Origin: Mytilus trossulus | Lineage: Eukaryota | Assembly: GCF_036588685.1 (NCBI RefSeq) | Contig: NC_086375.1 | Span: forward strand, 17,422,001-17,486,000 | Length of the DNA: 64,000 nucleotides | Direction of reading: 5' to 3' | Shown: positions 1 to 64,000 of the stretch, piece by piece | Layout of the letters: every line of letters starts with the position of its first letter | Numbering within the stretch: the first letter of the stretch is position 1 | The notes under the pieces: generated by a model | Database searches by the model: none | What the model was told of the DNA's origin: nothing | What the model saw: the letters and a program-made list of their open reading frames with translations, nothing else | Position numbers and translations under genes: made by a program

Positions 1-402
1 TAACTACAAAGTAATAAAATAAAAACACTGTCTAGGTTTATTGTAATTTTAAGGCGCAGGAATTTCATCTATCCTGGACCCCAGTTTTTTTTTTAAAACT
101 TTTTAAAGTCATTAGCGTCTCAATGTTTCTTCCAAATTCTGCTTTTAAATAATTATCGGAGCTTCAAATTTTGTTTTATTCACAGGAAATAATGATGTGA
201 TTGTCAATAATTTTGTTTTTGACTCATCATGGTTTCCTCTCTCACTTGAAAAATCTCTGAAGCTTCAATGCACATATTTAAATTCTACATGATTTTCATG
301 TTTTTTTTAATCTGTTTTCTGATTTTTTTAAAATGGACAAAAATTTCAGTTTTTATAAATTGTAAAAAATCAAAATACGTTCCAAAATGAATAATATTGT
401 AC

Positions 403-1087
403 CTTGATCCGAAGTTTGTGTGATCGCGTTCAACACTTAATAAATGTCCACTTCCATGGTGACTTTGTTTATTATGAGCTTCCATGTATCGAGACAGATC
501 TGGCTGTGATCGACATGTTGTCATGTCTGTTCTTTCTACAGTTTCATAAGACCTTCGAAGTTCATTAGCTTTAGTACCAGGGTACTCTGGAGGTGGAGGT
601 AAAGTTGTAAAATAACTCGACTGTAGCTGATTAGGAGAATGTTCTATATTCCAGCTAGGACTAGAATAAATAGGAGCGTTCGAAAAAGTTGTCACATTTT
701 CACTACTAACTGATGAATTTTTAATTCCTGTACAAATTCCACTAAATGTACTTGGATTTGTTTGCCATTGTGAAACTGAACACGATGGACAGTTCAAATA
801 TCCATTAGGATCTGTGGGGTACGGAATACAGTGTTGTGGATGTCCTGACATATTATAATATGGCTGATTTGTAGTCGGAATAAAGTCCATTGCAGTCTTT
901 GGCATTCCAAGTCTTTCTAATATACTATAACCCATCTCACTAAACTCCGGCTGATGGTAACTTTGTTGGGTCGGTGTGTGAGTTTCCTCCCCTTGGGGTT
1001 CTTGTCTTTGTGTTGTTGATAAGTTTTCCATAGAAGACACAGATACATCTGTACTAGTTTCACTTCCTGAAAAACTTTGCCTCAAAC
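403..1087 (-). CDS. AMOT: Angiomotin-like exon 3 (RQEPQG, PPEY)
   Basis: ttttcag acceptor, AG|gtacaa donor, 685 nt, within ORF 285..1139. Confidence 0.85.
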
Positions 1088-4000
1088 CTGAAAAACACAA
1101 TATAAGCACTACTGTTATTATATTCCGTAAATAAAACACTAAGATATAATAAGACCACCGCTAGGAATTACATAATTAAATCAAGAATGCTTAAAACATG
1201 TAGTTATATAACTTCTCAAGATAGACAACAAAAAACAAAGAGATTGATAATAATCTTAAAAAACTTCGCTCATCTTACGAAATTTGAGAAATTTCATACA
1301 TCAGTAATTCAAGCAACATTCATAATGATCTATTTAAAGATTACATATATACACTGAATATACTGATTAATATTTGTGTCAAGGTGAATTACACATGCTT
1401 GTAACATGTCTGCAGATCTCAAATTTAAGATGAAAAAACATGATTACCAACTTCCATCTTTTTACACACAATTAATTTGTATTAAAATAACGCACCTGAT
1501 TGTTGGCTATACATTTGTTTAGAATGTCCTGGGTAAGGAGGAGGGTCCCTGTATTGTGCCTGTTGCTGCTGCATAGTTCTAGGTTCTTGTTCTGTGTATA
1601 TATAATCTCCTCTCAACATATCTCCTTTGGCTAATTCTACAAACAAACAAACAGTTTAAACATGTGTGTATTTAAAAACCATGTCATGTGATTAACAAAA
1701 CATAACAATTTAAATCTTTTAGTGATTATATTGTGTCAATTGAAGTGTGAAATTCTATCATAATTAGTAACATAGTAATTGGCTAGGTCATAAATCTGTA
1801 ATGAATTTCATAAGTGATTAAATTTTTTGGCTGAGTTTCAATCTCTAATAAATATGTATGAATCATACAAGAAAATATTTATTGCTTGGAATGTTTAGAT
1901 TATATAAGACTGTTGTGTCTGTTATCCTAATGAACATCAACCCATCTCCGCATATTTCTGGTTTCATGAAGAGAAATGATGCCTTCATGAAAACCATTTA
2001 TTAATTTAATGAGTTTCAAATGCATTTTTCTTGTCATTAAAAATATAACTTTATTTCATTTCAGAAAGAACTTGAAATATTACAAAAATATGTTAAAAAT
2101 TACAAGAAAAAACAGGAAAACACTTAGCTCTGTTGTTATCTGCTCATGTTAGTTGTTAATTTCGTATTCTTATTAATATATACATTTATAAATATGCTGA
2201 CAGTTCTAAACTATTTGTAATATTTTTTTCCTGCACAAGTACTGCCTTCAACAATTGAAAAAGTGAGAGACAGTGAGGTCTAAGCAGTATAAGTATAAAG
2301 TTTTCCCACCGCCATATTTGAAACCAGGTCAACCACTCTCAGCCATTTAACATAATTATATCTCTTTGAAAATTTTTCTTTCAAATTCTAAGGACTATTA
2401 TATGTATAACGAACTTTATTTTTTTTGGCTGTTTAAAAGAATAATAACCCATACTCCTACAATATTATGAATGCACATATCATACATTTACAGTATAAAC
2501 AAATTATCAGTCAAAAATCTCGTCAAAAATAGGACTGGAAATAAAAATTAATTGGTTCTGTCACATAATTTTGATTTTGAAAACTGGTTTGATTCTACAT
2601 AAATGTCTAAATTATAATATTACAAGTTTAAGGAATGTACACTGTACATGCTGTAGAAATGCATTTTGAACTTTAAGAACTTGCAACATATCATATGGTG
2701 GTTTTCAAAGTTTTAGATGTTTTGCAAGTCATGGCAGTTTACATTGATAACATTTAGATATTTTGTTTATACCACCACGACTGCATATCTTTATGACCCA
2801 CCATTACAAATTAACATGGTATGCCAACATTTTAAAAGGTGTAAAGCTTTTAATTGCAATTATAATACATTGTAGTGAAAAATACTTAATCCCAGCATAT
2901 ATTTTAACTAGAAGCAAAAATAGTGAACCAAAATTTTTGAAAACATAAATCTTAATAAAAAAAATGCATATTATTTTCAAATAGGTCAATTTTGAAGGGC
3001 ATTTCATTATGTTTTTCAATCATTACATTGGGGAAATAAAAATGAAACCAGCCACAATCAACTAATTTGAAACTACTGCATTTCCTTCATTCTGTTCAGG
3101 GTTACTACTAATAGAACAGACGGAGAGTTTACAAGACTTAATATTTTGAAACAATCCCCCAAATGAATATATTGGATTTACAAGGCCTACCCCCTTTTTG
3201 ATTGGAATAAATATCAATTTTTAGCATAACAATGTTCAATTTATTTCTCACCTAACTGGTATTTCTTTACTTTTATGCCACCCCCCCTCTTTTCAAAAAT
3301 TTTGGATCAGCCTTTGCATGGGTTAAATTTAATTTTCAATCTACAAATTTTAATTCATTGGAAATTGCCTTAAAGGTGACCGAGAAGACAGCAATTAAAC
3401 ATTTGTCTAAATCAGCAATTTTTTCGAATGAAGTTCAGGATTACCTCTTAAAAAGATAAATGTAGATTTTTTAGATTTTATTCTTGTTTAAAAAATGTTC
3501 TACAGGACATTGTTTATTAATTGTGACAGTTAATACACAATGTCACTAGCTAAAATTGTTGTTAAGATATACAATATTGTATAATATAAGCCATCATCCT
3601 TAAGAGATGTATAATATGTACATGTATGGAGAAAAAAATGTGGAAAAGCAACCCAATGAAAAAAATATTCAAGACATCAATATCGCTTTCTTGATATTTG
3701 TATTTAAAAGAAGTCATCATAACATTACCCTGATGCATATTCATGTACATAGCATTTTGCTTAAATTTCAACATTCTTCATTTTATAAGGCACACGTACA
3801 TCTCAACTTAAACTGGATAAATATTCATTTAAAGTTTTCACTTATCATAGAAATGCACATTTACACCCCAAGGTTTTTTTTTACAAATGTATCCACATTA
3901 CACAAAAAAATACTTTAGAATAGATATCAACATGAATGTAATGGTTTTATACATCTATGGTACATGTACATCAACAACATGATTCAGATACCAAATTAAA

Positions 4001-4816
4001 AAAAATGCAGATACAGAACCATAGGGGGATCCAGGGGGGGGGGGGGGCTTTTGTGGAAAAAAAATTCTGGATCCGCCACTGCGAACACTTTCTATTGTTT
4101 TACCTAAAGGTTGTCACTAACAGGATGGGGTCAACACACCAAATGGGGAACTGTTCATAGACTCATAACTTTTCAGTGAATCAGGTAAGGGCTTAGTATT
4201 CATTATCTGAGTCATTCATCTTATTAAAAATTTGCTGCCTTTTATTAAATTTATGTCAAAAAGTTTAAATAAAAAAAAATCAGTTGATTTTAGCATTATC
4301 AAATGATTACTTAATTGAGGGATTGCTAATTATTTGGGGAATAGTTCCAGAGTTGATGGGTTGTACCACAGTCGCTTTGTTGTACTTCGTTGTTACATAC
4401 CCAACCTGACTATTAATTTGGGGATATACACATTTTCGTGTATGTACACATTTTTATAATATTAAAATGAACCAGTCATGTTAATTGGGACCACTTTCAA
4501 ATAAATAAAGGCAAATGAAATTGAATTGTTGGGAACAATCATTGTCTGTTCCCAGGTGTCCCATCCGACATCCAAAATCACGTTAACCGTTACATTCCTT
4601 AAATTATATAGCAGGTGCCCGCGAGTCTATCGGGACATCCTAGGAATTTACGATCATTTTAAGATTTGACAAAGAACTGCACCGACAAGGGTCAATATCT
4701 AATACAATACACACAATTGTGATATAAATTCATAATTAAACAGATTATTTTAAGGCAAATCGTACAAAATATTAATGAACGTAAAAGTACTAGAACGTAA
4801 ACATACCTTCGGACAT
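403..4816 (-). CDS. AMOT: Angiomotin-family gene, 5' part (coding exons 4816-4807, 1636-1496, 1087-403); continues beyond window start
   Basis: GT-AG exons join in frame (phase 1, phase 1): MSEELAKGDMLRGDYIYTEQEPRTMQQQQAQYRDPPPYPGHSKQMYSQQSGLRQSFSGSET...QRQEPQGEE...LPPPPEYPG...RSQPDLSRY. RQEPQG plus PPxY motifs match the motin N-terminus; the coiled-coil/PDZ-binding part is outside the window. Confidence 0.75.
1496..1636 (-). CDS. AMOT: Angiomotin-like exon 2 (PPPY motif)
   Basis: ttgtttgtag acceptor, gtgcgt donor, 141 nt open, encodes QQQQAQYRDPPPYPGH. Confidence 0.85.
4021..4081. mobile_element. Small MITE remnant with poly-G
   Basis: GGATCCAG ... CTGGATCCGCCACT inverted termini. Confidence 0.5.
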
Positions 4817-5045
4817 CTTTTTGTCAGACGTAACACGGAATCATGGGAAATGTGTGTAAGTCACTGAAGCATTTAATTTATTCCAATATGGGATACCTTG
4901 CATTCCACTGATAACGTGCCTTAGAGATAAATTTACTGAAGTAGGACAAACTATTTCTACTATTTTGTTTAATTCCATATTAGGTTACGGCCTGTGATTG
5001 TAAAGTTAGGAGGGAAACGACAAATGTCAATCATTGGAATGGCAA
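4590..5045. promoter_or_regulatory. Putative angiomotin promoter/first intron with three TEAD-type MCAT motifs
   Basis: CATTCC at 4593 and 4901, GGAATG at 5036, flanking exon 1. Confidence 0.35.
4807..4816 (-). CDS. AMOT: Angiomotin-like exon 1 (coding part, ATG TCC GAA G)
   Basis: aaagATGTCCGAAG|gtatgt; phase 1 matches exon 2; lies in a locally CpG-richer region. Confidence 0.6.
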
Positions 5046-8000
5046 ACATGATGCGTGAATTGATTTAAAACCGTTATCAAATTAAAACATAAAAATTGGT
5101 ATAATAATCCCTTTTCCACGTGGCCCATGAAAGAAAGACACAAAAAAAAATTTATGAATACTGTATGTTATACTTATTAAAGTAAGAAAAGTTTGAAAAG
5201 AACATAATAATCAAGATGTAAAATTTCGGTGAAGTGTTTAGTTTAAAATCTATCAAGTTGTCCACTTTGCTTATCTGAGATGATCTATTTTAAATAAATA
5301 TAGATATATTTTTATAATTAAAAGTTTTATGTATATAAACTATAATGAAGAATCACATGCAATAATTTGATATACTGTGTAAGAAAGGCCAGGATGTGGG
5401 GGGTTATTTACAAAAACGAATACAGACATAATTCAAAGATATATGCAAGAAAACCGTAACTTCGGTAAGAAATAAAAGGTCCCGGTCAGCTACCGATGAC
5501 CTTTATACAATGTCCTTGGTCACAGATTAAAATTTGGACACACGTGTTATCTTTACATTTCCCATTTCCATTCTAAATTTTATGTTTACAAATATGATTT
5601 ACTATATATATATAAATATAGCATGGCCAGAAGACAATAGCGAACTTGTTGTGTTCTGATTATGCATAAATAGTTTCGAAATTTTCAAGATAAGATAAAT
5701 CCCTGCAAGGGGTTTTAATTTTTCATCATCCCGTAACCAAAGCCAATATTTATATAGCTTCTATATATATGGTTTTGATTTTAACCAGCCTGATGGTCAT
5801 AGTTTTAAAAGATATAAACATCCTGTAACCGATAGTTTTGAATTCGTATGAATATTTTTTTCACTTTCAATGTCCTTTTATATATATATTTATTATTCTT
5901 CTAATTCTATTCATACTGAAAAAAAGAGGACCCTTTGTTTTTGGAACCCGTCAGTCTTGGACTTTTAACAAACGCAAACGTATAGCATTGGAGAAAAAAG
6001 TTGTGACGCAAAAGGACGCATTTTTTGGCGCAAACAGAGCTCTCTCTTTAAAACGAGATCATTTTTTCATATACTACAAAAAAATATGTCCTATCCAATG
6101 AGACATTAAAGTCTCTTGTTTTATAATATTTTTAAATGCATTTATACAATGAGGTTATAAAATTATTTCGGAATGAAAATGCATTCTTTAATTGAATTTG
6201 TTGGAAGACTACAACAAGTTGTTACTCAAATCAAAATGTTGCCATGTAACATAAGGCAACATCAATTTCGATTTTTCATCTAGTAAACATTTTATAAGGT
6301 TTTCCTATTTAATAGTTTCCCTTTCCTGGTCACGTCATTTCCTTTTGTTTAATTTAACAACTTTTTTTCTTTTAAAGCAACGACGGAGCCCGTTCCATGT
6401 TAACCCCTTAACCTTGGCATCAAATGCAGCAGTCCATGTAATCATACAGATTAAAAAGATATCTTACTCCAATATTTTTCTTACACTTTTGCAATAGAAT
6501 TCATTTCCATATTTAATTCTCATCTCTCAATAATAATGCCAGGCAACTGTATCCATAATTTCGGAATAAACAAAATCTTTGATATATGAATTAAATTATT
6601 AAATCAATATGTCGCAGTTTCGTCTGTTTGATTTAACAGACTAAAGAAATATATTAAATCATTTTCAAACACATTTTTCGAATTTCACACAAAAAGAAAA
6701 CTATTGCGATATATGTATAAGAAAAATGTCATTTCAAATTCATACTTTTTGGGTAAAACTCAGCAAAATTTTTCGCTTCAAATTATAAATCAAAGGAAAT
6801 TCGAATATTTTTTCTAAATTTTTTTTCTTCAGAAAAAGGAATAATGGAAGTTTCATTCTCTGTATCTGTTCCATGTGCAAACCCTTTTGAATCGTATCAA
6901 TGTCAATGCAGTATACTTGAAGTGTAATTTTGATATGGTCTCTATATATTTAGTGGAGCTAAAGACAGGTCCATATGGAAATTAAAATGTACAAATATTT
7001 GGAGTATTTCAATTTTCTGGGTTATATTTTTAACTATTGCGGATTGAATAAATTTTATCAATACGAAATAATGTAATTAGTAAGAAACTTTGATAATTGT
7101 TGATATTATCTTTTCTGTAACCATGTGTTTGGTTTATTAGAATTTATAAATATCATTCATTCATTAAAACGAAACACAAAACGTAATTGGTATTCATAGA
7201 AAAAGTAGTAACAAAAATAAACAAATGTAACTAATTACAACACAAGTAACATAATTATTAAAATTAAAAACACATGTAATTAGTTAAATTAGAAATCCCT
7301 ACCTTTACGGATTTGAAAGTTAACATACGTCGGAGTATTATCTTGTCTCTCGAATGCCATCATACTTAAATCAATCCCCTTTTCCTTTTCTATTTCCCGA
7401 CACACTTCTATACTCAAGAATTTTAAGTAGTATATCCTTTTAAAGTTAATTATGAAATGGACATCTTCCTGTATATGATATACTTGTAACCTCCTCAAAG
7501 ATATTATCGAAATTCAGTATTAAAATTCCTTAGTTACGTTCAGCACTTACGCAAACAGCAGTTTTCATTAAATATGAGAAATATTTTTTTCTGTACTAGT
7601 CTGAATGATTGTTATAAATAACTCCTAGCATATTTTGCATTCCAACGACTTGCGCTATGATAACGAATATACAACTACATCAACACTGATAATCAGTGTT
7701 ATATTTGTTTATTCTTCATATAAATTTCATCTAAAGAAAATTATATCAAATTTTATTTATTCAAGCCAAAGAAGACATTGAAATAAAATATTTTAAACAC
7801 GCAAAGCATTATAAGATATTACACAATTTTTCTTCTATATCAAACAAAGCTATGAAGCTATACCTTACCCCCTATCAATAATAGTAAGTTTTTATTACCT
7901 GGTCAAAACCCTTATTTGTCGTAATACTAAATAAAATGTCTGTGGAATTTGGTTGTTTTCACATACAATAAAAGGATAGTATGGATGAATACACATACTA

Positions 8001-9179
8001 TTTTGAAGGTTAAAATCATAAATCAAATCAGGTCCTTTGGCAATTTTACAACAATACAACCACTACTTGAATAAGCTTAGGAATGTGGCTAGATGCCTTT
8101 CCAGTTCAATATTTAATATTTCTTTTCATAAGTATGTATTTATTGTGCATTATGTACCGACATGTCCTTTTAATGTTCAATTTAAGGTTTGGCACCTGCT
8201 CAAAAACACGATTTTTTTTATTATTACATTTAATAAGTTTTATGGAATGTAAATACGAAACCTTTCAAGAATTTAAATTATCTGAAAAGCTTTGATTTAA
8301 TATCAGAGATAATATATTTCGGTAATGTTTGATAGTACATTGACATTCATGCATTGAGTATTTAGTGGCCATAAATTAAAACTGTTTTTGCAGTTAAAGA
8401 GTTAATATTTTTTACTTAACTGAGTTTTAATGAGATAGGGAATAAATCCTACACATCAATAAATAAATAAAAACAAACAAACAAACACAATAACATATGG
8501 ACTTAATCATAATAAGTGGAAAACATTAACAAAACGCATACAACCAGTTATAAAATTGAGACGAAAGATATAAAAATAACCGTTACAAAAAATCTTCCAT
8601 TGAGATACAAAGATTTGGCTACAATGTTTGGCTGTACCTATAAAATTCTTTTGAAAAAAACGGATATAATATCCTTATTTTATACGGCGATGCTGTTAAT
8701 AGAGCCCGTAAATTTAGATATAATCCACGCAAGCTTTTAATTCTTTGTATACACTTATTCTCAAAGTTATCAACAGTCGTCAAATCTTTAAATATTGTTT
8801 TTGTCGGTACTATTTACTTGTGTTTTGGCATTGCACAACGTTTTGTGTTTCTCAGACTGTTTATGAAAACTTTCATATTTGCCTAAATCCGTTGGATATG
8901 CACTGATTGATACCTCAGTCTTGGAGAACATTATTTATATTTATGAGTTGCAATTGCCTTTGAAATAGCGTTAGTATTCTTATATCGATGCCTTGTGAAT
9001 TGTGTTTATGTTTTTTGTTATTGTTAATCTTTTGAGTTAAGCTACATCGGTTAATTTGTCAATGTGTTTTTTTTTGTGTGCTATTCTATTTTAGTTACTT
9101 CAAAGTCAAATTGAGGCCTTTAATAGCCGACTATATGTATCGGTTTCGATCAATGTTGAAGTCAAACGGTGACCTATAT

Positions 9180-9720
9180 AAAAAAAAAAAGAAGATGTGG
9201 TATGATTGCCAATGAGACAACTATCCACAAAAGACCAAAATGACACATACATTAACAATTATAGGTCACCGTACGGCCTTCAACAATGAGCAAAGCCCAT
9301 ACCGCATATAGTCAGCTATAAAAGACCCCGATAAGACAATGTAAAACAATTCAAACGAGAAAACTAACGGCCTTATTTATGTAAAAAAAAAAATGAACGA
9401 AAAACAAATATGTAACACATAAACAAACGACAACCACTGAATTACAGGCTCCTGACTTGGGACAGGCACATACATAAATAATGTGGCGGGGTTAAACATG
9501 TTAGCGGGATCACAACCCTCCCTTAACCTGGGACAGTGGTATAACAGTACAACATAAGAACGAACTATAAAAATCAGTTGAAAAAGGCTTAACTCATCAG
9601 ATAGACAAAAAATAAAAGTGGACGTGGCCGGGTACTTATACATCCAGACACAATGAACAGATCTGAGAGTACTCGCAGTTATCTGACAGCTAGTTCAAAG
9701 CCATTAACAACTAATAAAAA
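9180..9720. repeat. Interspersed repeat (aagaagatgtggtatgattgccaatgagacaac family); fragments at 12645-12720 and, inverted, 9118-9178 and 57195-57320
   Basis: Direct sequence similarity among copies. Confidence 0.7.
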
Positions 9721-12025
9721 ATGAATGATTATATCCAATTACTGGAACTCCTATGGGTAGTTGTATGTATCATTGACAATCATTCCACATCTCCATATCT
9801 TTAAATACGACAACCACTTAAAAACCAAGATAAGACTAACGGGTATTACTGGTGGAGAAGGAAATGTTTACCCTTTTCGAGCCAGATGAGTACATCAACG
9901 GTATACGTGTCGTTAAATATTAAGTGTGTGTGCCATTGTTTGTCTTATTGAAGTTTGTATAGCCATGGTGTAATCTGTTTTTCTTCGATTGATTGTTTTT
10001 GATACCCTTGGTATCATCTACCATTTATACATCTATCAAAGTCACGCCACTAAATGGTTTTAACTGTTTTAATGCAGTTTCACAAAACACAATGTTTTTT
10101 TTTCTAAAAATGATTAAAAACAATACATGTACAGACTCTGTTATCGAACTGGAACTGTATTTTAAGACCCCAAATTAGTATGATATCAAACTATCAGCTT
10201 TTAGCCCTGTCAGATTCCTGCAGCGGAATTATACATCCGTACATCTTTTGTTAAAAGCAGTTAACTTTAGAATCTAATTAGAATTAAGAAAAAGACCACA
10301 AAGAAGTTTCCAAATTCAAGAAATGCGAACATGGAGGAATTTAATCAATATTACAACAACCAGTAAACATTTAAACAGAAACGCGCCAAATCTAACATAA
10401 TGTAGAGAAGGTTAATGATCTTGAGAATTTTATCCCACTTATGATCAGTTATTAAAAGTAAACAAATTTAAAAACGTCATGAAGCGTGGTTCGTCTGCAT
10501 AACACTCATCATTGGCGCTAACATAAAATAGCTGAAAGACCAAATTATGAACGAAGTTAAAGAACCTTGAAACTGAAAAATTTGTTACAAACAGTTTGAT
10601 TTAAATCTTTTAAAGTTTATAATACGTTTGATGTAAAACGGTGGATTGTGAACTGTATAAATATAAAAGCATCATAAAATGGTAGTCTGTTTATTTACTT
10701 TAAACATTAAACTTTGGATATGGCATTAATTAAAATAAATAAATAAAAGCAAAAACAAACGTGATATTCAGAACAACAGATAAATCCTACTATGTATCTG
10801 GTCAGAAAATGAAAAGACTTGATGTATTTTGTCTATTCATTAGAGAATGTACAAAAGGAATGTATTATACACAGAATTTAGAAGAAGTTAAATTCTTAGT
10901 TCAAGTTAAGAATCATTCATTAGATTGATGTTTTATTTATTAATATAATAGAATTGAAAATTATATTTTTGTTGAAGACAATGTAACGAGCAACTGAGTG
11001 AAATGAAGAAATTTTAAAAGAAAAAAAAACCAACAGATATTTTTTAACGAAAAGTATTTCATTAGTATGACAGACTTTGAACACTTGTTACTAGTGTTTT
11101 AACTAATGCATAATTTATGTATATGTGCATTAAAATAAAATTATTTTTACGAGCCCCAACCAAAGATAAACGAACGAACGAAACGTGACACCCGTCTTAA
11201 ATGAGGAATCGGATTTAAAGTCCCCATTGGATGTGGATTAACATACATCTGGCAGAGCCAAACGACCGCGCACTTTAGCGATGGAATGCAATATCCCAAT
11301 TTTCGACATTTATAGCTATGATGTCAGTTTGTTTTTGCTCAGACATTGGTTCAAATATGATGGACTGTCTTGAAAGCAAGAGGTTCAGCTAGCTGTAAAA
11401 CCAGGTTTAATCAACCATTTTCTACATAAGGAAATGCATGTATCAAGTCTGGAACTTAACAGTTATTTTCTATTCGTTTGATGTGTCTTACTTTTTGATT
11501 TTGCCATCTGATAAAGGACTTTTCGTTTTAAATTTTCCGTGGAGTTCGGTATTTTTGTTGTTTTACTTTTTATTCCCAGACGTAAGTATTTCAGGGATGG
11601 CCAAGTCAATCTTTATGCATGGATTCTTAGCCTAGAAGTTATTGTATGCACAGAAAGTAGTGTTTTGCTATTGGAAGGACTGAATGACGGTTAACTCATT
11701 GGAACATATAAAGGTTTCGTAAATTAATCCAGAGTGCCGGTATATTGAAGACAGAAATAAAATACGAATAAGAAACAGAAAAAACCGCATGCATTCATTT
11801 TAAACCATGTCGATCGTTTTTCATTTTTACGTTTCTGAGTCGATACCTCTGCTGATGGTCTATCAGTCCCCGACGATGGCATCAGCCCAATTCTTCGTAT
11901 CCTTGAAAATTATATGTTGTTTTTATTTTTGCATAATTTTCAAAACTATGATATCATAATGAAGATACAAGTCTACCTTAGTTTTGATAAAAATGACAAA
12001 ATCTACCAAAGGATAAAAAATATAA

Positions 12026-12420
12026 TAGTTATCATAGGTATCAGGATAATAATTCAATATACCAGACGCGGGTTTCGTCTACATAAGACTCATCAGTGAA
12101 GCTCATATCAAAATAGTTATAAAGCCAGAAAAGGTACAAAGCTGAAAAGCATTGAGTACCCAAAATTCCAAAAAAAGTGCCAAATACGACTAAGGTAATC
12201 CATGCCTGGGATAAGAAAATCTTTAGTTTTCATAAAATTCAAAGTTTTGTAAACAGGAAAATTTATAAAAATTACCATATATTTGAATTTCATGTCAACA
12301 CCGAAGTGCTGACTACTGGGCTGGTGATACTCGGGGAAGAAACGTCCACTAGCAGTGGCATCGATCCAGTGGTGAAAATAGTTATCAAAGGTACCAGGAT
12401 TATAATTTAATACGACAGAC
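12026..12420 (-). mobile_element. Hammerhead retrozyme, 1.1 monomers (period 353 bp); extra fragment 12454-12523
   Basis: Terminal redundancy TAGTTATCA(T/A)AGGTA(T/C)CAGGAT at 12026 and 12379; minus-strand core CTGATGA-GTC..GAC-GAAAC-CCGC-GTC at 12060-12100. Confidence 0.8.
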
Positions 12421-15400
12421 TCGATAATCCTGTAACAGCGGTACGCTGACTCATGGGCTGGTAATACCATTGGGACGAACGCCCACCAGCAATGGTATCG
12501 ACCAATTTGTGTAAATAGTTATAAAAAAGTAGTAAAAGATGAAAAGAAAAAAAATCACATCACAGGAAAATTCGTCTTCATTCCTAAATAGATATTGTCG
12601 CTGTCTTTGATATGGATGTTTGCTTTATGGAAATATCAAAATGACAACAAGAAGATGTGGTATGATTGTCAATAAAACAATTATCCACCATATACCAAAT
12701 GACGTAGACAAAAGCACATTTGACAAACAACATAATATATCTTTAAACCTTTAAATACTAATACATATATCATTATGATGATTTTATAATAGAGTTTATA
12801 ATCTTAACTTACTTCGTACTTTATGACCTTTATCTATTTCTTGAATTGTTAATTTATAGTACACCTACAATTGTACTGGGTATAGATAAAACGTGACATA
12901 AGTTTTACATGCATGAATTTTTCCAATGTGTAAAGTTATGTTATGTTGATAAAAATATATATCAAAACTATCAGGTCACCCAGTTTGTATTTTGAATCTA
13001 GAAGTTGTAAAAATGAAACAATTTGTAGGAAATATACGAAGTTCACGTAAATAGAACGAACAAAAGATGATAGAACTTGAATATTTGATGTAAGAAGACA
13101 ATAACAATCAAAACCAAGGAGATAAATAAAGACTCACAAAACCAAAGAACATTTACATCAACAGTTATAAATAATAATTAAGAAACAACACAAACTCCAC
13201 TAAAAACTGGGAGTGAAATCAGGTGCTCCGGAAGGGTAAGCTTTTCCTGCACCGTATACATCTAGTATTTTTATAAAATGCTTTCTGCAACTGAAAGAAA
13301 AAATAACAAAACAGTACTTTTTCTTTATATATAACAAAATAGAAAAAAAATGCTGCACATATCTTTACGAAATATAATTATCGGACCTTTTCCACTTATA
13401 AAGCAAACTTTAGACAAATAATTAAATAAACAAAATTATGGTAAATGGTAAATGCAGTTGTTATTACGAGACTAAATCAAATAATTTTCTGAGTTTACAT
13501 AAAACATCTGACACAAATGAATTGCATCCTTAAAGAGTGGACGATCATTTGCTGCTATATCCAAGATGGGGATATGAAACGAAAATAAATAAAACTGTAA
13601 TATAATCAAGAACCATATGTCGAGAAAAGACACATTCAGATTATTTTTGCCAAACAATCCGCTGACCATCTTAAAGTAGCAGTGAGGTGAGAGAATTTTT
13701 GCCGCGTGTTGAAGGCTTCACTGTAAGTTTGAGATGAACAACAGCAATTACATCCCTATCTTTACTTTTTGCTGTGCATATACTAATGGATTGATACCCA
13801 TACACTTTGAATTTCTATTACATAACGCCAAATATGAAAATTAAGTCAAATGGGTTGCATTTTCTAAGACCAGAAATTAAATGTGTGTACTGAATGTACG
13901 ATTTTTTTTATGGAATTTTAATATTTTTTTATGTAAAACATATGTGTATTTAAATTGCACGAAAATGCCAAAATCACAAGAAAAAGATTGTTTTCACAAA
14001 ACCTCTCTAGGATGAAAAAACTCAGGTTAACAAGTGCACAGGTACAACGCGGTGAATAAAAATGACAATAACAAGATCACGTAATCGGGTATATATGAGT
14101 ACGTGTACTAATATCTACTAAGAGGATTAACAGTCTGGTATTTATGTTAAATATGTCCTTTAGACCAACGGTATATTTCTAAGTAGGGTTAATATTATAC
14201 CGGTGATCTGGATAACAAATGAGGTAACGAACTATGTTTATATACAACAATAACAAAATTGTTCTACGATTCTGTTACAATTTCTGTTGTCAAAATATAT
14301 ATATGCTCACGACATGCAAGAATAGCAGAAGTTAAAAGGGATTAATATAAGTTATAAAACTTGTTTCCCAATCCACTATAACTAAATATTTTAAAACTAA
14401 GCAAAAGTCCAGTTCAGTTCAATATTGATGTCAGAAACTAATAAGCACTGAACAATTACTAACATTAAACATACCTTGAGATAAATACAAGAAACTTTCG
14501 ATACATTTAGAATAATACTAGTATTTTTTTCTTTTTATCGTAATCTAAAAGCTCCCTTTTTTGTTTTCCCATGTTTTAGAAAAAAGCTTGCCCGATTTAC
14601 TTAATTAATCGTGACGTGCACACAGAAATTGGTATCGTACATTATAATACTACAACCGAGTCGGTACCACTACTCATTGCCTGTAAGTACACGAGTGAAC
14701 ATTGCCAAAAGGAACAAATTAGTTGTACTGACATACTTGTAAACGGTAAGGTTATACTACTTTGTAGAACTAAGTGCCGTTCGAGGTGAAATTGAAAGTA
14801 CTAGTCAACATTGTTTAATAAAAAAAACCAACAAAAACATGATAATGGATCAATAATTATATGGAAATACAGAAAATAGACACAATTTACATGTGAAAAT
14901 CCATAACTTCAAAACATCTTCTGAAAGTGTTTCAAACAGCGATGTACTACTGTTGTCTTTATCTTGCATCTTGACATAATGACACTTTCAAGGTTAATCC
15001 ACCATTTTCTACATAAGAAAATGCCTCTTCCAAGTCAGAAATATGAAAGTTGTTTTTGATTCGTTTGATGTGTTGAGCTTTTGTTTTTGCCTTCTGATAA
15101 AGGACTTTTCGGTTTGAATTTCCCATGGAGCTTTTCTTGTTATTTTACTTTTTCCCTCTTTTATCCAATACAATTTTACTTTTTAGAACATATTACAATA
15201 ATTAAAGGAGCAAGATAGTGTGTAGAATATATATTTTTTTTTATATTTAATGTTGACTTCTTCTTGATTTCAGCTATATAAACCAGACGATTTTAGTTCT
15301 GATATTGATCAATTACCCCAACCTTAGTAGCAAAATACTAACTTCGAGAGCAAATAAAACAGGGACGAAAGATACCAGAGGGACAGTCAAATTCATAAAT

Positions 15401-15729
15401 CAAAAATAAACTGACAATGCCATGGCTAAAAATGAAAAAAGACAAACAGACAAACAATAGTACACATGACACAACGTAGAAAACTAAAGAATAAGCAACA
15501 CGAACCCCACTAAAAACTAGGGGTGATCTCAGATGCTCTGTGAGGTTAAGCAGATCCTGTCCACACGTGGCACCCGTCGTGTTGCTTATGTGATAACAAA
15601 TCCGGTAAATAGTTTTATTCGGTAAATATACTTTTACCAACTCATTCGGTATTCAAAAAAGCTTGCATCAGCTACACATACTTTGTAAAAGGTCACCAGT
15701 GTCTAACCAAAACGTTGCTGAACCAAGGT

Positions 15730-15890
15730 TATTTGGCACAACTTTTTGGAAATTTGGGTCCTCAATGCTCTTCAACTTTGTATTTGTTTGGCTTTTTAAC
15801 CGTTTTGATATGAGCGTCACTGATGAGTCTAATGTAGACGAAACGCGCGTCTGGCGTATTAAATTATAATCCTGGTACCTTCGATAACTA
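15730..15890 (+). mobile_element. Retrozyme 3' portion with intact hammerhead
   Basis: Reverse complement of the 12026 and 55478 copies. Confidence 0.8.
15814..15857 (+). ncRNA. Type I minimal hammerhead ribozyme
   Basis: Stem I GCGTCA/TGGCGT, CTGATGA 15820-26, stem II GTCTA/TAGAC, GAAA 15840-43, palindromic stem III, GTC cleavage after 15851. Confidence 0.85.
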
Positions 15891-17683
15891 TGCTTAAAAA
15901 CGCGCGACGTATGCAGCAAATCGTTGTGTTAGTTTTTGCACTACCATATGAACCTTATCTCTAGATGACCCCTATATCCAATCGTTTTTTTTACACATAT
16001 ATCGTTTGTAAGTTAAAAAAGTGTTGATTTGAACAATTTTTGAATGAATGTATACCAAGCCACTGAACATTGATCACCCGTACATAATATAGGATAACGT
16101 TGTACTTGATCCAACAGGCAAACACAAATGCAAAAAGACAAACATATAAAACTTTCCAAAATGAAACTCCTGATACTGTTTAGGTGTTAAACTACCAATT
16201 CAAAATCCCTATTTATTGAACAAAATTTGCATTTTCACAACTTTCTTAACTGTGGTTAAGAAGGAATGGGTGTTTAAAGTTTAGAAAAAATGCTCAATAA
16301 TGTCCAACAAGTGACTTTAAGCCAAACAAAAGCGGCGTACACAATATTATCAAAACAAGTCGCGAATGCAATAATACCAGTTGTAGAAGCTTATGTATAG
16401 ATTATTGTATGATTAACAATTTAACATCTAGTGATGCGTACCCTATGCTACCAACTTGATGAAAACTTTTGACCGTATTTAAATTTATTTTAAACTTCAG
16501 TCTTGCTTAATATTAGCATTTAAGTGTAGACAGCTTTCAGACAAAGGCAAATATTACAATAACATTCTTTAAAGGAGAACAAATAAATGTACCAGTAGTA
16601 TACTGCTGTTAAAAAGTCATAAATTAATTGAAATAAACAAATCCAGGTTACTCACTCAGTAGTTATCAAAGGTACCAGGCTTGTATTTGTTACGCCAGAC
16701 GAGTGTTTCGTCTAAATAAGACTTGAAGATAAAACAAAGTTAGAAAAAGAAGAAAACCTTGTCTAATGGCTAACCTCCCGCTTAAATGGCAATGTAAAAA
16801 ATATTATTAAGATGACAAATATGTTTGACAGCTGTTTGATGATGTGACGACGTCATAACTATTTGGACTTTAGAAGATTTATCATAACAAAACAGTGCTA
16901 GAATTTATGTATATACTCTTGTATGGTTGATAATTTAACATCTCGTGATGCGTATCATAAACTAGGAACTTAGTGAAGTCTGTGCACCGGATTTGTATTG
17001 CTTTTTATTTTCAATCTTGCTTACTAATGGCATATAGAGGCAAGCAGTTCTTCAGACAGAGGCCAACATTATTAGAAAATCCTTTTATGAGAAATAAATG
17101 GTTGTTGGTAGATCAATTGTTAACTCTTATTATCAAGATTTCGATATATCCCCAGATTATAACATTTGTAAAACATAAAAAATATCTGAACTTTCCTGTC
17201 TGAGATTAATCCTAGATTTTATTTTAAGGTGCATGACTTACAGTGTACTCAATTTATTAACCTCAGACAATCTGTTAAATCCCATGAAAACACTTACAAT
17301 AATAATCTGAAACGGCAGAGTAAAAGACTCAACCAACAACCTGATTTGATATTGATGAGACAACACTATGGAAACCGTTCTAACTGGTGATGCATCTAAA
17401 AAAACTTCGTAAATGAATCTGCTCTATCCGACGAAACAGATACAACAAACGATTTGCAAATAATTTTTTTTCTGTTGAGACAAAAACTACGATAGGTTCA
17501 AAAACATCTGACGTGATAACCGGAACTGAAATTATTGAATCTAATGAAACACACATTATAACAATACTTATTTTGAAAATCGATTGAAACTGAAGACACA
17601 CATTCAAGCTACTAGTTTAATTTGATGAGACAATCTTATTAAAGGACACTTAAGTTCACCCACAACTGTGTTAACCGATTTAA

Positions 17684-18273
17684 GGTGGCTGGGGCGTCTT
17701 AATTAAAACTGACAGAATTTTTTTATAACTTGTGAAAATAAAGCTTTTATCATGCTTTTTTCAAAACTGTATTAAAAAGTATGGGTCACCGGACTTTTTT
17801 TCACGCTACAGGTTGCGCAAAATTGTCAGATTTTGTATAGATTATTCATGGAAAATTAAATTTTGTGTGATATAACTAAAACGTACTATAAGAACTTTAA
17901 GATAAAATGTGAGAATATTGCTCTTATAACATGCTTTCAAATAAGCAAAAGAAAAAATGGGGTCACCGAACTTGTTTTCTTGCTACATATCGAAATAGGT
18001 AAATTCATAACACTTTCTATTGTAATATTTACTTTATCGGAGTTATCTCCCCTTATTTGGCAAAGTTTGAAAAAATCTAATCAAACACAAACAAGGCGTT
18101 TTTACAAAATTACAACTGAAATTATGTTAAAACACACAATTTTCTATATTTATATCAAAAGTCTTTTACATAATTTACATACAACTCTCAAAATTTGCAC
18201 ATTTCATCAAATATATAGACCAAAGATATCTGCTTTTTTAAAATCCAAGATGGAGGAAGACATCCGAGCCACC
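17684..18273. mobile_element. Non-autonomous DNA transposon, Kolobok-type (TTAA target duplication, GG...CC termini)
   Basis: TTAA|GGTGGCTGGGGCGTCTT ... AAGACATCCGAGCCACC|TTAA. Confidence 0.75.
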
Positions 18274-19134
18274 TTAAGCCGATGAAACAATCTAATGAAA
18301 CATATGTGTACATCTGTTTTACCTAAAGATTTCTCTTGCAGGGTATTTTATTTAAACTCTGGCATTGCTATGTTTATATGTTCATACTAACAAGTTCCAT
18401 TAAACAATGTTTTAATATATCCCCAATTTACCTTGTAACATTCTCAAACAATAATAAGACACCAATTTCAGTTCCGACGACACTGGTTTCTGGATTAACA
18501 TGTGTTAGGTCGTATATAGTAAGACACAGTCAAAAGTGTATTTAATGTTAAAACTTATGAGAAAATCGTGTAATACTATGTAAATAAGTTTAATCTAATG
18601 CAAAAATTCAAACAATGTCGTTTAAATCTGTTTATCAAAACAATTCTTTTTAAATCTGTTTGAACTGATACTGTAAGGCGATAGTAGTTAAACCATACAG
18701 AATTTTGGGTCCTCAATGCTATTCAACTTCGTACTTATTTAGCCTTTTTTACAATTTAATTCAAGCTTGACTTTTGTAGAGGAAACGCGCAGATGGACAG
18801 CAAACATTCAAACCTGAGATAGATGTTGAGGTAATTTTACGATGCTCAAATCTAGTAATTCAATTTAATAGAAAGGCAAATCAAGGTAACAAAGAAAAAA
18901 GCGAGGTAAAAGACAAACTAAGATAATACTTTGTAAATGTTTCATATTTGGAGCAATTATACATGTATATGTGATTAAACTGACGAGACTAACTGTAGTA
19001 ATATTGTGACAATTTGTTAAAACTGATGAGACAAATACATACCATTTAAATCGGTTTCAATGGATGAAATGTACACAAAGATACTGTGTGAAATATCTTT
19101 GAGATCGGGATATGATCTAAAATAATGATATAAT

Positions 19135-19445
19135 TAGTTATCAAAGGTACCAGGATTATAATTTAGTACGCCGGACGCGCGTTTCGTCTAAATAAGACTC
19201 ATCAGTGACGCTCAGACAAAAAAAGTTATCAGGCCAAACAAGTACAAAAATTGAAGAGTATTGAGGACCCAAAATTACCAAAAGTTGTGCCAAATACGGC
19301 TAAGATAATCATTTCCTGGGATAAGAAAATGTCTAGTTGTTAAAAATTCAAAGTTTTGTAACTGAAAATTTATAAAAATGACCATATAATTGATGTTCAT
19401 GTCAGCACCGAAATGCTGACCACTGGGCTGGTGATACCCTCGGGT
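19135..19445 (-). mobile_element. Retrozyme copy, hammerhead at 19168-19211 (one stem I mismatch)
   Basis: Minus strand GCGTCA CTGATGA GTCTTATTTAGAC GAAACGCGCGTC CGGCGT. Confidence 0.8.
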
Positions 19446-20411
19446 ATATAATTCAGTTCGGTCAAATATTCCTGCATCTATTTTTATTGAAGAGATGGAA
19501 GATACCAATGTGACATTTAAACTTCTGTGATAAGCCAAAGGAACTACCATAAAACAAGTAAGTTTACAAAACACTACATAGAGCAGTTAAGACCGAGTAA
19601 CACGAACTCCACAAAAAAGAGAATGTGATGTTCGTGCTCCATAAGGATGAAAAGATCTGGAAATACGGTTTGTTACCGGTGTCCAAACAATTAAATCAGA
19701 ACAATGGTGCACGTGAAACATAAGAGAGATGATATTGTTGTATATTTGCAGTTTTTAGGTGTTCTGATTGTTTTAAATTTTACTTTGTCCCAACAGTTGT
19801 AAATCGAACTGGTGTATTAGTTGTGTTCTTTCATTATCGATTAAAACTATCTTTTTTTCATTATTTTCACGCATGCATTTAGTGTAGATACGTAATAAAC
19901 AGCCAGAGAAAAACATAACCTTGTGCAATGACGAGAGGTATCGACAGATTATAGAGCGATGAATACGCATATGTATAACACAATAATATTCAGTTTGTTT
20001 TTCATTTACTGAAACAACATATCCGTAAAATGAGGAAGTACTATCCCGTTTGAAATAAGTTTTCTATAGATAGTACAAACACATTTCAAAATCGTTTATT
20101 TAAGTCTATGGAAGAATTTAGTAAATGTTTTGAGTAATTTGTGTTAAGGAATCCCTGACTTAATAGCTTAGCAGTAACACATGTGGCATGAAATGAAATA
20201 TTGATGCCAAAAAGTACATTTTCAATCCTATTTTGTATCTAAAAGTTTACAGCTGCGTCTTATTTCGAAAATTTACTTAATGCATGGTTATTTGGATAAT
20301 ATCCCGAATTTTGCTTCATCTGTTTGGTACTTGTTGATGAAAGTTGTAATATGAAACTATGAAAATAACACAAAAAAGAGCGCACAGTTGGTGCACATAG
20401 GAATTTCAATA

Positions 20412-20727
20412 AATAAAAGAGGGACAAAAGATACCAAAGGGACAGTCAAGCTCATAAATCTAAAACAAACTGACAACGCCATGGCTAAAAATGAAAAAGA
20501 CAAACAGAAAAACAAAAGTATACATGACACAACATAGAAAACTAAAGAATAAACAACACGAACCCCACCAAAAACTAGGGGTGATCTCAGGTGCTCCGGA
20601 AGGGTAAGCAGATCCTGCTCCACATGCAGCACCCGTCGTGTTGCCTATGTGATTACAAATCCGGTAAATAGTCTAATTCGGTAGGTCAAATTCATGAAAG
20701 GGAAGGGGATTGTAGTTACGACGTAAG
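20412..20727. repeat. Abundant interspersed repeat; further copies 15355-15624, 22805-22964; degenerate 13085-13258, 19497-19660, 41410-41700
   Basis: Near-identical blocks such as ggggtgatctcaggtgctccggaagggtaagcagatcctgctccacatg; colinear with the tail of the Penelope-like relic at 38400-38640. Confidence 0.8.
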
Positions 20728-21502
20728 ATATGCAACCCTACAGAATTAAAGATCGTTTATACATAACATTGTATTCTATATTATAAGATTCCTTACTTGA
20801 TCAACATGCACCATTGCAATTAGCCAAACCCTGATGTTTACCCTAATATGAAGGTTTCATTTCTAATATATGAACCCGAGGTAACCATATAAGGCAATAC
20901 TAAATATATAGCAAGGAAACAAGACATACTTTATTCTACTTGGGTAAAGTAATGATATAATATATACGGAATTTCGAAATAAAGTGTCAAGGTAAAAGTA
21001 TATGACCAAGCAGTCAATTTAAATGTACTATAAATATAGATACAACATTGACTGTGATACAATTGTGTTTGTTTAATGAAACATTTAAATAAACACCAGT
21101 TTATAATCGAAAGGTAATATGACACATAAAGAACGTAATAAAAGGTGATAAATGTTTGAAAACTTTTAACCGGATAAAGTTACATAATGTTATAATCTAA
21201 TTTTGTGGTTTAATTGTACATATATGACATTCAATACAATGTTAAGATGTGATTAATAAACTTACCATTTTGTCATCACAAGACACATCAAATGCGTTGT
21301 AGGTTAGATTTTTATTGTATGTAAACTACTTTTAATAAGTCAACAATTTTTAACTGTGTGTGGATTTGATCTCGTTATGACATTTGAGTGTTTTGCTTAA
21401 CTTTCTGACTCTTGTGTATTTCGTTTTTTAGAAATGTATATAATGGGCACTGAATTTAGAAACAAACGTTCATATCACGAGGAAACTACACTTTGTGTAT
21501 AT

Positions 21503-21518
21503 GAGAGAGAGAGAGAGA

Positions 21519-21552
<34 letters not shown>
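21503..21552. repeat. (GA)n microsatellite
   Basis: About 25 GA units, one interruption. Confidence 0.95.
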
Positions 21553-21555
<3 letters not shown>

Positions 21556-22327
21556 AGTAAGATGTTATAAGATTACTATTAACATCGAAAAATAGTTAAC
21601 ACGGAAAGACAGCAGAAAAAAAGGATTTTGAATAGATGTACATGACAAAACTATAAAATTCATTTTCTTCGATATAAGTTGAAGTTTTTTTTCTTTATAC
21701 TGTGACAGTTGCTAGAAGGTCTTCAATAATGCTATGTATTGATCTAAAATTTTATTCCATTATGCCAAAATCAAGATGGCCCTTAGCATCGACTTAAGCC
21801 AGGATTAGGTTTAAGGTTAGGGTTAGATAAGGATTCTAATTAGGGTAATGACTACCAAATTTTATTCAATAAGCGATTCTGTTATCGACACGACAGCATG
21901 CAAACATAAAATTTAACAAACAAGAGATTGTCTATGATACTAAAATTAACAATTTTATACATGCCACAAAACCAGGTTCAACCTACCATTTTTTTTTCTT
22001 AAAATATCCTGTGCCAAGTCAGAAAAATGGCCATTGTTATATTATAGTTTGTTTTTGTGAGTGTTACATTTTAGTTATGTCGTAGTTCTCCTCTTATATT
22101 TGTTGCGTTTCCCTCAGTTTTGGTATGTAACCCAGATTTGTTTTTTTTGCACTCGATTATGAATTTCGAACAGCGGTATACTACTATTGCCTTTCTTTAT
22201 AATATGGGTGCGTACAAATAGTTCAACAATACAATTCCATTTTTAGGAAATGAGAATATATATATGTGGTTACAATACAAATCACAGGTTCTAAAATTCT
22301 TTTCATTCCATGGCTTAATTAAATTAG

Positions 22328-22397
22328 AATTTTGCCATTGAAGTGATCTTTACCATTCCTGATGCAAAGCTTCGGATAGGTCTCTGGGACATAGCTG
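22328..22397 (+). pseudogene. Orphan Rab32/38/29-like GTPase exon (switch I to G3 box)
   Basis: Encodes NFAIEVIFTIPDAKLRIGLWDIAG, ungapped against Rab32-type DFALKV...VRLQLWDIAG; splice sites degenerate. Confidence 0.55.
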
Positions 22398-23509
22398 GCA
22401 GAATGAATTGATTTCACTACCACCACAACAAATTCAACAATTGGTCAATTTAATGATAAGACGTTTTGCATAGATGATTCGCGTTAAAGGTGGTTGCACT
22501 CTGATCAGATCATTATTGTGATTATTGTAACAACTTACACGTTTTAAAGTTTTCAAAACAAAAGGAAATGTATTATTGAAGTTTTCTTTTTGTTAGCATC
22601 AAAAGCTCAACATTGTCCATTTTTAGTAATCAATGCATCATCCTGTTCGTAAAAATTAATGCTAATCAAATTCGTCAATTTTCTTCCTGCTTTTCGAAGT
22701 AATAGGGCCTGTTAATTTCAACAAACAAATGGTATTACTTATAAATTTTTCGGTATGTTATCTTACAGAATCTATGACAAACAACACGATTTTAATTTTT
22801 AATTTATGACACAACGTAGAAAACTAAAGAATAAGCAACACGAACCCCACAAAAAACTATGGGTGATCTCAGGTGCTCTTGAAGGGTAAGCAGATCCTGC
22901 TCCACATGTGGCACCCGTCGTGTTGCTTATGTGATAACAATCCGGTAAATAGTTTTATTCGGTAAATATATTTACCAACTCATTCGGTATTCCAAAAAAA
23001 CTTGCAACAGCTACACATACTTTGTAAAACGTCACCAATGTCTAACCAAAACATTGCTAAACCAAGGTTATTTGGCACAACTTTTTTGAATTTTGGGTCC
23101 TCAATGCTCTTCAACTTTGTAATTGTTTGGGTACATAATCATTTTGATCTGAGCGTCACTGTTGAGTCTTATTTAAACGATACGCCTCATTCGTCTTTAT
23201 GCCTTTTTGTTTTTCTTTGATGATATATTAGTTTGTTTTTATATTGATTAAGAATATAACACAATGTTGACTACTCTACTTATATTTTTGACATTTTAAC
23301 CTAAAATTAATTCTAGTATCATATAACTTAACAACAAACACAATTTTTATTATATTATGTAATAAGATGATTTAAACATAAAAATATAACGTTGAAAATT
23401 AAAACTGTTTTGAAGTTTAAAATTCAAACGCTGATTCTGCATTCAAATATTCTTACAAGACAATTTATTTTAACGGGGTTATATTGTTTTCTTTTACAAA
23501 TATGTATAA

Positions 23510-24275
23510 AGTAACATAATAATACACCGATTCGAACTCCGAGGAAAATTACAAACGGAAAGTCCCTTATCAAATGGTAAAAGCAAGGATTTTTATAGTG
23601 TCACTATATAAATCCTTGGCAAAATCAAAAGCCACAACACATCAAACGAAATAACTGTCGTATACCCGACTTGGTTCAGACATTTTTGTATTAAAAAGAT
23701 GGTTATATAGCTTGCTAAACCTCTTCCTTGTATGACAGTCGCCAAAAAAATCAGTAAATTGACAACGATGTGTGAACAAAAAAACACAATTAATTGGTAA
23801 AAAAGTAAAAAAAGTGGAACAGCAGTCAACATTGTGTTATAATCTTCAAGCAAAAAAATATGTTAACAAAGAAAAACAAAAATGCATATATATAGGTAAA
23901 GCACATTAACAAAAAAGAAAGACAAGAATACTAAAATTTACCATAGCACAATAACGGGATGTATAAGTACCCAGCCACGTCAAATGAATATGACCAAAAA
24001 TAGACTTACCAGTAAAATTATCGATATACAAAGACAAAAAAAGGAGTAATATAACAGTTATTAACATGATAAACAACTTCAGTACCTAGAATATATACTT
24101 CAAGACCGTCGTGTATTGTTTGTGAAGTTGATACGAAATATCAACAAGGTATAGGTATCTTCCGATACTATTTTTTATAGAAAATGACGAGACGTTCTTT
24201 GACAAGTTGACAAAATCTGGTTGATCAACTTTTTGCTAAGACACTAGTGACGTTTTACAAAGTCTGAGTAGCAAT
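23510..24275 (-). mobile_element. Second copy of the same Penelope-like 3' tail
   Basis: Colinear with 50808-51605 (gaactccgaggaaaat...gtgacgttttacaaagtctgagtag). Confidence 0.7.
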
Positions 24276-25548
24276 TGTTTATTTACGTTATAAAAACTAG
24301 TCTGTTCATTTGTTGAGCGTTGTGTACAATCTAATTAACATTAAATATCCGCACTCCCTTATTTTTTATGCTTGGTCGTTTTGGAGCTCAGGTGCATGTC
24401 TCGTGGTGTTTTTTTTTGTGCTCAAGTTTCTAATGTTAGCTGTCCATTACCAAATGTTACAGTAATGGCTTTATCGAAATATTACCTTCTTTTTTAATTC
24501 GTTAGTTATAAAAATGGAATTGCACCAAATCAAAAAATTATGACAGAGTTAATCTTCAACAATTTTGGCTTAAATGCTCTCAAACTTTTAATGATATCAA
24601 TGTGTCTCAAGCGTACACGATATTTGTTCCAAAATACACGAGTAGACTGAAGTTGATATAGTATGTTTATGTATATAAAGATAATCAGGTTTTGCTCTTC
24701 TGTCATAAACTATACATATAGTTGCGGCAATCCGCGTGATTTGAACTATTATAGTGAATAGTTGTCTAATTGGTAATCTTTCCATACCTATTTATTTACA
24801 TACAAGTAAATGAATTGTCATCTCATTCTGGGTTAAACTATAAACATTTTTTGTTACTGATATATATCTAATACACCCTCATTAATTACGCGCTGATGAT
24901 CATAACTGCATATTGTTCTTTTTTTCAGTATTTTAGTCATCTGTTAAATCGAAATTGAAGTAATTTGAAAAATTTCCGCATGTTTTAGAAATGACAACAT
25001 TCAATAACAACGTGTTTGTCTAATGAGGGATCTATAGCTAAAGGGAAACAACTGCGAATTGACAGATTGACCTGAGTTGTTAAAATTTCTAAAATGATAT
25101 TGAGGAGACCTTGTTGGTTAAAAAAAGTTACATGACACAATTGAATGACATAAATGCATATTTATTGTATTCAACGTTTAAGTTTTCATTGTGTATAATA
25201 CATAAAAAAAATCACTAGTACTTGTCTCGGAAAGCAGTTACCTATATTATACCTTGCTAAACCTATCGTTATATGTTTATGTAAATGGATAATTTTTCAG
25301 AGACAAGTGACTGTGATAAAAATCAGTAATCTTTTTGCCAAAATCGCAAAAATATCTATTGAAGACAAAAGATTAGAAATAGAAAACGCGTCTCCATGAT
25401 ATGCACTCAGTGGAGGTATATAATGGTAACATCGAATTATCGCTATTTTCTAAGAAATGGAATAGACGGTTGTCCGATTCTGCATGCTCAGTTAATCAGA
25501 GTTTTACAATGTCGGTTTTACGTAGATTTATTACTCTTCACATGTTCG

Positions 25549-25686
25549 TTAACTTTTGCCGCCTATACATTTTGCGCCTTCTGACAAAACAAAGTCATAA
25601 AGTAAACGAAAGTTTTCTTCTGTAGTTTCTGTATAACGGTCTCCTAAAATCTCTGATAATAACCCCATAAAGGTCGGATCCATTGC
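25549..25686 (-). CDS. Globin exon 3
   Basis: ttttcag acceptor; AMDPTF...CIGGKS-stop; candidate AATAAA (minus strand) at 25161-25166. Confidence 0.9.
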   Translation of the reverse strand, partial: AMDPTFMGLLSEILGDRYTETTEENFRLLYDFVLSEGAKCIGGKS

Positions 25687-28600
25687 CTGAAAAAGAACAA
25701 AAGGAGAATGAACGAATATTATTGAAGTGGCAAAACACAGTTTGGAGGGACACGAATAGTTAACGTGTAAGACAAGAAACATTTTGCATTTTATTTTCAA
25801 AACTATTGACATGAAATACATTTTTTTCAACAACAATATCCTTCCACTCTTCTGCTCAGTACTGTTATCTTTGTATTTTCATTTTAAAATAAATGTCCTT
25901 TCCAATGTTCTCCCAGCCTGTTTTTCTAAATAGAAATTGGATCTCAAACTTTACACAGTCGTTCTGAGATATTTGTTTTGATTAATCATATAACCATTGG
26001 TTTCTCACAAACTCGTGTCGTCTGGTACTGCTAAAGACTGTGCTGATACTTGAGCTTTGACGTCATTATGTTATATTAATAGATTTAAAAGTAGTTTGGG
26101 CTTGTTTTCTGTTGTTGCAATTATTGTTTTATATTATATTTTTCATTTCTGTTTCATTTGAACACGTTTTTCATTGTTGTTAGTTTAAGACTGTCGGTAA
26201 TACAGAGAAACTATTTTTTCTCATTTTTTTTTTTTTTTTAGTTCGTTCCTTTATGTTATGTTATGTTATGTAATGTTTTGTTATTCGATTTATTGAGATA
26301 AGGAAACGGGTTTAAGTTCTCATAGTTGGTCGGTGTACTATATGAGAAAAGAACATAAAAAATACATAATACTATGCATGTTTAGTATAATCCGGTTTAA
26401 GATTAAAGGAACACTAGCTGTCAAATTCATGTTCATCGATTTCACTCAAATTCTCATTTTTGAATTATAACCATGTAAAACATTTATCCAAATTACTAAA
26501 AAGTCTTAAATAAGCAATTAACCGGGCATGGGCTCGATAATATGCAGCTTCGTTTAGTGTGAATTATAGTCTTGTCGCCATCTAATTTACTACCAAGTTG
26601 ACCTCCGAAGACCTGCGATGGTCATGTAAGCGATATAAACATAAATATAGATAGGAATAGAAAACGAACTCGTGGAATTGTTTTTTTTCTAGATCTGTTT
26701 AATTTCATATTATGGAAATACGCGCAATGCATGCGTTATCAATTTCTAACAAAGGGGTTAAATGAAAGTTCACATGAATACGAATTCAATGAGGTGTTTC
26801 TTAGCTGAATTTGACAAAATTGAACAATACTGGCTGCCCAAAGGGATTATTAGTTCACTATTTCTCTTTCATAAATGTTTTTTTCGTAGCTAGTGGCCCG
26901 TCAACACTACACGCTCATGTGGGCATCTAATTCTACTTTAAATGATTTAAAACTATCAATTTTAATTAAAATTCAAGGTTACTTTTATTAAAAATTTGCT
27001 TTGCTGAAGTAAGGAAAATATAGGACAACATTCATGATAAGTACTATTTGAATGAAATTACAGGAAGGGTTTGATTTACATTTTAGTGGAATCTTGATTA
27101 AATCCGATAATTAAGATTTTCATTACGATTAAACCACGTATTTTTGAATTGCGTAATTTAGAATGATAAATTTCGATTTTAGACGGTCGCATTACATTCG
27201 TTTTAAGCTCGAGATCAGTCTCTTATACTGAACACTATTAGTATCAATTACGTTTTGTTTGACCCCTTTCTAATTTAAAACTTCAAAGTTTTCTTTTTTG
27301 TTGGTTTCAATTTTCTTTCTCGGTCCATATACACACGAGCTGGTAAATTATCCATTTTATCCTAAGGTACCAAAACACAGATATATAGAATGGCACAGAG
27401 ACGTGAACATGATGTTGGTTTAATATCTCATACTGTGGAATCTATATTTTCGTCGGTACCAATTTTCGTGAATTGCGGAAACATTGTATTTTCGTGGATA
27501 TTTGATTTCTTGGTTCTGCCAAATTCTGGATACAAATTTATAGAAATTTGTTTCCTTGAACATTTGAATTCGTTGTTAACCTGTAAACACGAAACGCACG
27601 AATATCGGTATCCAACGAATGATAATGATTCCACAGTATTTTAACTACCATACCTTCAGTATTTCTGATGTTTTCTCATTTGTCGAGAAGACATGATTGA
27701 TTTCTACCAATGCTTTATCGACTTCCTCTAAATTGTTTACAACATCGTCAAATAGTCCAAATATTTCTAATGCATCGTTTTCAAATTCGAAACTGTCCTT
27801 AATGTCTTCTTCACTTTTATTAGTATCGTATGATGGAAAATATTCTGCAAATTGATCATGTTTCTTCAAAAATCTGGAAAAAAGCAATATGCTACACTCA
27901 AACTATCTTATTATAATAATATTTTTGTTACCCTTCGACTCGTTCGGTAGAGTGGTATTGTGAACCAGTATTGTGTTCAAAGGGAAGTAATTTAATGTTG
28001 CAACTGAAAGTTTTCTTCGTCATTTACAGTTCCAGAGCTTTACTTTTTCACCCGTGGTTGAGCTCCATGGATTATTTTCACCTGTACATTTGCTTAACAT
28101 CGTAATATTTAAATTGCAAACCAAATCCCAAAACTTTTAATTAAAAGTAAACTTTTTAATAAGATCAGCTTATATATATATGCATTCAGGCATAATGATT
28201 GAAGAGGATTAACAAACGTCTATGTATGCGATACAAACATTACGTTTGATATCAAATCAAAATCTTTCGAAGATGATTTGATTTACTTTCGATCCATCTG
28301 AAGAAGTATAGACTTGTGTTTAGACCGCTCGAACAAACACATTAGATTTAAAAAAAAAACAAATTAAGAACAGATTGTTGAATAATAAACAAATGCCACA
28401 TTAACAGTTTGAAAATACAGCAATTATTTCGAGTAACTAGTGGTTGAGAATAAAAGATTGCTTGTTTCTACTAAGTTGCATACCATATCATGTAATGATA
28501 ATCACATCCAATATAAGTTGATGAATACAAGTCATTATGCTAGATTGTATATCTATCATTCGTGTAAGGCGTAACTAAACAAAGCCTCTACTTGTATTTG

Positions 28601-29151
28601 TTGTTGGATCAATATTCGTTCATAAAAATACAATTTTATTGCCTCATAAAACAATAAAAGATCTTTGAAACGTGAAATATCAAATTGTCAATCGTAACAA
28701 TATGAAAATATTCATATCATATCAAAATAATAACCGAAATATTGGACCTGCCACTTCCTTGCAATTAGGAATCTGACCGTTCATAGATAGTTACATTCAT
28801 TGATATTTTTGTAAGTATAAAAGAAATACATATCAATATCCTGCAGTATACCATTTTCAGATCAAAGCATTACAGAGATTTATGAATTTAAAACTGCTAT
28901 CATCAGTTCTAATGAAAATAACTGTGGTTGCAACGTTACCTCATTAGGTTTTCCTTTGCAGTTTCCTCCATGGAACGGGTCACCGCTTTCCATGCATTTC
29001 TCAAACTGAATATCTGCCTATATGTCTGGAATGGCAGCCTCGGATCAACAGTTTTCTTAGCTGAGCTGGATTCGGGTAAATGAATCTTTGTTTTCGCCTT
29101 TTGGCTAGATTTAGATTTAGATCCTTTGAATTTCGATTTTAATGCACCCAT
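25549..29151 (-). CDS. Globin (neuroglobin-like/membrane-type), 189 aa, exons 29151-28940, 27873-27654, 25686-25549
   Basis: Exons of 212+220+138 nt splice in frame with canonical globin intron positions B12.2 and G7.0. A-helix W (RNAWKAV), CD1 Phe (AEYFP), E/F helix FDDVVNNLEEVD, G/H helices LGDRYTETTEENFRLLYDFV. Confidence 0.9.
26403..26902. mobile_element. Probable Kolobok-type element in globin intron 2
   Basis: TTAAAGGAACACTAGCT ... AGCTAGTGGCCC imperfect terminal inverted repeat. Confidence 0.45.
27654..27873 (-). CDS. Globin exon 2
   Basis: ttttccag acceptor, AAG|gtatgg donor, phase 2 to 0. Confidence 0.9.
28940..29151 (-). CDS. Globin exon 1
   Basis: MGALKSKFKG...ENLM(R); AG|gtaacg donor, phase 2. 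Confidence 0.9.
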
Positions 29152-31610
29152 TTTGTAGTTTTAAACACACACATAAACAAATAAACACATGAATAAATAA
29201 ATAAACAAATCAAAACATTTCAAAATAAATATCACAATATTCGGATATACATATCCGACCTTATAAATAGAGATATGATATAGATATGTAATTAAATGTC
29301 AGGTACTATATACAAGTCTACACTCGATCTACTACCGTGCCAAGTTTTTTTCTTTATGGATTAAGATTTGCATTCATCTGACGTACTTCTGCAAACAAAA
29401 CCCCTTGTATGTACTCTTGTGTGAATGAACTACTTCAATATTTAGATTATTTCACTTCGACAAACATGTATAATATTGGTAGGTGATAAAATTCGACAGT
29501 GTTTTTATTCACCTCGAATTCAATCACTTTTTCAAAGTTTTGTATTAAGTATTTTAATATCGGAAAGTAGTTATATTGGATTAACTTTTTAAGCAAACAG
29601 TCTAGTATATTACATATAATTTGATATTAATGAAAGTGGATTTCTCTCTATTTGCTAATGAGTCATAATGATTTTAATACTGTTACTTTTTCAAATGTTT
29701 TTGGTTTGTATGAGAAATATATACAAATGACTTTGACCTGATCGGTCAAGATTAAAACAGCTACGTATATAGCTTTGTAGCAAGTGAAGCTTTGGAAATT
29801 TGCAGTATTTATTTGAAATCAAAACTTATAGTCCTAACAATTAAGACATGACAAATCCTTGTTTTCCGTAGTATAAACAAATATGACAGTTTTGACGGTT
29901 AAGTAATTAGGAATTTTGACTGCTTTAATTATAGCTTCTCGAAAAATCCTTTTAAGTGAACTCAAATTAGTTGCTGGTAAAATGATGCTGCGTTACTTAT
30001 AGTTGTTATATATATTGGAGAAATGATTATGCTTTTTCAATTACTTGTTCTATAATTTTATTTTCATTTTATTTTGAGACTGTGGTTTCATCTCAGTAAT
30101 TTCAACACCTGGAGGAATTTGTTTGTCTATTCTATCTTAATTTTGAAATTAACTACAGGTATCTGTATCTGTTTACGGTGTCTGTATTTAAAAAGAGTTA
30201 TGAATATGAAAATAATATTATTTCATTTGTGTGTGTGCAGAAATTAGTTATTTGCTATGCATAAAAAGTGTCTACGCATTCAGATTAGCTGTGTAAAATT
30301 CTAAACACTGAATTACAAATGAGAAAATAATAAAACAAAAACAAAAACAGAACCCCGTTTGATTACACAAACTAAGCATAAAACCAATCCATTCAAAGTA
30401 AGATTATGACTTATATGTCAGCGTTATCTGCAGGAGTTCGAAGTTAAATGATTGAGATGCCTTACTTATTCTTTATTATGTAGATCTATGATGAAATAAG
30501 TTTTTATATGTAATACATATGCTTTTGTTTAGTTCTAGATATCATATGATGGAGAACATAATTCTGCAAAACTTTGACAAAATTCGATTCTCATGATGTG
30601 TACCAATAAAACTAAATAGCAACGAAGAAGAGGAGAGACTAGAACGTAGATCATCATGTGTATTCTGGCTGCACATAATGTACATTGTTTCAATCATTTG
30701 CAAAACAAATCAAAACAATTATGCTTTAATATATCGAACATAAAATTAAATGACATAAACAAAACATGAATTCATTTCATTCATAGTACGGTCTTTTTTG
30801 AAGATGAAAAATAAGTCATAATTAATTCGGGCAAAGTATACGTAATTGTGAGGTATTTGGAGGTATTTCGGATTTTCACAAAAATTTGTAAGCATTTAAA
30901 ACTCGTCAAAATCGCCTGATTAACGTCAAAAGGATAAATATAGCATTTGTATTTCAAAATATAACATTTCTAAACAAGACCATAATGTAATTGCGATGAC
31001 TATTTTCATCCTAATGTTATATTCAATTTATATGAGAACAAAGGTTCTCCTTTTCTCCAAGGAAATCCATTATTCTCGGTATGTAGAGTGAAAAAACACA
31101 GAAAGGACAAAATAAGTGAAACGTAAAGACATCGTCTAGCTGCAAAATCGCAGTGTTTCATGTTAATTTTGACATACACTTTGATACTCGATGTTTTCGC
31201 AGAAAAAAAGTACCATTTTTGAATATTTTGTTTACTGAATTTATAGAAATAGTCAGTTATTGAATGTGAAAATAAATTTACTTGCCGCTTTAACGAACCT
31301 TCTAAACATATTCAGGTCAGTGTTTTCCCTATATTTTTAACTGATTAAATATTTGGAAATTTCAACGCTACATGTATCCTTCGATTGTCAGAAGTAGTTC
31401 AATGAAGTCTAATTTTCAAAAAAGGAAATATAAAGAAAATTACCGACTATTGCGTAAGATTGAGTTTTACCAAAACAAAATTCCCAAACCTTATTACCGT
31501 TAAACATACAAGTGGAAAACCAACATATGGTCAAATTTTGTCAGCTCTGTACATTTGATTCGATAAGACATCACAAACGGTATCTGTGTTAACCAGTCCG
31601 GCCAGACACA

Positions 31611-31767
31611 ATGAAAATCCATGCTTTGGCATTGTGTGCTATTTTGCAATTTCCTTTCTGTTTGAGTCTGTCTGTAGAAATTTTGAAGCCAAACAATACC
31701 GGACCAGAAGCTGCACTAATTATCGTCCCTGGAGCGTATATTTCAGGATCAGCATATAAACCTTTAG
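31611..31767 (+). CDS. Hydrolase A exon 1
   Basis: ATG...CCT TTA G|gtaagt, 157 nt. Confidence 0.9.
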
Positions 31768-34700
31768 GTAAGTTAACATATAAGTTAAAATTAGGGATTA
31801 TTACTTGAACAAAACAAACTTGTATTTCAGACTGCAACGAGTTGTAACAAAACAAAATACTGAGGTTTAAAATCCACAAAAACATTTTTTGACTTTTGAT
31901 CTTGGGAATATAGTTCTGATATTGAACAAGATTAAGGTAGCATGATTTCATAAAGGAAACATTGATATGATAAAAGAAACGGTACCAAACAATTCTTACA
32001 TTCTTTTTTGAATTACACCCCCTCCCACCCCCCACCCCACCATTTTTTCTTTTTCAGACTAGGTAACACGAGCAAATAAAAATATGCAAACAAAGATCTG
32101 CATGGGGTCTAGTGCTACACATGATTTTGGATGATGATGGATCATACAGAGATTTTAAAATGAGGAATCGCTGTTCACCTTTAAAAATTTTGAAAACATA
32201 GGCTTAACTGAGTTATCTAATTCGCAAAATTATAATGGCAAGATTTGAAATAGTTGCCATAAATTGTGAAATGCATTTTCTTTACTGATATAATAGTATA
32301 TTCTGGTGAGGGATTGAAAATACTTCTTCGGTACTATACTTTAGAATCACGTCAAGTTGTTGCTCTGATTAAGTGCTGCATTGATATATTTATATGATTA
32401 AGAACTGTGATGCATTTGTTTATGCGGAATAATCAGGGATGATGCCGTTTGAGCAAGTGTCCACCAAATATTTTATTGGGCAACGGGCGACAAATGTGCA
32501 ACTTAATTTTCTTCTTTTTAAAAAAATATCCTTTCTACAGCAAAATCGTGCAGATTTATGAATAAAAGTGATTTCCCCCGTTATTCAACATTAATTTTAA
32601 GTGGCAACAGGATACCTATAAAACGAGAACTAAAGTTTCAAACCACTTGTACTTTAATAATTTTATGTTCTAACATTTAACTTTATCGTTTGCGGTGATA
32701 CATTTATAACTTACTGCTTAGCTATAACTTACATTTTTCCACAGCCGAAGTTATTCAGAAGAAGAGTAATCTGAAATTATGGGTTGCCTTACTAGACGGA
32801 TTTTTTAATAAACTTGCTAACCCACTACAGCTTCCTATAGTATTTAAAAAAGCTGTGAATGAGTTACAAAAAGCAGGTTATAAAGGGAAGAAAGTGTTCT
32901 TGGCTGGCCATAGTCTTGGAGGTATGCATATTATATTATAACACTGTATTTAATTATTGATAGCTAAATAAATATTTGATTGGTTTAGACTAGTACCCGA
33001 CGTAACATTGAACAGATCCTGACGCAAGACATCTACCTTGCACGAAGTAAAGCGCGTTGAAATAAGATATATTTAGCGTTTAAACGCATCCACACAGCAA
33101 ACTCATTGTCAATAGTATGAGTTTTTAAAGCTTAGTCAGGATATACGTATCTAAATATTGATAATATCTACTGTATTTGTGGATGAAGGGTGGTGGTTAT
33201 CTCCGGGTACAACGGCATCCTCCACAAGTAAAATCTGACCTGTTTTGCATAAAGTGGCACCAAAACATCAACAGATAAATTAAAACATGTGTGTTATAAA
33301 ACTTAGTCATAGGAAAAATTACATGTTCTGAGTAAATTAGTTAAACGTTGAATAGTAGTGTTAAAAACATCTATCAGACCGAACCTAAAATATCCATCTC
33401 CTCTTTTTTAAGTTGAAATATCATCAACTATATGTGAAGTTAATTTAATTAAAGGTGAAGTTGCAGCCCTTTATGGACAAAAAGCGAACCATATTTTAGA
33501 TGGAGTGTTGTTGTTCGCATCTTACATTACTAAGAACAACAAACTAAAAGAGTATCCATTCCCGGTTCTGACCATAAGCGGTGACCTAGATGGATTAACT
33601 AGAATAACAAGGATCGTAGATACATTCGAGTGAGATTAATTTTTAGACACTGTGTTTTTGTTTTTACTTTCATGTACTGTTTAATAAATGTGTACGTTTA
33701 AATGCTCCTCTGGTACCTTTCCCCCTCCTTTAAAGTAACAGCAAATATAAGCCATACAATAATAGTAACCATATAAATGGAAAAGACGTTGAAATAAAAA
33801 AAAAATGAAAATAACACTGTAATACATTAAAAATCAAAATTGAAAATGACTTACTAGTAATAAGAATCCTGTATGGAACCTTGTATAACTGAGCTCGTCC
33901 ATTTAGCGTATCTTTCTTGTTAATTTTACTATATTTTCCAATAAAGGTTTAAAAAGGGTTATATTGTTTATCATTTTTATTTTCAGGGAACTCCAAGAAG
34001 ACGTAAAAAGCGACCCAGAGCAAATATACAGGACACCTGTAGTAGTAATGGAGAGTATAAATCATGGACAATTCGCTTTGGGTCCGTTACCCAAACCTGT
34101 AACTGATCATGATCTAAATCCAGAGGTATCTCAATCTGTAGCATATAATACCATAGCTAATTACTCGAACGCATTCATGGTAGTCGTCCGAAATGAAACA
34201 GATACCAATGTAACTGAAGCTGAAAACATCTTAGAAGACGGTCATACGAAAACCGCTGCAATGATGCAGGTGAATATAATTATGTTCTATATTTTTAGTA
34301 AAATCTGTCAAAACAATGAAAAAGTATTGGTCGTTATCTGTGTTAATTAGTATTTTAGTAGAGTTTTTTTATATTTATACTTATGTATTCTGACCATTAA
34401 ATTGTTAAACATTATAATGTGGTTAACATAGTCGTTGAGGAAAGTTATTTAGAACCTTATAGTCTGTTCTCTGGCACAATCCTGTTGTTCTGTCTAGTAA
34501 ATAATGAGAGGTACTCACAAACAGATACCGGCCCGTCTTACATAAAGCAACGACCAATCCATTAGCTCATAGAACCACATCATATTTATGATAAATTATT
34601 AATAAATGCAAATGGCGTTATATAGCAAAGATTCGAGAACCCCAAATTTCATTAAGGGATTAAGAATTAGTTGTGGATATCTAATGATTGCATCCCCATA

Positions 34701-35332
34701 TAAATCCATGGCAAAGTCAATGATTTGCCGAGGGAAACCACAAAAATAATTCAAACTCAAACCAAAATAGTGGACACAAAATGACATTATTTGTTGAAGA
34801 TTCAAAGAAAGTTTCATCAGATATATAAAGGATAGATGAGAAGGAAGTATTCTGATAATGAGTGTGGTTTTGTTGTTCAAACTTTTGTTTAGTTTATTTT
34901 TTTGTATAGCTGTTGATCTTGGTTACTTTTTCCTAAGCGAATGTTTTTTTATGCTCTTTAACGATTAAATATTGTATACTTTGTATATGTGTCTGATAAG
35001 GATCTTGTACTATAAGGGAAATCAATGCTTTCACATTTTTTGTGACAATTTGAATTATAGGTTTAATTCGAATCAAATTATTCTTTTCATATTCATGTTT
35101 ATACTTCAGTCAAATTATTCTGTAAAAACTAATGTCTTAATCCCGCGATCTGTTTATAAATTTAATTGTATTTGAACATGACATTACTTTAGGAGCGCAT
35201 TAATTATGTTTTATATCATTTTAGCCTCTCTCAAAAGTAAAAGCTCTTGATCAAAACCCAGATTTTACCTCACACTGGACTAACACTGCTCAAGAACTCG
35301 TTGTCAGTCTGAAAAATATAACAGATGTTGAG
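31611..35332 (+). CDS. Secreted alpha/beta-hydrolase-fold protein, copy A; catalytic triad intact; only exons 1-5 found (300 codons)
   Basis: Exons 31611-31767, 32745-32921, 33455-33629, 33987-34269, 35225-35332 splice in frame. Signal peptide, IVPGA, GHSLGG, SGDLDG, NHGQFA. No exon 6/7 homologue before copy B. Confidence 0.85.
32745..32921 (+). CDS. Hydrolase A exon 2 (GHSLGG nucleophile elbow)
   Basis: ttccacag acceptor, gtatgc donor, 177 nt open. Confidence 0.9.
33455..33629 (+). CDS. Hydrolase A exon 3 (SGDLDG)
   Basis: aag acceptor, GA|gtgaga donor, homologous to B/C exon 3. Confidence 0.88.
33987..34269 (+). CDS. Hydrolase A exon 4 (NHGQFA)
   Basis: ttttcag acceptor, CAG|gtgaat donor. 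Confidence 0.9.
35225..35332 (+). CDS. Hydrolase A exon 5
   Basis: PLSKVKALDQNPDFTSHWTNTAQELVV...; 108 nt as in B and C. Confidence 0.9.
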
Positions 35333-36968
35333 GTAATATTATTTTCTATAATTTTTTTTTCAGTAGAACTTGTATAGTAGAAAATAATAAAATGGCAGAA
35401 GATAAATAAAGGCAACAGCAGTATACCGATGTTCCAAAATCATAAGTCGATAGCAAAATACAAATCCAGGTCACAAACAAAACCGATCCATGATCTAAGT
35501 GGATTGTATCCTACAAAAGTATTTGATGTATACGTAAAAATGCATTAGCAAAAATACCGAACTTCAATATAAATTCAACGAAGGGGGAGCAAAAAACAAT
35601 AGATCCCATTTAAATAATAATAACGTTATTCAGATATCATTTCTAGGTTTGGACGTATTGGTCGCTTTGCATTGTAATACCTGATAATTAAAATCGTATT
35701 AGGATCGGTGTATTTATAGCAGGATATGCTGACCATGTAATTTTCGTATCATTCTTGCGATTCGAGCTTATGTTACTTTTCCGGACTTGTGTTTCAACTA
35801 ACGATCATCTCGACACCAACTCAGTAATGTTCTACTGATGATTTCGGGTGCTATATGGTTTAATTAGTTCATCATTTTATTACGAACGCACACTCAAGCA
35901 GAGATCATCATATCTAATAATTTAATAAACAAACACTACAAATTATCTTTCACAAACTTGAACCCTGGATAACCAGTTGGAAAATTCAATGCTATAAGAC
36001 TGAATAAGCACTATTCGGTTGTTTTCTCCTGGAAATTCGGCTTCATCAACCAATAAAAGACTGTTATACACATGATCGTTGAAATAACCAACAACAACTT
36101 AATTTAGTAACTACCGAATCGAAAAAGTTAAAAGGCCAAATAAATTACGAAGTAGATTATTCAGGACCTATAAAATTGTAAAAGGTTTGCCGATTGAAGC
36201 TTATCAATCAATACCTATGATGTACAATTATGGGCTGAGCATCTCTACTTTTAACGAAATAATAAAGGTTTCTTTTGACATTTGCTCTGTATTGCAATAC
36301 AAAGATAATGTTAAAGGGGTCAGAGATATATGTCGAATTGATATGGAATATAGTTGCTATAAATAAATTAAATGTTAAAGTGAACGAAGTATAAAAACTA
36401 TTCTTGCAAAAAAATCAACTAGTGATGCAGTTCTTATACTTAATGCTACGGTTCATCATTAAAAGATTAATTGAACTGATCACCTGAATTAAAGGTTTAT
36501 CAAATGCTGGAGCTATACTTGTAATCAACAATGAGTTGTAGCAAGGGTATAACGAACGTCGATAAGGAAATTGTTTCTAGGAATGCATCACACTTTTATG
36601 GCATGCTGTAACCTGTCGTAAGACTTTTATATCAGAATATTTTTTTACATATAACAAGTCACCACAAATTAATCAAATATACAAGTCTAGTACGCTTGAC
36701 GCGCGTTTGTCTTACTAGGGACGCTGAAATAGTGATATCGGTTGTCGCATTGTTTTTTTTCAACACTGAAAATAATAACTGTTAAATTCCCAAGGCCAAG
36801 TCTATAGTCCAATCTGGTGATAATACCAATGACGCTCCACGGTATGGTGTACAAGTCATCACATGAGGACGATATGATATGAAATACATAGATATGAAAT
36901 ATCCTATTATAAAGATAATCACCTGATAAACAAAGATACACGTATTTGTATTTACTTCTTTGAACAAA

Positions 36969-37125
36969 ATGGATACAATATTCAAAATAGCTTTGTTTTC
37001 TCTGTGTATTCAATCATGTTTGAGTATAAAAGTGACTGTTATGGCTCCAAACAAAACTGGATTGGAAGCTGCAATAGTGATAGTCCCTGATTCGTCTATA
37101 TCAGGAGCAGCATATAAACCTTTAG
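36969..37125 (+). CDS. Hydrolase B exon 1
   Basis: MDTIFKIALF...AYKPLG|gtaaga, 157 nt. Confidence 0.9.
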
Positions 37126-40100
37126 GTAAGAGGACTACACAATTTAAGAATAAACACCGTAAGATGGTGACAAGGGAACGTCACCATCTAAAAACGGACA
37201 ATTAACGATAGGAAATGAAAAATCATCCCTTTTATCATAAATTTCAGTATTCAGCTTTCCGTTAGTGATATAGATATCAAGATCGAGGAAAGGGCAGTGG
37301 TCATTGTTAGTATTAGCTTTATTCAAAGTAAGTTCAGCAGGATAAACTTCATTAATATACATACTGAAGTCGTCATTATTGAGAGCCAAAATATCATCTA
37401 AATATCTAAAAGTATTATTAAATTTGTTTATCAGATGTTGTTTTGATGGGTCTTTGCTTATTTTTGTCATAAATTGTAACTCATAACAATACAAAAAGAG
37501 GTCCGCAATAAGTGGTGCAGAGTTAGTCCCCATAGGAATTCCGATAATCTGACGATATACGGAATCCCCAAAGCGAACAAAAATGTTATCTAGTAAATAT
37601 TCAAGGGCATATATAGTATCAAAGCATGTCCAATTAACATAGTTTTTTTGTTTATTGCTACTAAAAAATGACCTAAAAGAGTTTGAACATATATATTCAC
37701 ATTCTGATTTTTTGAATGCCCATTTAATTAGGTGTGTGAATTTTTTCTTAATGAGAATGTGAGGCAATGTGGTATACAGGGTAGAAAAATCAAAACTTTG
37801 AACAGATTCAAAATCACCAATATAAGCATGCAATTTATCAAGTACTTCCAACGAGTTCTTGACACTCCAAAAGTAATTTATTCCACTATTTTCGAAGGCC
37901 TTATTTGTACAATTTATTATAAGGTTTTTAATTGTACCAATGTAGCTATATTTAGATTATCTCACTGGTTAAATTGTAAGGATCAACAAAATTTATACAA
38001 AGCAATAAAGATGATAAACAATACATGGCTGAGAGAATAATTTATATTTATATATTATAAACTTCAATGTTGTGATGTTAATAAAATGTATAGCATAAAG
38101 AGAATACAAACAAAGCTGGCTTGAATATACAAGCATAGTTAGATAAATGCATACTTGTTGGTTTATCTTTTTTAAGATAAGACATAATATCGCATTAGTA
38201 TAAAACCCAAACAATAGAATGGATTGTTAAGGAATAACACAAATACAATAAACAATACAAACATGATACATGGATAACACAATCCATGTTTTCTTCTCTT
38301 ATTCAAATGCGTGACAACTTGCCTCTCATCAAATTTGCATCTGTATAACTATATTTAGAGCACTGAGGAAAAAACCCTGTTTTTATATGTATTCATACTA
38401 GAAAAAAGATTTAGAGACAGTATACAAAACATAGCATAGCAAATTAAACACTGAAAAAATGTCACTCTGGATGGTTGAGGTACCGGTCGTGTTGCTCATG
38501 AAGGGACAAATCGGCGATAAATGTAATTCGACGATATCACTTTCGAGGAAAATGGATGGAATTGCGCTACGAACAACGGACATATCCATCGTCATTTTCG
38601 AACAACAGATAGTACATAACGGTTGTTCAAAGCAGGACTTCCGTAAAATATACGATGAAATGACTCATACCTCACCTTTTTTTTTATAACTTTATTATAA
38701 GCAGCAATTGTCTATAATGGAAATCATGATAGGAATGCAGGCTGCGGAGTAACGTACCAGCTCGGATTTATATTCCCTGTATGCAGACGCTGCTTAAATG
38801 TTATCAAATAGAAACGGCAAGTTCACAATTTGGAAGCTGAACTCACCTCTTTTGGCGTAATGGCTAATCTCAATCAAATCTTCATAGTCCATTTTGAGAT
38901 GTACTTTGAGATACGAAACAGACATAACTGTAACTGGTGTATCGTTGTATTTCAAGTTTGATGATATATAAGCGTTCAACATAGTCACCAAACTTATTTC
39001 GGCATGGGACACATCTGAATAGTAGAACGTAAAGATTTAGCAGGAGGAAATATTTTCTTTTTTGTTTTCCCTCAAAACTACATGTGTGAAATGTGCCTTT
39101 GTTTGAATAAAGGAACAATTCGATAAGAAGATGACCTCAGCGGGTTCCGATATGAATGATAATTGTTTGTTGAAAAACACGCCCTAAAACGTTACATAAG
39201 TGTTGTCAATAAAAAACCAAGCATATTGCTAATGTCTGTTTCATACATTGTTCTATTGAATCAGATAGTTAGTTTATAGATTATGAATTGTCCCATCCTA
39301 AAACAAGATAATTCTGTCTACGATGACCAATGTTTGAATGAAATGAAGTAATATCTATTCGTTTAATCTGTCTGTTAGTGTGTAAACTGATATATTGTGT
39401 AAAGGGTATAACAGTCAAATATAGTTAATATTATTGCTATAGCTATAACTATAGCTAAATCAATAGAAAAAGTCCTATTTTTATTCATGACACTCAGTTT
39501 GTATTGGTAGAGGAAGCCGGAGAGAACCACCGACCTTAGGTTGCAAAACTGACAATCATAGTCAGTTCTCTCACATATTATATATTTGACTAACGTGCAA
39601 ATATGTAAGCTCTGTCAACAATTCTAAGCTAAATTCATTTGGATAGATAACTTTATTACTATTATTAAATTGTAGAAACAAGACATATACAGTTCTGAAA
39701 AAAAGTTAAATCACAAAAGTACTGAACTTAGAGGAAAATCCAATCGGAAAGTCCATAATCACACGGCAAAATCAAATAACAAAACACATAAAAAACGAAT
39801 GGACAAGAACTGTCATATTCCTGACTTGGTACAGGCATTTTCAAATGTAAAGAAAGAACTTGTAGATGCATAATGAAAAAAAAGGGAAAGTCATAATGAA
39901 TAGTAAAATCACAATAATACTGAACTCCGAGGAAAATCCAAACGGAAAGTCCCTACAAAATCGTAATATCAAAATCTCAAACGCATCAAACAAATGGATA
40001 ACAACTGTCATATTCCTGACTTGGTACGGTGATTTAGTAATATCGCGCTCTATTCAAGACTTATTATTTGCACATTCTTGTTTAGTGTTAGTAATGTTAC

Positions 40101-43100
40101 TTAGCTTACAATACATATCATATGGATGATGTTTCAGCTAACGCAATACAGATTCGAAGCGCTCTGAGCTTATGGATTGCAATTTTAGAGACGAAACCAG
40201 GTTCATTAGCATTCCCTTTTGAATTCAACTATGCATGTAACGAGTTAGTGGATAAAGGTTTCCGTGGAGCTAAAGTATTTCTAGCAGGCCATGGTGATGG
40301 AGGTAGAACACATTTTTATGCTTCTTCACTTTTAATCTTTCTCATCATGTTCTCTTTCAGCAAAGGTATTACAGAGCAGAAGTACTATGAGATTATGGGT
40401 TGTGGTTTTAGAGAGCACACCAACTTCACTTTTATTCCCTATTAAATTCAACGGTGCTTGTAAGCAGTTGCTGGATGCTGGCTTTGAAGGCGATAAAGTC
40501 TTTCTAGCTGGTCACGGCTTAGGAGGTAGACTCAAATTATGGCATGATTACATTTATGATAAAACTTCTAGAAAAGATTCAAACCAATTTTACTAAAGTC
40601 TAATCATACAGAATTTAAAATGTTGTAATATACATTCGAATTTAAACCTTGTGCATGCCTTTTCCGCTTCTCATTTTATGCACAGTGACATGATTGCAAA
40701 AGAAATCCATTTCCATAGTTAATTTATGTACAATAAATTGCTTTATATTTTCATAATTCTAGACGTTCATTACTGAGAGAAGTTTGCAAAAGAAATAGAA
40801 AGTTTCCGGAGAACTCAATTGCAATTGTGAATACACTCTGATCTTTGTTACTTTATATAAGTCTCCGTTTTTCTGTTAGTAGTGGACTTCACATTTTCTT
40901 TTAACAATAACTGGATTTGCATTAAAGTTTAATAGTAATGTAAAAATATCTGCAACTTTAAAGAAACGAAAACAGAATCCTTAAAGGTTATTTCAATTCA
41001 AGCTATCTGAATGCTTTCTTATGAAATATCATTATTTTATTTTGTTTTCGTGTTTGTGCATATTTTTTTGAATTCATTTTATCCTGCAATTCGACAATTA
41101 ATTAAGACCTACTTACTATAATTGCTATGTTTGAATAGTGAACACCTATTTCATTTCCCAATATCCTGCTTCTGTTAGAGACGAACGGTGATATTATAAT
41201 TACTATAAACGTGACAGTTCAGGGGTCATAAAGGGCTGCATTTAAAAATTCCCCTGCTCATGAAAAAATAAAGATAATATTTTTTAATGTTTTACTGTAA
41301 AATTGCAGGATAGAAATAAAAGAGTTAAGTTACATGTTAAAAAACAACACTAACAGTATACGTACTCGCTACGATGAAACAGATGAAATGTTCAATAAAA
41401 AAGGAGAAGGAAACACCATATGGTCAATGACAATTCATAAGTCAAAACTACTATGGCAAAAAAACGAAAAGACAAACAAAAATCTAAGGAACACGAACTC
41501 AATATAAAACAGAGGTGATTTTAGACTTTCTGTAAGATAAAGCAGTTATGTTCTACATGTAACACCCGTCGTGCTGCTCGTGTAATGTATAAATCTTTTT
41601 ATAAACCTCTTTCGGTGTTGTCTCAATAGGGGAAATATGACGTCTGTGACAATTGGAACATATCCATGGTCATCTCTGACACATTTAAAAGCTAATTAAC
41701 GGTCGACCAAATGATGTTGTTGGTAAAACTTATTATTTTTATACATATATCGACAATCTACGTATGTTTAGTGTGTACATTTTTGTTTTAATAAATGAAT
41801 TAAATGCAGCTGAGAACGCATCAGCTATTTGAAGCAACGTCAATACGATAAAAGCACGGTTTTTGGGTTTTGCAAATAGGTTTCGTTTTAAATGTTTAGT
41901 ATATATTTGATATCTTTTTATGATAAACCAATGTTAAAAGAGAAAATTTATTTCATAGGTCATAGGGCATCTAGTTATGGCCATTCAATCTTCCATAAGA
42001 ATCGACTTGATGGAGTGCTGTTGTTTTCGTCGTTTCTCAGCGGAAGTTATCGGCTGAACAATTATCCATACCCAGTTCTTACAATTAGTGGGGACTTAGA
42101 CGGAGTAACGAGAGTAACAAAAATGGTTGATGCATTCGAGTGAGTGATGATTTTTTGTTATAATAATGATAGTAGTTAGGTAATATGAAGTTCCTTACAT
42201 ATTCGATTAACACGATTAACATATTGGTGTTCAGTGAAATAACAACATCTAATGTGGGATTACGAGGCGCCGAATGGGACTCTTGTGGTTTTGTAGACAA
42301 AATTCATTTTTGTCATGAAAAAAGTCAATTTTGTCAAAAAAGGTATGCAAGTATAAACTTATTTGCATACAAAATTGACTTTTGTTACCGGATATGGAAA
42401 TTAAAACACAAAATTGACTTTTGTGAGACAAAATTGACTTTTGTGACAAAATTGACTTTTGTGAGACAAAATTGACTTTTGTGAGACAAAATTGACTTTT
42501 CTGAGACAAAATTGACTTTTCTGAGACAAAATTGACTTTTGTGAGACAAAATTGACTTTTGTGAGACAAAATTGACTTTTGTTAGACAAAATGTACTTGT
42601 GTGAGACATAATTCAATTTGTCAATTTTGTCTCACAAAAGTCAATTTTGTGTCACAAAAGTCAATTTTGTGTCACAAAAGTCCATTTTGTATGCAAATTA
42701 GTTCACAGAATCGAAACTAAACTAATTCGCATACACAATTGAATTTTATCGCAGGTAACAAAAGTCAAGTCTGGGATACAAAAATTAGTTTTGTAATGAT
42801 AAAAGTAACTTTTGTCCACTTAAAGATAATTTTGCATGACAAATTTTAAATTTGTAGTATTCTACAAATTTTGTTAAACTGAACTCATTTTTGTTGATCA
42901 AAACTCACTTTTGTCCGTACAAAATTGAATTTCGAGTACAAAACCACAAGAGTCCCATTCGGTGCCCCGTAGCGATACTATCAAAATTTGATCTGAGATA
43001 ATTGTATCAAAATCTCAAACGATACAATTTAGATTTTCATTTTCATTGATTTTATTACTTTTGCTTTCTTACTTATTTTGCACGATTTCATCAACCATTG

Positions 43101-45668
43101 TCACCTTTTAAATCAAATTTCAGAGAGTTGGAAGAAGATTTGATACTAGCTCCAACACAAAAATACACTACACCCGTAATTGTAATGGAAGGTATGAACT
43201 ATGGACAGTTTGCATCTGGTACCCTCCCACCAGCTGTAGCGAGTTATGACTTGAAACCAGAAATTTCCCAAAAAGATGCATATGATGCTATAGCTAACTA
43301 CACGAACGCATTTATGTTGTATGTACGGGACACAAATGTATCAGAAGCAACATCTATGCTCGAAGAGGGATATTCGAAAACACAGTCGATACTTCAAGTG
43401 AGTTTGAATCATCACCTCATTCCCAGAATTTTGAAATTATTATGATTGTTAACTTGTTTTTGTATGATCATCCACACTTTGTTAAGCCTTATAGGTGACA
43501 TTAAAGACTATTCACTTCAATCGAGAGAAACCAATCGGCTTAATTTCCATGTTTTTAATTTAAAAAAAGTAGCTGAACAAGAATGTTCCGGCACTCACAA
43601 ATAAATATAACTATTTTGACTTCTAAATATCATTTTGTAAGAATCTGCTTTTCACACCAGTACCATTGATGTAGCCTTTCTCTGATTTGTATCTTTTGAG
43701 GAAATGGAGGTAGACATAATGATAAACATAAAATTCAATCCTTAAATAAAAAAAAAAAATGTTTTATCAAAATCATTGTAGTACCAAAAAAATAAGGTTA
43801 TAGAGCGATTAAATGGGTTTTTTTTTTCAAGAAAAAATATAACGATTTGTTTTTGTTTGTTATTTCAGCCCCTTTCACAAGTGAAAGCTCTTGATGATAA
43901 TGAAGAATATGTCTCACATTGGACAAACACTGCTCAGCAACTGATAGTGGGTCTTCTGGATACCTCACTAGTAGAGGTAAAATATAACACATTGATATTA
44001 TCATATAGATATTATATCGCTTAATATAAAGCATGTAGCATTTCCAATTTTTAAAAACGAAATGTTGATCAAAATATTTACCAAATAGATAAAATGGACT
44101 GGTAGAATTTGTTTCAAGTGGAGACAAAACACAACAACATTTGAATAAAGTGGAATTTAAATGTTGAGAAAATGAATTACCATTTAAAGTCATTAACATT
44201 AACAAACTTGCGTGGTGTCCATTGTTTCTTAATTGACTATATGATTATCATAGTAAAGATGTTTACAGGGTACTAATTATTGATAATTAATACACAGATT
44301 CTTCATCAAAACATTACAGCGATCCTTTTAGAAGTGTTATTATCCATATTTGTGTTTATCTGTCGGAGTGTATTACGTTTGGTTAGTATATTGAAACTGT
44401 TAGCTTTTGTAATATCATTTTTTCTAATTCTGTTTATTTCAGTTCGATAATACAGAAGAAACACCATCACAGCCTAAATCATTTCGATTTCGCAAACCGC
44501 ACCAGTCGGATATATTAAAAATCAACAGCTCCACTGAAGTGTATTTTCCTAACACAGATGGTACCAAGATTCCTCAAAGTCCCCTACAACTTAAAGCAAC
44601 CATGACAAATCAAAGAGCTATTAAATCACTTTTGCCATCTGCACCTTTTGGTGCCCCTGCTACATGTCAAGATATCAATCAGGTATATTACTGTTAATCT
44701 CAGAATTATTTAACAACAACAGAAACAGTAATAGTAATAATAATAATAATAAGATTGCTTATATTTGGAAGCAATCGTTTCTTTCATGATAATATGAAAG
44801 CATGCCGAGAAGCTACTATGTTGACTAAAATGGAACAGCGCACACACCAAAACCATTAGTATAATAATTTGAAATTGTCAATGACACTGCAGCGCTTTGC
44901 AGATTCTTAGCATGCGTATATCCCTAGAACTAGGCGGTTATTGTGTCATACTTTACCTTGTTTACTACCATTTGTCGGTAGTGGTGTTGGCGGACGGTTA
45001 AATCTGGTTGGTAACACTTTCACAATTTTCAATGTGAACTTTCTAACAACGATATATTCACTTAGATATATTGATATTATGAAATTGCTTTTACACACTT
45101 AATCTCTGGCCGGGAAAAGCCGGAACATTCCTAAATTAAGTTAAATACTAGTAGATTGGAAGTCGACATAAAGAACAGAAACCCAATGTTTAAAACAGAA
45201 TCGGTAAACTATATTGAATAGATTTATAATCAATACGGTAAATAAGTGTTACCTTTAGGTGCATTTCCTGATGTAATTTGTTGTTGTGTTGTGACAAATG
45301 ACGGACACTAGACATCTTCATTTATTCGTGATAACAATTTGTTTTATTTAATATTGTAGGATGCCTTTACACTAGCTTTTTCGAAATCTTCAGCCACAGC
45401 AAAGGCTAGATACCAGTCTAAAGGAAGGCCAATACAATTTCTTCCAGACGTCAATGTTACATCGAAGAACAGTTGGAACCAATATGGAGATCTAAAACTT
45501 AACTACAACATAACTGGTCTTTTTGTTCAGGCTTCACGTTATATATCCACTAAACCATCAGGGAGAGACGATGACTGCACCTTGTTATCGCCCTTTAGGG
45601 CAATGGAATGGATATATGTAGATTCTTTGAAAAATACAAAAGAACAAACATATACAAATAATACATGA
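36969..45668 (+). CDS. Secreted alpha/beta-hydrolase-fold protein, copy B, 477 aa with either exon 2a or 2b; predicted catalytically dead
   Basis: Exons 36969-37125, 40138-40302 or 40361-40525, 41959-42139, 43124-43397, 43869-43976, 44443-44682, 45360-45668, all GT-AG and in frame. GHGDGG/GHGLGG, NYGQFA, C-terminal CTLLSPFRAMEWIYVDSL. Confidence 0.88.
37147..37940 (-). mobile_element. Penelope-like retroelement reverse transcriptase fragment, open frame, in intron 1 of hydrolase B
   Basis: SFDFSTLYT, GIPMGTNSAPLIADLFL, RYLDDIL, FLDLDI, YDKRDDFSFPIVN motifs; truncated at both ends. Confidence 0.85.
38400..39410 (-). mobile_element. Degenerate Penelope-like element (RT C-terminus plus 3' tail)
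   Basis: YAKRGEFSFQIVNLPFL resembles YDKRDDFSFPIVNFPFL; tail resembles the repeat at 20412-20727. Confidence 0.65.
39705..40028. repeat. Two tandem fragments of the Penelope-tail repeat; inverted copies at 11285-11570, 14990-15150, 63830-64000
   Basis: aaatcacaa(a/t)a(g/a)tactgaact...aactgtcatattcctgacttggtac repeated. Confidence 0.75.
40138..40302 (+). CDS. Hydrolase B exon 2a (GHGDGG)
   Basis: gtttcag acceptor, gtagaa donor, 165 nt, phase 1-1. Confidence 0.85.
40361..40525 (+). CDS. Hydrolase B exon 2b (GHGLGG), tandem duplicate of 2a
   Basis: ttctctttcag acceptor, gtagac donor, 165 nt, phase 1-1. Confidence 0.85.
41959..42139 (+). CDS. Hydrolase B exon 3
   Basis: tttcatag acceptor, GA|gtgagt donor; SGDLDG. 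Confidence 0.9.
42261..42971. mobile_element. Foldback-like MITE with internal 20-bp tandem array
   Basis: 35-bp terminal inverted repeats (33/35 match); about 10 copies of GTGAGACAAAATTGACTTTT at 42408-42610, inverted copies at 42620-42690. Confidence 0.85.
43124..43397 (+). CDS. Hydrolase B exon 4
   Basis: tttcag acceptor, CAA|gtgagt donor; NYGQFA. Confidence 0.9.
43869..43976 (+). CDS. Hydrolase B exon 5
   Basis: 108 nt, PLSQVKALDD... Confidence 0.9.
44443..44682 (+). CDS. Hydrolase B exon 6
   Basis: 240 nt open, PQSPLQLKATMT...CQDINQ|gtatat. Confidence 0.9.
45360..45668 (+). CDS. Hydrolase B exon 7 (terminal)
   Basis: DAFTLAFSKSS...MEWIYVDSLKNTKEQTYTNNT-TGA. Confidence 0.9.
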   Translation, partial: DAFTLAFSKSSATAKARYQSKGRPIQFLPDVNVTSKNSWNQYGDLKLNYNITGLFVQASRYISTKPSGRDDDCTLLSPFRAMEWIYVDSLKNTKEQTYTNNT

Positions 45669-46720
45669 CAGTGATAAACTTTAAAAAAAAAAATACATCA
45701 TCTCTAAAAATTAACAACTTTCAATACATGGATACATGTAATATATTTTTATTTTTCACACATTCTTATATTTTCTGTCATTCCTAGTGATTGTTGAATG
45801 TTTACAGTTTTTCACATAATGTTGTTAAAGTGTGGTTTTTTAATGTTTTTAACGCATATCTTTGTCAAGGAATCCTGTAAGTCAGTGCCTGGTTTGTTGA
45901 TGTCTATCATATATGATTTTGGTTTTCAAATTTGAATTGTTGTTAATTCGCGTTTGAATTGTTTAACATCTTTACAGTTGACAATACGGAGTTTGTTCTT
46001 CTTGTTTAATGTCATACTGTAATTGTAATAGCTTATATTTACATTACTTGAACTCTAGTGAAAAGTTGTATATTAGCAACCATGTTAAATCTCCTTATTT
46101 GCTTATTCGTAACCCGGATCTTCTTTGCTTTTGAATATACCCGAATAGTAAAGGCTTTCAAATTTGGAGGTTTAAGTGTTTTTTATGAATTTAAACCGAG
46201 ATTGCGCTTACGAGTGACGGCACATGCATTTGTCTTAATACCTTAATACATAAGGTCGCGAACTTTCGTTATATCTCGGTTCTTCTGTGGTTGTCTTTTC
46301 ACTGATACTTTTTATATCGTTAATCTAATGCGATGTCAGAAGAAGAACTTTAAGCAAGAACAACAGAAACACCGAACTGCAACAAAAATAAACGTTAGCA
46401 TACATATAAACGGACTATTTGATAACAACTGCCATCTTTCTAAATTGGTAGAGGAAATTTTAAGCAAATATAATGGGTTGAACCTAGTTCTATGGCTAGC
46501 CCAACCTCCCGCAATATATGACAATGTTAAAAATGGCAATATTTCGTGACAGGAATACAGTATAACCAAACGCAAAACACTCAGCACAGAAAAATGCATA
46601 ACTACATAATATAATTATACATAAACACATGTATTACCCACAGTATAACATCAGACAGCTTCCTTTAACGACAGTATACATTTATAGAACACCACAAATA
46701 ATGACGGATTTTGTGACTTA

Positions 46721-48158
46721 GGCCACACCAATTTAATTTCTTGTTCTACGGATTTTTGGACTTCAAAATTTGGGGCGAGCGAGCGATTTGAAAATTTTAA
46801 TAAAAAAATATTTAATTTGCAAATTTTTGAGGCGAGCGATTATAATTTTTTTTTGTAAACATAAAATAGTCGGTTTTGACAATATTAAAACTTGATTTAT
46901 CACTTGTACTTTGAAATTTCTTTAATTTCTGAAGTATTGTTTTCCTATTCACCAAGAAATAATTAAATCTGGCCTATGTATGACAACGAGACAATTCTCC
47001 ATCCAAGTCATATTCAGTCTGGGGGCAACCCTTAATGTTAACAATTTATCCCTTTTACATGTTTTATGAGTATAAGAGGGATCAATATAAGTTATAATAT
47101 ATTTGTTTGTACAAAAGGGCTCATATTTTCTCAAAGAACTATATATCTATCTGGTATTAAATGGTCAAAACATGTCCAAGAATTTTTGTAATATTCCTGG
47201 ACTTAAACCATGTTAACACATTTACTTTTATTAACAGTTTAATAATTATTCAAAATAAGTGGACCCCTGTTTTAGAAAAAGTTGTTTAAAATATGACAAC
47301 TCTCCTCTTTTTGAATACAAAATTCTAAGTTTTCAAAGGTTTTGTATATAAGAACTAAACAAATCCTTCAGGTCATGTTGGTATTTCTATTTTCTTTTCT
47401 ACATCAGTAAAATGACCCCTTGTCTGAGGGTGGGTTGTTCTCAACCTGATAATAGCAAACAAAGGTCAAAATACGGCCTTTTACACAGAGCTTTGATACA
47501 GACCAAACAACAAGCTAAAAAGGAACCCACAATTATTAGCGTACACAATTTGAACAGGAAAATCAACAATCTAATTTATATATCCGAACGGGAAAATACC
47601 AATGAACAACATCAACAAACGATGCTGAACGACAGGCCCCTGAATCAATCAGGACAGGTGAATAAACATGCAGCGGCTATGGATAGTTCTGTTTCGCCAG
47701 CATACAATATAATTGCAGTTGAAGGCAAATCCTTCAGAATTTCTTTGTACTTTATTCTAACAACGAACTTTGTTGATAGGGAAGATAAGTAAGGAGGAAA
47801 GAAATCATTTTTTCGTTCTTAAAAGTATATTTCCGTTGTTCTAAATTTATAGCTAAATTTGCATCGGAGCACTCCCGTTTTGTATAAATAGGTTTCATGC
47901 TAAAACAAATATTCTCACAGATATTTACAGTGTGGTGGGGTGCTTTTATGTTTAAAATCGTTATATACAGGTTAGACTGTGATTTTAAAAATAGATGTTG
48001 ATATCTTTTCAGAATATTTACAAAAAAAACAGGGCGGGAAATGGACAAGTCATGATTACAATTCCGGATGCGGGAATATAAAAAAAATTAAAAAATTCTG
48101 TTTTGAAACAAATAGGTGCGGGCGGGTCCGTCGAACAAGGAATCAAATTGGTGTGGCC
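46721..48158. mobile_element. Non-autonomous PIF/Harbinger-type element between hydrolases B and C
   Basis: TTA target duplication; ~32-bp terminal inverted repeats GGCCACACCAATTT(A/G)ATT(T/C)CTTGTTC(T/G)ACGGA. Confidence 0.8.
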
Positions 48159-49413
48159 TTATGTATAATCTTGAAATTCATAAAATTATATGGAACAAGA
48201 TGAAAAGAGTCATAATTATTTTCACAATTCGAGTCCAAATAATTATCATGATTATGACGGTATGGAAAGACTATTTCAAATGCTGTAACGATGTGATCAT
48301 TATTTGGACTAACACAATACTTTATCCACTAAAAACGGAAACCACTCGAATATATACTGGAAAATAAGTCATATTTGAATACAAAATACAGAATTCAAAA
48401 CCACAAACGAAAAGACACAGCACAACACACCATCAAAACGAACAAACAAACAAAAACACAACAACCAAACACATGAATGCTGGATGTATAAACACCGAGA
48501 GGTGTCGAATAGCAATGCAAATTTACACTCTGTAAATCAGTCTCACTTGGGAATAGGTAATTTTCGGCACTCAGCTGACAGAGGACATAAAGTCAATCCA
48601 CAATCACATTCAACAAAGATCAGTCACGTCTCAGTCATTAATACAATAGAACGGACGTGCTTGGTCAGCTCCTCTTTACCCGCTATCTACAATGTTGGTT
48701 TACTGATGGATGGCTCAACGACTTGCATTTTTTTTATGACAAATACCAATCTGCACATACAGTTTAAATTCTTGCTTATGTTTTAAACCCACGCTAGCAG
48801 TATGGATGGGAGATTGTTATGCCGACTGTTGTATCCTAGATGATAGATAATAAACCGCCATTTCACTGTCTAACGACTTTGGTCCAGATAAAGCTTTCTG
48901 TTATCGTTAATAGTATGTCCGAGACTCATCGACCAGTTCTCCGTCATAGAGGTTAGAGAGATGCACAGCTGACCAACCTAGCCCTGAATGTAAGTAGCTG
49001 TTGTGAACGAAAAGAACTAATTAGTCAACAAACCAAAAGATTAAACCAAAAACAAAAATGGCGGCCATCATTTTCCAACTTATCATCATTAAGCAACAAA
49101 ATATTTTATCGCTCAACAAACGCCTTCGAGCACTGAGCCGAGCGTGCAAGGGTTTACCAGCAAGTCAATGTCGTTAAACCCAACCAGTTAGTGAGACGTG
49201 GTAAAAATGTCAGTGTAGACCCCAAACACAAAAGTATAGATTAACCAATTCGAAGTGGTGCAATAAAATTTACGGTGTGTCATTTTTAATTCTTCCTCCT
49301 CATATTAACTAAGTTGGAGCAGTTTCTGCATTAAGAGCACACTATTGTTTATGAAGTCCGATTTTTATTATTCATTTATTTCAAAATATCTGAATATAAT
49401 TATATTTATTACA

Positions 49414-49578
49414 TATAGATTCCACAACTGCAACAAGTGTGTTACGATATTTCTCCACTCGAGACAGTTAAATTTTATTATTTAAAGCGCGAGGCTTGCT
49501 GAGCTTTTTAAATAATCAAAATTTAACTGTCGAGAGTGGAGAATATCGTAATACACAAGTTACAAAGATGGGATCTGT
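49414..49578. repeat. Long imperfect palindrome (~70-bp arms), probably part of a palindromic non-autonomous element
   Basis: GTGTGTTACGATATTTCTCCACTCGAGACAGTTAAATTTT...TTTAAA / AAAATTTAACTGTCGAGAGTGGAGAATATCGTAATACAC. Confidence 0.75.
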
Positions 49579-50057
49579 TTCTCTAATGATTTTTATCCTT
49601 CCTTTTCAAAGATTTGATGGAAGTTGTGTACTTTTGATGTGACGTCATCAGGCATGGTCGCCTTTTTTCATGCCGTCACAACAAGAAAATTCAGATCATT
49701 AGAGATTAGAAATATTTTTCTCACACCGGTCAGGAAATGCGAAAATAGCATGAAAATTAGAGAATAATATATAATATGCTGTGAAAAACGATAATATGCT
49801 TCGAGAATACTGTATTTCGATATATATATATATATAAAGGGTGTTCAATAATGTCATACAGGTAGACCATGACATACGAATGTTGATTCTGTTATACACA
49901 TTATAGGGAAACCCTTCGCGATGGGAAATCAGCAACTGTTAGGTTCGGAGGAACCTTGTCAAAGTCATTTATTGGATTATTATTTCCGAAACATATTGAT
50001 AAGTAACGTCATACAGCGTACTCGTGTTTAGTTTGTGTGTGTACGCAAAGCTTAAAC

Positions 50058-50214
50058 ATGAACACTTTGTATTTAGCATTTGTACTTGTTCAAAATGCAC
50101 ATCTGTGTTTTACTTTATCTGTAGAAGTAGTAAAGGCAAATTGTAGGGACCCGGAAGCTGCTATTGTTTTCATTCCCGCAAAGGATATACATGGGGACAG
50201 ATACACACCTTTAG
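50058..50214 (+). CDS. Hydrolase C exon 1
   Basis: MNTLYLAFVL...RYTPLG|gtaagg, 157 nt. Confidence 0.9.
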
Positions 50215-53200
50215 GTAAGGTCAAATAACATTATAAATTACATATACGACTCTCTCTGACATTTGAATAGAGGGCCAAGGTACGACATAATATGTCTAAC
50301 TAAGACAAGTATATAATAATTATATAAATGATGAACTTTATAACTGATAAAAGAAAACTAACAGTTGTTTTACGGAATTGATAACCGTTTGTGAATTACG
50401 ATCTTTGTTATATCTCCAAGTTGATGCAATATTTCATAATTTCAATTTCTTATCATGATTTCAAAATCCTTGATCATGTTGATAGGGGATTGTTGCTAAC
50501 AAAGAAGTTATTACATCAAGGGTGCCATATGTTTGGAAGGATCAGCTTTCTCTTTACAAAATGGAGATTAAAACTGGTTTTGGTGAATATCGTGTTGATT
50601 ACAGCATCGCAATATGTTTGGTTATTTAACAACACATCATGTTTTTTGATTATTCATATTTAAAACAAAATGCTCTCCAAAAAGGCAGCTGCCAGATTAC
50701 AACGCGTCGGCTTTTCACGTGAACACTATTTTTACACATAACTGTATTCATAGACACCCTGAAATCGGTAGACGTAGCCGGGTACTTGTACATCCCAACA
50801 GCAAACAAGTAAAATCACAAAAATACTGAACTCCGAGAAATTGTAGATAAAAAAGTTCGTAATCAAATGGCAAAAGCTCAAACACATCAAATGAATTGAT
50901 AACAAATATCAAATTACTGACTTGGTACAGGAATTTTCTAATGTAGAAAATGGTGGATCAAACCTGGTTTTATAACATGCTAAACCTCTCACTTGTATGA
51001 TAGTCGCATTAAATGTAATTATAATGACAACGATAAGTAAACAAAACAAACAGACATAGTAGGTATAAATGTAAAAAAATAGGGCTACAGCAGTCAACAT
51101 TGTTTTATTATTTTAATCACTATAAACAAACATTTCCCATGTGATAAAATACAACGACAGGATACATAAGAACAGAGTCACGTCATCGGCCCAAAGAAAC
51201 AGAATACACAGCCACAGCATATGCGTAGCAATAATTTATTTTCAACGACAAGAATACACAAATTATATAGAACACTCAAATGACGGGATGTATAAGTACA
51301 GAGCCACGTCAAATGGAGTCCACTAAAAAAACCAGACTAAACATTAAAAGTAAAATTCATGAAGATACATAAAAGAATACTACACAACTTATTGAGATGA
51401 TAAACAACGTCAGTACCAAGAATCTATACTCCAAGACCATCGTGTATTCTTTTTGAAACTGATTCGAACTTTTTTTCAACAAGGTCTTGGTACCTTCCGA
51501 TGAAACTTTTTTTTTAGAAAAAGGACGAGACGTTCTTTGACATAACACTGGTTCATCAACTTTTTGCTCAAACACTGGTGACGTTTTACAAAGTCTGAGT
51601 AGTTGCTGTATGCTTTTAAATACCGAATAAGTTGGGAAATTTATATCCCATATGCAGGTGAAGTTGGTATAGCTACTAAGGTTGGGGAAATTGACAATTT
51701 AAAATTTGAAATCGTCTCGTTTGTCATAGATTATGGTACTGAGAGGTGTATATCAAATTCGAGGTATAAGTCCAAATATGAGCGGAGGAAGTCGTGTTTG
51801 TTGTTTCTTTAATTTCTATGGAGGATATATTAATGGAACTTAATCAGAAAATTTTGGATTATAAATGGGGAAAAAAACATCATCAAAATATCGGAATGTG
51901 AATTTAAATGACCAGGCTTTTTTTCTCTTCTTGTATTTTACAAGTGTCTAAAGGAACTCCGATTCATATAAAAATAAGAAGAGATCAGCAAGGACAGGCA
52001 CACTGTTTGTTCCAACAATGCCGACACTTTGTTGAAAACGTTTACCTCCAAATTAAACAAATAGGTTGTCAATTAGAAACTCAAGCAAACTGTTCACTTG
52101 TTCCTCTGAGTAGCATGTTTTACCTTGTTTGGTCCCTATTAACATAAAATGCCGTATGGTATTCCAAAGTAATATATTTATATCGTATGCTATCATTTTT
52201 ATGTTAAAAAGCATTGTGGATTATTACTTCAAACCCATTTTTAATTTCACACGGGGAATGTTGGTATACAGGGTATATACTGGTTAAACAAGAATCTGCC
52301 AAAAATTACGGAGAATCGGTCAGATTTTCACTTTAGTTTTTGTTGGTTATCTATGTTTTATTTTATTTTTCCGTTTTTAAAAAATATCTTTGTTTTTGGT
52401 CTCTTTAGAACGAAAGCAGGATAAACGAGCAACTGCTAGGTTTTTATTTACAAATGATTTAAATATTGCAGCTGAGGAGATCATACGGCGAAGTGATTTG
52501 AAACTATGGGTTGCCATATTTGATGAACAGCCATTTCTTGCTGACATGCCATTTGCATTTCTATCGGCATTTACACATTTAAAAACTCATGGATACAGAG
52601 GAAAGTCGACTTTCCTGGCTGGACATGGAGATGGAGGTTAGATTATATACATTATGGTTTTACCGAATGACTTGTCCATATGAAATATATATAGATGTAT
52701 TAAAGTGGTACCTACAGTACATGATCAAAATTAGTGTTTGTCAAACTGCTATATAACCAATGAAAACTTTCTGATAAAGTGGGTGGTTGGTCAATTTTTT
52801 TTGAAATTTACATATTTTCGACAAAACTTTATGAAAATTATAAGAGCCAAATTAATATTTGTCAAGGTGTTGGGTACAACCTAAAATAAATAAATTGTAA
52901 TCATTATGGGTCACAGAGGGGGTGAAGACAGAAGTTTTATTAGTATTCGGTCTGTCTATATATGACTTGAATATGATAAAAAATAATACAAAAAAGCATT
53001 AAATTAGATGATCCAATATCAGAATAAAACAAAAGTAAGATCGATTTTGTGTAACCAACATGTATAAAATAAAGTATTCAACAGATACAGTTACGTCTGT
53101 CTCATATCTGGAAAAGGCGTGAGAGTAAGACAAATAAGAGTTCAATGGCCTACATGAGGATCCATTTTTATTCATGGAAAACAAACTGGAAAGACTTCAA

Positions 53201-56200
53201 GTTTTAAATCTAGTATTGAAATCAAAATACATACACAAGTATATTGCTTACACCACAATACACTTCTATAAATGTTTTATCCGGATTTACATTTGTTAAC
53301 TTTTTTCTTGTCCGGTATTCTAAATTGCTTTTCTTAATAATTTTAGAGATCGTTGCTCAATTCATATTCCGGAACTTTTCGCAGTTCTTCACAGATTAAG
53401 CTTATAAACTGTCTGACCGACATTTATTCGTGTTTTATATCCATTGGGTAATATATGGTGATACTTTCGTCCTTCTACTCCCACTTTAACTTTTTGAATA
53501 TCAAGAACTTTTCTCGTGAAGTACACTAACAAGAACCTGATAATTTCAGCTCATACCATAGTTTCTACTAACAATTGTTTATTTTGAAGGTCTAGTAGCT
53601 GCTCGTTTTGGCACTTTTTCGAGTTACCTTCTTGGTGGAGTTTTGTTATATTCTTCATATCTGCCTGATGGAAGTCTTCTTAATAAGTATCCGACACCTG
53701 TTTTGACCATTAGCGGAGATCTGGACGGATTAACGAGAGTTACAAAAATTGTCGACATATTCGAGTGAGTTTTCATTTACAATTATCATTCATCATAAAT
53801 AAAACATGTGTAATTGGTGATGTTTTCTTTCTGAACTGAACATGTAGAACAAGAGCACAACATGTTTAATACCTAGTATATATGTACAAAAATATTTTTC
53901 TTTACGTCAATAAACTCATCATAGATACCAGGACTAAATTTTATATATACGCCAGACGCGGGTTTCGTCTACAAAAGACTCATCAGTGACGCCCGAATCC
54001 AAAAAAGTAAAAAAGGCCAAACAAAGTACGAAGTTGAAGAGCACTAAGCACCAAAATTTCCAAAAGTCCTGCCAAACACAATTTGTACTTCGGTCAACGC
54101 TTTTACACCCAACAAAGTTACAAAAAGAAGCATTCAATTCTTAAATAAAAGTCACCAACATGAAACACATAGTAAGCAGCCAATATTGTCCAATATAGCA
54201 AAGGTAAATAACGTGTATTAAAATGAAATTCTATGGACAAATTTAAACAAATGCTCAATACTTTAGAATGTAGCTTTTTATTGTATTGGTATTTCGTTAA
54301 AAAAATTAGATTACAAATTTCAAAGATTTGATTATTATAACCAGTTATGACAAAATCGAATTGTGTAATTTTGTTTAAAAGTAATGAGAAAAAAAATCAG
54401 TTATTTACTGTAGAACGAATGGGATGTTATTGTCACCTATATAAATATATTGTCCCTAGCCAACAACCTCGTTGACGGTTGTCTTTTTTTTTATATCTCA
54501 ATTAATTACCTAGATTGTATTTTTCTATATCTACATAGCTAATTTCCGCAAGTGTTCTAACTTGGACAGTTCAGACATCAAATCACCCCAAACCTACGGG
54601 TATTTTAAATGATATATTTACCCATATCCTTTTATTCCAAAACAAGCAGAAGTAAATCAAACCAAATACTTTATTTAGAGAGTTACAGGCAGATATTGCA
54701 CAATACCCAACACAAAAGTATAAAACTCCGGTAATTATGATGGAAGGTGTAAACTTCGGACAATTTGCATTCGGCAAACTACCATGGTGGTACGCTGAAC
54801 ACGATTTAACACCAGAGGTAACGCACTTAGATGCTTATCACACTATAGCTGACTACACGAGCGCATTCATGGTATCTGCACAAAACGCCTTAAAGACGAA
54901 TGTGACAGCAGCTCGTGCTTTTCTGGATCAGGGGTACTCAAATACTCAGTTATTACTGCAAGTAAGTCTGGTATTATATGGTTATATCATGTTTAAAATT
55001 AGCAAAAAAAAATATTAGATAAAATGGATGTCAAGTTGAAGCTTGTTTATTTGTTCTTTGTTTGGCTACATATTTGTTTTTCGTGATTGTTGCTATTGTA
55101 TTGTTTTTGGAAAATAAAAAAAAAAAACTAGAGCAAATGATGTAATAATATACAGCTCATTGTAATTTTTAATCTTTTTATTTCTTTCATACCTTACTTT
55201 TAGTCCCCGATTTTTTTTAAAATATATTACATTGTGGAGATCCCGGACATCGACCGCGAGTTTTTGTCCGTTTATTAATTAAGCGTAGGTGGCGTTCTAG
55301 TCTCTTTTCTGCTTGTGACATGAATACGTGATATTTTAATATATATCTTGGGTTTGAAAGGGGGGATACATTTGGTTAGTCCTTTATTTGACAACTTTGT
55401 ACTACCCAGCGGTTAAAATATTGTATCATTATTATTACGTGTACAGTTTCTTGAAGATTCAAGCAGAAAATGCTGAATAGTTATCAAAGGTACCAGGATA
55501 TTAATTTAGTACGCCAGACGCGCGTTTCGTTTACATAAGACTCTTCAGTGACGCTCAAATCAAAAATATTTATAAACCCAAACAAGTACAAAGATGAAGA
55601 GCATTTGGGATCCAAAATTTCAAAAAGTTGTGTCAAATACGGCTAAGGTAATCTATGCCTGGGATAAGAAAATCCTTAGTTTTTTCAAAAAGTTCAAAGT
55701 TTTGTATACAGGAAATTTATAAAAATGACCACATTATTGATATTCATCTCAACACCGAAGTGTTGACTACTGGGCTGTTGATACCCTCGGGGACGAAACG
55801 TCCACCAGCAGTGGCATCGACCCAGTGGTGTAAATAGTTATCAAAGTATCCTGAAGTTACTTTCGACATTCATGCAGAAAATGCTGAAGTTACTTTTAGG
55901 TGACACGTCACATTGATAAGATTTTCAAAACATGTTTGATCAAAAGTATAGAACTTCATGATAAATTCATACTGGACTATATCAAACAACGCTGGGAAAT
56001 AATGTTGAATAACTGTCATATTCCTGACTTGGCACAGACATTTCAAGAAGAAAACAGTGGGTTCCTGGTTTACGAGGCAAAAACAATTACAGATAGATCA
56101 TTATGTAATATGATTACTGCCCTATACAGATAAAACAAGTGAATGTTTATCTTTATTTCAGCCTCTTTCACAGGTGAAAGCTTTAGACCAGAACATAGAG

Positions 56201-59200
56201 TTAGTATCTCATTGGACAACTACTGCTCAACAGCTTATTGTTAATTTGCTCAATTCCACATCAGTTGAGGTATACTTCAAATTTAAGTGAAGTATTTATT
56301 TTCATTTGGTGCTAGACATAAAAAGTTTACCATAAGATTACGAAATACATAGTGATTATTTCATATAGAGAAAAAAGTAAAAACACAAAAATACTGAACT
56401 CCGAGGAAAATTCAAAAAGGAAAATAAAAAAAGAAAATATTTTGATATAGTAAAACAAATTGACAATTCAGGAACCTGTGATTCAGTCTTATTTGTGGTT
56501 ATTGTTTGTTATATTTTGTTTTCTTTAATTGTTTTGTCTTAAGGTAGATTGATGGTATACCGCCATCTTGGATTGTACAATCACAGTACAAAATCGGTCT
56601 AGTTATTTGCTTAAATCTGCAAATTTGGAGACAGATTTGCAATTCAATTGTTAGAAGTTTTTTTCTATTGAAAGAAAACTTTTTAATTGATTGTATTAGA
56701 CAAAATATTTTAACAAATATTATGTTCTTTGGTTTTAAAATAATTTTTTTCTAATGAGTCATTTAAGGGGAGATAACTCTTTTAGTACAAAATTTATACT
56801 GGGCTAATAGGGAATTTTTTTATATTTACTTTTAGCAAGAAAACAAGTTCGGTGACACCATGTTTTCTTTTTATTATCTTAAAACATATTATGAAACCTT
56901 TCTTCTCACAATTTATTTCAAAATTCTATCTCATAGATTTTTTTTTATGCACACTAATGTGTTTTTTCATGAACAAACTAACCAAATTTTTGCAATTTTC
57001 AACGACTCATATCTTGGAAAATAGCACGGTGACCCATACTTTTTATTAAATTTTTGAAAAGAGCATAGTATAATCTTCATTTTGGCAAATTATAAAAAAA
57101 ATCTGTCTCAAAAAATATATACTGGTGATCCACCTTAAATCAGGCCGTTTGGTTATTGCGTTTAAATTGTTCTACATTTTGTAATTTTGACATTATCTAT
57201 AGCTGACTATACGAAATAAGTTTTGCTCATTGTTGAAGGTCGTATGGTGACCTATAGTTGCTTATATCTACGTCATGTTGGTTCTGTGTGATCGTTAAAT
57301 CTCATTTGCAAGCATGCACAATCTTATATTATATTGGGAGATATTATATATTTGCAACGTCGGAAGAATATGAGCACATCCATTGTTGAAGGCCATTATT
57401 GGAAGTTATGTGTGTTGTCTCATTGACAATCATATGATATCTCCTATTTACAGTTAAATAATTGTTTATTACTTTTTATATCTAGTTTGTAAATCATGAA
57501 ACTGGTTCTGAAAATGCTAGAAAGGAAAAACAACCAAATCCATCGATTCTGACAGACGATTTACAGATTGTCAGCTCAACATCAATAATGTTTGATAAAA
57601 GACCGAAAGATAGCTCAGTGTATCCACAGAGTCCAGTGCAACTAAAAGCAACAATGACCAGTCAAGAAGAAGTGAGAAAGAGGATAGGAACTAACCAGTT
57701 TGGAGATCCTGCATCATGCCAGGATATTAATCAGGTTAATTTGTAGTACTTAAGTAAAATCGTGTAACTGGAACGGAAATTCAAAAAAAAATTGAATGAA
57801 ATCGATTTGTCCAAACAGATAAATTGAACATTAATCTACGGATTGCTTGATGGTGCTTAATGAAACTTCGTGCACGCTTGACTATATCGTGGTGGTGATA
57901 AATAATATAATATAAGAACGACCATACAATAAAATTGAGAAAGGAAATGGGGAATGTGTCAGAGCGACAACAACCCGATAATAGAGCAGACAACAGCCGA
58001 AGGCCACCAACGGGTCTTCAATGTAGCGCGAAACTCCCACACCCGTAGGCGTCCATCAGCTAGCCCCTTAAAAATATGTATACTAGTACATTGATAATGG
58101 ACGTCAAACTTAACTCTGAATTTTACACAAGAAACTAAAATTAAAAATCATACAAGCCTAACAAAGGCCAGAGGCTTTTGACTTGAGACAGGCGCAAAAT
58201 TGCTTTGTGGTTAAACATGTTTATGAGATCTCAACCCCCTATACCTCTAGCCAATGTAGAAAAGTAAACGCATACCAATACGCACATTAAAATACATTCA
58301 GTTCAAGAGAAGTGCGTGTCCGATGTCAGAAGAAAATAAATAAAATGACAATGATGCATAAATAACAACAGACTACTAGCAGTTAACTGACATGCCAGCT
58401 CCAGACCTCAATTAAACTGATTGAAAGATTATGTCTTCATCATATGAATATCAGGCACAATCCCTCCCGTTAGTGGTTAAGTATCATACTATCATAAAAT
58501 ATATGTCATGCTTACAACTGTTTTTTTTTTTTAGATAAATGTGTTAAGTTCCGATGCAAAGACCCTATAAGTGAATCAATATTGAAGCCAAAATATGCAA
58601 TCTTTAATGACCTAACAACAGTATCGTAACTAAAGTATATTTTTAGAAATAATATACTATTGTATGATCGTTCTTGAAAATTCGTACATATTATATTGAA
58701 CACGATCAAGCTGCTAAAAGCAAAGCATCCATTACATCGTACCACTTAAAATCCTTCTGACAATAGTTTGTATATTCGACGGCAAATCATGCATTACAGT
58801 TTATTTTGATTTAATCCTACATTTTGTTTTTCTGTGTGTAAACCATAGACATTTAAGTATACAGCATAAATTCATTTGAAGGATTAAATATAAAGAATGA
58901 TAAATGGCAAAATCTGTATCGCATGCTGTATGACCACGAGAAACCAATATCAGTCCCGAGGGCCGAAGTTCCCGAGGGCGGATGTTGGTCGATACGGATT
59001 TTACCATGTATTGATATGTTTATCATATTATTTAACAAATGTTAGCGGGCAACCGTTTGATTCTGTGGTGGAAGCCTGTAGGATTTTTAGAAGTAAATAA
59101 TGTTGTCTTATTACACGTAAAATTATAGATATTCTGAACATATGTTCTAGGCTTATTCACTCCGGTGTATTGATTTGTAATTATCTAACATTTGATGCTG

Positions 59201-60440
59201 GAGATGTTACTGTTTAACATAATAATGTATAATTTGCCCAAATGTTACCACTTAATATGAGACAGATTTTAGAAATAAATATTCTGATCACAATTTAGAT
59301 TAAAATGAACAATCTTGTCTTATCACACATGAACAATTAATATTTTGGCCGTATATAGACTTTTGTAATCATCTATAAAGTTATCAATCATAAACAGAAA
59401 ATATAGAAAGAAGTATATGTATTATCAGTTGTTGTTTTGAGAGATATACAGTGAATGTTCCACTCTCTTTTTCACCTAAACAAATATAACTTCGTTCATG
59501 AAATTTAAAAAATTACTCGCTAATTTTCTCCTTTCGGATAATGAAACTTCTCTTTCGGATGACAGTTGATGTATAAACCATGTTTGAAATAAATATCCTG
59601 ACATCAGCAAATTTGCCACCTCATCTCTCCCACCCAACCCCATCACAACAAGATCGTCGTCTAACATACTGCTGCTTAGCCCTCTTTCTGACTATTAGTT
59701 GATGTGGGTACATTTTGTATCATGCCCGGAAATACGGCAACTGGACGTCAAGGTATATGTCCAAACTTGACGTCATTTGATGAATATATTTCAATTGGAT
59801 AACAACCGAGGAGTTCCGGAAATAATCACGAGATGTATCAAAAGGGTGCGATACGTGGAATGCGATACGGTTTTAGCTTTGCGATACGGGATATGCGATA
59901 CAGGGTAGATGATACAGACTGGAGTAAAACACTCAATTAGATATACATTATTCCTCTATTTCGTACTAAACATATGATAAATGACTATATTAATAATATT
60001 TCGGCATGCAGATAGTTTGTTTCCCTTGTGATAAAACAATCGACTCTACGCGTATCTCCTAGCGTTCATACAGTAGATATTTCAAAATTACTTCCACTAT
60101 TTTCTAATTGTATCTTTTTTAGGATGCATTTACGCTAGCATTTTCGAAATCATCGAGGACTGCACAATCAAGATATCAAGCAAAGGGACGACCAATCAAG
60201 TTTCTTAAAGACGTAAACGTGTCTTCAAAAAGCCATTGGAATCGAGCTTACTTACATTTAACGTATAACAATACGGGACTTTTTGTGGGAGCAACTCGAT
60301 TCCACACAACAGAAACCAACCCAGATATCAGTATATCTGGACAAGATGACTGTACTTTATTATCTCCTTACAGAGTAATGGAATGGATATATATTGATGC
60401 ATTAAAAAATTCAAAGCCACAACGCAATAAAAGCCTTTGA
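50058..60440 (+). CDS. Secreted alpha/beta-hydrolase-fold protein, copy C, 484 aa; predicted catalytically dead
   Basis: Exons 50058-50214, 52472-52636, 53590-53764, 54679-54961, 56162-56269, 57486-57734, 60123-60440 in frame. GHGDGG, SGDLDG, NFGQFA; AATAAA at 60486. Confidence 0.88.
50808..51790 (-). mobile_element. Penelope-like element 3' end (RT C-terminus 51600-51790 plus ~800-bp tail)
   Basis: Minus strand reads YDKRDDFKF*IVNFPNLSS/IPTSPAYGI*ISQLIRY; tail homologous to 23510-24275. Confidence 0.7.
52472..52636 (+). CDS. Hydrolase C exon 2 (GHGDGG)
   Basis: ttgcag acceptor, gttaga donor, 165 nt. Confidence 0.88.
53590..53764 (+). CDS. Hydrolase C exon 3
   Basis: 175 nt, YPTPVLTISGDLDGLTRV. 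Confidence 0.88.
53910..54080 (-). mobile_element. Retrozyme subfamily fragment, hammerhead at 53949-53992, in intron 3 of hydrolase C
   Basis: Minus strand GCGTCA CTGATGA GTCTTTTGTAGAC GAAACCCGCGTC TGGCGT. Confidence 0.8.
54679..54961 (+). CDS. Hydrolase C exon 4
   Basis: 283 nt, NFGQFA, CAA|gtaagt. Confidence 0.9.
55478..55846 (-). mobile_element. Full retrozyme monomer (period 357 bp), hammerhead at 55511-55554, in intron 4 of hydrolase C
   Basis: TAGTTATCAAAG at both ends; core CTGAAGA...GAAACGCGCGTC. Confidence 0.8.
56162..56269 (+). CDS. Hydrolase C exon 5
   Basis: 108 nt, PLSQVKALDQ... Confidence 0.9.
56543..57134. mobile_element. Related Kolobok-type element in opposite orientation
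   Basis: TTAA flanks; shares CCATCTTGGATT, AAGGGGAGATAACTC, AAGAAAACAAGTTCGGTGAC and CGGTGACCCATACTTTT with the reverse complement of 17684-18273. Confidence 0.7.
57486..57734 (+). CDS. Hydrolase C exon 6
   Basis: 249 nt, PQSPVQLKATMT...CQDINQ. Confidence 0.9.
57928..58505. repeat. Interspersed repeat (aataaaattgagaa.ggaaatggggaatgtgtc family) in intron 6 of hydrolase C
   Basis: Recognised mussel-type repeat; short inverted match near 5545-5583. Confidence 0.55.
60123..60440 (+). CDS. Hydrolase C exon 7 (terminal)
   Basis: DAFTLAFSKSS...CTLLSPYRVMEWIYIDAL...TGA. Confidence 0.9.
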   Translation, partial: DAFTLAFSKSSRTAQSRYQAKGRPIKFLKDVNVSSKSHWNRAYLHLTYNNTGLFVGATRFHTTETNPDISISGQDDCTLLSPYRVMEWIYIDALKNSKPQRNKSL

Positions 60441-60982
60441 CAGGATAACTAGTTGAGTGTTGTTATGGTTTGAATATTGCATTTCAATAAAGTGACAAAG
60501 CGATGAATAACTTAAACAATTTGAAATGGTGCTCATTTTTAAAATCTAATGTTACGCTTTTATTTATCAAATCAGAGGTGTTTGGTGATCTTTGAGACTG
60601 TTTTACTGGAATAATATTAGAAAAAGTCCTAACTTTATATCAGTATATATTTACTTTCTAAATGTTAAAAAAAACCGAAACAGCATAGTGTTTCTATTCT
60701 TGACATAGATTCACTATTCACACAGGAAAAAATCTAGAAAAAAGGAGCACCACTTTTATTACTGTTCTTCATTTCATAGTCACTGTGTAGTCGTCAACAT
60801 CGATAAAATAAGCTCTCACCTCATTGCAAATTGCAGACAGACCGAGTACCGGTATGAGCGGATATATTCATATTTGTAAAATACAGTTGCTACATCAAAA
60901 AGCAAGTAACTAGTATGGTTGAATTTCTAATTGACATTGGCTCTTTGTCATCTTAATTTAGTAGTTGAATTTTTCTTCCTGC

Positions 60983-61420
60983 AGGTTGTCAGCATACCTA
61001 TGGGAACCAACTGTGTACCTTTTTCGGTCGCCTTTTTAAAAAAATTTCATATGAGTTAAATATCCTTCAGATGCTTCAGATAAAGACAAGAGGATCAAAG
61101 AAACATATTTATTTATTGAATTACATGTATATTGATAATATTCCTTCCAATAACAATCCGAGCTTAACTGATTGGTACCCATGAATATATCATGAACTAG
61201 AGATTCAGAAACTACAGATACAGCTTTTCAACTTCATTTCTAGACATCCACTCAGAATTAGACAACAGCGGTCGTCTCAGTACCCGAATCTATGACAAAT
61301 AAGACTATATTAAAGAGCTCGCACCTGTTACTTAGACTTAAGACTTTAGACTTTAAATATAAATAAAGACCCAGAGTTTGGTCAACGTTCTTTTTCACAA
61401 AAAGGTGAACCAGAAATACC
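60983..61420 (+). mobile_element. Degenerate Penelope-like RT fragment
   Basis: IPMGTNC, YIDNIP, ETTDTAFSTSFLDI, STRIYDK with stops and frameshifts. Confidence 0.65.
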
Positions 61421-61900
61421 AAACCCTGATTGATTCATATTCAGTGTTTACTTCAAAAATCAATACAATATGATATCGTTTCGATGTTGGGTATCTTTTT
61501 GTTTACTAACCAGTTTTCCCTTTATCTCTCTCCGTGCTATTATGTTTTTGTATGAGTTTTGACGTATTGTGCGTTTTTATGCATCTCACTGTCGTGTATT
61601 TGAATTTGGGCGTTCCTGGTGCAGGTAGATCCTAATGTGCGATTCGAAAGCAACAGAGCTTTACAGTGTTATTTGAATTTTGTTTATCCTTGTATTCATA
61701 TTTTTCCCCAATTTGTTATCGGCGTCTTTGTCTATTTACCATCAACTACAAGAAGCATTTTTGTTCACTTCGTTGTCATATTAACTTCAAACTACAAAGT
61801 TTTTTATGTATTTCCCCTTTGTAAATATGCATTGGAGTTCGGGTTTATGTTGTGCTATTTTACGCCGCTTTATAAAAGAGTAGTTGAAAACAACTTGCAT

Positions 61901-62245
61901 CACTGGGTCGATACCTCTGCTGGTGGACTATCAGTTCCAAAGGGTATCATCAGCTCAGTAGTCAGTACTTCGGTACTGAAAAGATTTAACAAATTTTACT
62001 CAAATTGTCCGGTCATAAATTTTGGAGTTATTTAGAAACTAAGGTTTCAACTCCCTCAGGCAAAGTTGACTTCAGATGAATTTGGCTATTTATTTTAGGT
62101 ATTTTTTACATATAGATCTTCAACGGTTTCGGTACTTATACATCTTCGGATTTCAAATGTTTGCTTTGAGCGTTCCTGATGAAGGTAAATAGAAAAAAAG
62201 CGCTTCGGACGCAAGAAATTATTAAACGTGTTGTTTTCAATTTTT
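61901..62245 (+). mobile_element. Second retrozyme family, degenerate hammerhead at 62170-62212
   Basis: Shares CACTGGGTCGAT..CTGCTGGTGGAC..GTAGTCAG block with family 1; GCGTTC CTGATGA...AAGCGCTTC GGACGC. Confidence 0.65.
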
Positions 62246-62845
62246 TTGCATCAATTGTTTTGATTTTTTTTTTATTCTTTGAACTTGGTAAATTCTGAAT
62301 ATAAATGAAACCGGTTTTGCTGTCAATTGTATATTTCTCACACGATTATTTTTGTGCCACGTGAAGGGGGTATCCCAATTTATAAGAGCGGAAATAGATT
62401 TACGATGCTTATTTATAATAATATATACATGTCCATAAACTCCTATGTGTTAATGCATTTCTAAATTTGTTGGCTTTTCTTTTTCGTAGCAGTTAGTGTT
62501 TCTGTTGTTCCGTTGTTTTTCTCTTTTAGTTGATGTGTTTCTTCTGTTTTGGTAATAATCCGGATTTGTTTCAGTTAAACTGATGTATGACTTTTGAACA
62601 GCGTAATACTACTGTTACGTTCATTTTACATCAAAGAGATGTATAACAAGATATCCATGTGCACATTTGTAAATAGAAGGTTTTAAATGAGACAACAGTA
62701 TTATTTTTTATTATGCCATTTGAAAAAATCAATAATTGCGTTTTAGTTAATTGCGGTTAAGTTGTTGGTCAAAGTATGATATGTCTTTACACGTTTGAAT
62801 GTGTGCCATGTGCTTTATATCGACATGGCTTGGGATCATAACCTG

Positions 62846-63313
62846 TTTTTTATGCCCCACCTACGATAGTAGAGGGGCATTACGTTTTCTGGTCTGTTGC
62901 TCCGTTCGTTCGTCCGTCCGTCCGTCCGTCCGTTCGTTCGTCCCCAGGTTAAAGTTTTTGGTCTAGGTAGTTTTTGATGAAGATGAAGTCCAATCAACTT
63001 GAAACGTAGTATACTTATTGCTTGTGATATGATCTTTCTAATTTTAAAGCCAAATTAGACCTTTGACCCCAATTTCACGGTCAACTGAACATGTAAAATG
63101 AAAGTGGGATTTTCAGGCTAAAGTTTTTGGTCAAGGTAGTTTTTGATGAAGCTGAAGTCCAATCAACTTGAAACTTAGTACACTTGATACTTATGATATG
63201 ATATTTCTAATTTTAAAGCCAAATTAGACTTTTGATTCCAATTTCACGGTCCATGGAACATGGAAAATGATAGTGCCAGTGGGGCATCCGTGTACTTTGG
63301 ACACATTCTTGTT
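62846..63313 (+). mobile_element. Helentron-associated non-autonomous element (HINE/DINE-like)
   Basis: 5' ATGCCCCAC with nearby GGGGCAT, (GTCC)n microsatellite, two ~169-bp core repeats (62946, 63115), 3' GTGGGGCAT plus short hairpin, T-rich flanks. Confidence 0.8.
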
Positions 63314-64000
63314 TTTTAATGTTCGTCAATGTGTGTGTATTGGCTTTCATTTTTTGGTGGTTTGTTTTGTATATGCGACTCTTTGTATTTCTTTTGTTCT
63401 TATTACGTCACTCTTTACTTTAAAAGATCCCGTCAGTATTTTTTTGGTCTATTTTATGTCATTATGATATATTTCTATTGTGAATTACTATATACGTTGA
63501 ACCACAAACGTCAACATCATTCAATCGCGTAGTGGAATTAACTATTTTTGGATTCTCATAAATTCTGCCTATAACTTTTGGACTAGTTTAAATCTCGGTC
63601 TATTTCTGTAATTTGTTCTTACATATTTTTGATTTTTTAACTCTGTACGCTCACATTGCCTATGCAAATTTTAAAACTGTTTGTATGCACATTGAACGAC
63701 AAATTTATGTGACGTATAAAAATTTTATGACGTCAGACACTCGAGTCAATCCATGTGTTCGTAGATAGATGTTTTTTTGTTCTGTTAAATTGTCCCTTTT
63801 TAAATTGTTATGCGATGATGACTGATGTACCCATATTTTGACTATTTTATTAATTGTGACTGTTTATGTAACGCATCATGTAAATATAACGGAATTTGAT
63901 GAGACTGTTATTAAAGAGAGAGGGTAAGCGCTATAGAATCAGGTTTAATCCACCATTTTCTACATTTGAAAATGCCTGTACCAAGTCAGGAATATGACAG

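What the first reader, a model, noticed from the sequence alone, without database searches (positions are those of the whole stretch)
27654..27873. Globin apparently lacking canonical heme-ligand histidines
Seen: the E helix reads FENDALEIF, placing Asp104 (GAT) where related globins have His E7. Counting 32 residues on, as in neuroglobin E7 to F8, lands on Asn136 (AAT) in VFSTN. The only nearby His (131) is five residues early, and the F-G segment is about four residues short. C2 Pro is also replaced (HDQF), while CD1 Phe, the A-helix Trp and both canonical introns are retained. Both codons are one change from CAT. Established: His F8 is near-invariant in heme-binding globins. Inference: either a heme-free pseudo-globin or a globin with shifted proximal ligand and an acidic distal pocket.
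Basis: partly seen in the sequence, partly recalled or inferred. Interest (0 to 1): 0.8.

Follow-up and report, generated by a model that had tools for sequence, protein, structure and literature searches.

The report
Bivalve membrane globin without heme histidines
This mussel gene makes a lipid-anchored protein that keeps the globin shape but has lost both histidines that normally hold and gate the heme iron; the same loss is seen in the matching gene of every bivalve found, so it is an old, conserved globin that probably works without ordinary heme chemistry.

Summary
Window 27654-27873 (minus strand) is exon 2 of a three-exon gene for a 189-aa protein. Spliced transcript contigs from four studies confirm both introns and the three codons. 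The exon translations match a Mytilus trossulus record letter for letter (XP_063426638.1, "hemoglobin subunit alpha-D-like"). The protein is a real globin: Pfam 24.2 bits and a confident AlphaFold model. Its best structural match is the tardigrade hexacoordinate globin 5ziq/5zm9. Alignments to that structure, to cytoglobin and to a chiton orthologue put Asp104 at E7 and Asn136 at F8. They also show a 4-residue FG deletion. His131 lies at F3.

The new point is that this is not a Mytilus quirk. Single-copy orthologues in mussels, pearl oyster, scallops, oysters, unionids and heterodont clams all lack a conserved His at E7, F8 or anywhere in the F helix. The myristoylation and polybasic N-terminus and the pre-A/A segment are almost invariant. 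The chiton orthologue keeps Gln E7 and His F8. The mussel genome also holds canonical MGC-acylated paralogues with both His.

Best reading: an ancient, constrained, membrane-anchored globin X-type protein that no longer ligates heme through His and is probably heme-free. I found no paper describing this.

The parts
28940..29151 (-). Exon 1 coding part: Met1 to the first two bases of the Arg71 codon. It covers the N-terminal anchor, the pre-A segment, the A helix and the B helix up to B12.
   Evidence: ORF and translation. Donor GT and split codon AG|A. Joint 27873>28940 in transcript contigs of four runs.
29080..29151 (-). Residues 1-24, MGALKSKFKGSKSKSSQKAKTKIH: N-myristoylation motif plus polybasic stretch (8 Lys, no acidic residue).
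   Evidence: The motif G-{EDRKHPFYW}-x(2)-[STAGCN]-{P} is met, and the charge count was made. MG[ATNG][LI]KS[KR] occurs in all 30 full-length bivalve sequences and MGNAKSK in the chiton. Modification itself is not shown.
29152..29300 (-). 5' UTR, at least this far.
   Evidence: Transcript contigs run on to 29247-29300, the end of the stretch laid (table 8).
27874..28939 (-). Intron 1 (position B12.2), GT..AG.
27654..27873 (-). Exon 2 (the finding): last base of the Arg71 codon plus residues 72-144. It runs from B13 through the C, D, E and F helices to G6.
   Evidence: Pfam Globin match on residues 1-54 of the exon, 21.1 bits.
27774..27776 (-). Asp104 codon GAT, position E7.
   Evidence: It aligns to Gln of the chiton orthologue, which aligns to E7 of the cytoglobin H(E7)Q chain 4b3w.
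27693..27695 (-). His131 codon CAT, position F3. It is conserved in the five Mytilus species (His also in four oyster rows) but not across bivalves.
27678..27680 (-). Asn136 codon AAT, position F8, where relatives carry the proximal His.
   Evidence: It aligns to the F8 His of 5ziq (profile) and of the chiton P0059 (BLASTP). The chiton His in turn aligns to the F8 His of 5ziq and of cytoglobin.
27855..27857 (-). Asp77 codon GAT, position C2. This is Pro in nearly all other members.
25687..27653 (-). Intron 2 (position G7.0), GT..AG. It holds dispersed repeats with very high transcript-contig depth.
25549..25686 (-). Exon 3 coding part: residues 145-189 (G7 to the C-terminus) plus the TAA stop.
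25300..25548 (-). 3' UTR, at least this far, with an allelic replaced segment at 25380-25464.
   Evidence: Transcript contigs (tables 5 and 8).

Best explanation
The finding is exon 2 of an expressed, correctly spliced, single-copy mussel gene for a 189-residue protein of the N-acylated membrane-globin kind (globin X / globin X-like; the closest solved structure is the tardigrade hexacoordinate globin). Three things are shown. The full 3-on-3 globin fold is kept. A myristoylation motif with a polybasic stretch sits at the N-terminus. Asp stands at E7 and Asn at F8, with a 4-residue deletion in the FG corner that removes the FG5 heme contact. It is also shown that the orthologous gene in all sampled bivalve lineages lacks any conserved His at E7, at F8 or elsewhere in the F helix. 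The chiton orthologue and canonical paralogues in the same mussel genome keep these residues. From this I infer three things. The axial His-Fe ligation was lost on the bivalve stem. The protein has been kept by selection since then for a job that does not need it. It therefore does not carry out reversible O2 binding or bis-His redox chemistry. The most likely working model is a heme-free globin module tethered to the inner face of a membrane by myristate plus lysines. It would act through its nearly invariant pre-A/A-helix surface as a partner-binding or regulatory adaptor. It may use the still-hydrophobic pocket for a non-heme hydrophobic ligand such as a lipid.
For: Gene model and expression: joints 27873>28940 and 25685>27653 occur in transcript contigs of four runs from four studies, and transcript variants split 6 synonymous to 1 non-synonymous. 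The exon translations are exact substrings of the database protein P0024. Globin identity: Pfam 24.2 bits against a cut-off of 22. The family profile hits 5ziq at E = 2.7e-18. The AlphaFold model has pLDDT 85.3 and eight helices. Foldseek's best hits are 5zm9/5ziq at TM 0.73/0.88, followed by neuroglobin and cytoglobin. Residue mapping: the F8 His of 5ziq, of the chiton and of cytoglobin all align to N136, and E7 aligns to D104, with a 4-residue FG gap. Family: 30 full-length bivalve sequences were compared, from Mytilus x5, Pinctada, 4 scallops, 4 oysters, 2 unionids, Mercenaria, Mya and transcript-derived ones. E7 is D/H/R/Y/T/A/K/M/L/V and F8 is N/H/S/G/gap/A/T/F. Thirteen of the 30 have no His at all between F1 and G12. 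Entropy at E7, F8, F4 and CD3 is 2.6-2.95 against a core median of 1.3, while pre-A plus A helix is 0.52. The gene tree follows bivalve groups with one copy per named species. Canonical paralogues with MGC N-termini, E7 His and F8 His lie at G000:C3:57.7-57.85 Mb.
Against: No experiment bears on heme content. The hydrophobic pocket positions (B10, B14, CD1, CD4, E11, E15, F1, G4, G5, G8, G12) stay hydrophobic. That would also fit a pocket that is still occupied, possibly by heme held without a His or by another ligand. Most pteriomorph members carry a His at position 130 or 131, so a lineage-restricted shifted ligand is not excluded. I could not read model coordinates, so the side-chain orientation of His131 rests on helical periodicity alone. 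The adaptor or lipid-binding function is inference without direct support. Orthology of the chiton protein rests on best-hit ranking and shared N-terminal architecture, not on a tree with reference paralogues.
Confidence: 0.6

Rival explanations
1. The protein is still a heme protein with non-canonical ligation. In Mytilus and other pteriomorphs, His131 or His130 on a re-registered F helix would serve as proximal ligand. In other lineages heme would be held by Tyr or another residue, or only by hydrophobic contacts. Asp104 would then make an unusually acidic distal pocket.
For: His is present at 131 in the five Mytilus species and four oyster sequences, and at 130 in Pinctada and five scallop sequences. 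Tyr stands at column 131 in six heterodont-type rows (five full-length), including Mercenaria and Mya. Pocket-lining hydrophobic residues are conserved. The FG deletion could shift the F-helix register. From general knowledge, heme can stay in myoglobin without the proximal His.
Against: No candidate ligand is conserved across the family. Column 131 reads H/R/Q/D/S/Y/F/I/V/T and column 130 reads N/S/R/H/E/A/Q/K. The closest non-Mytilus mytilid-like sequences have Arg or Gln at 131. Thirteen of 30 sequences have no His anywhere from F1 to G12. The conserved hydrophobic stripe 122/125/126/129 continues with helical periodicity to 132/133/136 (these last columns are themselves variable), which puts 136 and not 131 on the pocket face (inference). 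F4, F7, F8 and the FG corner are the most variable part of the protein.
Confidence: 0.27
2. It is a decaying gene or neutral relic: a pseudogene in the making whose ligand loss is recent and unconstrained.
For: The Pfam score is only just above the cut-off (24.2 against 22), and the Mercenaria orthologue does not reach Pfam Globin at all. The C2 Pro is lost in Mytilus only.
Against: The reading frame is open, both introns are canonical and spliced transcripts occur in four studies. Transcript variants split 6 synonymous to 1 non-synonymous. Identity is 93-97% among five Mytilus species and 45-53% across Bivalvia, with invariant motifs. The gene tree matches taxonomy with one copy per species.
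Confidence: 0.03
3. It is an artefact: an assembly or sequencing error, or a wrong exon model, produces the missing histidines.
For: None found.
Against: Independent transcript contigs reproduce the exon 2 letters. Five species' annotated proteins agree. No second copy of exon 2 exists in the genome.
Confidence: 0.01

Closest known systems
Kumaglobin, the hexacoordinate heme protein of the tardigrade Ramazzottius varieornatus (PDB 5ziq/5zm9; the name comes from my own knowledge and from reference lists in PMC12403961 and PMC7380671)
   Same: It is the best sequence match in the PDB (E = 2.7e-18) and the best structural match (TM 0.73/0.88, rmsd about 2 A). It shares the pre-A motif DPR(L/F)P, the E/EF pattern with ..VD..L.., and the G-helix register.
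   Different: The tardigrade protein has the F8 His (GRQH) and the full FG corner (KTVPGF), and it binds heme. The mussel protein has Asn at that column and lacks four FG residues. The 171-residue chain on record aligns only from its residue 18, and no N-terminal acylation motif was seen in that part.
Globin X and globin X-like (GbX/GbXL), the N-acylated membrane-bound metazoan globins (PMC3176823, PMC7457136, PMC7771090)
   Same: They share the N-terminal myristoylation motif on an N-terminal extension, a single globin domain and introns at B12.2 and G7.0. The three-exon structure without an E10.2 intron is the one PMC7457136 describes for GbXL. Paralogues in the same genome with MGC N-termini share the VDPRLP pre-A motif and the same exon 1 end.
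   Different: [quoted passage not shown] Here E7 and F8 are lost across a whole class. The anchor is myristate plus lysines rather than myristate plus Cys3 palmitate. Placement in the GbX or GbXL clade was not tested by a tree with reference sequences.
Chiton orthologue XP_064599596.1, 'cytoglobin-2-like' of Liolophura sinensis (P0059)
   Same: It is 42% identical over 182 residues. It has the same MG..KSK start, the same PESS.A.KTVDPRLPF..YRQ.F.LRN.WK segment and the same length class. Its best matches in the mussel genome are this gene's exons.
   Different: It has Gln at E7, His at F8 and four more FG residues. Its Pfam score is 52 bits against 24 bits.
Other animal globin domains that lack the ligands: hexapod androglobin, some Daphnia HbL, Puriana HbL2 (PMC7457136). 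Also the bacterial non-heme globin sensor domain of Bacillus (cited there)
   Same: These show the globin fold surviving without E7 and/or F8 His, which suggests a non-respiratory function.
   Different: Androglobin is a large chimeric protein with a degenerate embedded domain. The crustacean cases are single, lineage-specific paralogues. Here a small single-domain, lipid-anchored globin is conserved without ligands across an entire molluscan class. Kinship with the bacterial domain goes no further than the shared fold.

Membership tests
Globin superfamily (Pfam PF00042, 3-on-3 fold) | Sequence profile score at or above the curated cut-off | tested here: met
   The whole protein P0024 scores 24.2 bits against a cut-off of 22. 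Exon 2 alone scores 21.1 bits. The family profile hits PDB globins down to E = 2.7e-18.
Globin superfamily (Pfam PF00042, 3-on-3 fold) | Eight-helix A-H globin fold | tested here: met
   The AlphaFold model has pLDDT 85.3 and helices A to H. Foldseek's listed hits are almost all globins, with probability 1.00.
Globin superfamily (Pfam PF00042, 3-on-3 fold) | Proximal His at F8 | tested here: not met
   Asn136 aligns to the F8 His of 5ziq, of the chiton protein and of cytoglobin. No His is conserved at this column in bivalves.
Globin superfamily (Pfam PF00042, 3-on-3 fold) | Distal His or Gln at E7 | tested here: not met
   Asp104 stands here. The column reads D/H/R/Y/T/A/K/M/L/V across bivalves.
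Globin superfamily (Pfam PF00042, 3-on-3 fold) | Phe at CD1 | tested here: met
   Phe83 in Mytilus. The column is F or Y in 28 of 30 bivalve sequences and Leu in 2.
Globin superfamily (Pfam PF00042, 3-on-3 fold) | Heme binding | not testable with these tools
   This needs spectroscopy of the protein. No cofactor-aware model or coordinates were available.
Globin X / globin X-like (N-acylated membrane globins) | N-terminal myristoylation motif (Gly2) | tested here: met
   MGALKSK fits G-{EDRKHPFYW}-x(2)-[STAGCN]-{P} and is conserved in all full-length members. Modification itself is not shown.
Globin X / globin X-like (N-acylated membrane globins) | Cys3 palmitoylation site | tested here: not met
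   Residue 3 is Ala, with a polybasic stretch of 8 Lys in residues 1-24 instead. The canonical paralogues in the genome start MGC.
Globin X / globin X-like (N-acylated membrane globins) | Introns at B12.2 and G7.0 (GbXL), plus E10.2 in GbX | tested here: met
   B12.2 and G7.0 are present and there is no E-helix intron, which is the GbXL pattern described in PMC7457136. The E10.2 intron typical of GbX is absent.
Globin X / globin X-like (N-acylated membrane globins) | Placement inside the GbX or GbXL clade in a tree with reference sequences | not tested
Only PDB and own-genome relatives were compared.
Globin X / globin X-like (N-acylated membrane globins) | Bis-His hexacoordinate heme | tested here: not met
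   Both ligand residues are absent. The chemistry itself cannot be tested here.
Androglobin | Large chimeric protein with calpain-like domain, split globin domain and IQ motif | tested here: not met
   This is a 189-residue single-domain protein with Pfam Globin as the only hit.

The most novel reading that the evidence does not exclude
Bivalves have kept, since their common ancestor, a lipid-anchored single-domain globin that works with no heme at all. It would be a conserved animal 'apoglobin' that uses the globin fold as a membrane-tethered adaptor or as a sensor of a non-heme hydrophobic ligand. It arose from a heme-binding globin X-type ancestor that chitons still have. Its nearly invariant N-terminal segment would point to the long-sought protein partner or function of membrane globins, independent of gas or redox chemistry.
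Probability: 0.45. Interest if true: 0.78.

Novelty: new variant of a known kind. Interest (0 to 1): 0.6.

Why it matters
The function of membrane-bound globins (globin X and globin X-like) is an open question. Proposals such as lipid protection, redox sensing and nitrite reduction all rest on heme chemistry. Here a whole animal class has kept the anchor and the N-terminal segment of such a globin almost unchanged while discarding the iron ligands. That suggests part of the family's function lies in membrane location and protein contacts, not in heme. It also offers a natural separation-of-function set. Three forms can be compared directly: the chiton orthologue with His, the bivalve orthologues without, and canonical paralogues in the same mussel genome. 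On the practical side, public annotations such as 'hemoglobin subunit alpha-D-like' and 'NGB' are misleading for this gene.

Tried and rejected
1. I first tried placing His131 at F8 by ungapped comparison with vertebrate globin spacing recalled from memory (29 residues from E7 to F8). I rejected this after the profile, BLASTP and phmmer alignments all placed F8 at Asn136.
2. I considered that 'MDPTF' at the start of exon 3 might be the FG 'VDPENF' motif, which would have moved the intron. I rejected this: the chiton and cytoglobin alignments put these residues at G8-G12 and the intron at G7.0.
3. A search of the own genome with exon 2 found no paralogue. Canonical paralogues appeared only when the chiton protein was used as query.
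4. The word search with the chiton protein returned nothing. Its cluster representative is an 87-aa fragment, so no gastropod, cephalopod or annelid relatives were obtained and the date of the loss is bracketed only by chiton against bivalves.
I therefore could not fetch orthologous coding DNA, and no dN/dS between species was computed.
6. Rfam found nothing in the window.
7. The Kumaglobin paper (PubMed 30506636) is not held.
8. Literature searches for orthologue accessions, and for His-less GbX or GbXL in molluscs, found nothing.
9. The ESM Atlas gave only generic globin clusters.
10. A look for the alternative first exon of the M. galloprovincialis isoforms in this window found no match.
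11. Exons were never joined by me.
Full report
**Observation**

The stretch 27654-27873 is read on the minus strand. Its 73 full codons give FLKKHDQFAEYFPSYDTNKSEEDIKDSFEFENDALEIFGLFDDVVNNLEEVDKALVEINHVFSTNEKTSEILK. In the numbering of the whole protein:
- Asp104 is GAT at 27774-27776.
- His131 is CAT at 27693-27695.
- Asn136 is AAT at 27678-27680.
- Asp77 is GAT at 27855-27857.
- Phe83 is TTT at 27837-27839.

**Gene model and expression**

The gene has three exons on the minus strand:
- Exon 1 spans 29151-28940 and opens MGALKSKFKG....
- Exon 2 spans 27873-27654.
- Exon 3 spans 25686-25549 and reads AMDPTF...GGKS, then stop.

Both introns are GT..AG, and the first splits the Arg71 codon as AG|A. 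I laid contigs of four public runs on 25300-29300. They come from four studies under two organism labels. All four contain records that jump exactly 27873>28940 and 25685>27653 and continue into both UTRs. The genome holds only one copy of exon 2, so these are spliced transcripts and not a retrocopy.

Within the coding exons the contigs differ from the window at seven places. Six are synonymous third-position changes and one is S179A. Exon 2 carries only E120 GAG>GAA. The missing histidines are therefore not sequencing errors, and the gene is transcribed and constrained.

**Whole protein**

The big search with exon 2 gave 13 hits, including a full-length relative. A word search with that relative returned P0024. 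This is XP_063426638.1, Mytilus trossulus, 189 aa, named 'hemoglobin subunit alpha-D-like'. The three exon translations are exact substrings of P0024 at residues 1-70, 72-144 and 145-189, and residue 71 is the split Arg. All whole-protein work used this database record. Its 90% cluster holds orthologues from M. coruscus, M. galloprovincialis, M. edulis (named 'NGB') and M. californianus. These are 93-97% identical and all keep D104, H131 and N136.

**It is a globin**

- Exon 2 alone scores 21.1 bits on Pfam Globin, just under the cut-off. The whole protein scores 24.2 bits against a cut-off of 22.
- A profile of 16 family members finds PDB 5ziq/5zm9 at E = 2.7e-18. Lamprey and sea-cucumber hemoglobins, cytoglobin and myoglobins follow.
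- AlphaFold2 on that alignment gives pLDDT 85.3 and pTM 0.76. The helices are A 44-58, B 61-75, C 77-82, D 92-96, E 99-117, F 122-135, G 139-161 and H 164-186.
- Foldseek ranks 5zm9/5ziq first ('hexacoordinated heme protein from anhydrobiotic tardigrade', TM 0.73/0.88, rmsd 1.7-2.0 A). Neuroglobin and cytoglobin come next.

**Which residue is F8**

Three independent alignments agree.
- The family profile aligned to 5ziq puts that protein's GRQH histidine on the column of Asn136, with extra residues in the tardigrade FG corner.
- BLASTP of P0024 against the chiton protein P0059 aligns STNEKT----SE with QAHSTVPGFEPQ. This is Asn136 on His, with a clean 4-residue gap.
- The chiton His aligns without gaps to the F8 His of 5ziq and of cytoglobin. 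The chiton Gln in FENQAV aligns to E7 of the cytoglobin H(E7)Q chain.

This gives the following map: C2 = 77, CD1 = 83, E7 = 104, E11 = 108, F1 = 129, F4 = 132, F8 = 136, G5 = 143, G7 = 145, G8 = 146 and G12 = 150. The first intron is at B12.2 and the second at G7.0. By myoglobin numbering (my own knowledge), the deletion removes FG5, which is a heme contact. His131 is F3. The conserved hydrophobic stripe runs 122/125/126/129 and, by helical periodicity, on to 132/133/136, though those last three columns are themselves variable. That puts 136 and not 131 on the pocket face. This last point is inference, because I could not read coordinates.

**The family**

Two word searches and the cluster look-up gave full-length members from these groups:
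- Mytilus, five species.
- Three transcript-derived mytilid-like sequences.
- Pinctada.
- Scallops: Mizuhopecten, Ylistrum, Pecten and Argopecten.
- Oysters: Crassostrea (two records, covering three species), Saccostrea and Ostrea.
- Unionids: Potamilus and Sinanodonta.
- Mercenaria and Mya, plus transcript-derived heterodont-like sequences.

All named members are bivalves. In 30 full-length sequences:
- The E7 column reads D/H/R/Y/T/A/K/M/L/V.
- The F8 column reads N/H/S/G/gap/A/T/F, with a single His in one mytilid-like sequence.
- Column 131 reads H/R/Q/D/S/Y/F/I/V/T.
- Thirteen sequences have no His anywhere from F1 to G12.

Over 16 lineage representatives, the entropy is 2.95 at E7, 2.66 at F8, 2.6 at F4 and 2.88 at CD3. 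The core median is 1.3. The pre-A segment and the A helix (LPESSSA.KTVDPRLPF..YRQIFS.RNAWK) average 0.52, which makes them the most conserved part. Pocket-lining hydrophobic positions B10, B14, CD1, CD4, E11, E15, F1, G4, G5, G8 and G12 stay hydrophobic.

A maximum-likelihood tree recovers scallops, oysters, mytilids and unionids plus heterodonts, with one copy per named species. The chiton sits on a long branch. This is a single-copy orthologous group inherited since the bivalve ancestor.

**Relatives with histidines**

The chiton Liolophura protein P0059 ('cytoglobin-2-like', 195 aa) shares the MG..KSK start and the whole pre-A/A segment, and is 42% identical. It has Gln E7, His F8 and the full FG corner, and scores 52 bits on Pfam. 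When it is searched against the mussel genome, its best matches are the three exons of this gene.

Weaker matches fall in a cluster on the same chromosome, at G000:C3:57.70-57.85 Mb.
- The exon 2-type frames there read ...LEQHATAV...NGRRHSSYEGF... and ...LEKHATFV...TGNSHQRF..., so E7 His and F8 His are both present.
- The first exons there start MGCRQTK, MGCSQSK and MGCQYSQ and contain (V)DPRLPL...RQVFKLK.SWKGI. They end at the same B12 position.

The genome thus holds canonical, dually acylated globin X-type paralogues beside this His-less gene. It has at least 22 Pfam-level globin exon matches in all, and this exon is not among them.

**How it most likely works**

*Shown:* the fold, the anchor motif, the absence of conserved iron ligands, the FG deletion, expression, and long-term constraint concentrated on the N-terminal segment.

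*Inferred:* the proximal half of the heme site (F4, F7, F8, FG) was released from selection on the bivalve stem, so His-Fe ligation was lost. The protein is tethered to a membrane by myristate plus eight lysines. It acts through the conserved pre-A/A surface, and perhaps through a still-hydrophobic pocket that may hold a non-heme ligand.

My odds are:
- About 0.6 that it does not bind heme in a His-ligated way and is functionally heme-free.
- About 0.27 for non-canonical heme binding. This rival is kept alive by the His at 130/131 in most pteriomorphs and by the conserved pocket hydrophobics.
- A few per cent for decay or artefact.

The many serines inside the polybasic stretch would suit a myristoyl-electrostatic switch. 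That is speculation.

**Comparison with what is known**

[quoted passage not shown] It also states that GbXL genes have the three-exon B12.2/G7.0 structure, while GbX adds an E10.2 intron. This gene has the GbXL-type structure.
- The same paper lists ligand-less globin domains: hexapod androglobin, some Daphnia HbL and Puriana HbL2. It also cites a bacterial non-heme globin.
- PMC8136487 reports GbX in all ten molluscs surveyed, but its text holds none of the words histidine, heme-binding or myristoyl, so ligand loss is not discussed.
- PMC7771090 notes that acylated clades may combine myristoylation with a basic motif.

I found no paper describing this His-less bivalve group. Clade membership in GbX or GbXL was not tested with reference sequences.

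**Limits**

- The third word search returned nothing, so gastropods, cephalopods and annelids were not sampled.
- Model coordinates are not readable.
- Run identities are coded, so no tissue information was obtained.

Noticed in passing
window 26372-26505, 26640-26907 and 27444-27640: Stretches of intron 2 collect very many short transcript contigs at 90-95% identity, with summed depth in the hundreds to thousands. They have loose ends, and the last one stops about 13 nt from the exon 2 donor site. They look like dispersed, transcribed repeats. Rfam finds no family anywhere in the window at gathering scores.
   Followed up: partly
window 25380-25464 (3' UTR): In all four runs, one transcript contig replaces these 85 bases by 84 other letters. 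In three of the runs other contigs follow the window. Small indels occur at 25505-25513. This is probably a divergent 3' UTR allele or haplotype.
   Followed up: no
G000:C3:57.70-57.85 Mb (loci L004, L005, L006, L008, L009): A cluster of at least four or five canonical globin X-type genes. Their first exons start MGC (myristoyl plus palmitoyl motif) and their exon 2 carries E7 His and F8 His. They lie on the same chromosome, about 40 Mb from this gene.
   Followed up: partly
G000:C12:43.52-43.59 Mb, plus C1, C2, C3, C10 and C42: At least 22 Pfam-level globin exon matches exist in the genome, including a tandem group on C12. Five matches contain in-frame TAA stops (for example C12:43524842 and C1:67178700), which may be introns or broken copies.
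   Followed up: no
proteins P0009, P0014-P0019 and P0010 (heterodont-type orthologues): The heterodont members carry an acidic C-terminal extension of variable length. It ends in a conserved motif (E/Q)V(E/Q)V(N/D)(L/I)C followed by 4-6 residues. Mussels, oysters, scallops and unionids lack it.
   Followed up: no
proteins P0043 and P0045 (M. galloprovincialis isoforms X3 and X2): These annotated isoforms replace residues 1-15 (MGALKSKFKGSKSKS) by MFR or MFRYRLTEI. They would lack the myristoylation site. No matching upstream exon was found in this window by a simple peptide search.
   Followed up: partly
protein P0007: A 1983-residue protein of unknown source with 12 Pfam globin domains (530 bits) was among the weak hits to exon 2. 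It is a giant multi-domain globin.
   Followed up: no
PDB 5ziq alignment: In the tardigrade hexacoordinate globin, the column aligned to E7 is Ala and a His stands four residues later, in the E11 column. E7 may therefore already be variable in this clade among heme-binding members. The paper was not available to check.
   Followed up: no

What the first reader, a model, noticed from the sequence alone, without database searches (positions are those of the whole stretch)
31611..60440. Enzyme/pseudoenzyme array: one Ser-Asp-His hydrolase followed by two intact paralogues that lost Ser, His and the oxyanion Gly
Seen: A has IVPGA, GHSLGG (AGT 32912), SGDLDG and NHGQFA (CAT 34063). B has IVPDS, GHGDGG/GHGLGG (40293, 40516) and NYGQFA (TAT 43200). 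C has FIPAK, GHGDGG (52627) and NFGQFA (TTC 54755). B and C also share a 12-nt shorter exon 2, yet keep open frames, signal peptides, splice sites and the SGDLDG Asp. Established: G-x-S-x-G Ser and the late His are the catalytic residues of alpha/beta hydrolases; non-catalytic members such as neuroligin and GID1 act as adhesion proteins or receptors. Inference: one ancient inactivation followed by duplication and retention as secreted binding proteins (lipid or odorant carrier, immune, shell or byssus matrix).
Basis: partly seen in the sequence, partly recalled or inferred. Interest (0 to 1): 0.82.

Follow-up and report, generated by a model that had tools for sequence, protein, structure and literature searches.

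The report
Mussel esterase gene with dead paralogues
A mussel (Mytilus) chromosome carries a tandem row of secreted esterase-like genes: one keeps the catalytic Ser-Asp-His residues, while its neighbours lost Ser and His long ago yet are still spliced, conserved and expressed, which is an ordinary but clean case of enzymes turned into non-enzymes.

Summary
There are three tandem + strand genes with GT..AG introns.

B and C are identical to RefSeq Mytilus trossulus proteins of 477 and 484 aa. A matches the first 300 aa of a 323-aa RefSeq model.

The family is an uncharacterised animal branch of alpha/beta-hydrolase fold-5. Its closest solved structure is the esterase AroC, Z 22.8. It also carries a conserved C-terminal domain with no structural match.

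A tree puts A as sister to (B,(C,D)), so Ser, His and the Pro-Gly glycine were lost once, before the duplications. D is a fourth copy 72 kb downstream.

B and C are intact in three to five Mytilus species, appear in transcript contigs, and keep about 80% of the family's conserved residues. The changes cluster at the active site.

Three points are new:
- Gene A lacks exons 6-7 in this assembly, although RNA of the same species carries them.
- B has two alternative copies of the nucleophile-elbow exon.
- Ser-to-Gly arose at least four times in the family.

The proposed binding function is untested. This is a new member of a known kind, of moderate interest.

The parts
31611..31767 (+). Gene A exon 1 (start codon, hydrophobic N-terminus, IVPGA turn)
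   Evidence: Model. The joint 31767|32745 is seen in RNA contigs of 4 runs.
32745..32921 (+). Gene A exon 2, 177 nt, ends in GHSLG(G); Ser codon AGT at 32912
   Evidence: Joints seen.
33455..33629 (+). Gene A exon 3, holds SGDLDG (Asp)
33987..34269 (+). Gene A exon 4, holds NHGQFA (His codon CAT at 34063). The reference allele has Leu (TTG, 34078-34080) where all four RNA runs read Ser.
35225..35332 (+). Gene A exon 5, the last A exon present in the assembly. RNA contigs run on from 35332 into an exon 6 that the assembly does not hold.
   Evidence: loose ends behind 35332 in 4 runs.
35333..36968 (+). Interval where A exons 6-7 should lie. No trace of them is present. It holds an 85-nt dispersed repeat (about 35400-35487) and RefSeq's cryptic last exon of the 323-aa model (36795-36866).
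36969..37125 (+). Gene B exon 1 (coding part; an RNA contig starts at 36849), IVPDS
40138..40302 (+). Gene B exon 2a, 165 nt, GHGDGG (isoform X2, P0001)
40361..40525 (+). Gene B exon 2b, 165 nt, GHGLGG (isoform X1, P0152). RNA contigs of runs X1 and X5 join exon 1 to it.
41959..42139 (+). Gene B exon 3, SGDLDG
43124..43397 (+). Gene B exon 4, NYGQFA (TAT at 43200)
43869..43976 (+). Gene B exon 5
44443..44682 (+). Gene B exon 6 (start of the C-terminal domain, first conserved Cys)
45360..45668 (+). Gene B exon 7 with stop codon (second conserved Cys, the C-terminal motif conserved across the family)
50058..50214 (+). Gene C exon 1, FIPAK
52472..52636 (+). Gene C exon 2, 165 nt, GHGDGG (GGA at 52627)
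53590..53764 (+). Gene C exon 3, SGDLDG
54679..54961 (+). Gene C exon 4, NFGQFA (TTC at 54755)
56162..56269 (+). Gene C exon 5
57486..57734 (+). Gene C exon 6
60123..60440 (+). Gene C exon 7 with stop codon
   Evidence: The whole C model equals P0254.

Best explanation
The window holds three members of a tandem family of secreted two-domain proteins of Mytilus. A fourth member, D, lies 72 kb downstream. Each protein has an N-terminal alpha/beta-hydrolase fold-5 esterase domain and a conserved, disulfide-bearing C-terminal domain of unknown fold.

Gene A is the ancestral-type copy, with Ser-Asp-His and the Pro-Gly-Ala turn. After a duplication in the mussel lineage, the ancestor of B, C and D lost four things: the nucleophile Ser (to Gly), the His (to Tyr, later Phe in C), the Gly-Ala of the Pro-Gly-Ala turn, and four residues of a conserved loop. 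It then duplicated further.

B, C and D are therefore not serine hydrolases. They are nevertheless kept by selection and transcribed, so they most likely act without catalysis: an esterase-shaped pocket that holds rather than cleaves a ligand, working together with the intact C-terminal domain. B additionally offers two versions of the dead nucleophile elbow through mutually exclusive exons 2a and 2b.

Shown: the gene structures, the residue losses, the single origin of the loss, the fold, the splicing of A and of B exon 1 to 2b, and conservation across species. Inferred: secretion, lack of activity, and any binding role.

In this particular assembly, gene A is cut short after exon 5. This is either a deletion allele or an assembly fault.
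For: Gene models: B, B with exon 2b, and C equal P0001, P0152 and P0254 exactly. A equals residues 1-300 of P0249.

Fold and family:
- Pfam Abhydrolase_5 is the only family hit.
- The AF2 model of B has pLDDT 90.6.
- Best structural match is AroC 9eh6: Z 22.8, rmsd 2.5 A, 193 residues aligned. Next come chlorophyllase and PETases/cutinases.
- AroC is an experimentally active Ser-Asp-His esterase (PMC12177695). Its GHSLGG and LDG motifs align with those of A's orthologue.
- In the model, the Gly that replaces Ser sits between strand 99-104 and helix 106-116. The Asp follows strand 147-152 and the Tyr follows strand 186-189. These are the canonical triad positions.

Single loss: in the tree, the A clade scores 99, the BCD clade 99 and all Mytilus 100 (SH-aLRT). 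His changes once on the tree and Ser four times.

Selection:
- Amino-acid divergence between M. trossulus and M. galloprovincialis is A 2.3%, B 2.9%, C 7.4%, D 9.0%.
- A shows 15 synonymous and 7 non-synonymous differences against another Mytilus species. Using that as the local neutral yardstick gives rough omega values of about 0.1 for B and 0.2-0.4 for C.
- B is intact at 477 aa in four species. C is intact at 484 aa in three species and in a 1,594-nt transcript contig.
- Of 75 columns at least 85% conserved in catalytic members, B keeps 61 and C keeps 59. Both keep every C-terminal invariant, and the changes cluster at the active-site motifs.

Expression: A is spliced exactly as modelled in 4 runs from 3 studies. 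B exon 1 is joined to exon 2b in 2 runs.
Against: - No activity assay exists for any member of this animal family, so both 'A is an esterase' and 'B and C are inactive' rest on homology.
- The omega values are rough. They borrow dS from gene A, use protein differences only, and assume orthology in a genus with much copy-number variation.
- C and D evolve about three times faster than A and B, so some relaxation of constraint cannot be excluded.
- Expression of C was not tested with reads here. It is supported only by a public transcript-sized contig and by RefSeq models.
- No atomic coordinates were available to measure triad geometry or pocket shape.
- Secretion rests on hydrophobic N-termini, N-glycosylation sequons and one conserved Cys pair.
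Confidence: 0.8

Rival explanations
1. B and C are still enzymes that use another nucleophile or mechanism, for example the Asp that follows the former Ser position in GHGDGG, perhaps with the Tyr that replaced His.
For: GHGDGG occurs in B exon 2a, C and D, and independently in an Elysia protein. The triad Asp and the His that precedes the elbow are kept. Asp nucleophiles are known in other alpha/beta hydrolases such as haloalkane dehalogenases and epoxide hydrolases (established knowledge).
Against: - The Asp is one residue out of register with the elbow.
- B's alternative exon 2b has Leu there, and other Ser-less lineages have Met, Trp, Arg, Lys, Ser or Val, so the site is variable rather than selected for Asp.
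- The general-base His is gone and the Pro-Gly-Ala turn is altered.
Confidence: 0.07
2. B and/or C are decaying pseudogenes that only look intact.
For: Catalytic residues are lost. Branch paths are about three times longer than for A. C and D diverge 7-9% between close species.
Against: - Seven-exon open frames with all GT..AG sites are intact in three to five species that share the loss.
- Family-invariant residues are kept.
- Transcript contigs exist.
- B is as conserved as A.
Confidence: 0.04
3. Sub-question on gene A. Either the missing exons 6-7 are an assembly fault and A is a normal 488-aa gene in this animal, or they reflect a real deletion allele of the kind common in mussels.
For: For a fault: RNA of the same species (about 99.6% identical) runs from exon 5 into exon 6.

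For a real deletion:
- There are no Ns in the window.
- Neither the first 30 bases of exon 6 as read in the RNA contigs nor any A-type match to exons 6-7 is found anywhere in the 541 contigs.
- The reference allele also carries Leu for a 96%-conserved Ser, which all four runs read as Ser.
- Massive hemizygous presence/absence variation is documented in Mytilus (PMC7653742).
Against: Neither can be decided here, because DNA reads of the sequenced animal were not available.
Confidence: 0.5

Closest known systems
AroC (PDB 9EH6) and other bacterial alpha/beta-hydrolase fold-5 esterases (LCC and IsPETase-type cutinases); chlorophyllase
   Same: Same core fold: Z 22.8 to AroC and Z 20.0 to wheat chlorophyllase. 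Same motif order: Pro-Gly turn, G-H-S-L-G-G elbow, L-D-G Asp, late His. Same Pfam family, PF12695.
   Different: Sequence identity is only about 20%. The animal proteins carry an extra conserved domain of about 215 residues with two invariant Cys and no structural match. B, C and D lack Ser and His. No member of the animal branch has been assayed.
Cholinesterase-like adhesion molecules and other dead alpha/beta hydrolases (neuroligin, gliotactin, thyroglobulin C-terminal domain; plant GID1) - from established knowledge
   Same: They share the principle: an alpha/beta-hydrolase fold that lost catalytic residues and is kept for binding.
   Different: They belong to a different branch of the superfamily. 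Type-B carboxylesterase PF00135 and the HSL family do not match here. Neuroligins are membrane-anchored, whereas these proteins have no predicted membrane anchor. No ligand or partner is known for the mussel proteins.
RefSeq models LOC134710512 (A, 323 aa), LOC134710278 X1/X2 (B), LOC134709264 (C), LOC134710515 (D) of Mytilus trossulus
   Same: Identical sequences. The genes are already annotated as 'uncharacterized protein'.
   Different: Nothing in the names or in the searched literature notes the loss of catalytic residues, the single origin of that loss, the alternative elbow exon, or that the 323-aa A model is truncated relative to the 488-aa orthologues (searches found no paper).

Membership tests
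Alpha/beta hydrolase fold-5 (Pfam PF12695 Abhydrolase_5, InterPro IPR029059) | Profile match at or above Pfam's gathering score | tested here: met
   oyster P0008 40.4 bits, Pecten P0010 47.8 bits, D (P0005) 27.9 bits, against a cut-off of 27. B (P0001) is just under, at 26.6 bits. One search lists a precomputed PF12695 hit for A's orthologue P0178 and for B. Single exons score below the cut-off.
Alpha/beta hydrolase fold-5 (Pfam PF12695 Abhydrolase_5, InterPro IPR029059) | Canonical alpha/beta-hydrolase core fold | tested here: met
   AF2 model of B has pLDDT 90.6. VIA-align gives Z 22.8 to AroC 9eh6 and Z 20.0 to chlorophyllase 8fjd. Foldseek E is 2e-9.
Serine hydrolase with Ser-Asp-His triad | Nucleophile Ser in G-x-S-x-G after strand 5 - gene A | tested here: met
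   GHSLGG with AGT at 32912. It aligns with GHSLGG of the esterase AroC through A's orthologue.
Serine hydrolase with Ser-Asp-His triad | Nucleophile Ser in G-x-S-x-G - genes B and C | tested here: not met
   GHGDGG and GHGLGG in B, GHGDGG in C.
Serine hydrolase with Ser-Asp-His triad | General-base His after the last core strand | tested here: not met
   This verdict is for B and C: Tyr in B, Phe in C, Tyr in D. The His is present in A (CAT at 34063) and in 100% of the 45 catalytic non-Mytilus rows.
Serine hydrolase with Ser-Asp-His triad | Acid (Asp) after strand 7 | tested here: met
   SGDLDG in A, B and C. The second Asp is invariant in the 40-sequence alignment.
Serine hydrolase with Ser-Asp-His triad | Measured ester hydrolysis | not testable with these tools
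   No assay exists for any animal member. Only the bacterial relative AroC has been assayed (PMC12177695).
Pseudoenzyme | Clear homologue of active enzymes that lacks the catalytic residues | tested here: met
   B and C are 51-56% identical to A and lack Ser, His and the Pro-Gly glycine.
Pseudoenzyme | Kept by selection and expressed rather than decaying | tested here: met
   Orthologues are intact in 3-5 species. Divergence is low. Conserved columns are kept. RNA joins B exon 1 to 2b. A 484-aa C protein sits on a 1,594-nt transcript-sized contig. A codon-based dN/dS could not be run for B and C.
Cholinesterase-like adhesion molecules (type-B carboxylesterase, PF00135) | COesterase profile match | tested here: not met
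   No PF00135 hit for any of the 8 family proteins, even at E up to 1.
Mutually exclusive exon pair (B exons 2a and 2b) | Adjacent homologous exons of equal length and phase, only one per mRNA | tested here: inconclusive
   Both exons are 165 nt, in the same phase, and 57% identical at the amino-acid level. The spacer is 58 nt. The public isoforms hold one or the other. RNA contigs showed the exon 1-2b joint only.

The most novel reading that the evidence does not exclude
This animal fold-5 family may be a repeatedly used switch from esterase to non-catalytic ligand holder. Ser-to-Gly arose at least four times (mussels, sea slugs, abalone/vent snail, krill), each time keeping a C-terminal domain that matches no solved structure. 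In mussels the dead copies multiplied. One of them gained mutually exclusive exons that swap the dead nucleophile elbow (Asp or Leu next to the Gly), giving a small diversified set of secreted binding proteins, for instance for lipids, signals or microbial esters.
Probability: 0.15. Interest if true: 0.6.

Novelty: new member of a known kind. Interest (0 to 1): 0.4.

Why it matters
Catalytically dead alpha/beta hydrolases are a known theme, so the principle is not new.

The case is useful for three reasons:
- The live and dead copies sit side by side. The loss is clean, single and datable, and it recurs independently in other invertebrates of the same uncharacterised family. That makes a direct bench comparison of A with B and C easy.
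- It flags a family-wide C-terminal domain with no structural relative.
- It shows that the reference M. trossulus model of the only catalytic copy (323 aa) is truncated, which matters for anyone using that annotation.

Tried and rejected
- Exon-by-exon Pfam and PDB sequence searches gave only sub-threshold Abhydrolase_5 hits or nothing.
Exons were searched by reference. Public proteins identical to the models (P0001, P0152, P0254, P0249) or orthologous to them (P0178) were used instead. Exons were joined only inside local scripts, to check identity and classify codons.
- An alignment of P0008 with A's exon pieces (A4) came out misaligned and was not used as a query.
- The ESM Atlas gave no usable hit for the C-terminal part.
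- NCBIfam gave nothing significant.
- Literature searches by locus names, UniProt and ENA accessions found no paper. Broader word searches returned only unrelated papers.
- Search for A's exons 6-7 found none: tblastn with the B and C exons at E up to 50 on 35341-36968, the oyster protein and A's own orthologue against the whole genome, and the 30-mer read from RNA in the window and in the genome.
- A large transposon insertion as the cause of the truncation was rejected. Only an 85-nt dispersed repeat lies there.
- Correlated loss of Ser and of the Pro-Gly glycine: 16 of 21 Ser-less rows lack the Gly, against 0 Ser-bearing rows. This rests on only 3 independent pairs (sign test p 0.25), so it is not claimed.
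- ORFs elsewhere in the window had no Pfam match.
Full report
**What is in the sequence**

The window is AT-rich (about 32% G+C) and has no Ns. It is G000:C3:17422001-17486000 of a 1.3-Gb assembly.

Searching the window with the translated open frames of gene A found three collinear sets of exons on the + strand. tblastx between the three regions added exons 5-7 for B and C. I placed the exon borders by reading the splice sites and assembled the models in a script.

- A has 5 exons, 31611-35332.
- B has 7 exons, 36969-45668, plus a second copy of exon 2.
- C has 7 exons, 50058-60440.
- All introns are GT..AG.

The B model equals P0001 (XP_063426640.1, Mytilus trossulus LOC134710278 isoform X2). 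With exon 2b it equals P0152 (isoform X1). C equals P0254 (LOC134709264, 484 aa). A equals the first 300 residues of P0249 (LOC134710512, 323 aa). So the genome is M. trossulus, or indistinguishable from it at these genes, and the genes are already annotated as 'uncharacterized protein'.

**Check of the observation**

Exon 2 is 177 nt in A and 165 nt in B and C. SGDLDG is present in all three.

**What family this is**

Single exons gave only sub-threshold Abhydrolase_5 matches. A profile of exon 4 from A, B and C, searched against 1.84 billion representative proteins, found 178 proteins at E up to 0.001. Most full-length ones are 460-500 aa.

The named members are all 'uncharacterized' or 'Alpha/beta hydrolase fold-5 domain-containing'. 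They come from bivalves, gastropods, a brachiopod, an annelid, echinoderms, amphioxus and crustaceans, with more distant ones in dinoflagellates. Pfam finds only PF12695.

An AlphaFold2 model of B (40-sequence alignment, pLDDT 90.6) has a canonical alpha/beta-hydrolase core in residues about 15-258. Its best match is AroC, PDB 9eh6 (Z 22.8, rmsd 2.5 A, 193 residues, 21% identity). Wheat chlorophyllase, PETases/cutinases and carboxylesterases follow.

AroC is an experimentally active esterase of the fold-5 subfamily with a Ser-Asp-His triad (PMC12177695). In a sequence alignment, its GHSLGG and LDG motifs line up with those of A's orthologue.

In the model of B:
- The Gly replacing Ser lies between strand 99-104 and helix 106-116.
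- The Asp motif follows strand 147-152.
- The Tyr replacing His follows strand 186-189.

These are the canonical positions of nucleophile, acid and base. No coordinates were returned, so distances could not be measured.

**The C-terminal half**

The C-terminal half (exons 5-7, about 215 residues) contains the family's invariant Cys pair and a conserved Arg-Ala-x-Glu-Trp motif at the C-terminus. I folded it through a natural N-terminally short homologue, P0138 (pLDDT 89). It has no significant structural match:
- Foldseek best E is 0.07.
- VIA-align best Z is 5.1, and that match covers only a helical hairpin.

That is not proof of a new fold, but no solved relative was found.

**When the catalytic residues were lost**

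In a 72-protein maximum-likelihood tree (LG+C20, SH-aLRT), the Mytilus proteins form one clade (support 100). It splits into A (99) and (B,(C,D)) (99; B 100; C+D 99). D is a fourth paralogue at C3:17558784, 72 kb past the window (P0005).

Every A orthologue has PGA, GHSLGG and His. Every B, C and D has Gly for Ser, Tyr or Phe for His, and Asp-Ser or Ala-Lys for Gly-Ala. The fewest changes on the tree are 1 for His and 4 for Ser.

M. coruscus C still has Tyr, so the path was His to Tyr to Phe. The loss is shared by M. californianus and M. coruscus, so it predates the divergence of the Mytilus species analysed here.

Independent Ser-to-Gly changes, all of which keep His, occur in three other places:
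- a sea-slug clade (Elysia and unnamed transcripts);
- an abalone/Gigantopelta pair;
- krill.

**Are B and C maintained?**

- Open frames: B is 477 aa in M. trossulus, edulis, galloprovincialis and californianus. C is 484 aa in trossulus, galloprovincialis and edulis, and in a 1,594-nt transcript-sized contig. D is 479 aa in three species.
- Amino-acid differences between M. trossulus and M. galloprovincialis: A 7/300, B 14/477, C 36/484, D 43/479.
- Neutral yardstick: RNA contigs of another Mytilus species laid on A show 15 synonymous and 7 non-synonymous listed differences. That gives dS of roughly 0.08-0.14. Borrowing it, omega is about 0.1 for A and B, 0.2-0.4 for C and 0.3-0.5 for D. These are rough figures, because they use protein differences and a borrowed dS.
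- Conserved columns: of 75 columns at least 85% conserved among 45 catalytic non-Mytilus members, A keeps 69, B 61, C 59 and D 55. The changes cluster at the Pro-Gly-Ala turn, the elbow, the His and one loop. All C-terminal invariants are kept.
- Branch paths from the Mytilus node are about 0.25-0.34 for A against 0.84-0.94 for B, C and D. So the dead copies evolved faster overall but are now constrained, B strongly so.

**RNA evidence**

I laid contigs of four runs from three studies on window 31400-37200. Two runs are about 99.6% identical to the window and two about 96%. None covers the introns, so they behave as RNA.

All four show the joints 31767|32745, 32921|33455, 33629|33987 and 34269|35225, exactly as modelled. 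Contigs of two runs join B exon 1 (37125) to the first bases of exon 2b.

**Gene A is truncated in this assembly**

In all four runs the contig goes on beyond 35332 for 50 to more than 255 bases that lie nowhere in the stretch. The first 30 bases translate to Phe-(Val/Ile)-Asn-Tyr-Glu-Asp-Glu-Ser-Leu-Asp. That is the start of exon 6 in A's 488-aa orthologues of M. galloprovincialis, edulis, californianus and coruscus (P0178, P0247, P0177, P0264).

- That 30-mer is absent from the window at up to 3 mismatches and from all 541 contigs at up to 2 mismatches.
- Searching the genome with P0178 finds A's exons 1-5 at 78-94% identity over matches that run into the introns. For residues 305-488 it finds only the B, C and D copies, at 39-57%.
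- tblastn on 35341-36968 finds nothing.
- Only an 85-nt dispersed repeat lies there.

RefSeq's 323-aa model closes the frame with a 23-residue exon at 36795-36866. That exon overlaps the start of B's mRNA, and no joint to it was seen in the four runs.

The reference allele also has Leu (TTG, 34078-34080) where all four runs read Ser. This site is Ser in 96% of catalytic members, five residues after the His.

Whether this is a true deletion allele or an assembly fault cannot be decided without DNA reads. Hemizygous presence/absence variation is widespread in Mytilus (PMC7653742).

**The alternative elbow exon of B**

Exons 2a (40138-40302) and 2b (40361-40525) share these features:
- Both are 165 nt and in the same phase.
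- They are 57% identical in protein and 69% in DNA.
- They are separated by only 58 nt.
- Each is conserved in other species: 54-55 of 56 residues in galloprovincialis and edulis, and 48-51 of 56 in coruscus and californianus.

Public isoforms carry one or the other. The exon encodes residues 53-107, from the helix after the Pro-Gly turn through to the elbow, so the two forms differ in Asp versus Leu next to the Gly.

**How it most likely works**

A, in its full 488-aa form, is most likely a secreted carboxylic-ester hydrolase. This is homology only.

B, C and D cannot run the Ser-His charge relay. Because their fold-determining residues and the whole C-terminal domain are kept, I infer a non-catalytic role that still uses the esterase-shaped domain together with the C-terminal domain, most simply binding a ligand related to A's substrate. 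That step is inference, and no partner or ligand is known.

An alternative nucleophile is unlikely, because the residue after the Gly is variable (Asp, Leu, Met, Trp, Arg, Lys, Ser, Val) and the His is gone.

**Comparison and novelty**

The principle is that of neuroligins, GID1 and other dead alpha/beta hydrolases (established knowledge). These proteins belong to a different branch: no PF00135 match was found. The searches made here found no paper on the animal branch.

I file this as a new member of a known kind. It comes with three useful by-products: the truncated reference A, the alternative elbow exon, and the recurrent Ser-to-Gly change.

**Limits**

Noticed in passing
window 35225-36968: Gene A ends after exon 5 in this assembly. 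RNA contigs of four runs continue into an exon 6 that is absent from the whole assembly. RefSeq's 323-aa model (LOC134710512) uses a cryptic last exon at 36795-36866, which overlaps the start of B's mRNA.
   Followed up: yes
window 34078-34080: The reference allele of A has Leu (TTG) where all four RNA runs, including those of the same species, read Ser (TCG). The site is Ser in 96% of catalytic family members, five residues after the catalytic His. Together with the truncation, this hints that the assembled A allele may be a defective one.
   Followed up: partly
window 40138-40525: Tandem duplicated exon 2 of B: 2a has GHGDGG and 2b has GHGLGG. Both are 165 nt, with a 58-nt spacer. Both are conserved across Mytilus species and used in separate RefSeq isoforms, so they are probably mutually exclusive.
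   Followed up: partly
G000:C3:17554894-17564039 (L004, L007, L009): Fourth paralogue D (LOC134710515, 479 aa) with AHGDGG and NYGQFA, 72 kb downstream of the window. It is sister to C in the tree.
   Followed up: partly
G000:C9:50006308-50018154, minus strand (L005, L006, L008): Distant fifth family member with GHSAGG, GNLDG and NHGIF, about 30% identical. A stop codon lies directly before the open frame holding GHSAGG, and one protein match shows a TAA near the end of the last exon. It may be a pseudogene, or my exon reading may be off.
   Followed up: partly
family alignment: The C-terminal domain of about 215 residues in the whole animal family has two invariant Cys and a conserved Arg-Ala-x-Glu-Trp motif. 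It has no significant match among solved structures.
   Followed up: partly
family tree: Ser-to-Gly at the elbow arose at least four times in the family, always to Gly. 16 of 21 Ser-less proteins also lost the Gly of the Pro-Gly turn, while none of the Ser-bearing ones did. This rests on only 3 independent contrasts, so it is not significant.
   Followed up: yes
window 42408-42690: A 20-nt tandem array of 10 copies (42408-42613) is followed by a 3.5-copy array of a unit that looks like its reverse complement (42620-42690). It lies in B intron 3.
   Followed up: no
window 35400-35487 and 37150-37198: Short dispersed repeats. The first has more than 2,000 first-look candidates genome-wide. Many unrelated RNA contigs pile up on both.
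   Followed up: partly

Follow-up and report, generated by a model that had tools for sequence, protein, structure and literature searches.

The window, by which we mean the whole 64,000-nt stretch of DNA analysed, contains no N (a count of 0) and comes from an AT-rich assembly of 1.3 Gb. It carries three tandem Abhydrolase_5 paralogs, all on the plus strand, which we call A (31611–35332), B (36969–45668) and C (50058–60440); a fourth copy, D, lies ~70 kb past the window (C3:17554891–17564048) and a fifth, divergent copy, E, lies on C9 (50006317–50018193). The exons of gene A, which have a single occurrence in the assembly, and the two neighboring genes are as follows.

31611–31767, plus strand: A exon 1, signal-peptide-like N-terminus (exon model; RNA joint in 4/4 runs)
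32745–32921, plus strand: A exon 2, nucleophile motif GHSLG with Ser109 (exon model and RNA)
33455–33629, plus strand: A exon 3, GDLDG with Asp157 (exon model and RNA)
33987–34269, plus strand: A exon 4, His196 and the S201L codon at 34078–34080 (exon model and RNA)
35225–35332, plus strand: A exon 5, the last exon present, with the phase-0 donor GAG/gtaata (exon model and RNA)
36969–45668, plus strand: gene B, 477 aa, without the catalytic Ser and His
36969–37125, 40138–40302 or 40361–40525, 41959–42139, 43124–43397, 43869–43976, 44443–44682 and 45360–45668, plus strand: exons of B
50058–60440, plus strand: gene C, 484 aa, seven exons, without the catalytic Ser and His

Joined as in our exon models, A exons 1–5 give an open frame of 300 aa, and exon 5 does end in phase 0 at its GAG/gtaata donor, as the original prediction had described. 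Four of 20 listed sequencing runs (X7, X8, X10 and X20) were compared as contigs over 31400–45900; X20 is recorded as RNA, X7 and X10 are guessed to be RNA and X8 has no recorded status, and X20 carries the label of a mollusc metagenome and may come from another species. Each of these four RNA-type runs shows splicing of all four introns of A, which disposes of the possibility, raised earlier, that A is untranscribed. The acceptor of exon 3 (33430–33454) has no clear pyrimidine tract, though its joint is present in all four runs.

The hydrolase family and its second domain

A profile search identified 53 homologous proteins. Both P0087, the public 323-aa model from this genome, and P0041, a full-length Mytilus ortholog of A, match Pfam PF12695 (Abhydrolase_5; 56.8 and 55 bits, respectively, against a cut-off of 27). 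The AF2 model of P0041 (pLDDT 90, pTM 0.87) has two alpha/beta domains in succession, the first of them the hydrolase domain, and its best structural matches were all alpha/beta hydrolases. The closest solved member of the family (PF12695, IPR029059) is AroC (PDB 9EH6), which PMC12177695 presents as a fold-5 esterase; residues 19–238 of the P0041 model match almost its entire chain with a Z of 22.4 and an rmsd of 2.6 Å over 194 aligned residues. The A ortholog shares with AroC the fold and the conserved Ser, Asp and His, which in A are S109 (conserved in 48 of 55 aligned homologs), D157 (55/55) and H196 (51/55); in contrast to AroC, the proteins from animals begin with a signal-peptide-like segment and carry a second domain of ~200 aa. 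Identity to AroC is ~20%, and no PET activity is implied. According to the model, the hydrolase core is encoded wholly in exons 1–4. The second domain (~281–488 of P0041; exons 6–7 of B, 44443–45668) is confidently modelled, has no Pfam match and is conserved from molluscs to echinoderms in the profile search. Its first strand (299–305) straddles the exon 5/6 junction in the AF2 model. Among the literature matches listed there was no study of Abhydrolase_5/PF12695 in molluscs. One scallop transcriptome paper reportedly mentions PF12695 once.

The claim that A is the only catalytically intact copy holds among the five copies found in the assembly, as judged by the nucleophile Ser, which is replaced by Gly in B, C, D and E; B, C and D have also lost the His, to Tyr or Phe. 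By sequence, four of the five family copies found would be pseudo-enzymes with intact frames, and a binding or regulatory role seems likely for them; B and C have conserved counterparts in other Mytilus species, and B is spliced in RNA. Exon 2 of B occurs as two tandem 165-nt copies, 2a and 2b (40138–40302 and 40361–40525), 58 nt apart and used alternatively, exon 1 being joined to 2a in X10 and to 2b in X7; the annotations of three Mytilus species contain matching pairs of 477-aa B isoforms. Exon 2 of B is a conserved mutually exclusive exon, and the choice of copy alters the dead nucleophile elbow region (GHGDG or GHGLG). B intron 3 holds an array of a ~20-nt unit in both orientations with long inverted flanks (42270–42950), which resembles a foldback-type element, and a dispersed repeat at the start of B intron 1 (37150–37940) is covered in all four runs by one unspliced contig each; these contigs probably derive from other loci.

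Exons 6 and 7 of gene A in related mussels and in this assembly

The A orthologs fell into two clusters, one of P0041, P0085 and P0086 (M. galloprovincialis, from two assemblies, and M. edulis) and one of P0040 and P0084 (M. californianus and M. coruscus). All five full-length orthologs, from four Mytilus species, are 488 aa long and have their own exons 6 and 7; the other members of these clusters are P0087 and one 82-aa fragment. Over the first 300 residues the window's A is 97.7% identical to P0041. Over the last 188 residues, encoded by exons 6–7, the A orthologs are 88–99.5% identical among themselves, 54% identical to B and 49% identical to C. Maximum-likelihood trees of both protein halves (22 and 21 rows, midpoint root, with a long-branch warning on the second tree) gave A,(B,(C,D)), with the window's A nested in the A clade. 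Since exons 6–7 of the orthologs form a clade of their own at 54% identity to B, A ancestrally had its own 3' exons; and since the trees put the window's A inside the A clade, whose orthologs have these exons, their absence from this assembly is a derived loss.

The place where these exons would be expected holds the following features.

35333–36968: interval expected to hold A exons 6–7 and the 3' UTR, 1,636 nt, no remnant found
35400–35486, plus strand: incomplete copy of a dispersed, abundant repeat, with a candidate breakpoint at its right end

A sensitive tblastn search of 35333–36968 with the exon 6–7 peptide of the ortholog found no remnant of A exons 6–7 (best E = 1.3), bearing out the earlier observation that this interval holds no homolog of the PQSPxQLKATMT or MEWIY exons. 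When P0041 was compared with the whole assembly (34/34 candidates scored), matches to its exons 6–7 occurred in paralogs only (31–57% identity); A-specific exons 6–7 were absent from all 541 contigs searched, and none was found in 160 kb of separately searched stretches of C3 and C9. The absent coding sequence amounts to at least 567 nt. In the paralogs the stop codon lies 1.7, 4.2 and ~4.6 kb beyond the exon 5 end, and the whole A–B interval is 1,636 nt here.

The abrupt break of a repeat reported near 35487 is real: 34 of the 40 genomic copies among the matches listed cease matching at 35486, and all five copies inspected stay alike for 15 to 200 nt beyond the equivalent point. From the sequence, the break at 35486–35487 is a plausible deletion breakpoint. 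The repeat is very abundant (2,070 first-look candidates in the assembly), truncated copies are frequent, and the five inspected copies end at places that differ from one another, so that a truncated repeat is not diagnostic of a deletion.

Transcripts beyond exon 5

Three further features have been proposed, or are used in the public model, as the 3' end of an A transcript.

35333–35377, plus strand: hypothetical intron read-through, 14 codons and the stop TAG at 35375–35377, unused by the contigs that pass exon 5
36795–36866, plus strand: cryptic phase-0 terminal exon of the public 323-aa model P0087, without RNA cover in four runs
44443–44682, plus strand: B exon 6, suggested as the exon shared with A; B contigs alone account for its RNA depth

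Only two of the four RNA-type runs bear on the sequence after A exon 5; the A contig of X8 stops inside exon 5 and X10 shows just 25 nt, and neither informs on the 3' end. In X7 and X20 a contig passes exon 5, with an exon-5 piece of 110 nt whose match ends at 35332. The X7 contig is spliced through A exons 1–5 and continues for 140 nt beyond this match; the X20 contig continues for 246 nt, which is the inferred length of exon 6 in the ortholog. By alignment and depth bookkeeping, neither leftover lies on intron 5, B exon 6 or the cryptic exon. In the depth bins of B exon 6 the values observed were 2.86 and 22.6 (X7), 7.25 and 57.2 (X10) and 0.11 and 0.97 (X20), of which the B contigs explain 2.86 and 22.58, 7.25 and 57.21, and 0.11 and 0.88, respectively; in X8, too, the depth is matched by the B contigs alone. 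Placed on B exon 6, the leftovers would add 0.41 and 1.70 in X7 and 0.28 and 2.24 in X20. The cryptic-exon bin has 0.25 and 0.12 unexplained versus 2.1 and 2.5 needed for the X7 and X20 leftovers, and a depth of 0.75 is unexplained in X20 over 35756–36239, where the 246-nt leftover would need ~2.5. As this bookkeeping leaves no room for them, both leftovers lie outside 31400–45900; we infer that they are A exon 6, exons 6–7 of gene C also lying outside the compared stretch. The organism code of X7 is also that of X1, a DNA run that may be the source sample and holds 0.97 of the window's words (the shares for DNA runs X1–X5 being 0.63–0.97, computed over 32745–35500), and this suggests that an intact A allele exists in this species. 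The loss of A exons 6–7 is probably not species-wide. A-specific exons 6–7 in other haplotypes, which the original prediction had named as refuting it, occur across species in the five orthologs and are indicated, indirectly, within the species by this RNA.

These observations bear directly on the proposal that A exons 1–5 are normally joined to B exons 6–7, so that the N-terminal cassette would vary and the C-terminus stay constant. Loci of variable cassettes and constant exons include UGT1A and the clustered protocadherins, which the A–B region resembles in that paralogous 5' parts stand in tandem ahead of 3' exons compatible with them in splicing. B exon 6 begins in phase 0 at 44443, 9,110 nt downstream of A exon 5, and the A5–B6 join made in silico is open, so the frame compatibility claimed for this junction stands; however, B exon 5 is likewise in phase 0, and a phase match is expected between paralogs. 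Unlike at UGT1A and the protocadherins, every paralog here, A included, ancestrally carries its own 3' exons (in four other species, 5/5 full-length A orthologs have them, so that no relative offers a cassette lacking its own), and the 5' part consists of five exons whose joint to B is not seen. The predicted 35332–44443 junction is absent among the joints listed in the contigs of the four runs, and neither of the two contigs extending past exon 5 enters B exon 6. The B contigs by themselves account for the depth on B exon 6 in X7, X8 and X10, and in X20 they leave 0.09 unexplained versus 2.24 needed; the B contigs of X7 and X10 are continuous from exon 4 to exon 7, and a query with B exon 7 gave nine hits, of which the one at 100% was B itself. 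While contigs lose rare variants, so that a minor 35332–44443 junction could be missed, it is extremely improbable that such splicing is the normal mode of gene A.

It has to be considered as well that the loss might be fixed in the species, with A ending by read-through (314 aa) or in the cryptic exon (323 aa). The cryptic exon, used by the public model, ends 102 nt before the B start codon; it has no RNA cover in the four runs by depth bookkeeping, for which contigs show presence, not absence. The read-through has the sequence originally described, a 314-aa product with a hydrophobic tail (mean 2.64, the highest value among 18 donor read-throughs of genes A, B and C) and with AATAAA downstream of its stop, at 35386 and 35405, the latter at the edge of the repeat; however, the X7 and X20 contigs cease matching exactly at the donor, 35332, and do not follow it. 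Hydrophobic tails also arise readily from AT-rich introns, AATAAA occurs here at 1.83/kb and would fall within 60 nt with a chance of ~10%, and the protein would be cut inside the predicted strand 299–305 of the second domain. Taken as the species-wide 3' end of A, either form is very unlikely.

A probable deletion allele of gene A

We consider it fairly probable that A is an ordinary esterase-like gene of seven exons and that a real deletion allele explains the absence of exons 6 and 7 here. Of the three readings in the original prediction, it was that of a deletion allele or an assembly join that gained support. A multi-kilobase deletion on this chromosome copy, likely segregating beside an intact allele, would begin within intron 5, probably where the repeat is cut (35486), and would take with it the introns, the poly(A) site and at least 567 nt of coding sequence. 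The transcript of the deletion allele would end by read-through, in the cryptic exon at 36795–36866 or by running into B, and would either be unstable or encode a protein that keeps the entire hydrolase core and lacks the second domain. Nonsense-mediated decay degrades transcripts with an early stop, and a transcript entering B via the cryptic exon would have such a stop and would probably be degraded. As the catalytic core is modelled in exons 1–4, the deletion allele need not be null, and the shortened A protein could still fold. That carriers of the deletion splice A exons 1–5 onto B exons 6–7, rebuilding a full-length two-domain enzyme, is a very long shot; if true, this would be a segregating allele founding a shared-constant-exon locus, prompted by the loss of a poly(A) site.

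The competing account, that both chromosomes are intact and that a few kilobases with exons 6–7 were lost at an assembly join in the repeat, is possible and we judge it unlikely. The candidate junction does fall in a very abundant repeat, A exons 1–5 are open and close to those of the ortholog (the 97.7% identity given above), and all RNA contigs seen fit an intact gene. Against this, the window has no N gap, and a search of 541 contigs did not find the missing exons. In comparison with the five orthologs, the window's A also has three private residues, S18L, N59K and S201L; the S201 site is Ser in 48 of 55 homologs and Leu in none, and at T>C in its codon (34079) the window differs from all four RNA runs. 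As a sign of decay S201L, a single substitution, is weak evidence; together with the lack of N, the single-copy exons and the cut in the repeat, it favors a real allele over an artefact.

A drop-out is also made less likely by how common true hemizygous deletions are in bivalves. Published work describes low-coverage, hemizygous sequence as 36.78% of one M. galloprovincialis assembly (PMC7653742) and hemizygosity of 0.17–6.69% over eight molluscs, with repeats a major component (10.1101/2020.09.15.298695), and on this account such deletions are frequent in bivalves. Gene A resembles the hemizygous deletions and presence–absence variation described there for Mytilus and other molluscs in that coding sequence of its relatives is missing from a haploid reference, is probably present in conspecifics, and has a repeat at the candidate edge of its loss. 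Unlike the presence–absence variation of whole dispensable genes, A has lost part of a gene, and here an artefact is possible.

For users of this genome, the public 323-aa model (P0087) is not the normal protein of A, and RNA reads of A exons 6–7 cannot map to this reference. As it stands, the locus matters little beyond this, being a further gene truncated by a deletion, or by a loss in assembly, in a genus where such variation is familiar. A real allele would strike the sole one of the five family copies found that retains the catalytic serine, and its carriers would be a natural test of the function of the enzyme and of its uncharacterised second domain, and of whether a transcript that has lost its end borrows the exons of its neighbor.

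What the first reader, a model, noticed from the sequence alone, without database searches (positions are those of the whole stretch)
40138..40525. Tandem duplicated exon 2 separated by only 58 nt: candidate mutually exclusive splicing of the active-site module
Seen: two 165-nt phase 1-1 exons, both open and with GT-AG sites, strongly diverged in protein (ANAIQIRSALSLWIAILETKPGSLAFPFEFNYACNELVDKGFRGAKVFLAGHGDG versus AKVLQSRSTMRLWVVVLESTPTSLLFPIKFNGACKQLLDAGFEGDKVFLAGHGLG). The spacer is 40303-40360. Established: a very short donor-to-branch-point distance is a known steric mechanism enforcing mutually exclusive exons, and including both copies would duplicate core strands of the fold. Inference: gene B makes two isoforms differing in the loops and elbow around the former active site, i.e. 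switchable ligand specificity in a secreted pseudoenzyme.
Basis: partly seen in the sequence, partly recalled or inferred. Interest (0 to 1): 0.85.

Follow-up and report, generated by a model that had tools for sequence, protein, structure and literature searches.

The report
Mutually exclusive duplicated exon, mussel pseudo-hydrolase
A mussel gene for a secreted, catalytically dead esterase-like protein has two copies of one exon and uses either copy but never both, an ordinary kind of alternative splicing that public gene annotation already lists.

Summary
Exons 40138-40302 and 40361-40525 are both 165 nt, phase 1-1, open and AG/GT-flanked, with a 58-nt spacer. They share 69% nt and 57% aa identity.

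The window is Mytilus trossulus LOC134710278. RNA contigs from four runs (three coded organisms) show e1-e2a, e1-e2b, e2a-e3 and e2b-e3 joints. None shows e2a-e2b or e1-e3. RefSeq already lists the two 477-aa isoforms in M. trossulus, M. galloprovincialis and M. edulis. Both cassette types also occur in the M. coruscus/M. californianus lineage. So mutually exclusive use is supported.

The protein is an alpha/beta-hydrolase fold-5 relative that lacks the Ser (Gly105) and the His (Tyr194). The cassette carries half of helix A, strand 4, helix B, strand 5 and the elbow.

The steric mechanism fits the geometry: every branch-point candidate lies 44 nt or less from the e2a donor, NMD cannot be the filter, and the spacer stays at 55-58 nt. 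It is not proven, because the minimum spliceable intron in mussels is unknown. "Switchable ligand specificity" is untested.

This is a new member of a well-known kind. The scan has flagged at least eight other candidate exon pairs elsewhere in this genome, none at this locus.

The parts
36969..37125 (+). Exon 1 of gene B (LOC134710278): start codon, signal-peptide-like N-terminus, strand 3. Donor is TAG|gtaaga, phase 1.
   Evidence: RNA contig X3 record 17 joins it to e2b, and an X1 joint links it to e2a.
37126..40137 (+). Intron 1 when e2a is used (3012 nt). It extends to 40360 (3235 nt) when e2b is used. It contains a reverse-transcriptase-like ORF remnant on the minus strand and a highly transcribed ~195-nt tandem repeat.
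   Evidence: Joints 37125/40138 and 37125/40361 with GT..AG. Repeats.
40138..40302 (+). Exon 2a: 165 nt, phase 1-1, cassette residues 53-107, elbow GHGDG. Weak polypyrimidine tract (0.50). This is the minor form in the contigs examined.
   Evidence: joints to e1 in X1 and to e3 in X5; contigs X5 record 29 and X13 record 14; isoform X2.
40303..40360 (+). 58-nt spacer between the e2a donor and the e2b acceptor. It has a strong pyrimidine tract (0.86), and all yUnAy branch-point candidates for e2b lie inside it.
   Evidence: No joint removes it in four runs. It is 55 or 58 nt in five further genomic ORF read-throughs.
40361..40525 (+). Exon 2b: 165 nt, phase 1-1, alternative cassette for residues 53-107, elbow GHGLG (keeps the family's ancestral Leu106). 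This is the major form in the contigs examined.
   Evidence: e1-e2b-e3 in one contig of X3; e2b-e3 joints in X1, X3, X5; loose ends in X13; isoform X1.
40526..41958 (+). Intron between e2b and e3 (1433 nt). It is 1656 nt measured from the e2a donor.
   Evidence: Joints 40525/41959 and 40302/41959.
41959..42139 (+). Exon 3: helix C, strands 6-7 and the conserved catalytic-Asp motif (GDLDG, D155).
43124..45668 (+). Exons 4-7 of gene B: 43124-43397, 43869-43976, 44443-44682, 45360-45668 including the stop. Exon 4 carries Tyr194 in place of the catalytic His. Exons 5-7 encode the C-terminal domain of unknown function.
   Evidence: (per-exon match to P0002).

Best explanation
Gene B of a four-gene tandem cluster in Mytilus trossulus (LOC134710278) encodes a secreted 477-aa alpha/beta-hydrolase fold-5 protein that has lost its nucleophile Ser and its catalytic His. 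An old tandem duplication of a 223-nt unit (exon 2 plus its splice sites) made two homologous 165-nt exons. [quoted passage not shown]

Exon 2b has the stronger acceptor and looks like the default. Exon 2a is the minor alternative.

Double inclusion is most likely prevented sterically. The branch point that serves exon 2b must lie inside the 58-nt spacer, so it is 44 nt or less from the exon 2a donor. If so, a spliceosome cannot assemble across the spacer, and the e2a donor must pair with the exon 3 acceptor instead.

Shown here: the exon pair, its junction usage, its conservation, and the dead-enzyme status. Inferred: the steric step, and any functional difference between the isoforms. My odds are about 0.9 for mutual exclusivity and about 0.55-0.6 for steric enforcement.
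For: Exon pair: homologous, same length and phase.

Junctions in RNA contigs:
- e1-e2a in X1
- e1-e2b in X3, plus loose ends in X1 and X5
- e2a-e3 in X5
- e2b-e3 in X1, X3 and X5, plus loose ends in X13
- both forms in the same run in X1, X5 and X13
- no 40302/40361 joint and no 37125/41959 joint

Public protein models: one-or-the-other 477-aa isoforms in M. trossulus, M. galloprovincialis and M. edulis. Both cassette types are present in the M. coruscus/M. californianus lineage. There is no model with both cassettes.

Selection: e2a vs e2b gives dS 0.71, dN 0.33, omega 0.46. Across Mytilus lineages the cassettes are 85-91% conserved, versus 85% for the whole protein.

Structure: both isoforms fold identically with pLDDT about 91.

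Steric mechanism:
- All yUnAy candidates for e2b lie in the spacer, 15-41 nt from the donor. The geometric ceiling is 44 nt, below the <50 nt criterion used for human MXEs (PMC5740500).
- 165 nt is 3 x 55, so neither double inclusion nor skipping would trigger NMD.
- The spacer is 55-58 nt in six genomic versions.
- All other introns of the paralogues in the window measure roughly 350 nt or more.
- 17 myosin exon gaps in this genome are 151 nt or more.
- 263 sequenced M. galloprovincialis introns have a minimum of 100 bp (PMC4101229).
Against: - Contigs drop rare variants, so low-level double inclusion or skipping cannot be excluded (tool caveat).
- No branch point is mapped.
- 56-58-nt introns are spliced in humans, flies and worms (PMC8363638 abstract; PMC4165533), and the mussel minimum is unknown.
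- My sample of intron sizes is small, and the published one is biased against short introns.
- A short spacer is also the automatic by-product of a small tandem duplication, so its shortness alone does not prove function.
Confidence: 0.6

Rival explanations
1. The exons are mutually exclusive, but exclusivity is imposed by something other than steric hindrance. Candidates are competition between a strong e2b acceptor and a weak e2a acceptor under trans-acting regulators, or competing long-range RNA structures. On this view the 58-nt spacer is only a relic of the small duplication unit.
For: The acceptor strengths differ markedly: pyrimidine fraction 0.86 vs 0.50. Duplication of a 223-nt unit gives a short spacer automatically. 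Introns of about 56 nt are spliceable in other animals. Weak complementarities exist between the e2a donor and 41549-41566, and between the e2b acceptor and 41927-41947.
Against: Local RNA folding is no more stable than shuffles, z = +2.3. The inverted repeats are short, 76-78% matched and AT-rich, which is chance level. Competition alone does not stop the e2a donor from using the adjacent strong e2b acceptor. The spacer has stayed at 55-58 nt over a divergence of dS 0.71 in a transposon-rich genome.
Confidence: 0.28
2. Only exon 2b matters. Exon 2a inclusion is splicing noise or a decaying duplicate with no separate function.
For: e2a has the weaker acceptor and lower contig depth: 12 vs 90 in X1, 23 vs 59 in X5, and absent in X3. 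Depth of contigs is a poor measure of expression.
Against: e2a is intact and open in M. trossulus, M. edulis, M. galloprovincialis and M. coruscus, with 85% aa identity between the lineages, like the rest of the protein. Omega is 0.46. e2a is present in RNA of three coded organisms. Its isoform folds as confidently as the other.
Confidence: 0.08
3. The pair is not strictly exclusive. A minority of mRNAs contains both cassettes (in-frame, 532 aa) or neither.
For: Both outcomes keep the frame, so nothing would remove them. Contigs cannot show absence.
Against: No such joint appears in four runs. No such model exists in the annotations of five species. Both cassettes encode the same core strands, so a double product would not fit the fold.
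Confidence: 0.12

Closest known systems
Alpha-tropomyosin exons 2/3 and other steric-interference MXE pairs (human criterion: donor to branch point < 50 nt; PMC5740500)
   Same: Two adjacent alternative exons with a default downstream exon that has a strong pyrimidine tract. The branch point of the downstream exon is too close to the upstream donor. Here the distance is at most 44 nt.
   Different: In tropomyosin the branch point was mapped and the spacing was tested by mutation. Here nothing is mapped and the mussel's minimum spacing is unknown. The tropomyosin details rest on my own knowledge plus the summary in PMC4165533.
C. elegans let-2 exons 9/10, egl-15 exons 5A/5B, bet-2, gly-5, gly-6 (PMC4165533)
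   Same: Homologous 3n-length ME exons in an invertebrate. NMD cannot police them, and the intervening intron is shorter than the species' minimal intron.
   Different: Worm spacers are 14-30 nt against a known minimum of about 40 nt. Here the spacer is 58 nt against an unknown minimum.
Tandem duplicated exon substitution events in human genes (PMC9741552, PMC8373072) and OGDH exons 4a/4b with restricted intron size (PMC7969005)
   Same: An old duplication with both copies under purifying selection. The isoforms are identical except for one homologous segment, and the intervening intron is kept short.
   Different: Those cases sit in well-studied active proteins with known functional differences. 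This one sits in an uncharacterised, catalytically dead, lineage-specific paralogue.
Alpha/beta-hydrolase fold-5 proteins (PF12695); nearest solved structure AroC 9eh6, plus carboxylesterases and cutinases
   Same: Same fold (Foldseek probability 1.0). The conserved GHSLGG elbow, GDLDG Asp and NHxQF His are present in most of the 60 relatives and in paralogue A.
   Different: Gene B has Gly105 and Tyr194, so it cannot act as a serine hydrolase. It also has an extra C-terminal domain of about 220 aa with no recognised family.

Membership tests
Mutually exclusive exon pair derived from tandem exon duplication | Adjacent homologous exons of equal length and phase | tested here: met
   Both are 165 nt and phase 1-1, with 69% nt and 57% aa identity and E = 1e-19.
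Mutually exclusive exon pair derived from tandem exon duplication | Each copy is spliced to the same upstream and downstream constitutive exons | tested here: met
   GT..AG joints e1-e2a, e1-e2b, e2a-e3 and e2b-e3 in RNA contigs. RefSeq isoforms X1 and X2 agree.
Mutually exclusive exon pair derived from tandem exon duplication | No mRNA with both copies or with neither | tested here: met
   None in the contigs of four runs and none among the protein models of five species. Contigs cannot exclude rare forms.
Mutually exclusive exon pair derived from tandem exon duplication | Both copies intact and conserved in related species | tested here: met
   Both cassette types are present in M. trossulus, M. 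edulis, M. galloprovincialis and M. coruscus. e2b is also present in M. californianus.
Steric-interference type of MXE | Distance from the upstream exon's donor to the downstream exon's branch point is below the spliceosome's minimum | tested here: inconclusive
   Candidates lie 15-41 nt from the donor and the geometric ceiling is 44 nt. This is under the human 50-nt criterion, but the mussel minimum is unknown.
Steric-interference type of MXE | Branch point mapped inside the spacer, and lengthening the spacer allows double inclusion | not testable with these tools
   Needs lariat mapping and minigene experiments.
Steric-interference type of MXE | Exclusivity does not depend on frameshift and NMD | tested here: met
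   165 = 3 x 55. Both double inclusion and skipping keep the frame.
Competing RNA structure (docking/selector) type of MXE | Conserved complementary intronic elements next to each alternative exon | tested here: not met
   The fold of 40060-40600 is less stable than shuffles, z = +2.3. Only short, 76-78% matched AT-rich inverted repeats were found. Conservation could not be tested.
Alpha/beta-hydrolase fold-5 (PF12695) serine hydrolases | Sequence match to the family model | tested here: inconclusive
   P0002 scores 26.6 bits against a cut-off of 27. Paralogue D scores 27.9 and orthologous-family members score 40-58 bits.
Alpha/beta-hydrolase fold-5 (PF12695) serine hydrolases | Alpha/beta-hydrolase fold | tested here: met
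   AF2 pLDDT 91.5. Foldseek hits to AroC, carboxylesterases and cutinases at probability 1.0. The profile hits 9eh6 at E = 5e-10.
Alpha/beta-hydrolase fold-5 (PF12695) serine hydrolases | Ser-Asp-His catalytic triad | tested here: not met
   Among 60 relatives: Ser105 in 51, Asp155 in 60, His194 in 55. Gene B has Gly105, Asp155 and Tyr194 in both isoforms.

The most novel reading that the evidence does not exclude
The cassette swap retunes a binding surface of a secreted, catalytically dead alpha/beta hydrolase. The surface would comprise helices A and B, the loop after strand 4, and Asp versus Leu next to the former nucleophile. One mussel gene would then make two ligand- or partner-specific binding proteins. 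The short spacer would be actively maintained as the device that keeps them exclusive.
Probability: 0.2. Interest if true: 0.5.

Novelty: new member of a known kind. Interest (0 to 1): 0.3.

Why it matters
It adds a clean, RNA-supported invertebrate example of a 3n-length duplicated exon pair, where NMD cannot explain exclusivity and the intervening intron is very short. That makes it useful for asking what the minimal spliceable spacing is in molluscs.

It also shows that a lineage-specific dead-enzyme paralogue is still being diversified and kept under selection, which hints at a non-catalytic binding role.

The splicing kind is textbook, however, and the two isoforms are already in RefSeq for three Mytilus species. 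The gain is modest.

Tried and rejected
- NMD as the filter against double inclusion: rejected, because 165 nt is a multiple of three and both aberrant products stay in frame.
- Competing RNA structures: no excess folding, only chance-level inverted repeats, and no Rfam family in 36000-46000.
- Pfam on single exons: nothing except a weak Abhydrolase_5 hit on e3.
As a substitute I used ORF read-throughs of e2a plus the spacer found in public assemblies.
- Literature on minimal intron size in molluscs: nothing usable beyond Table 4 of PMC4101229.
- Accession searches for the family in papers: no hits.
- ESM Atlas on the C-terminal domain: no usable hit.
- Dating the exon duplication relative to the gene duplications: the 55-aa tree places genes C and D with e2a, but a clade of e2a plus e2b is not rejected (p-AU 0.195).
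Exons were searched by reference one at a time. Full-length comparisons used the public protein records that the tools returned (P0002, P0171 and others).

Full report
**Observation**

- Window 40138-40302 and 40361-40525 are each 165 nt.
- Each is preceded by ...tttcag and followed by gtaga.
- Both are open in the frame set by the phase-1 donor of exon 1 (TAG|gtaaga at 37125) and the phase-1 acceptor of exon 3 at 41959.
- 114 of 165 bases (69%) and 57% of residues are identical, with tblastn E = 1e-19.
- The similarity extends into the acceptor and the first bases of the donor, so a unit of about 223 nt that included the splice sites was duplicated.
- The spacer 40303-40360 is 58 nt.

**Gene and locus**

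The window carries three tandem paralogues on the + strand.
- Gene A (exon 2 at 32744-32923) has the elbow GHSLGG.
- Gene B is the gene in question.
- Gene C (exon 2 at 52471-52638) has the elbow GHGDGG.
- A fourth paralogue, gene D (AAHGDGG), lies about 70 kb beyond the window. The whole 1.3-Gb genome holds no further copy of this exon.

Only gene B has the exon in duplicate.

A profile of the four exon-2 copies, searched by reference, retrieved a 477-aa protein that is 100% identical to the window's exons. This protein is XP_063426640.1, LOC134710278 isoform X2 of Mytilus trossulus.

Gene B's exons are:

| Exon | Coordinates |
|---|---|
| e1 | 36969-37125 |
| e2a or e2b | 40138-40302 or 40361-40525 |
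| e3 | 41959-42139 |
| e4 | 43124-43397 |
| e5 | 43869-43976 |
| e6 | 44443-44682 |
| e7 | 45360-45668 (includes the stop) |

These were matched exon by exon. Full-length work used the public records that the tools returned.

**RNA evidence**

Contigs of four public runs were laid on 36900-42200. Three of the four are only guessed to be RNA by their record. However, their contigs carry GT..AG joints and leave the introns empty apart from repeats. The runs come from three coded organisms.

Joints seen:
- e1 to e2a in X1.
- e1 to e2b in X3. One 403-nt contig reads e1-e2b-e3. Loose ends that spell the tail of e1 lie in front of e2b in X1 and X5.
- e2a to e3 in X5.
- e2b to e3 in X1, X3 and X5, and by loose ends in X13.

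X5 holds two 220-nt contigs, one per cassette. Each is flanked by about 28 nt of e1 and e3. This is the two-branch pattern that alternative cassettes leave in such assemblies.

No contig joins 40302 to 40361, and none joins 37125 to 41959. Both forms occur in the same run in X1, X5 and X13. Contig depth favours e2b (90 vs 12, 59 vs 23, 10 vs 0), but this is a poor measure of expression. The tool also warns that contigs drop rare variants.

**Public annotation and conservation**

The 90% cluster of the protein holds the following models:

| Species | e2b form | e2a form |
|---|---|---|
| M. trossulus | isoform X1 | isoform X2 |
| M. galloprovincialis | X1 | X2 |
| M. galloprovincialis (2018 models) | VDI66352 | VDI66353 |
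| M. edulis | XP_071161906 | XP_071161907 |
| M. californianus | present | not modelled |
| M. coruscus | transcript-derived protein | gene model |

- No model has both cassettes.
- Between the M. edulis complex and the M. coruscus/M. californianus lineage, e2a is 85% identical and e2b is 91% identical. The whole protein is 85% identical.
- Between the two copies, dS is 0.71, dN is 0.33 and omega is 0.46.
- The RNA variants seen in organisms B and C (I66V and A97D in e2a, V67A in e2b) are the residues of the M. edulis and M. galloprovincialis proteins.

**What the protein is**

- Relatives of about 480 aa occur in molluscs, a brachiopod, echinoderms, a hemichordate and protists. All are uncharacterised and named 'alpha/beta hydrolase fold-5 domain-containing'.
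- Pfam gives Abhydrolase_5. Gene B scores 26.6 bits against a cut-off of 27, and relatives score up to 58 bits.
- AlphaFold models of both isoforms are confident (pLDDT 91.5 and 91.3) and have identical secondary structure.
- Foldseek and a profile search place the N-terminal half among small esterases: AroC 9eh6, carboxylesterases and cutinases.
- In 60 relatives the triad is Ser105 (51 of 60), Asp155 (60 of 60) and His194 (55 of 60). Gene B has Gly105 and Tyr194, as do its orthologues and the paralogues C and D (Phe at 194 in C). It is a dead enzyme.
- The N-terminus looks like a signal peptide. This is an inference, because no predictor was available.
- A whole-protein tree gives A | (B | (C, D)) inside Mytilus, all strongly supported.

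**What the cassette changes**

Residues 53-107 comprise the C-terminal half of helix 46-59, strand 63-69, loop 70-77, helix 78-91, strand 99-104 and the elbow 105-107. Including both cassettes would duplicate core strands.

Of the 24 differing residues:
- none is in strand 5;
- four are in the loop after strand 4 (71, 72, 74, 77);
- one is next to the former nucleophile: Asp106 in e2a and Leu106 in e2b, where Leu is the state in 53 of 60 relatives;
- the rest are in helices A and B, strand 4 and distal loops.

**Mechanism**

165 nt is a multiple of three, and the phases match. Double inclusion and skipping would both stay in frame, so NMD cannot be what hides them.

The e2b acceptor has a strong pyrimidine tract (0.86 pyrimidine) against 0.50 for e2a. 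This fits e2b being the default.

All yUnAy candidates for the e2b branch point lie in the spacer, 15-41 nt from the e2a donor. Geometry caps the distance at about 44 nt. A human survey used < 50 nt as the criterion for steric interference (PMC5740500). In C. elegans, 3n-length ME exons with introns below that species' minimum are never joined (PMC4165533).

The spacer is 58 nt in the window and in one other public genomic version. It is 55 nt in four more.

For comparison:
- the other introns of the paralogues in the window measure roughly 350-3000 nt;
- 17 adjacent myosin-head exon gaps in this genome are 151 nt or more;
- 263 sequenced M. galloprovincialis introns had a minimum of 100 bp, from a method biased against short introns (PMC4101229).

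Against certainty:
- introns of about 56 nt are spliced in humans (PMC8363638 abstract);
- no branch point is mapped;
- a small duplication unit gives a short spacer for free.

No evidence for competing RNA structures was found. I put mutual exclusivity at about 0.9 and steric enforcement at about 0.55-0.6.

**Comparison and novelty**

This is a standard tandem-duplication MXE pair. It is closest in logic to alpha-tropomyosin exons 2/3 and the short-intron worm clusters. It sits in an uncharacterised dead member of the alpha/beta-hydrolase fold-5 family.

The two isoforms already exist as automatic RefSeq models in three species. I found no paper on them.

The scan's own notes list at least eight other candidate MXE pairs elsewhere in this genome. 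These are unchecked and serve only as context. None is at this locus.

Verdict: real, ordinary in kind, of modest interest. The functional reading (switchable ligand specificity) remains untested.

**Limits**

- Only one reads call was allowed, and it used contigs rather than raw reads.
- Organism and sample names of the runs are coded, so tissue specificity could not be addressed.

Noticed in passing
window 39555-40085: Two tandem units of about 195 nt (39701-39840 and 39899-40035, 86-88% identical) lie directly upstream of exon 2a. RNA contigs cover them at very high depth in all four runs (up to about 5500), with many rearranged joints. This looks like a highly transcribed dispersed repeat. 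There is no Rfam match.
   Followed up: partly
window 37144-37851 (- strand): A 235-aa ORF in intron 1 carries a reverse-transcriptase-like YLDD motif. It is transcribed in all four runs (depth 34-330) with several fixed differences, so it is a repeat family member. It has no Pfam hit.
   Followed up: partly
window 31605-35338 (gene A): Gene A is the only paralogue with an intact Ser and His. In this window it matches only residues 1-302 of its 488-aa M. galloprovincialis orthologue. No exons for residues 303-488 are found before gene B starts.
   Followed up: partly
window 40296-40298 vs 40519-40521; 52471-52638; L005 1465-1668: The residue after the lost nucleophile is Asp in e2a and in paralogues C and D. 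In e2b it is the ancestral Leu. The 55-aa tree groups C and D with e2a. The exon duplication might therefore predate the B/(C,D) gene duplication, with later loss of the e2b type in C and D. This is not resolved (p-AU 0.195).
   Followed up: partly
window 42408-42690: A 20-nt minisatellite in intron 3 of gene B: 10.4 copies at 93% match, plus an adjacent 3.5-copy array.
   Followed up: no
protein P0183 (M. coruscus CAC5381906.1): This public gene model carries the e2a cassette, but from about residue 447 it runs into an unrelated coiled-coil-like tail. It is probably a mis-joined 3' end.
   Followed up: no
window 42139/42140: Exon 3 ends at 42139 (GA|gtgagt), one base earlier than a simple ORF reading suggests. 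RNA loose ends confirm the junction to exon 4 at 43124.
   Followed up: yes
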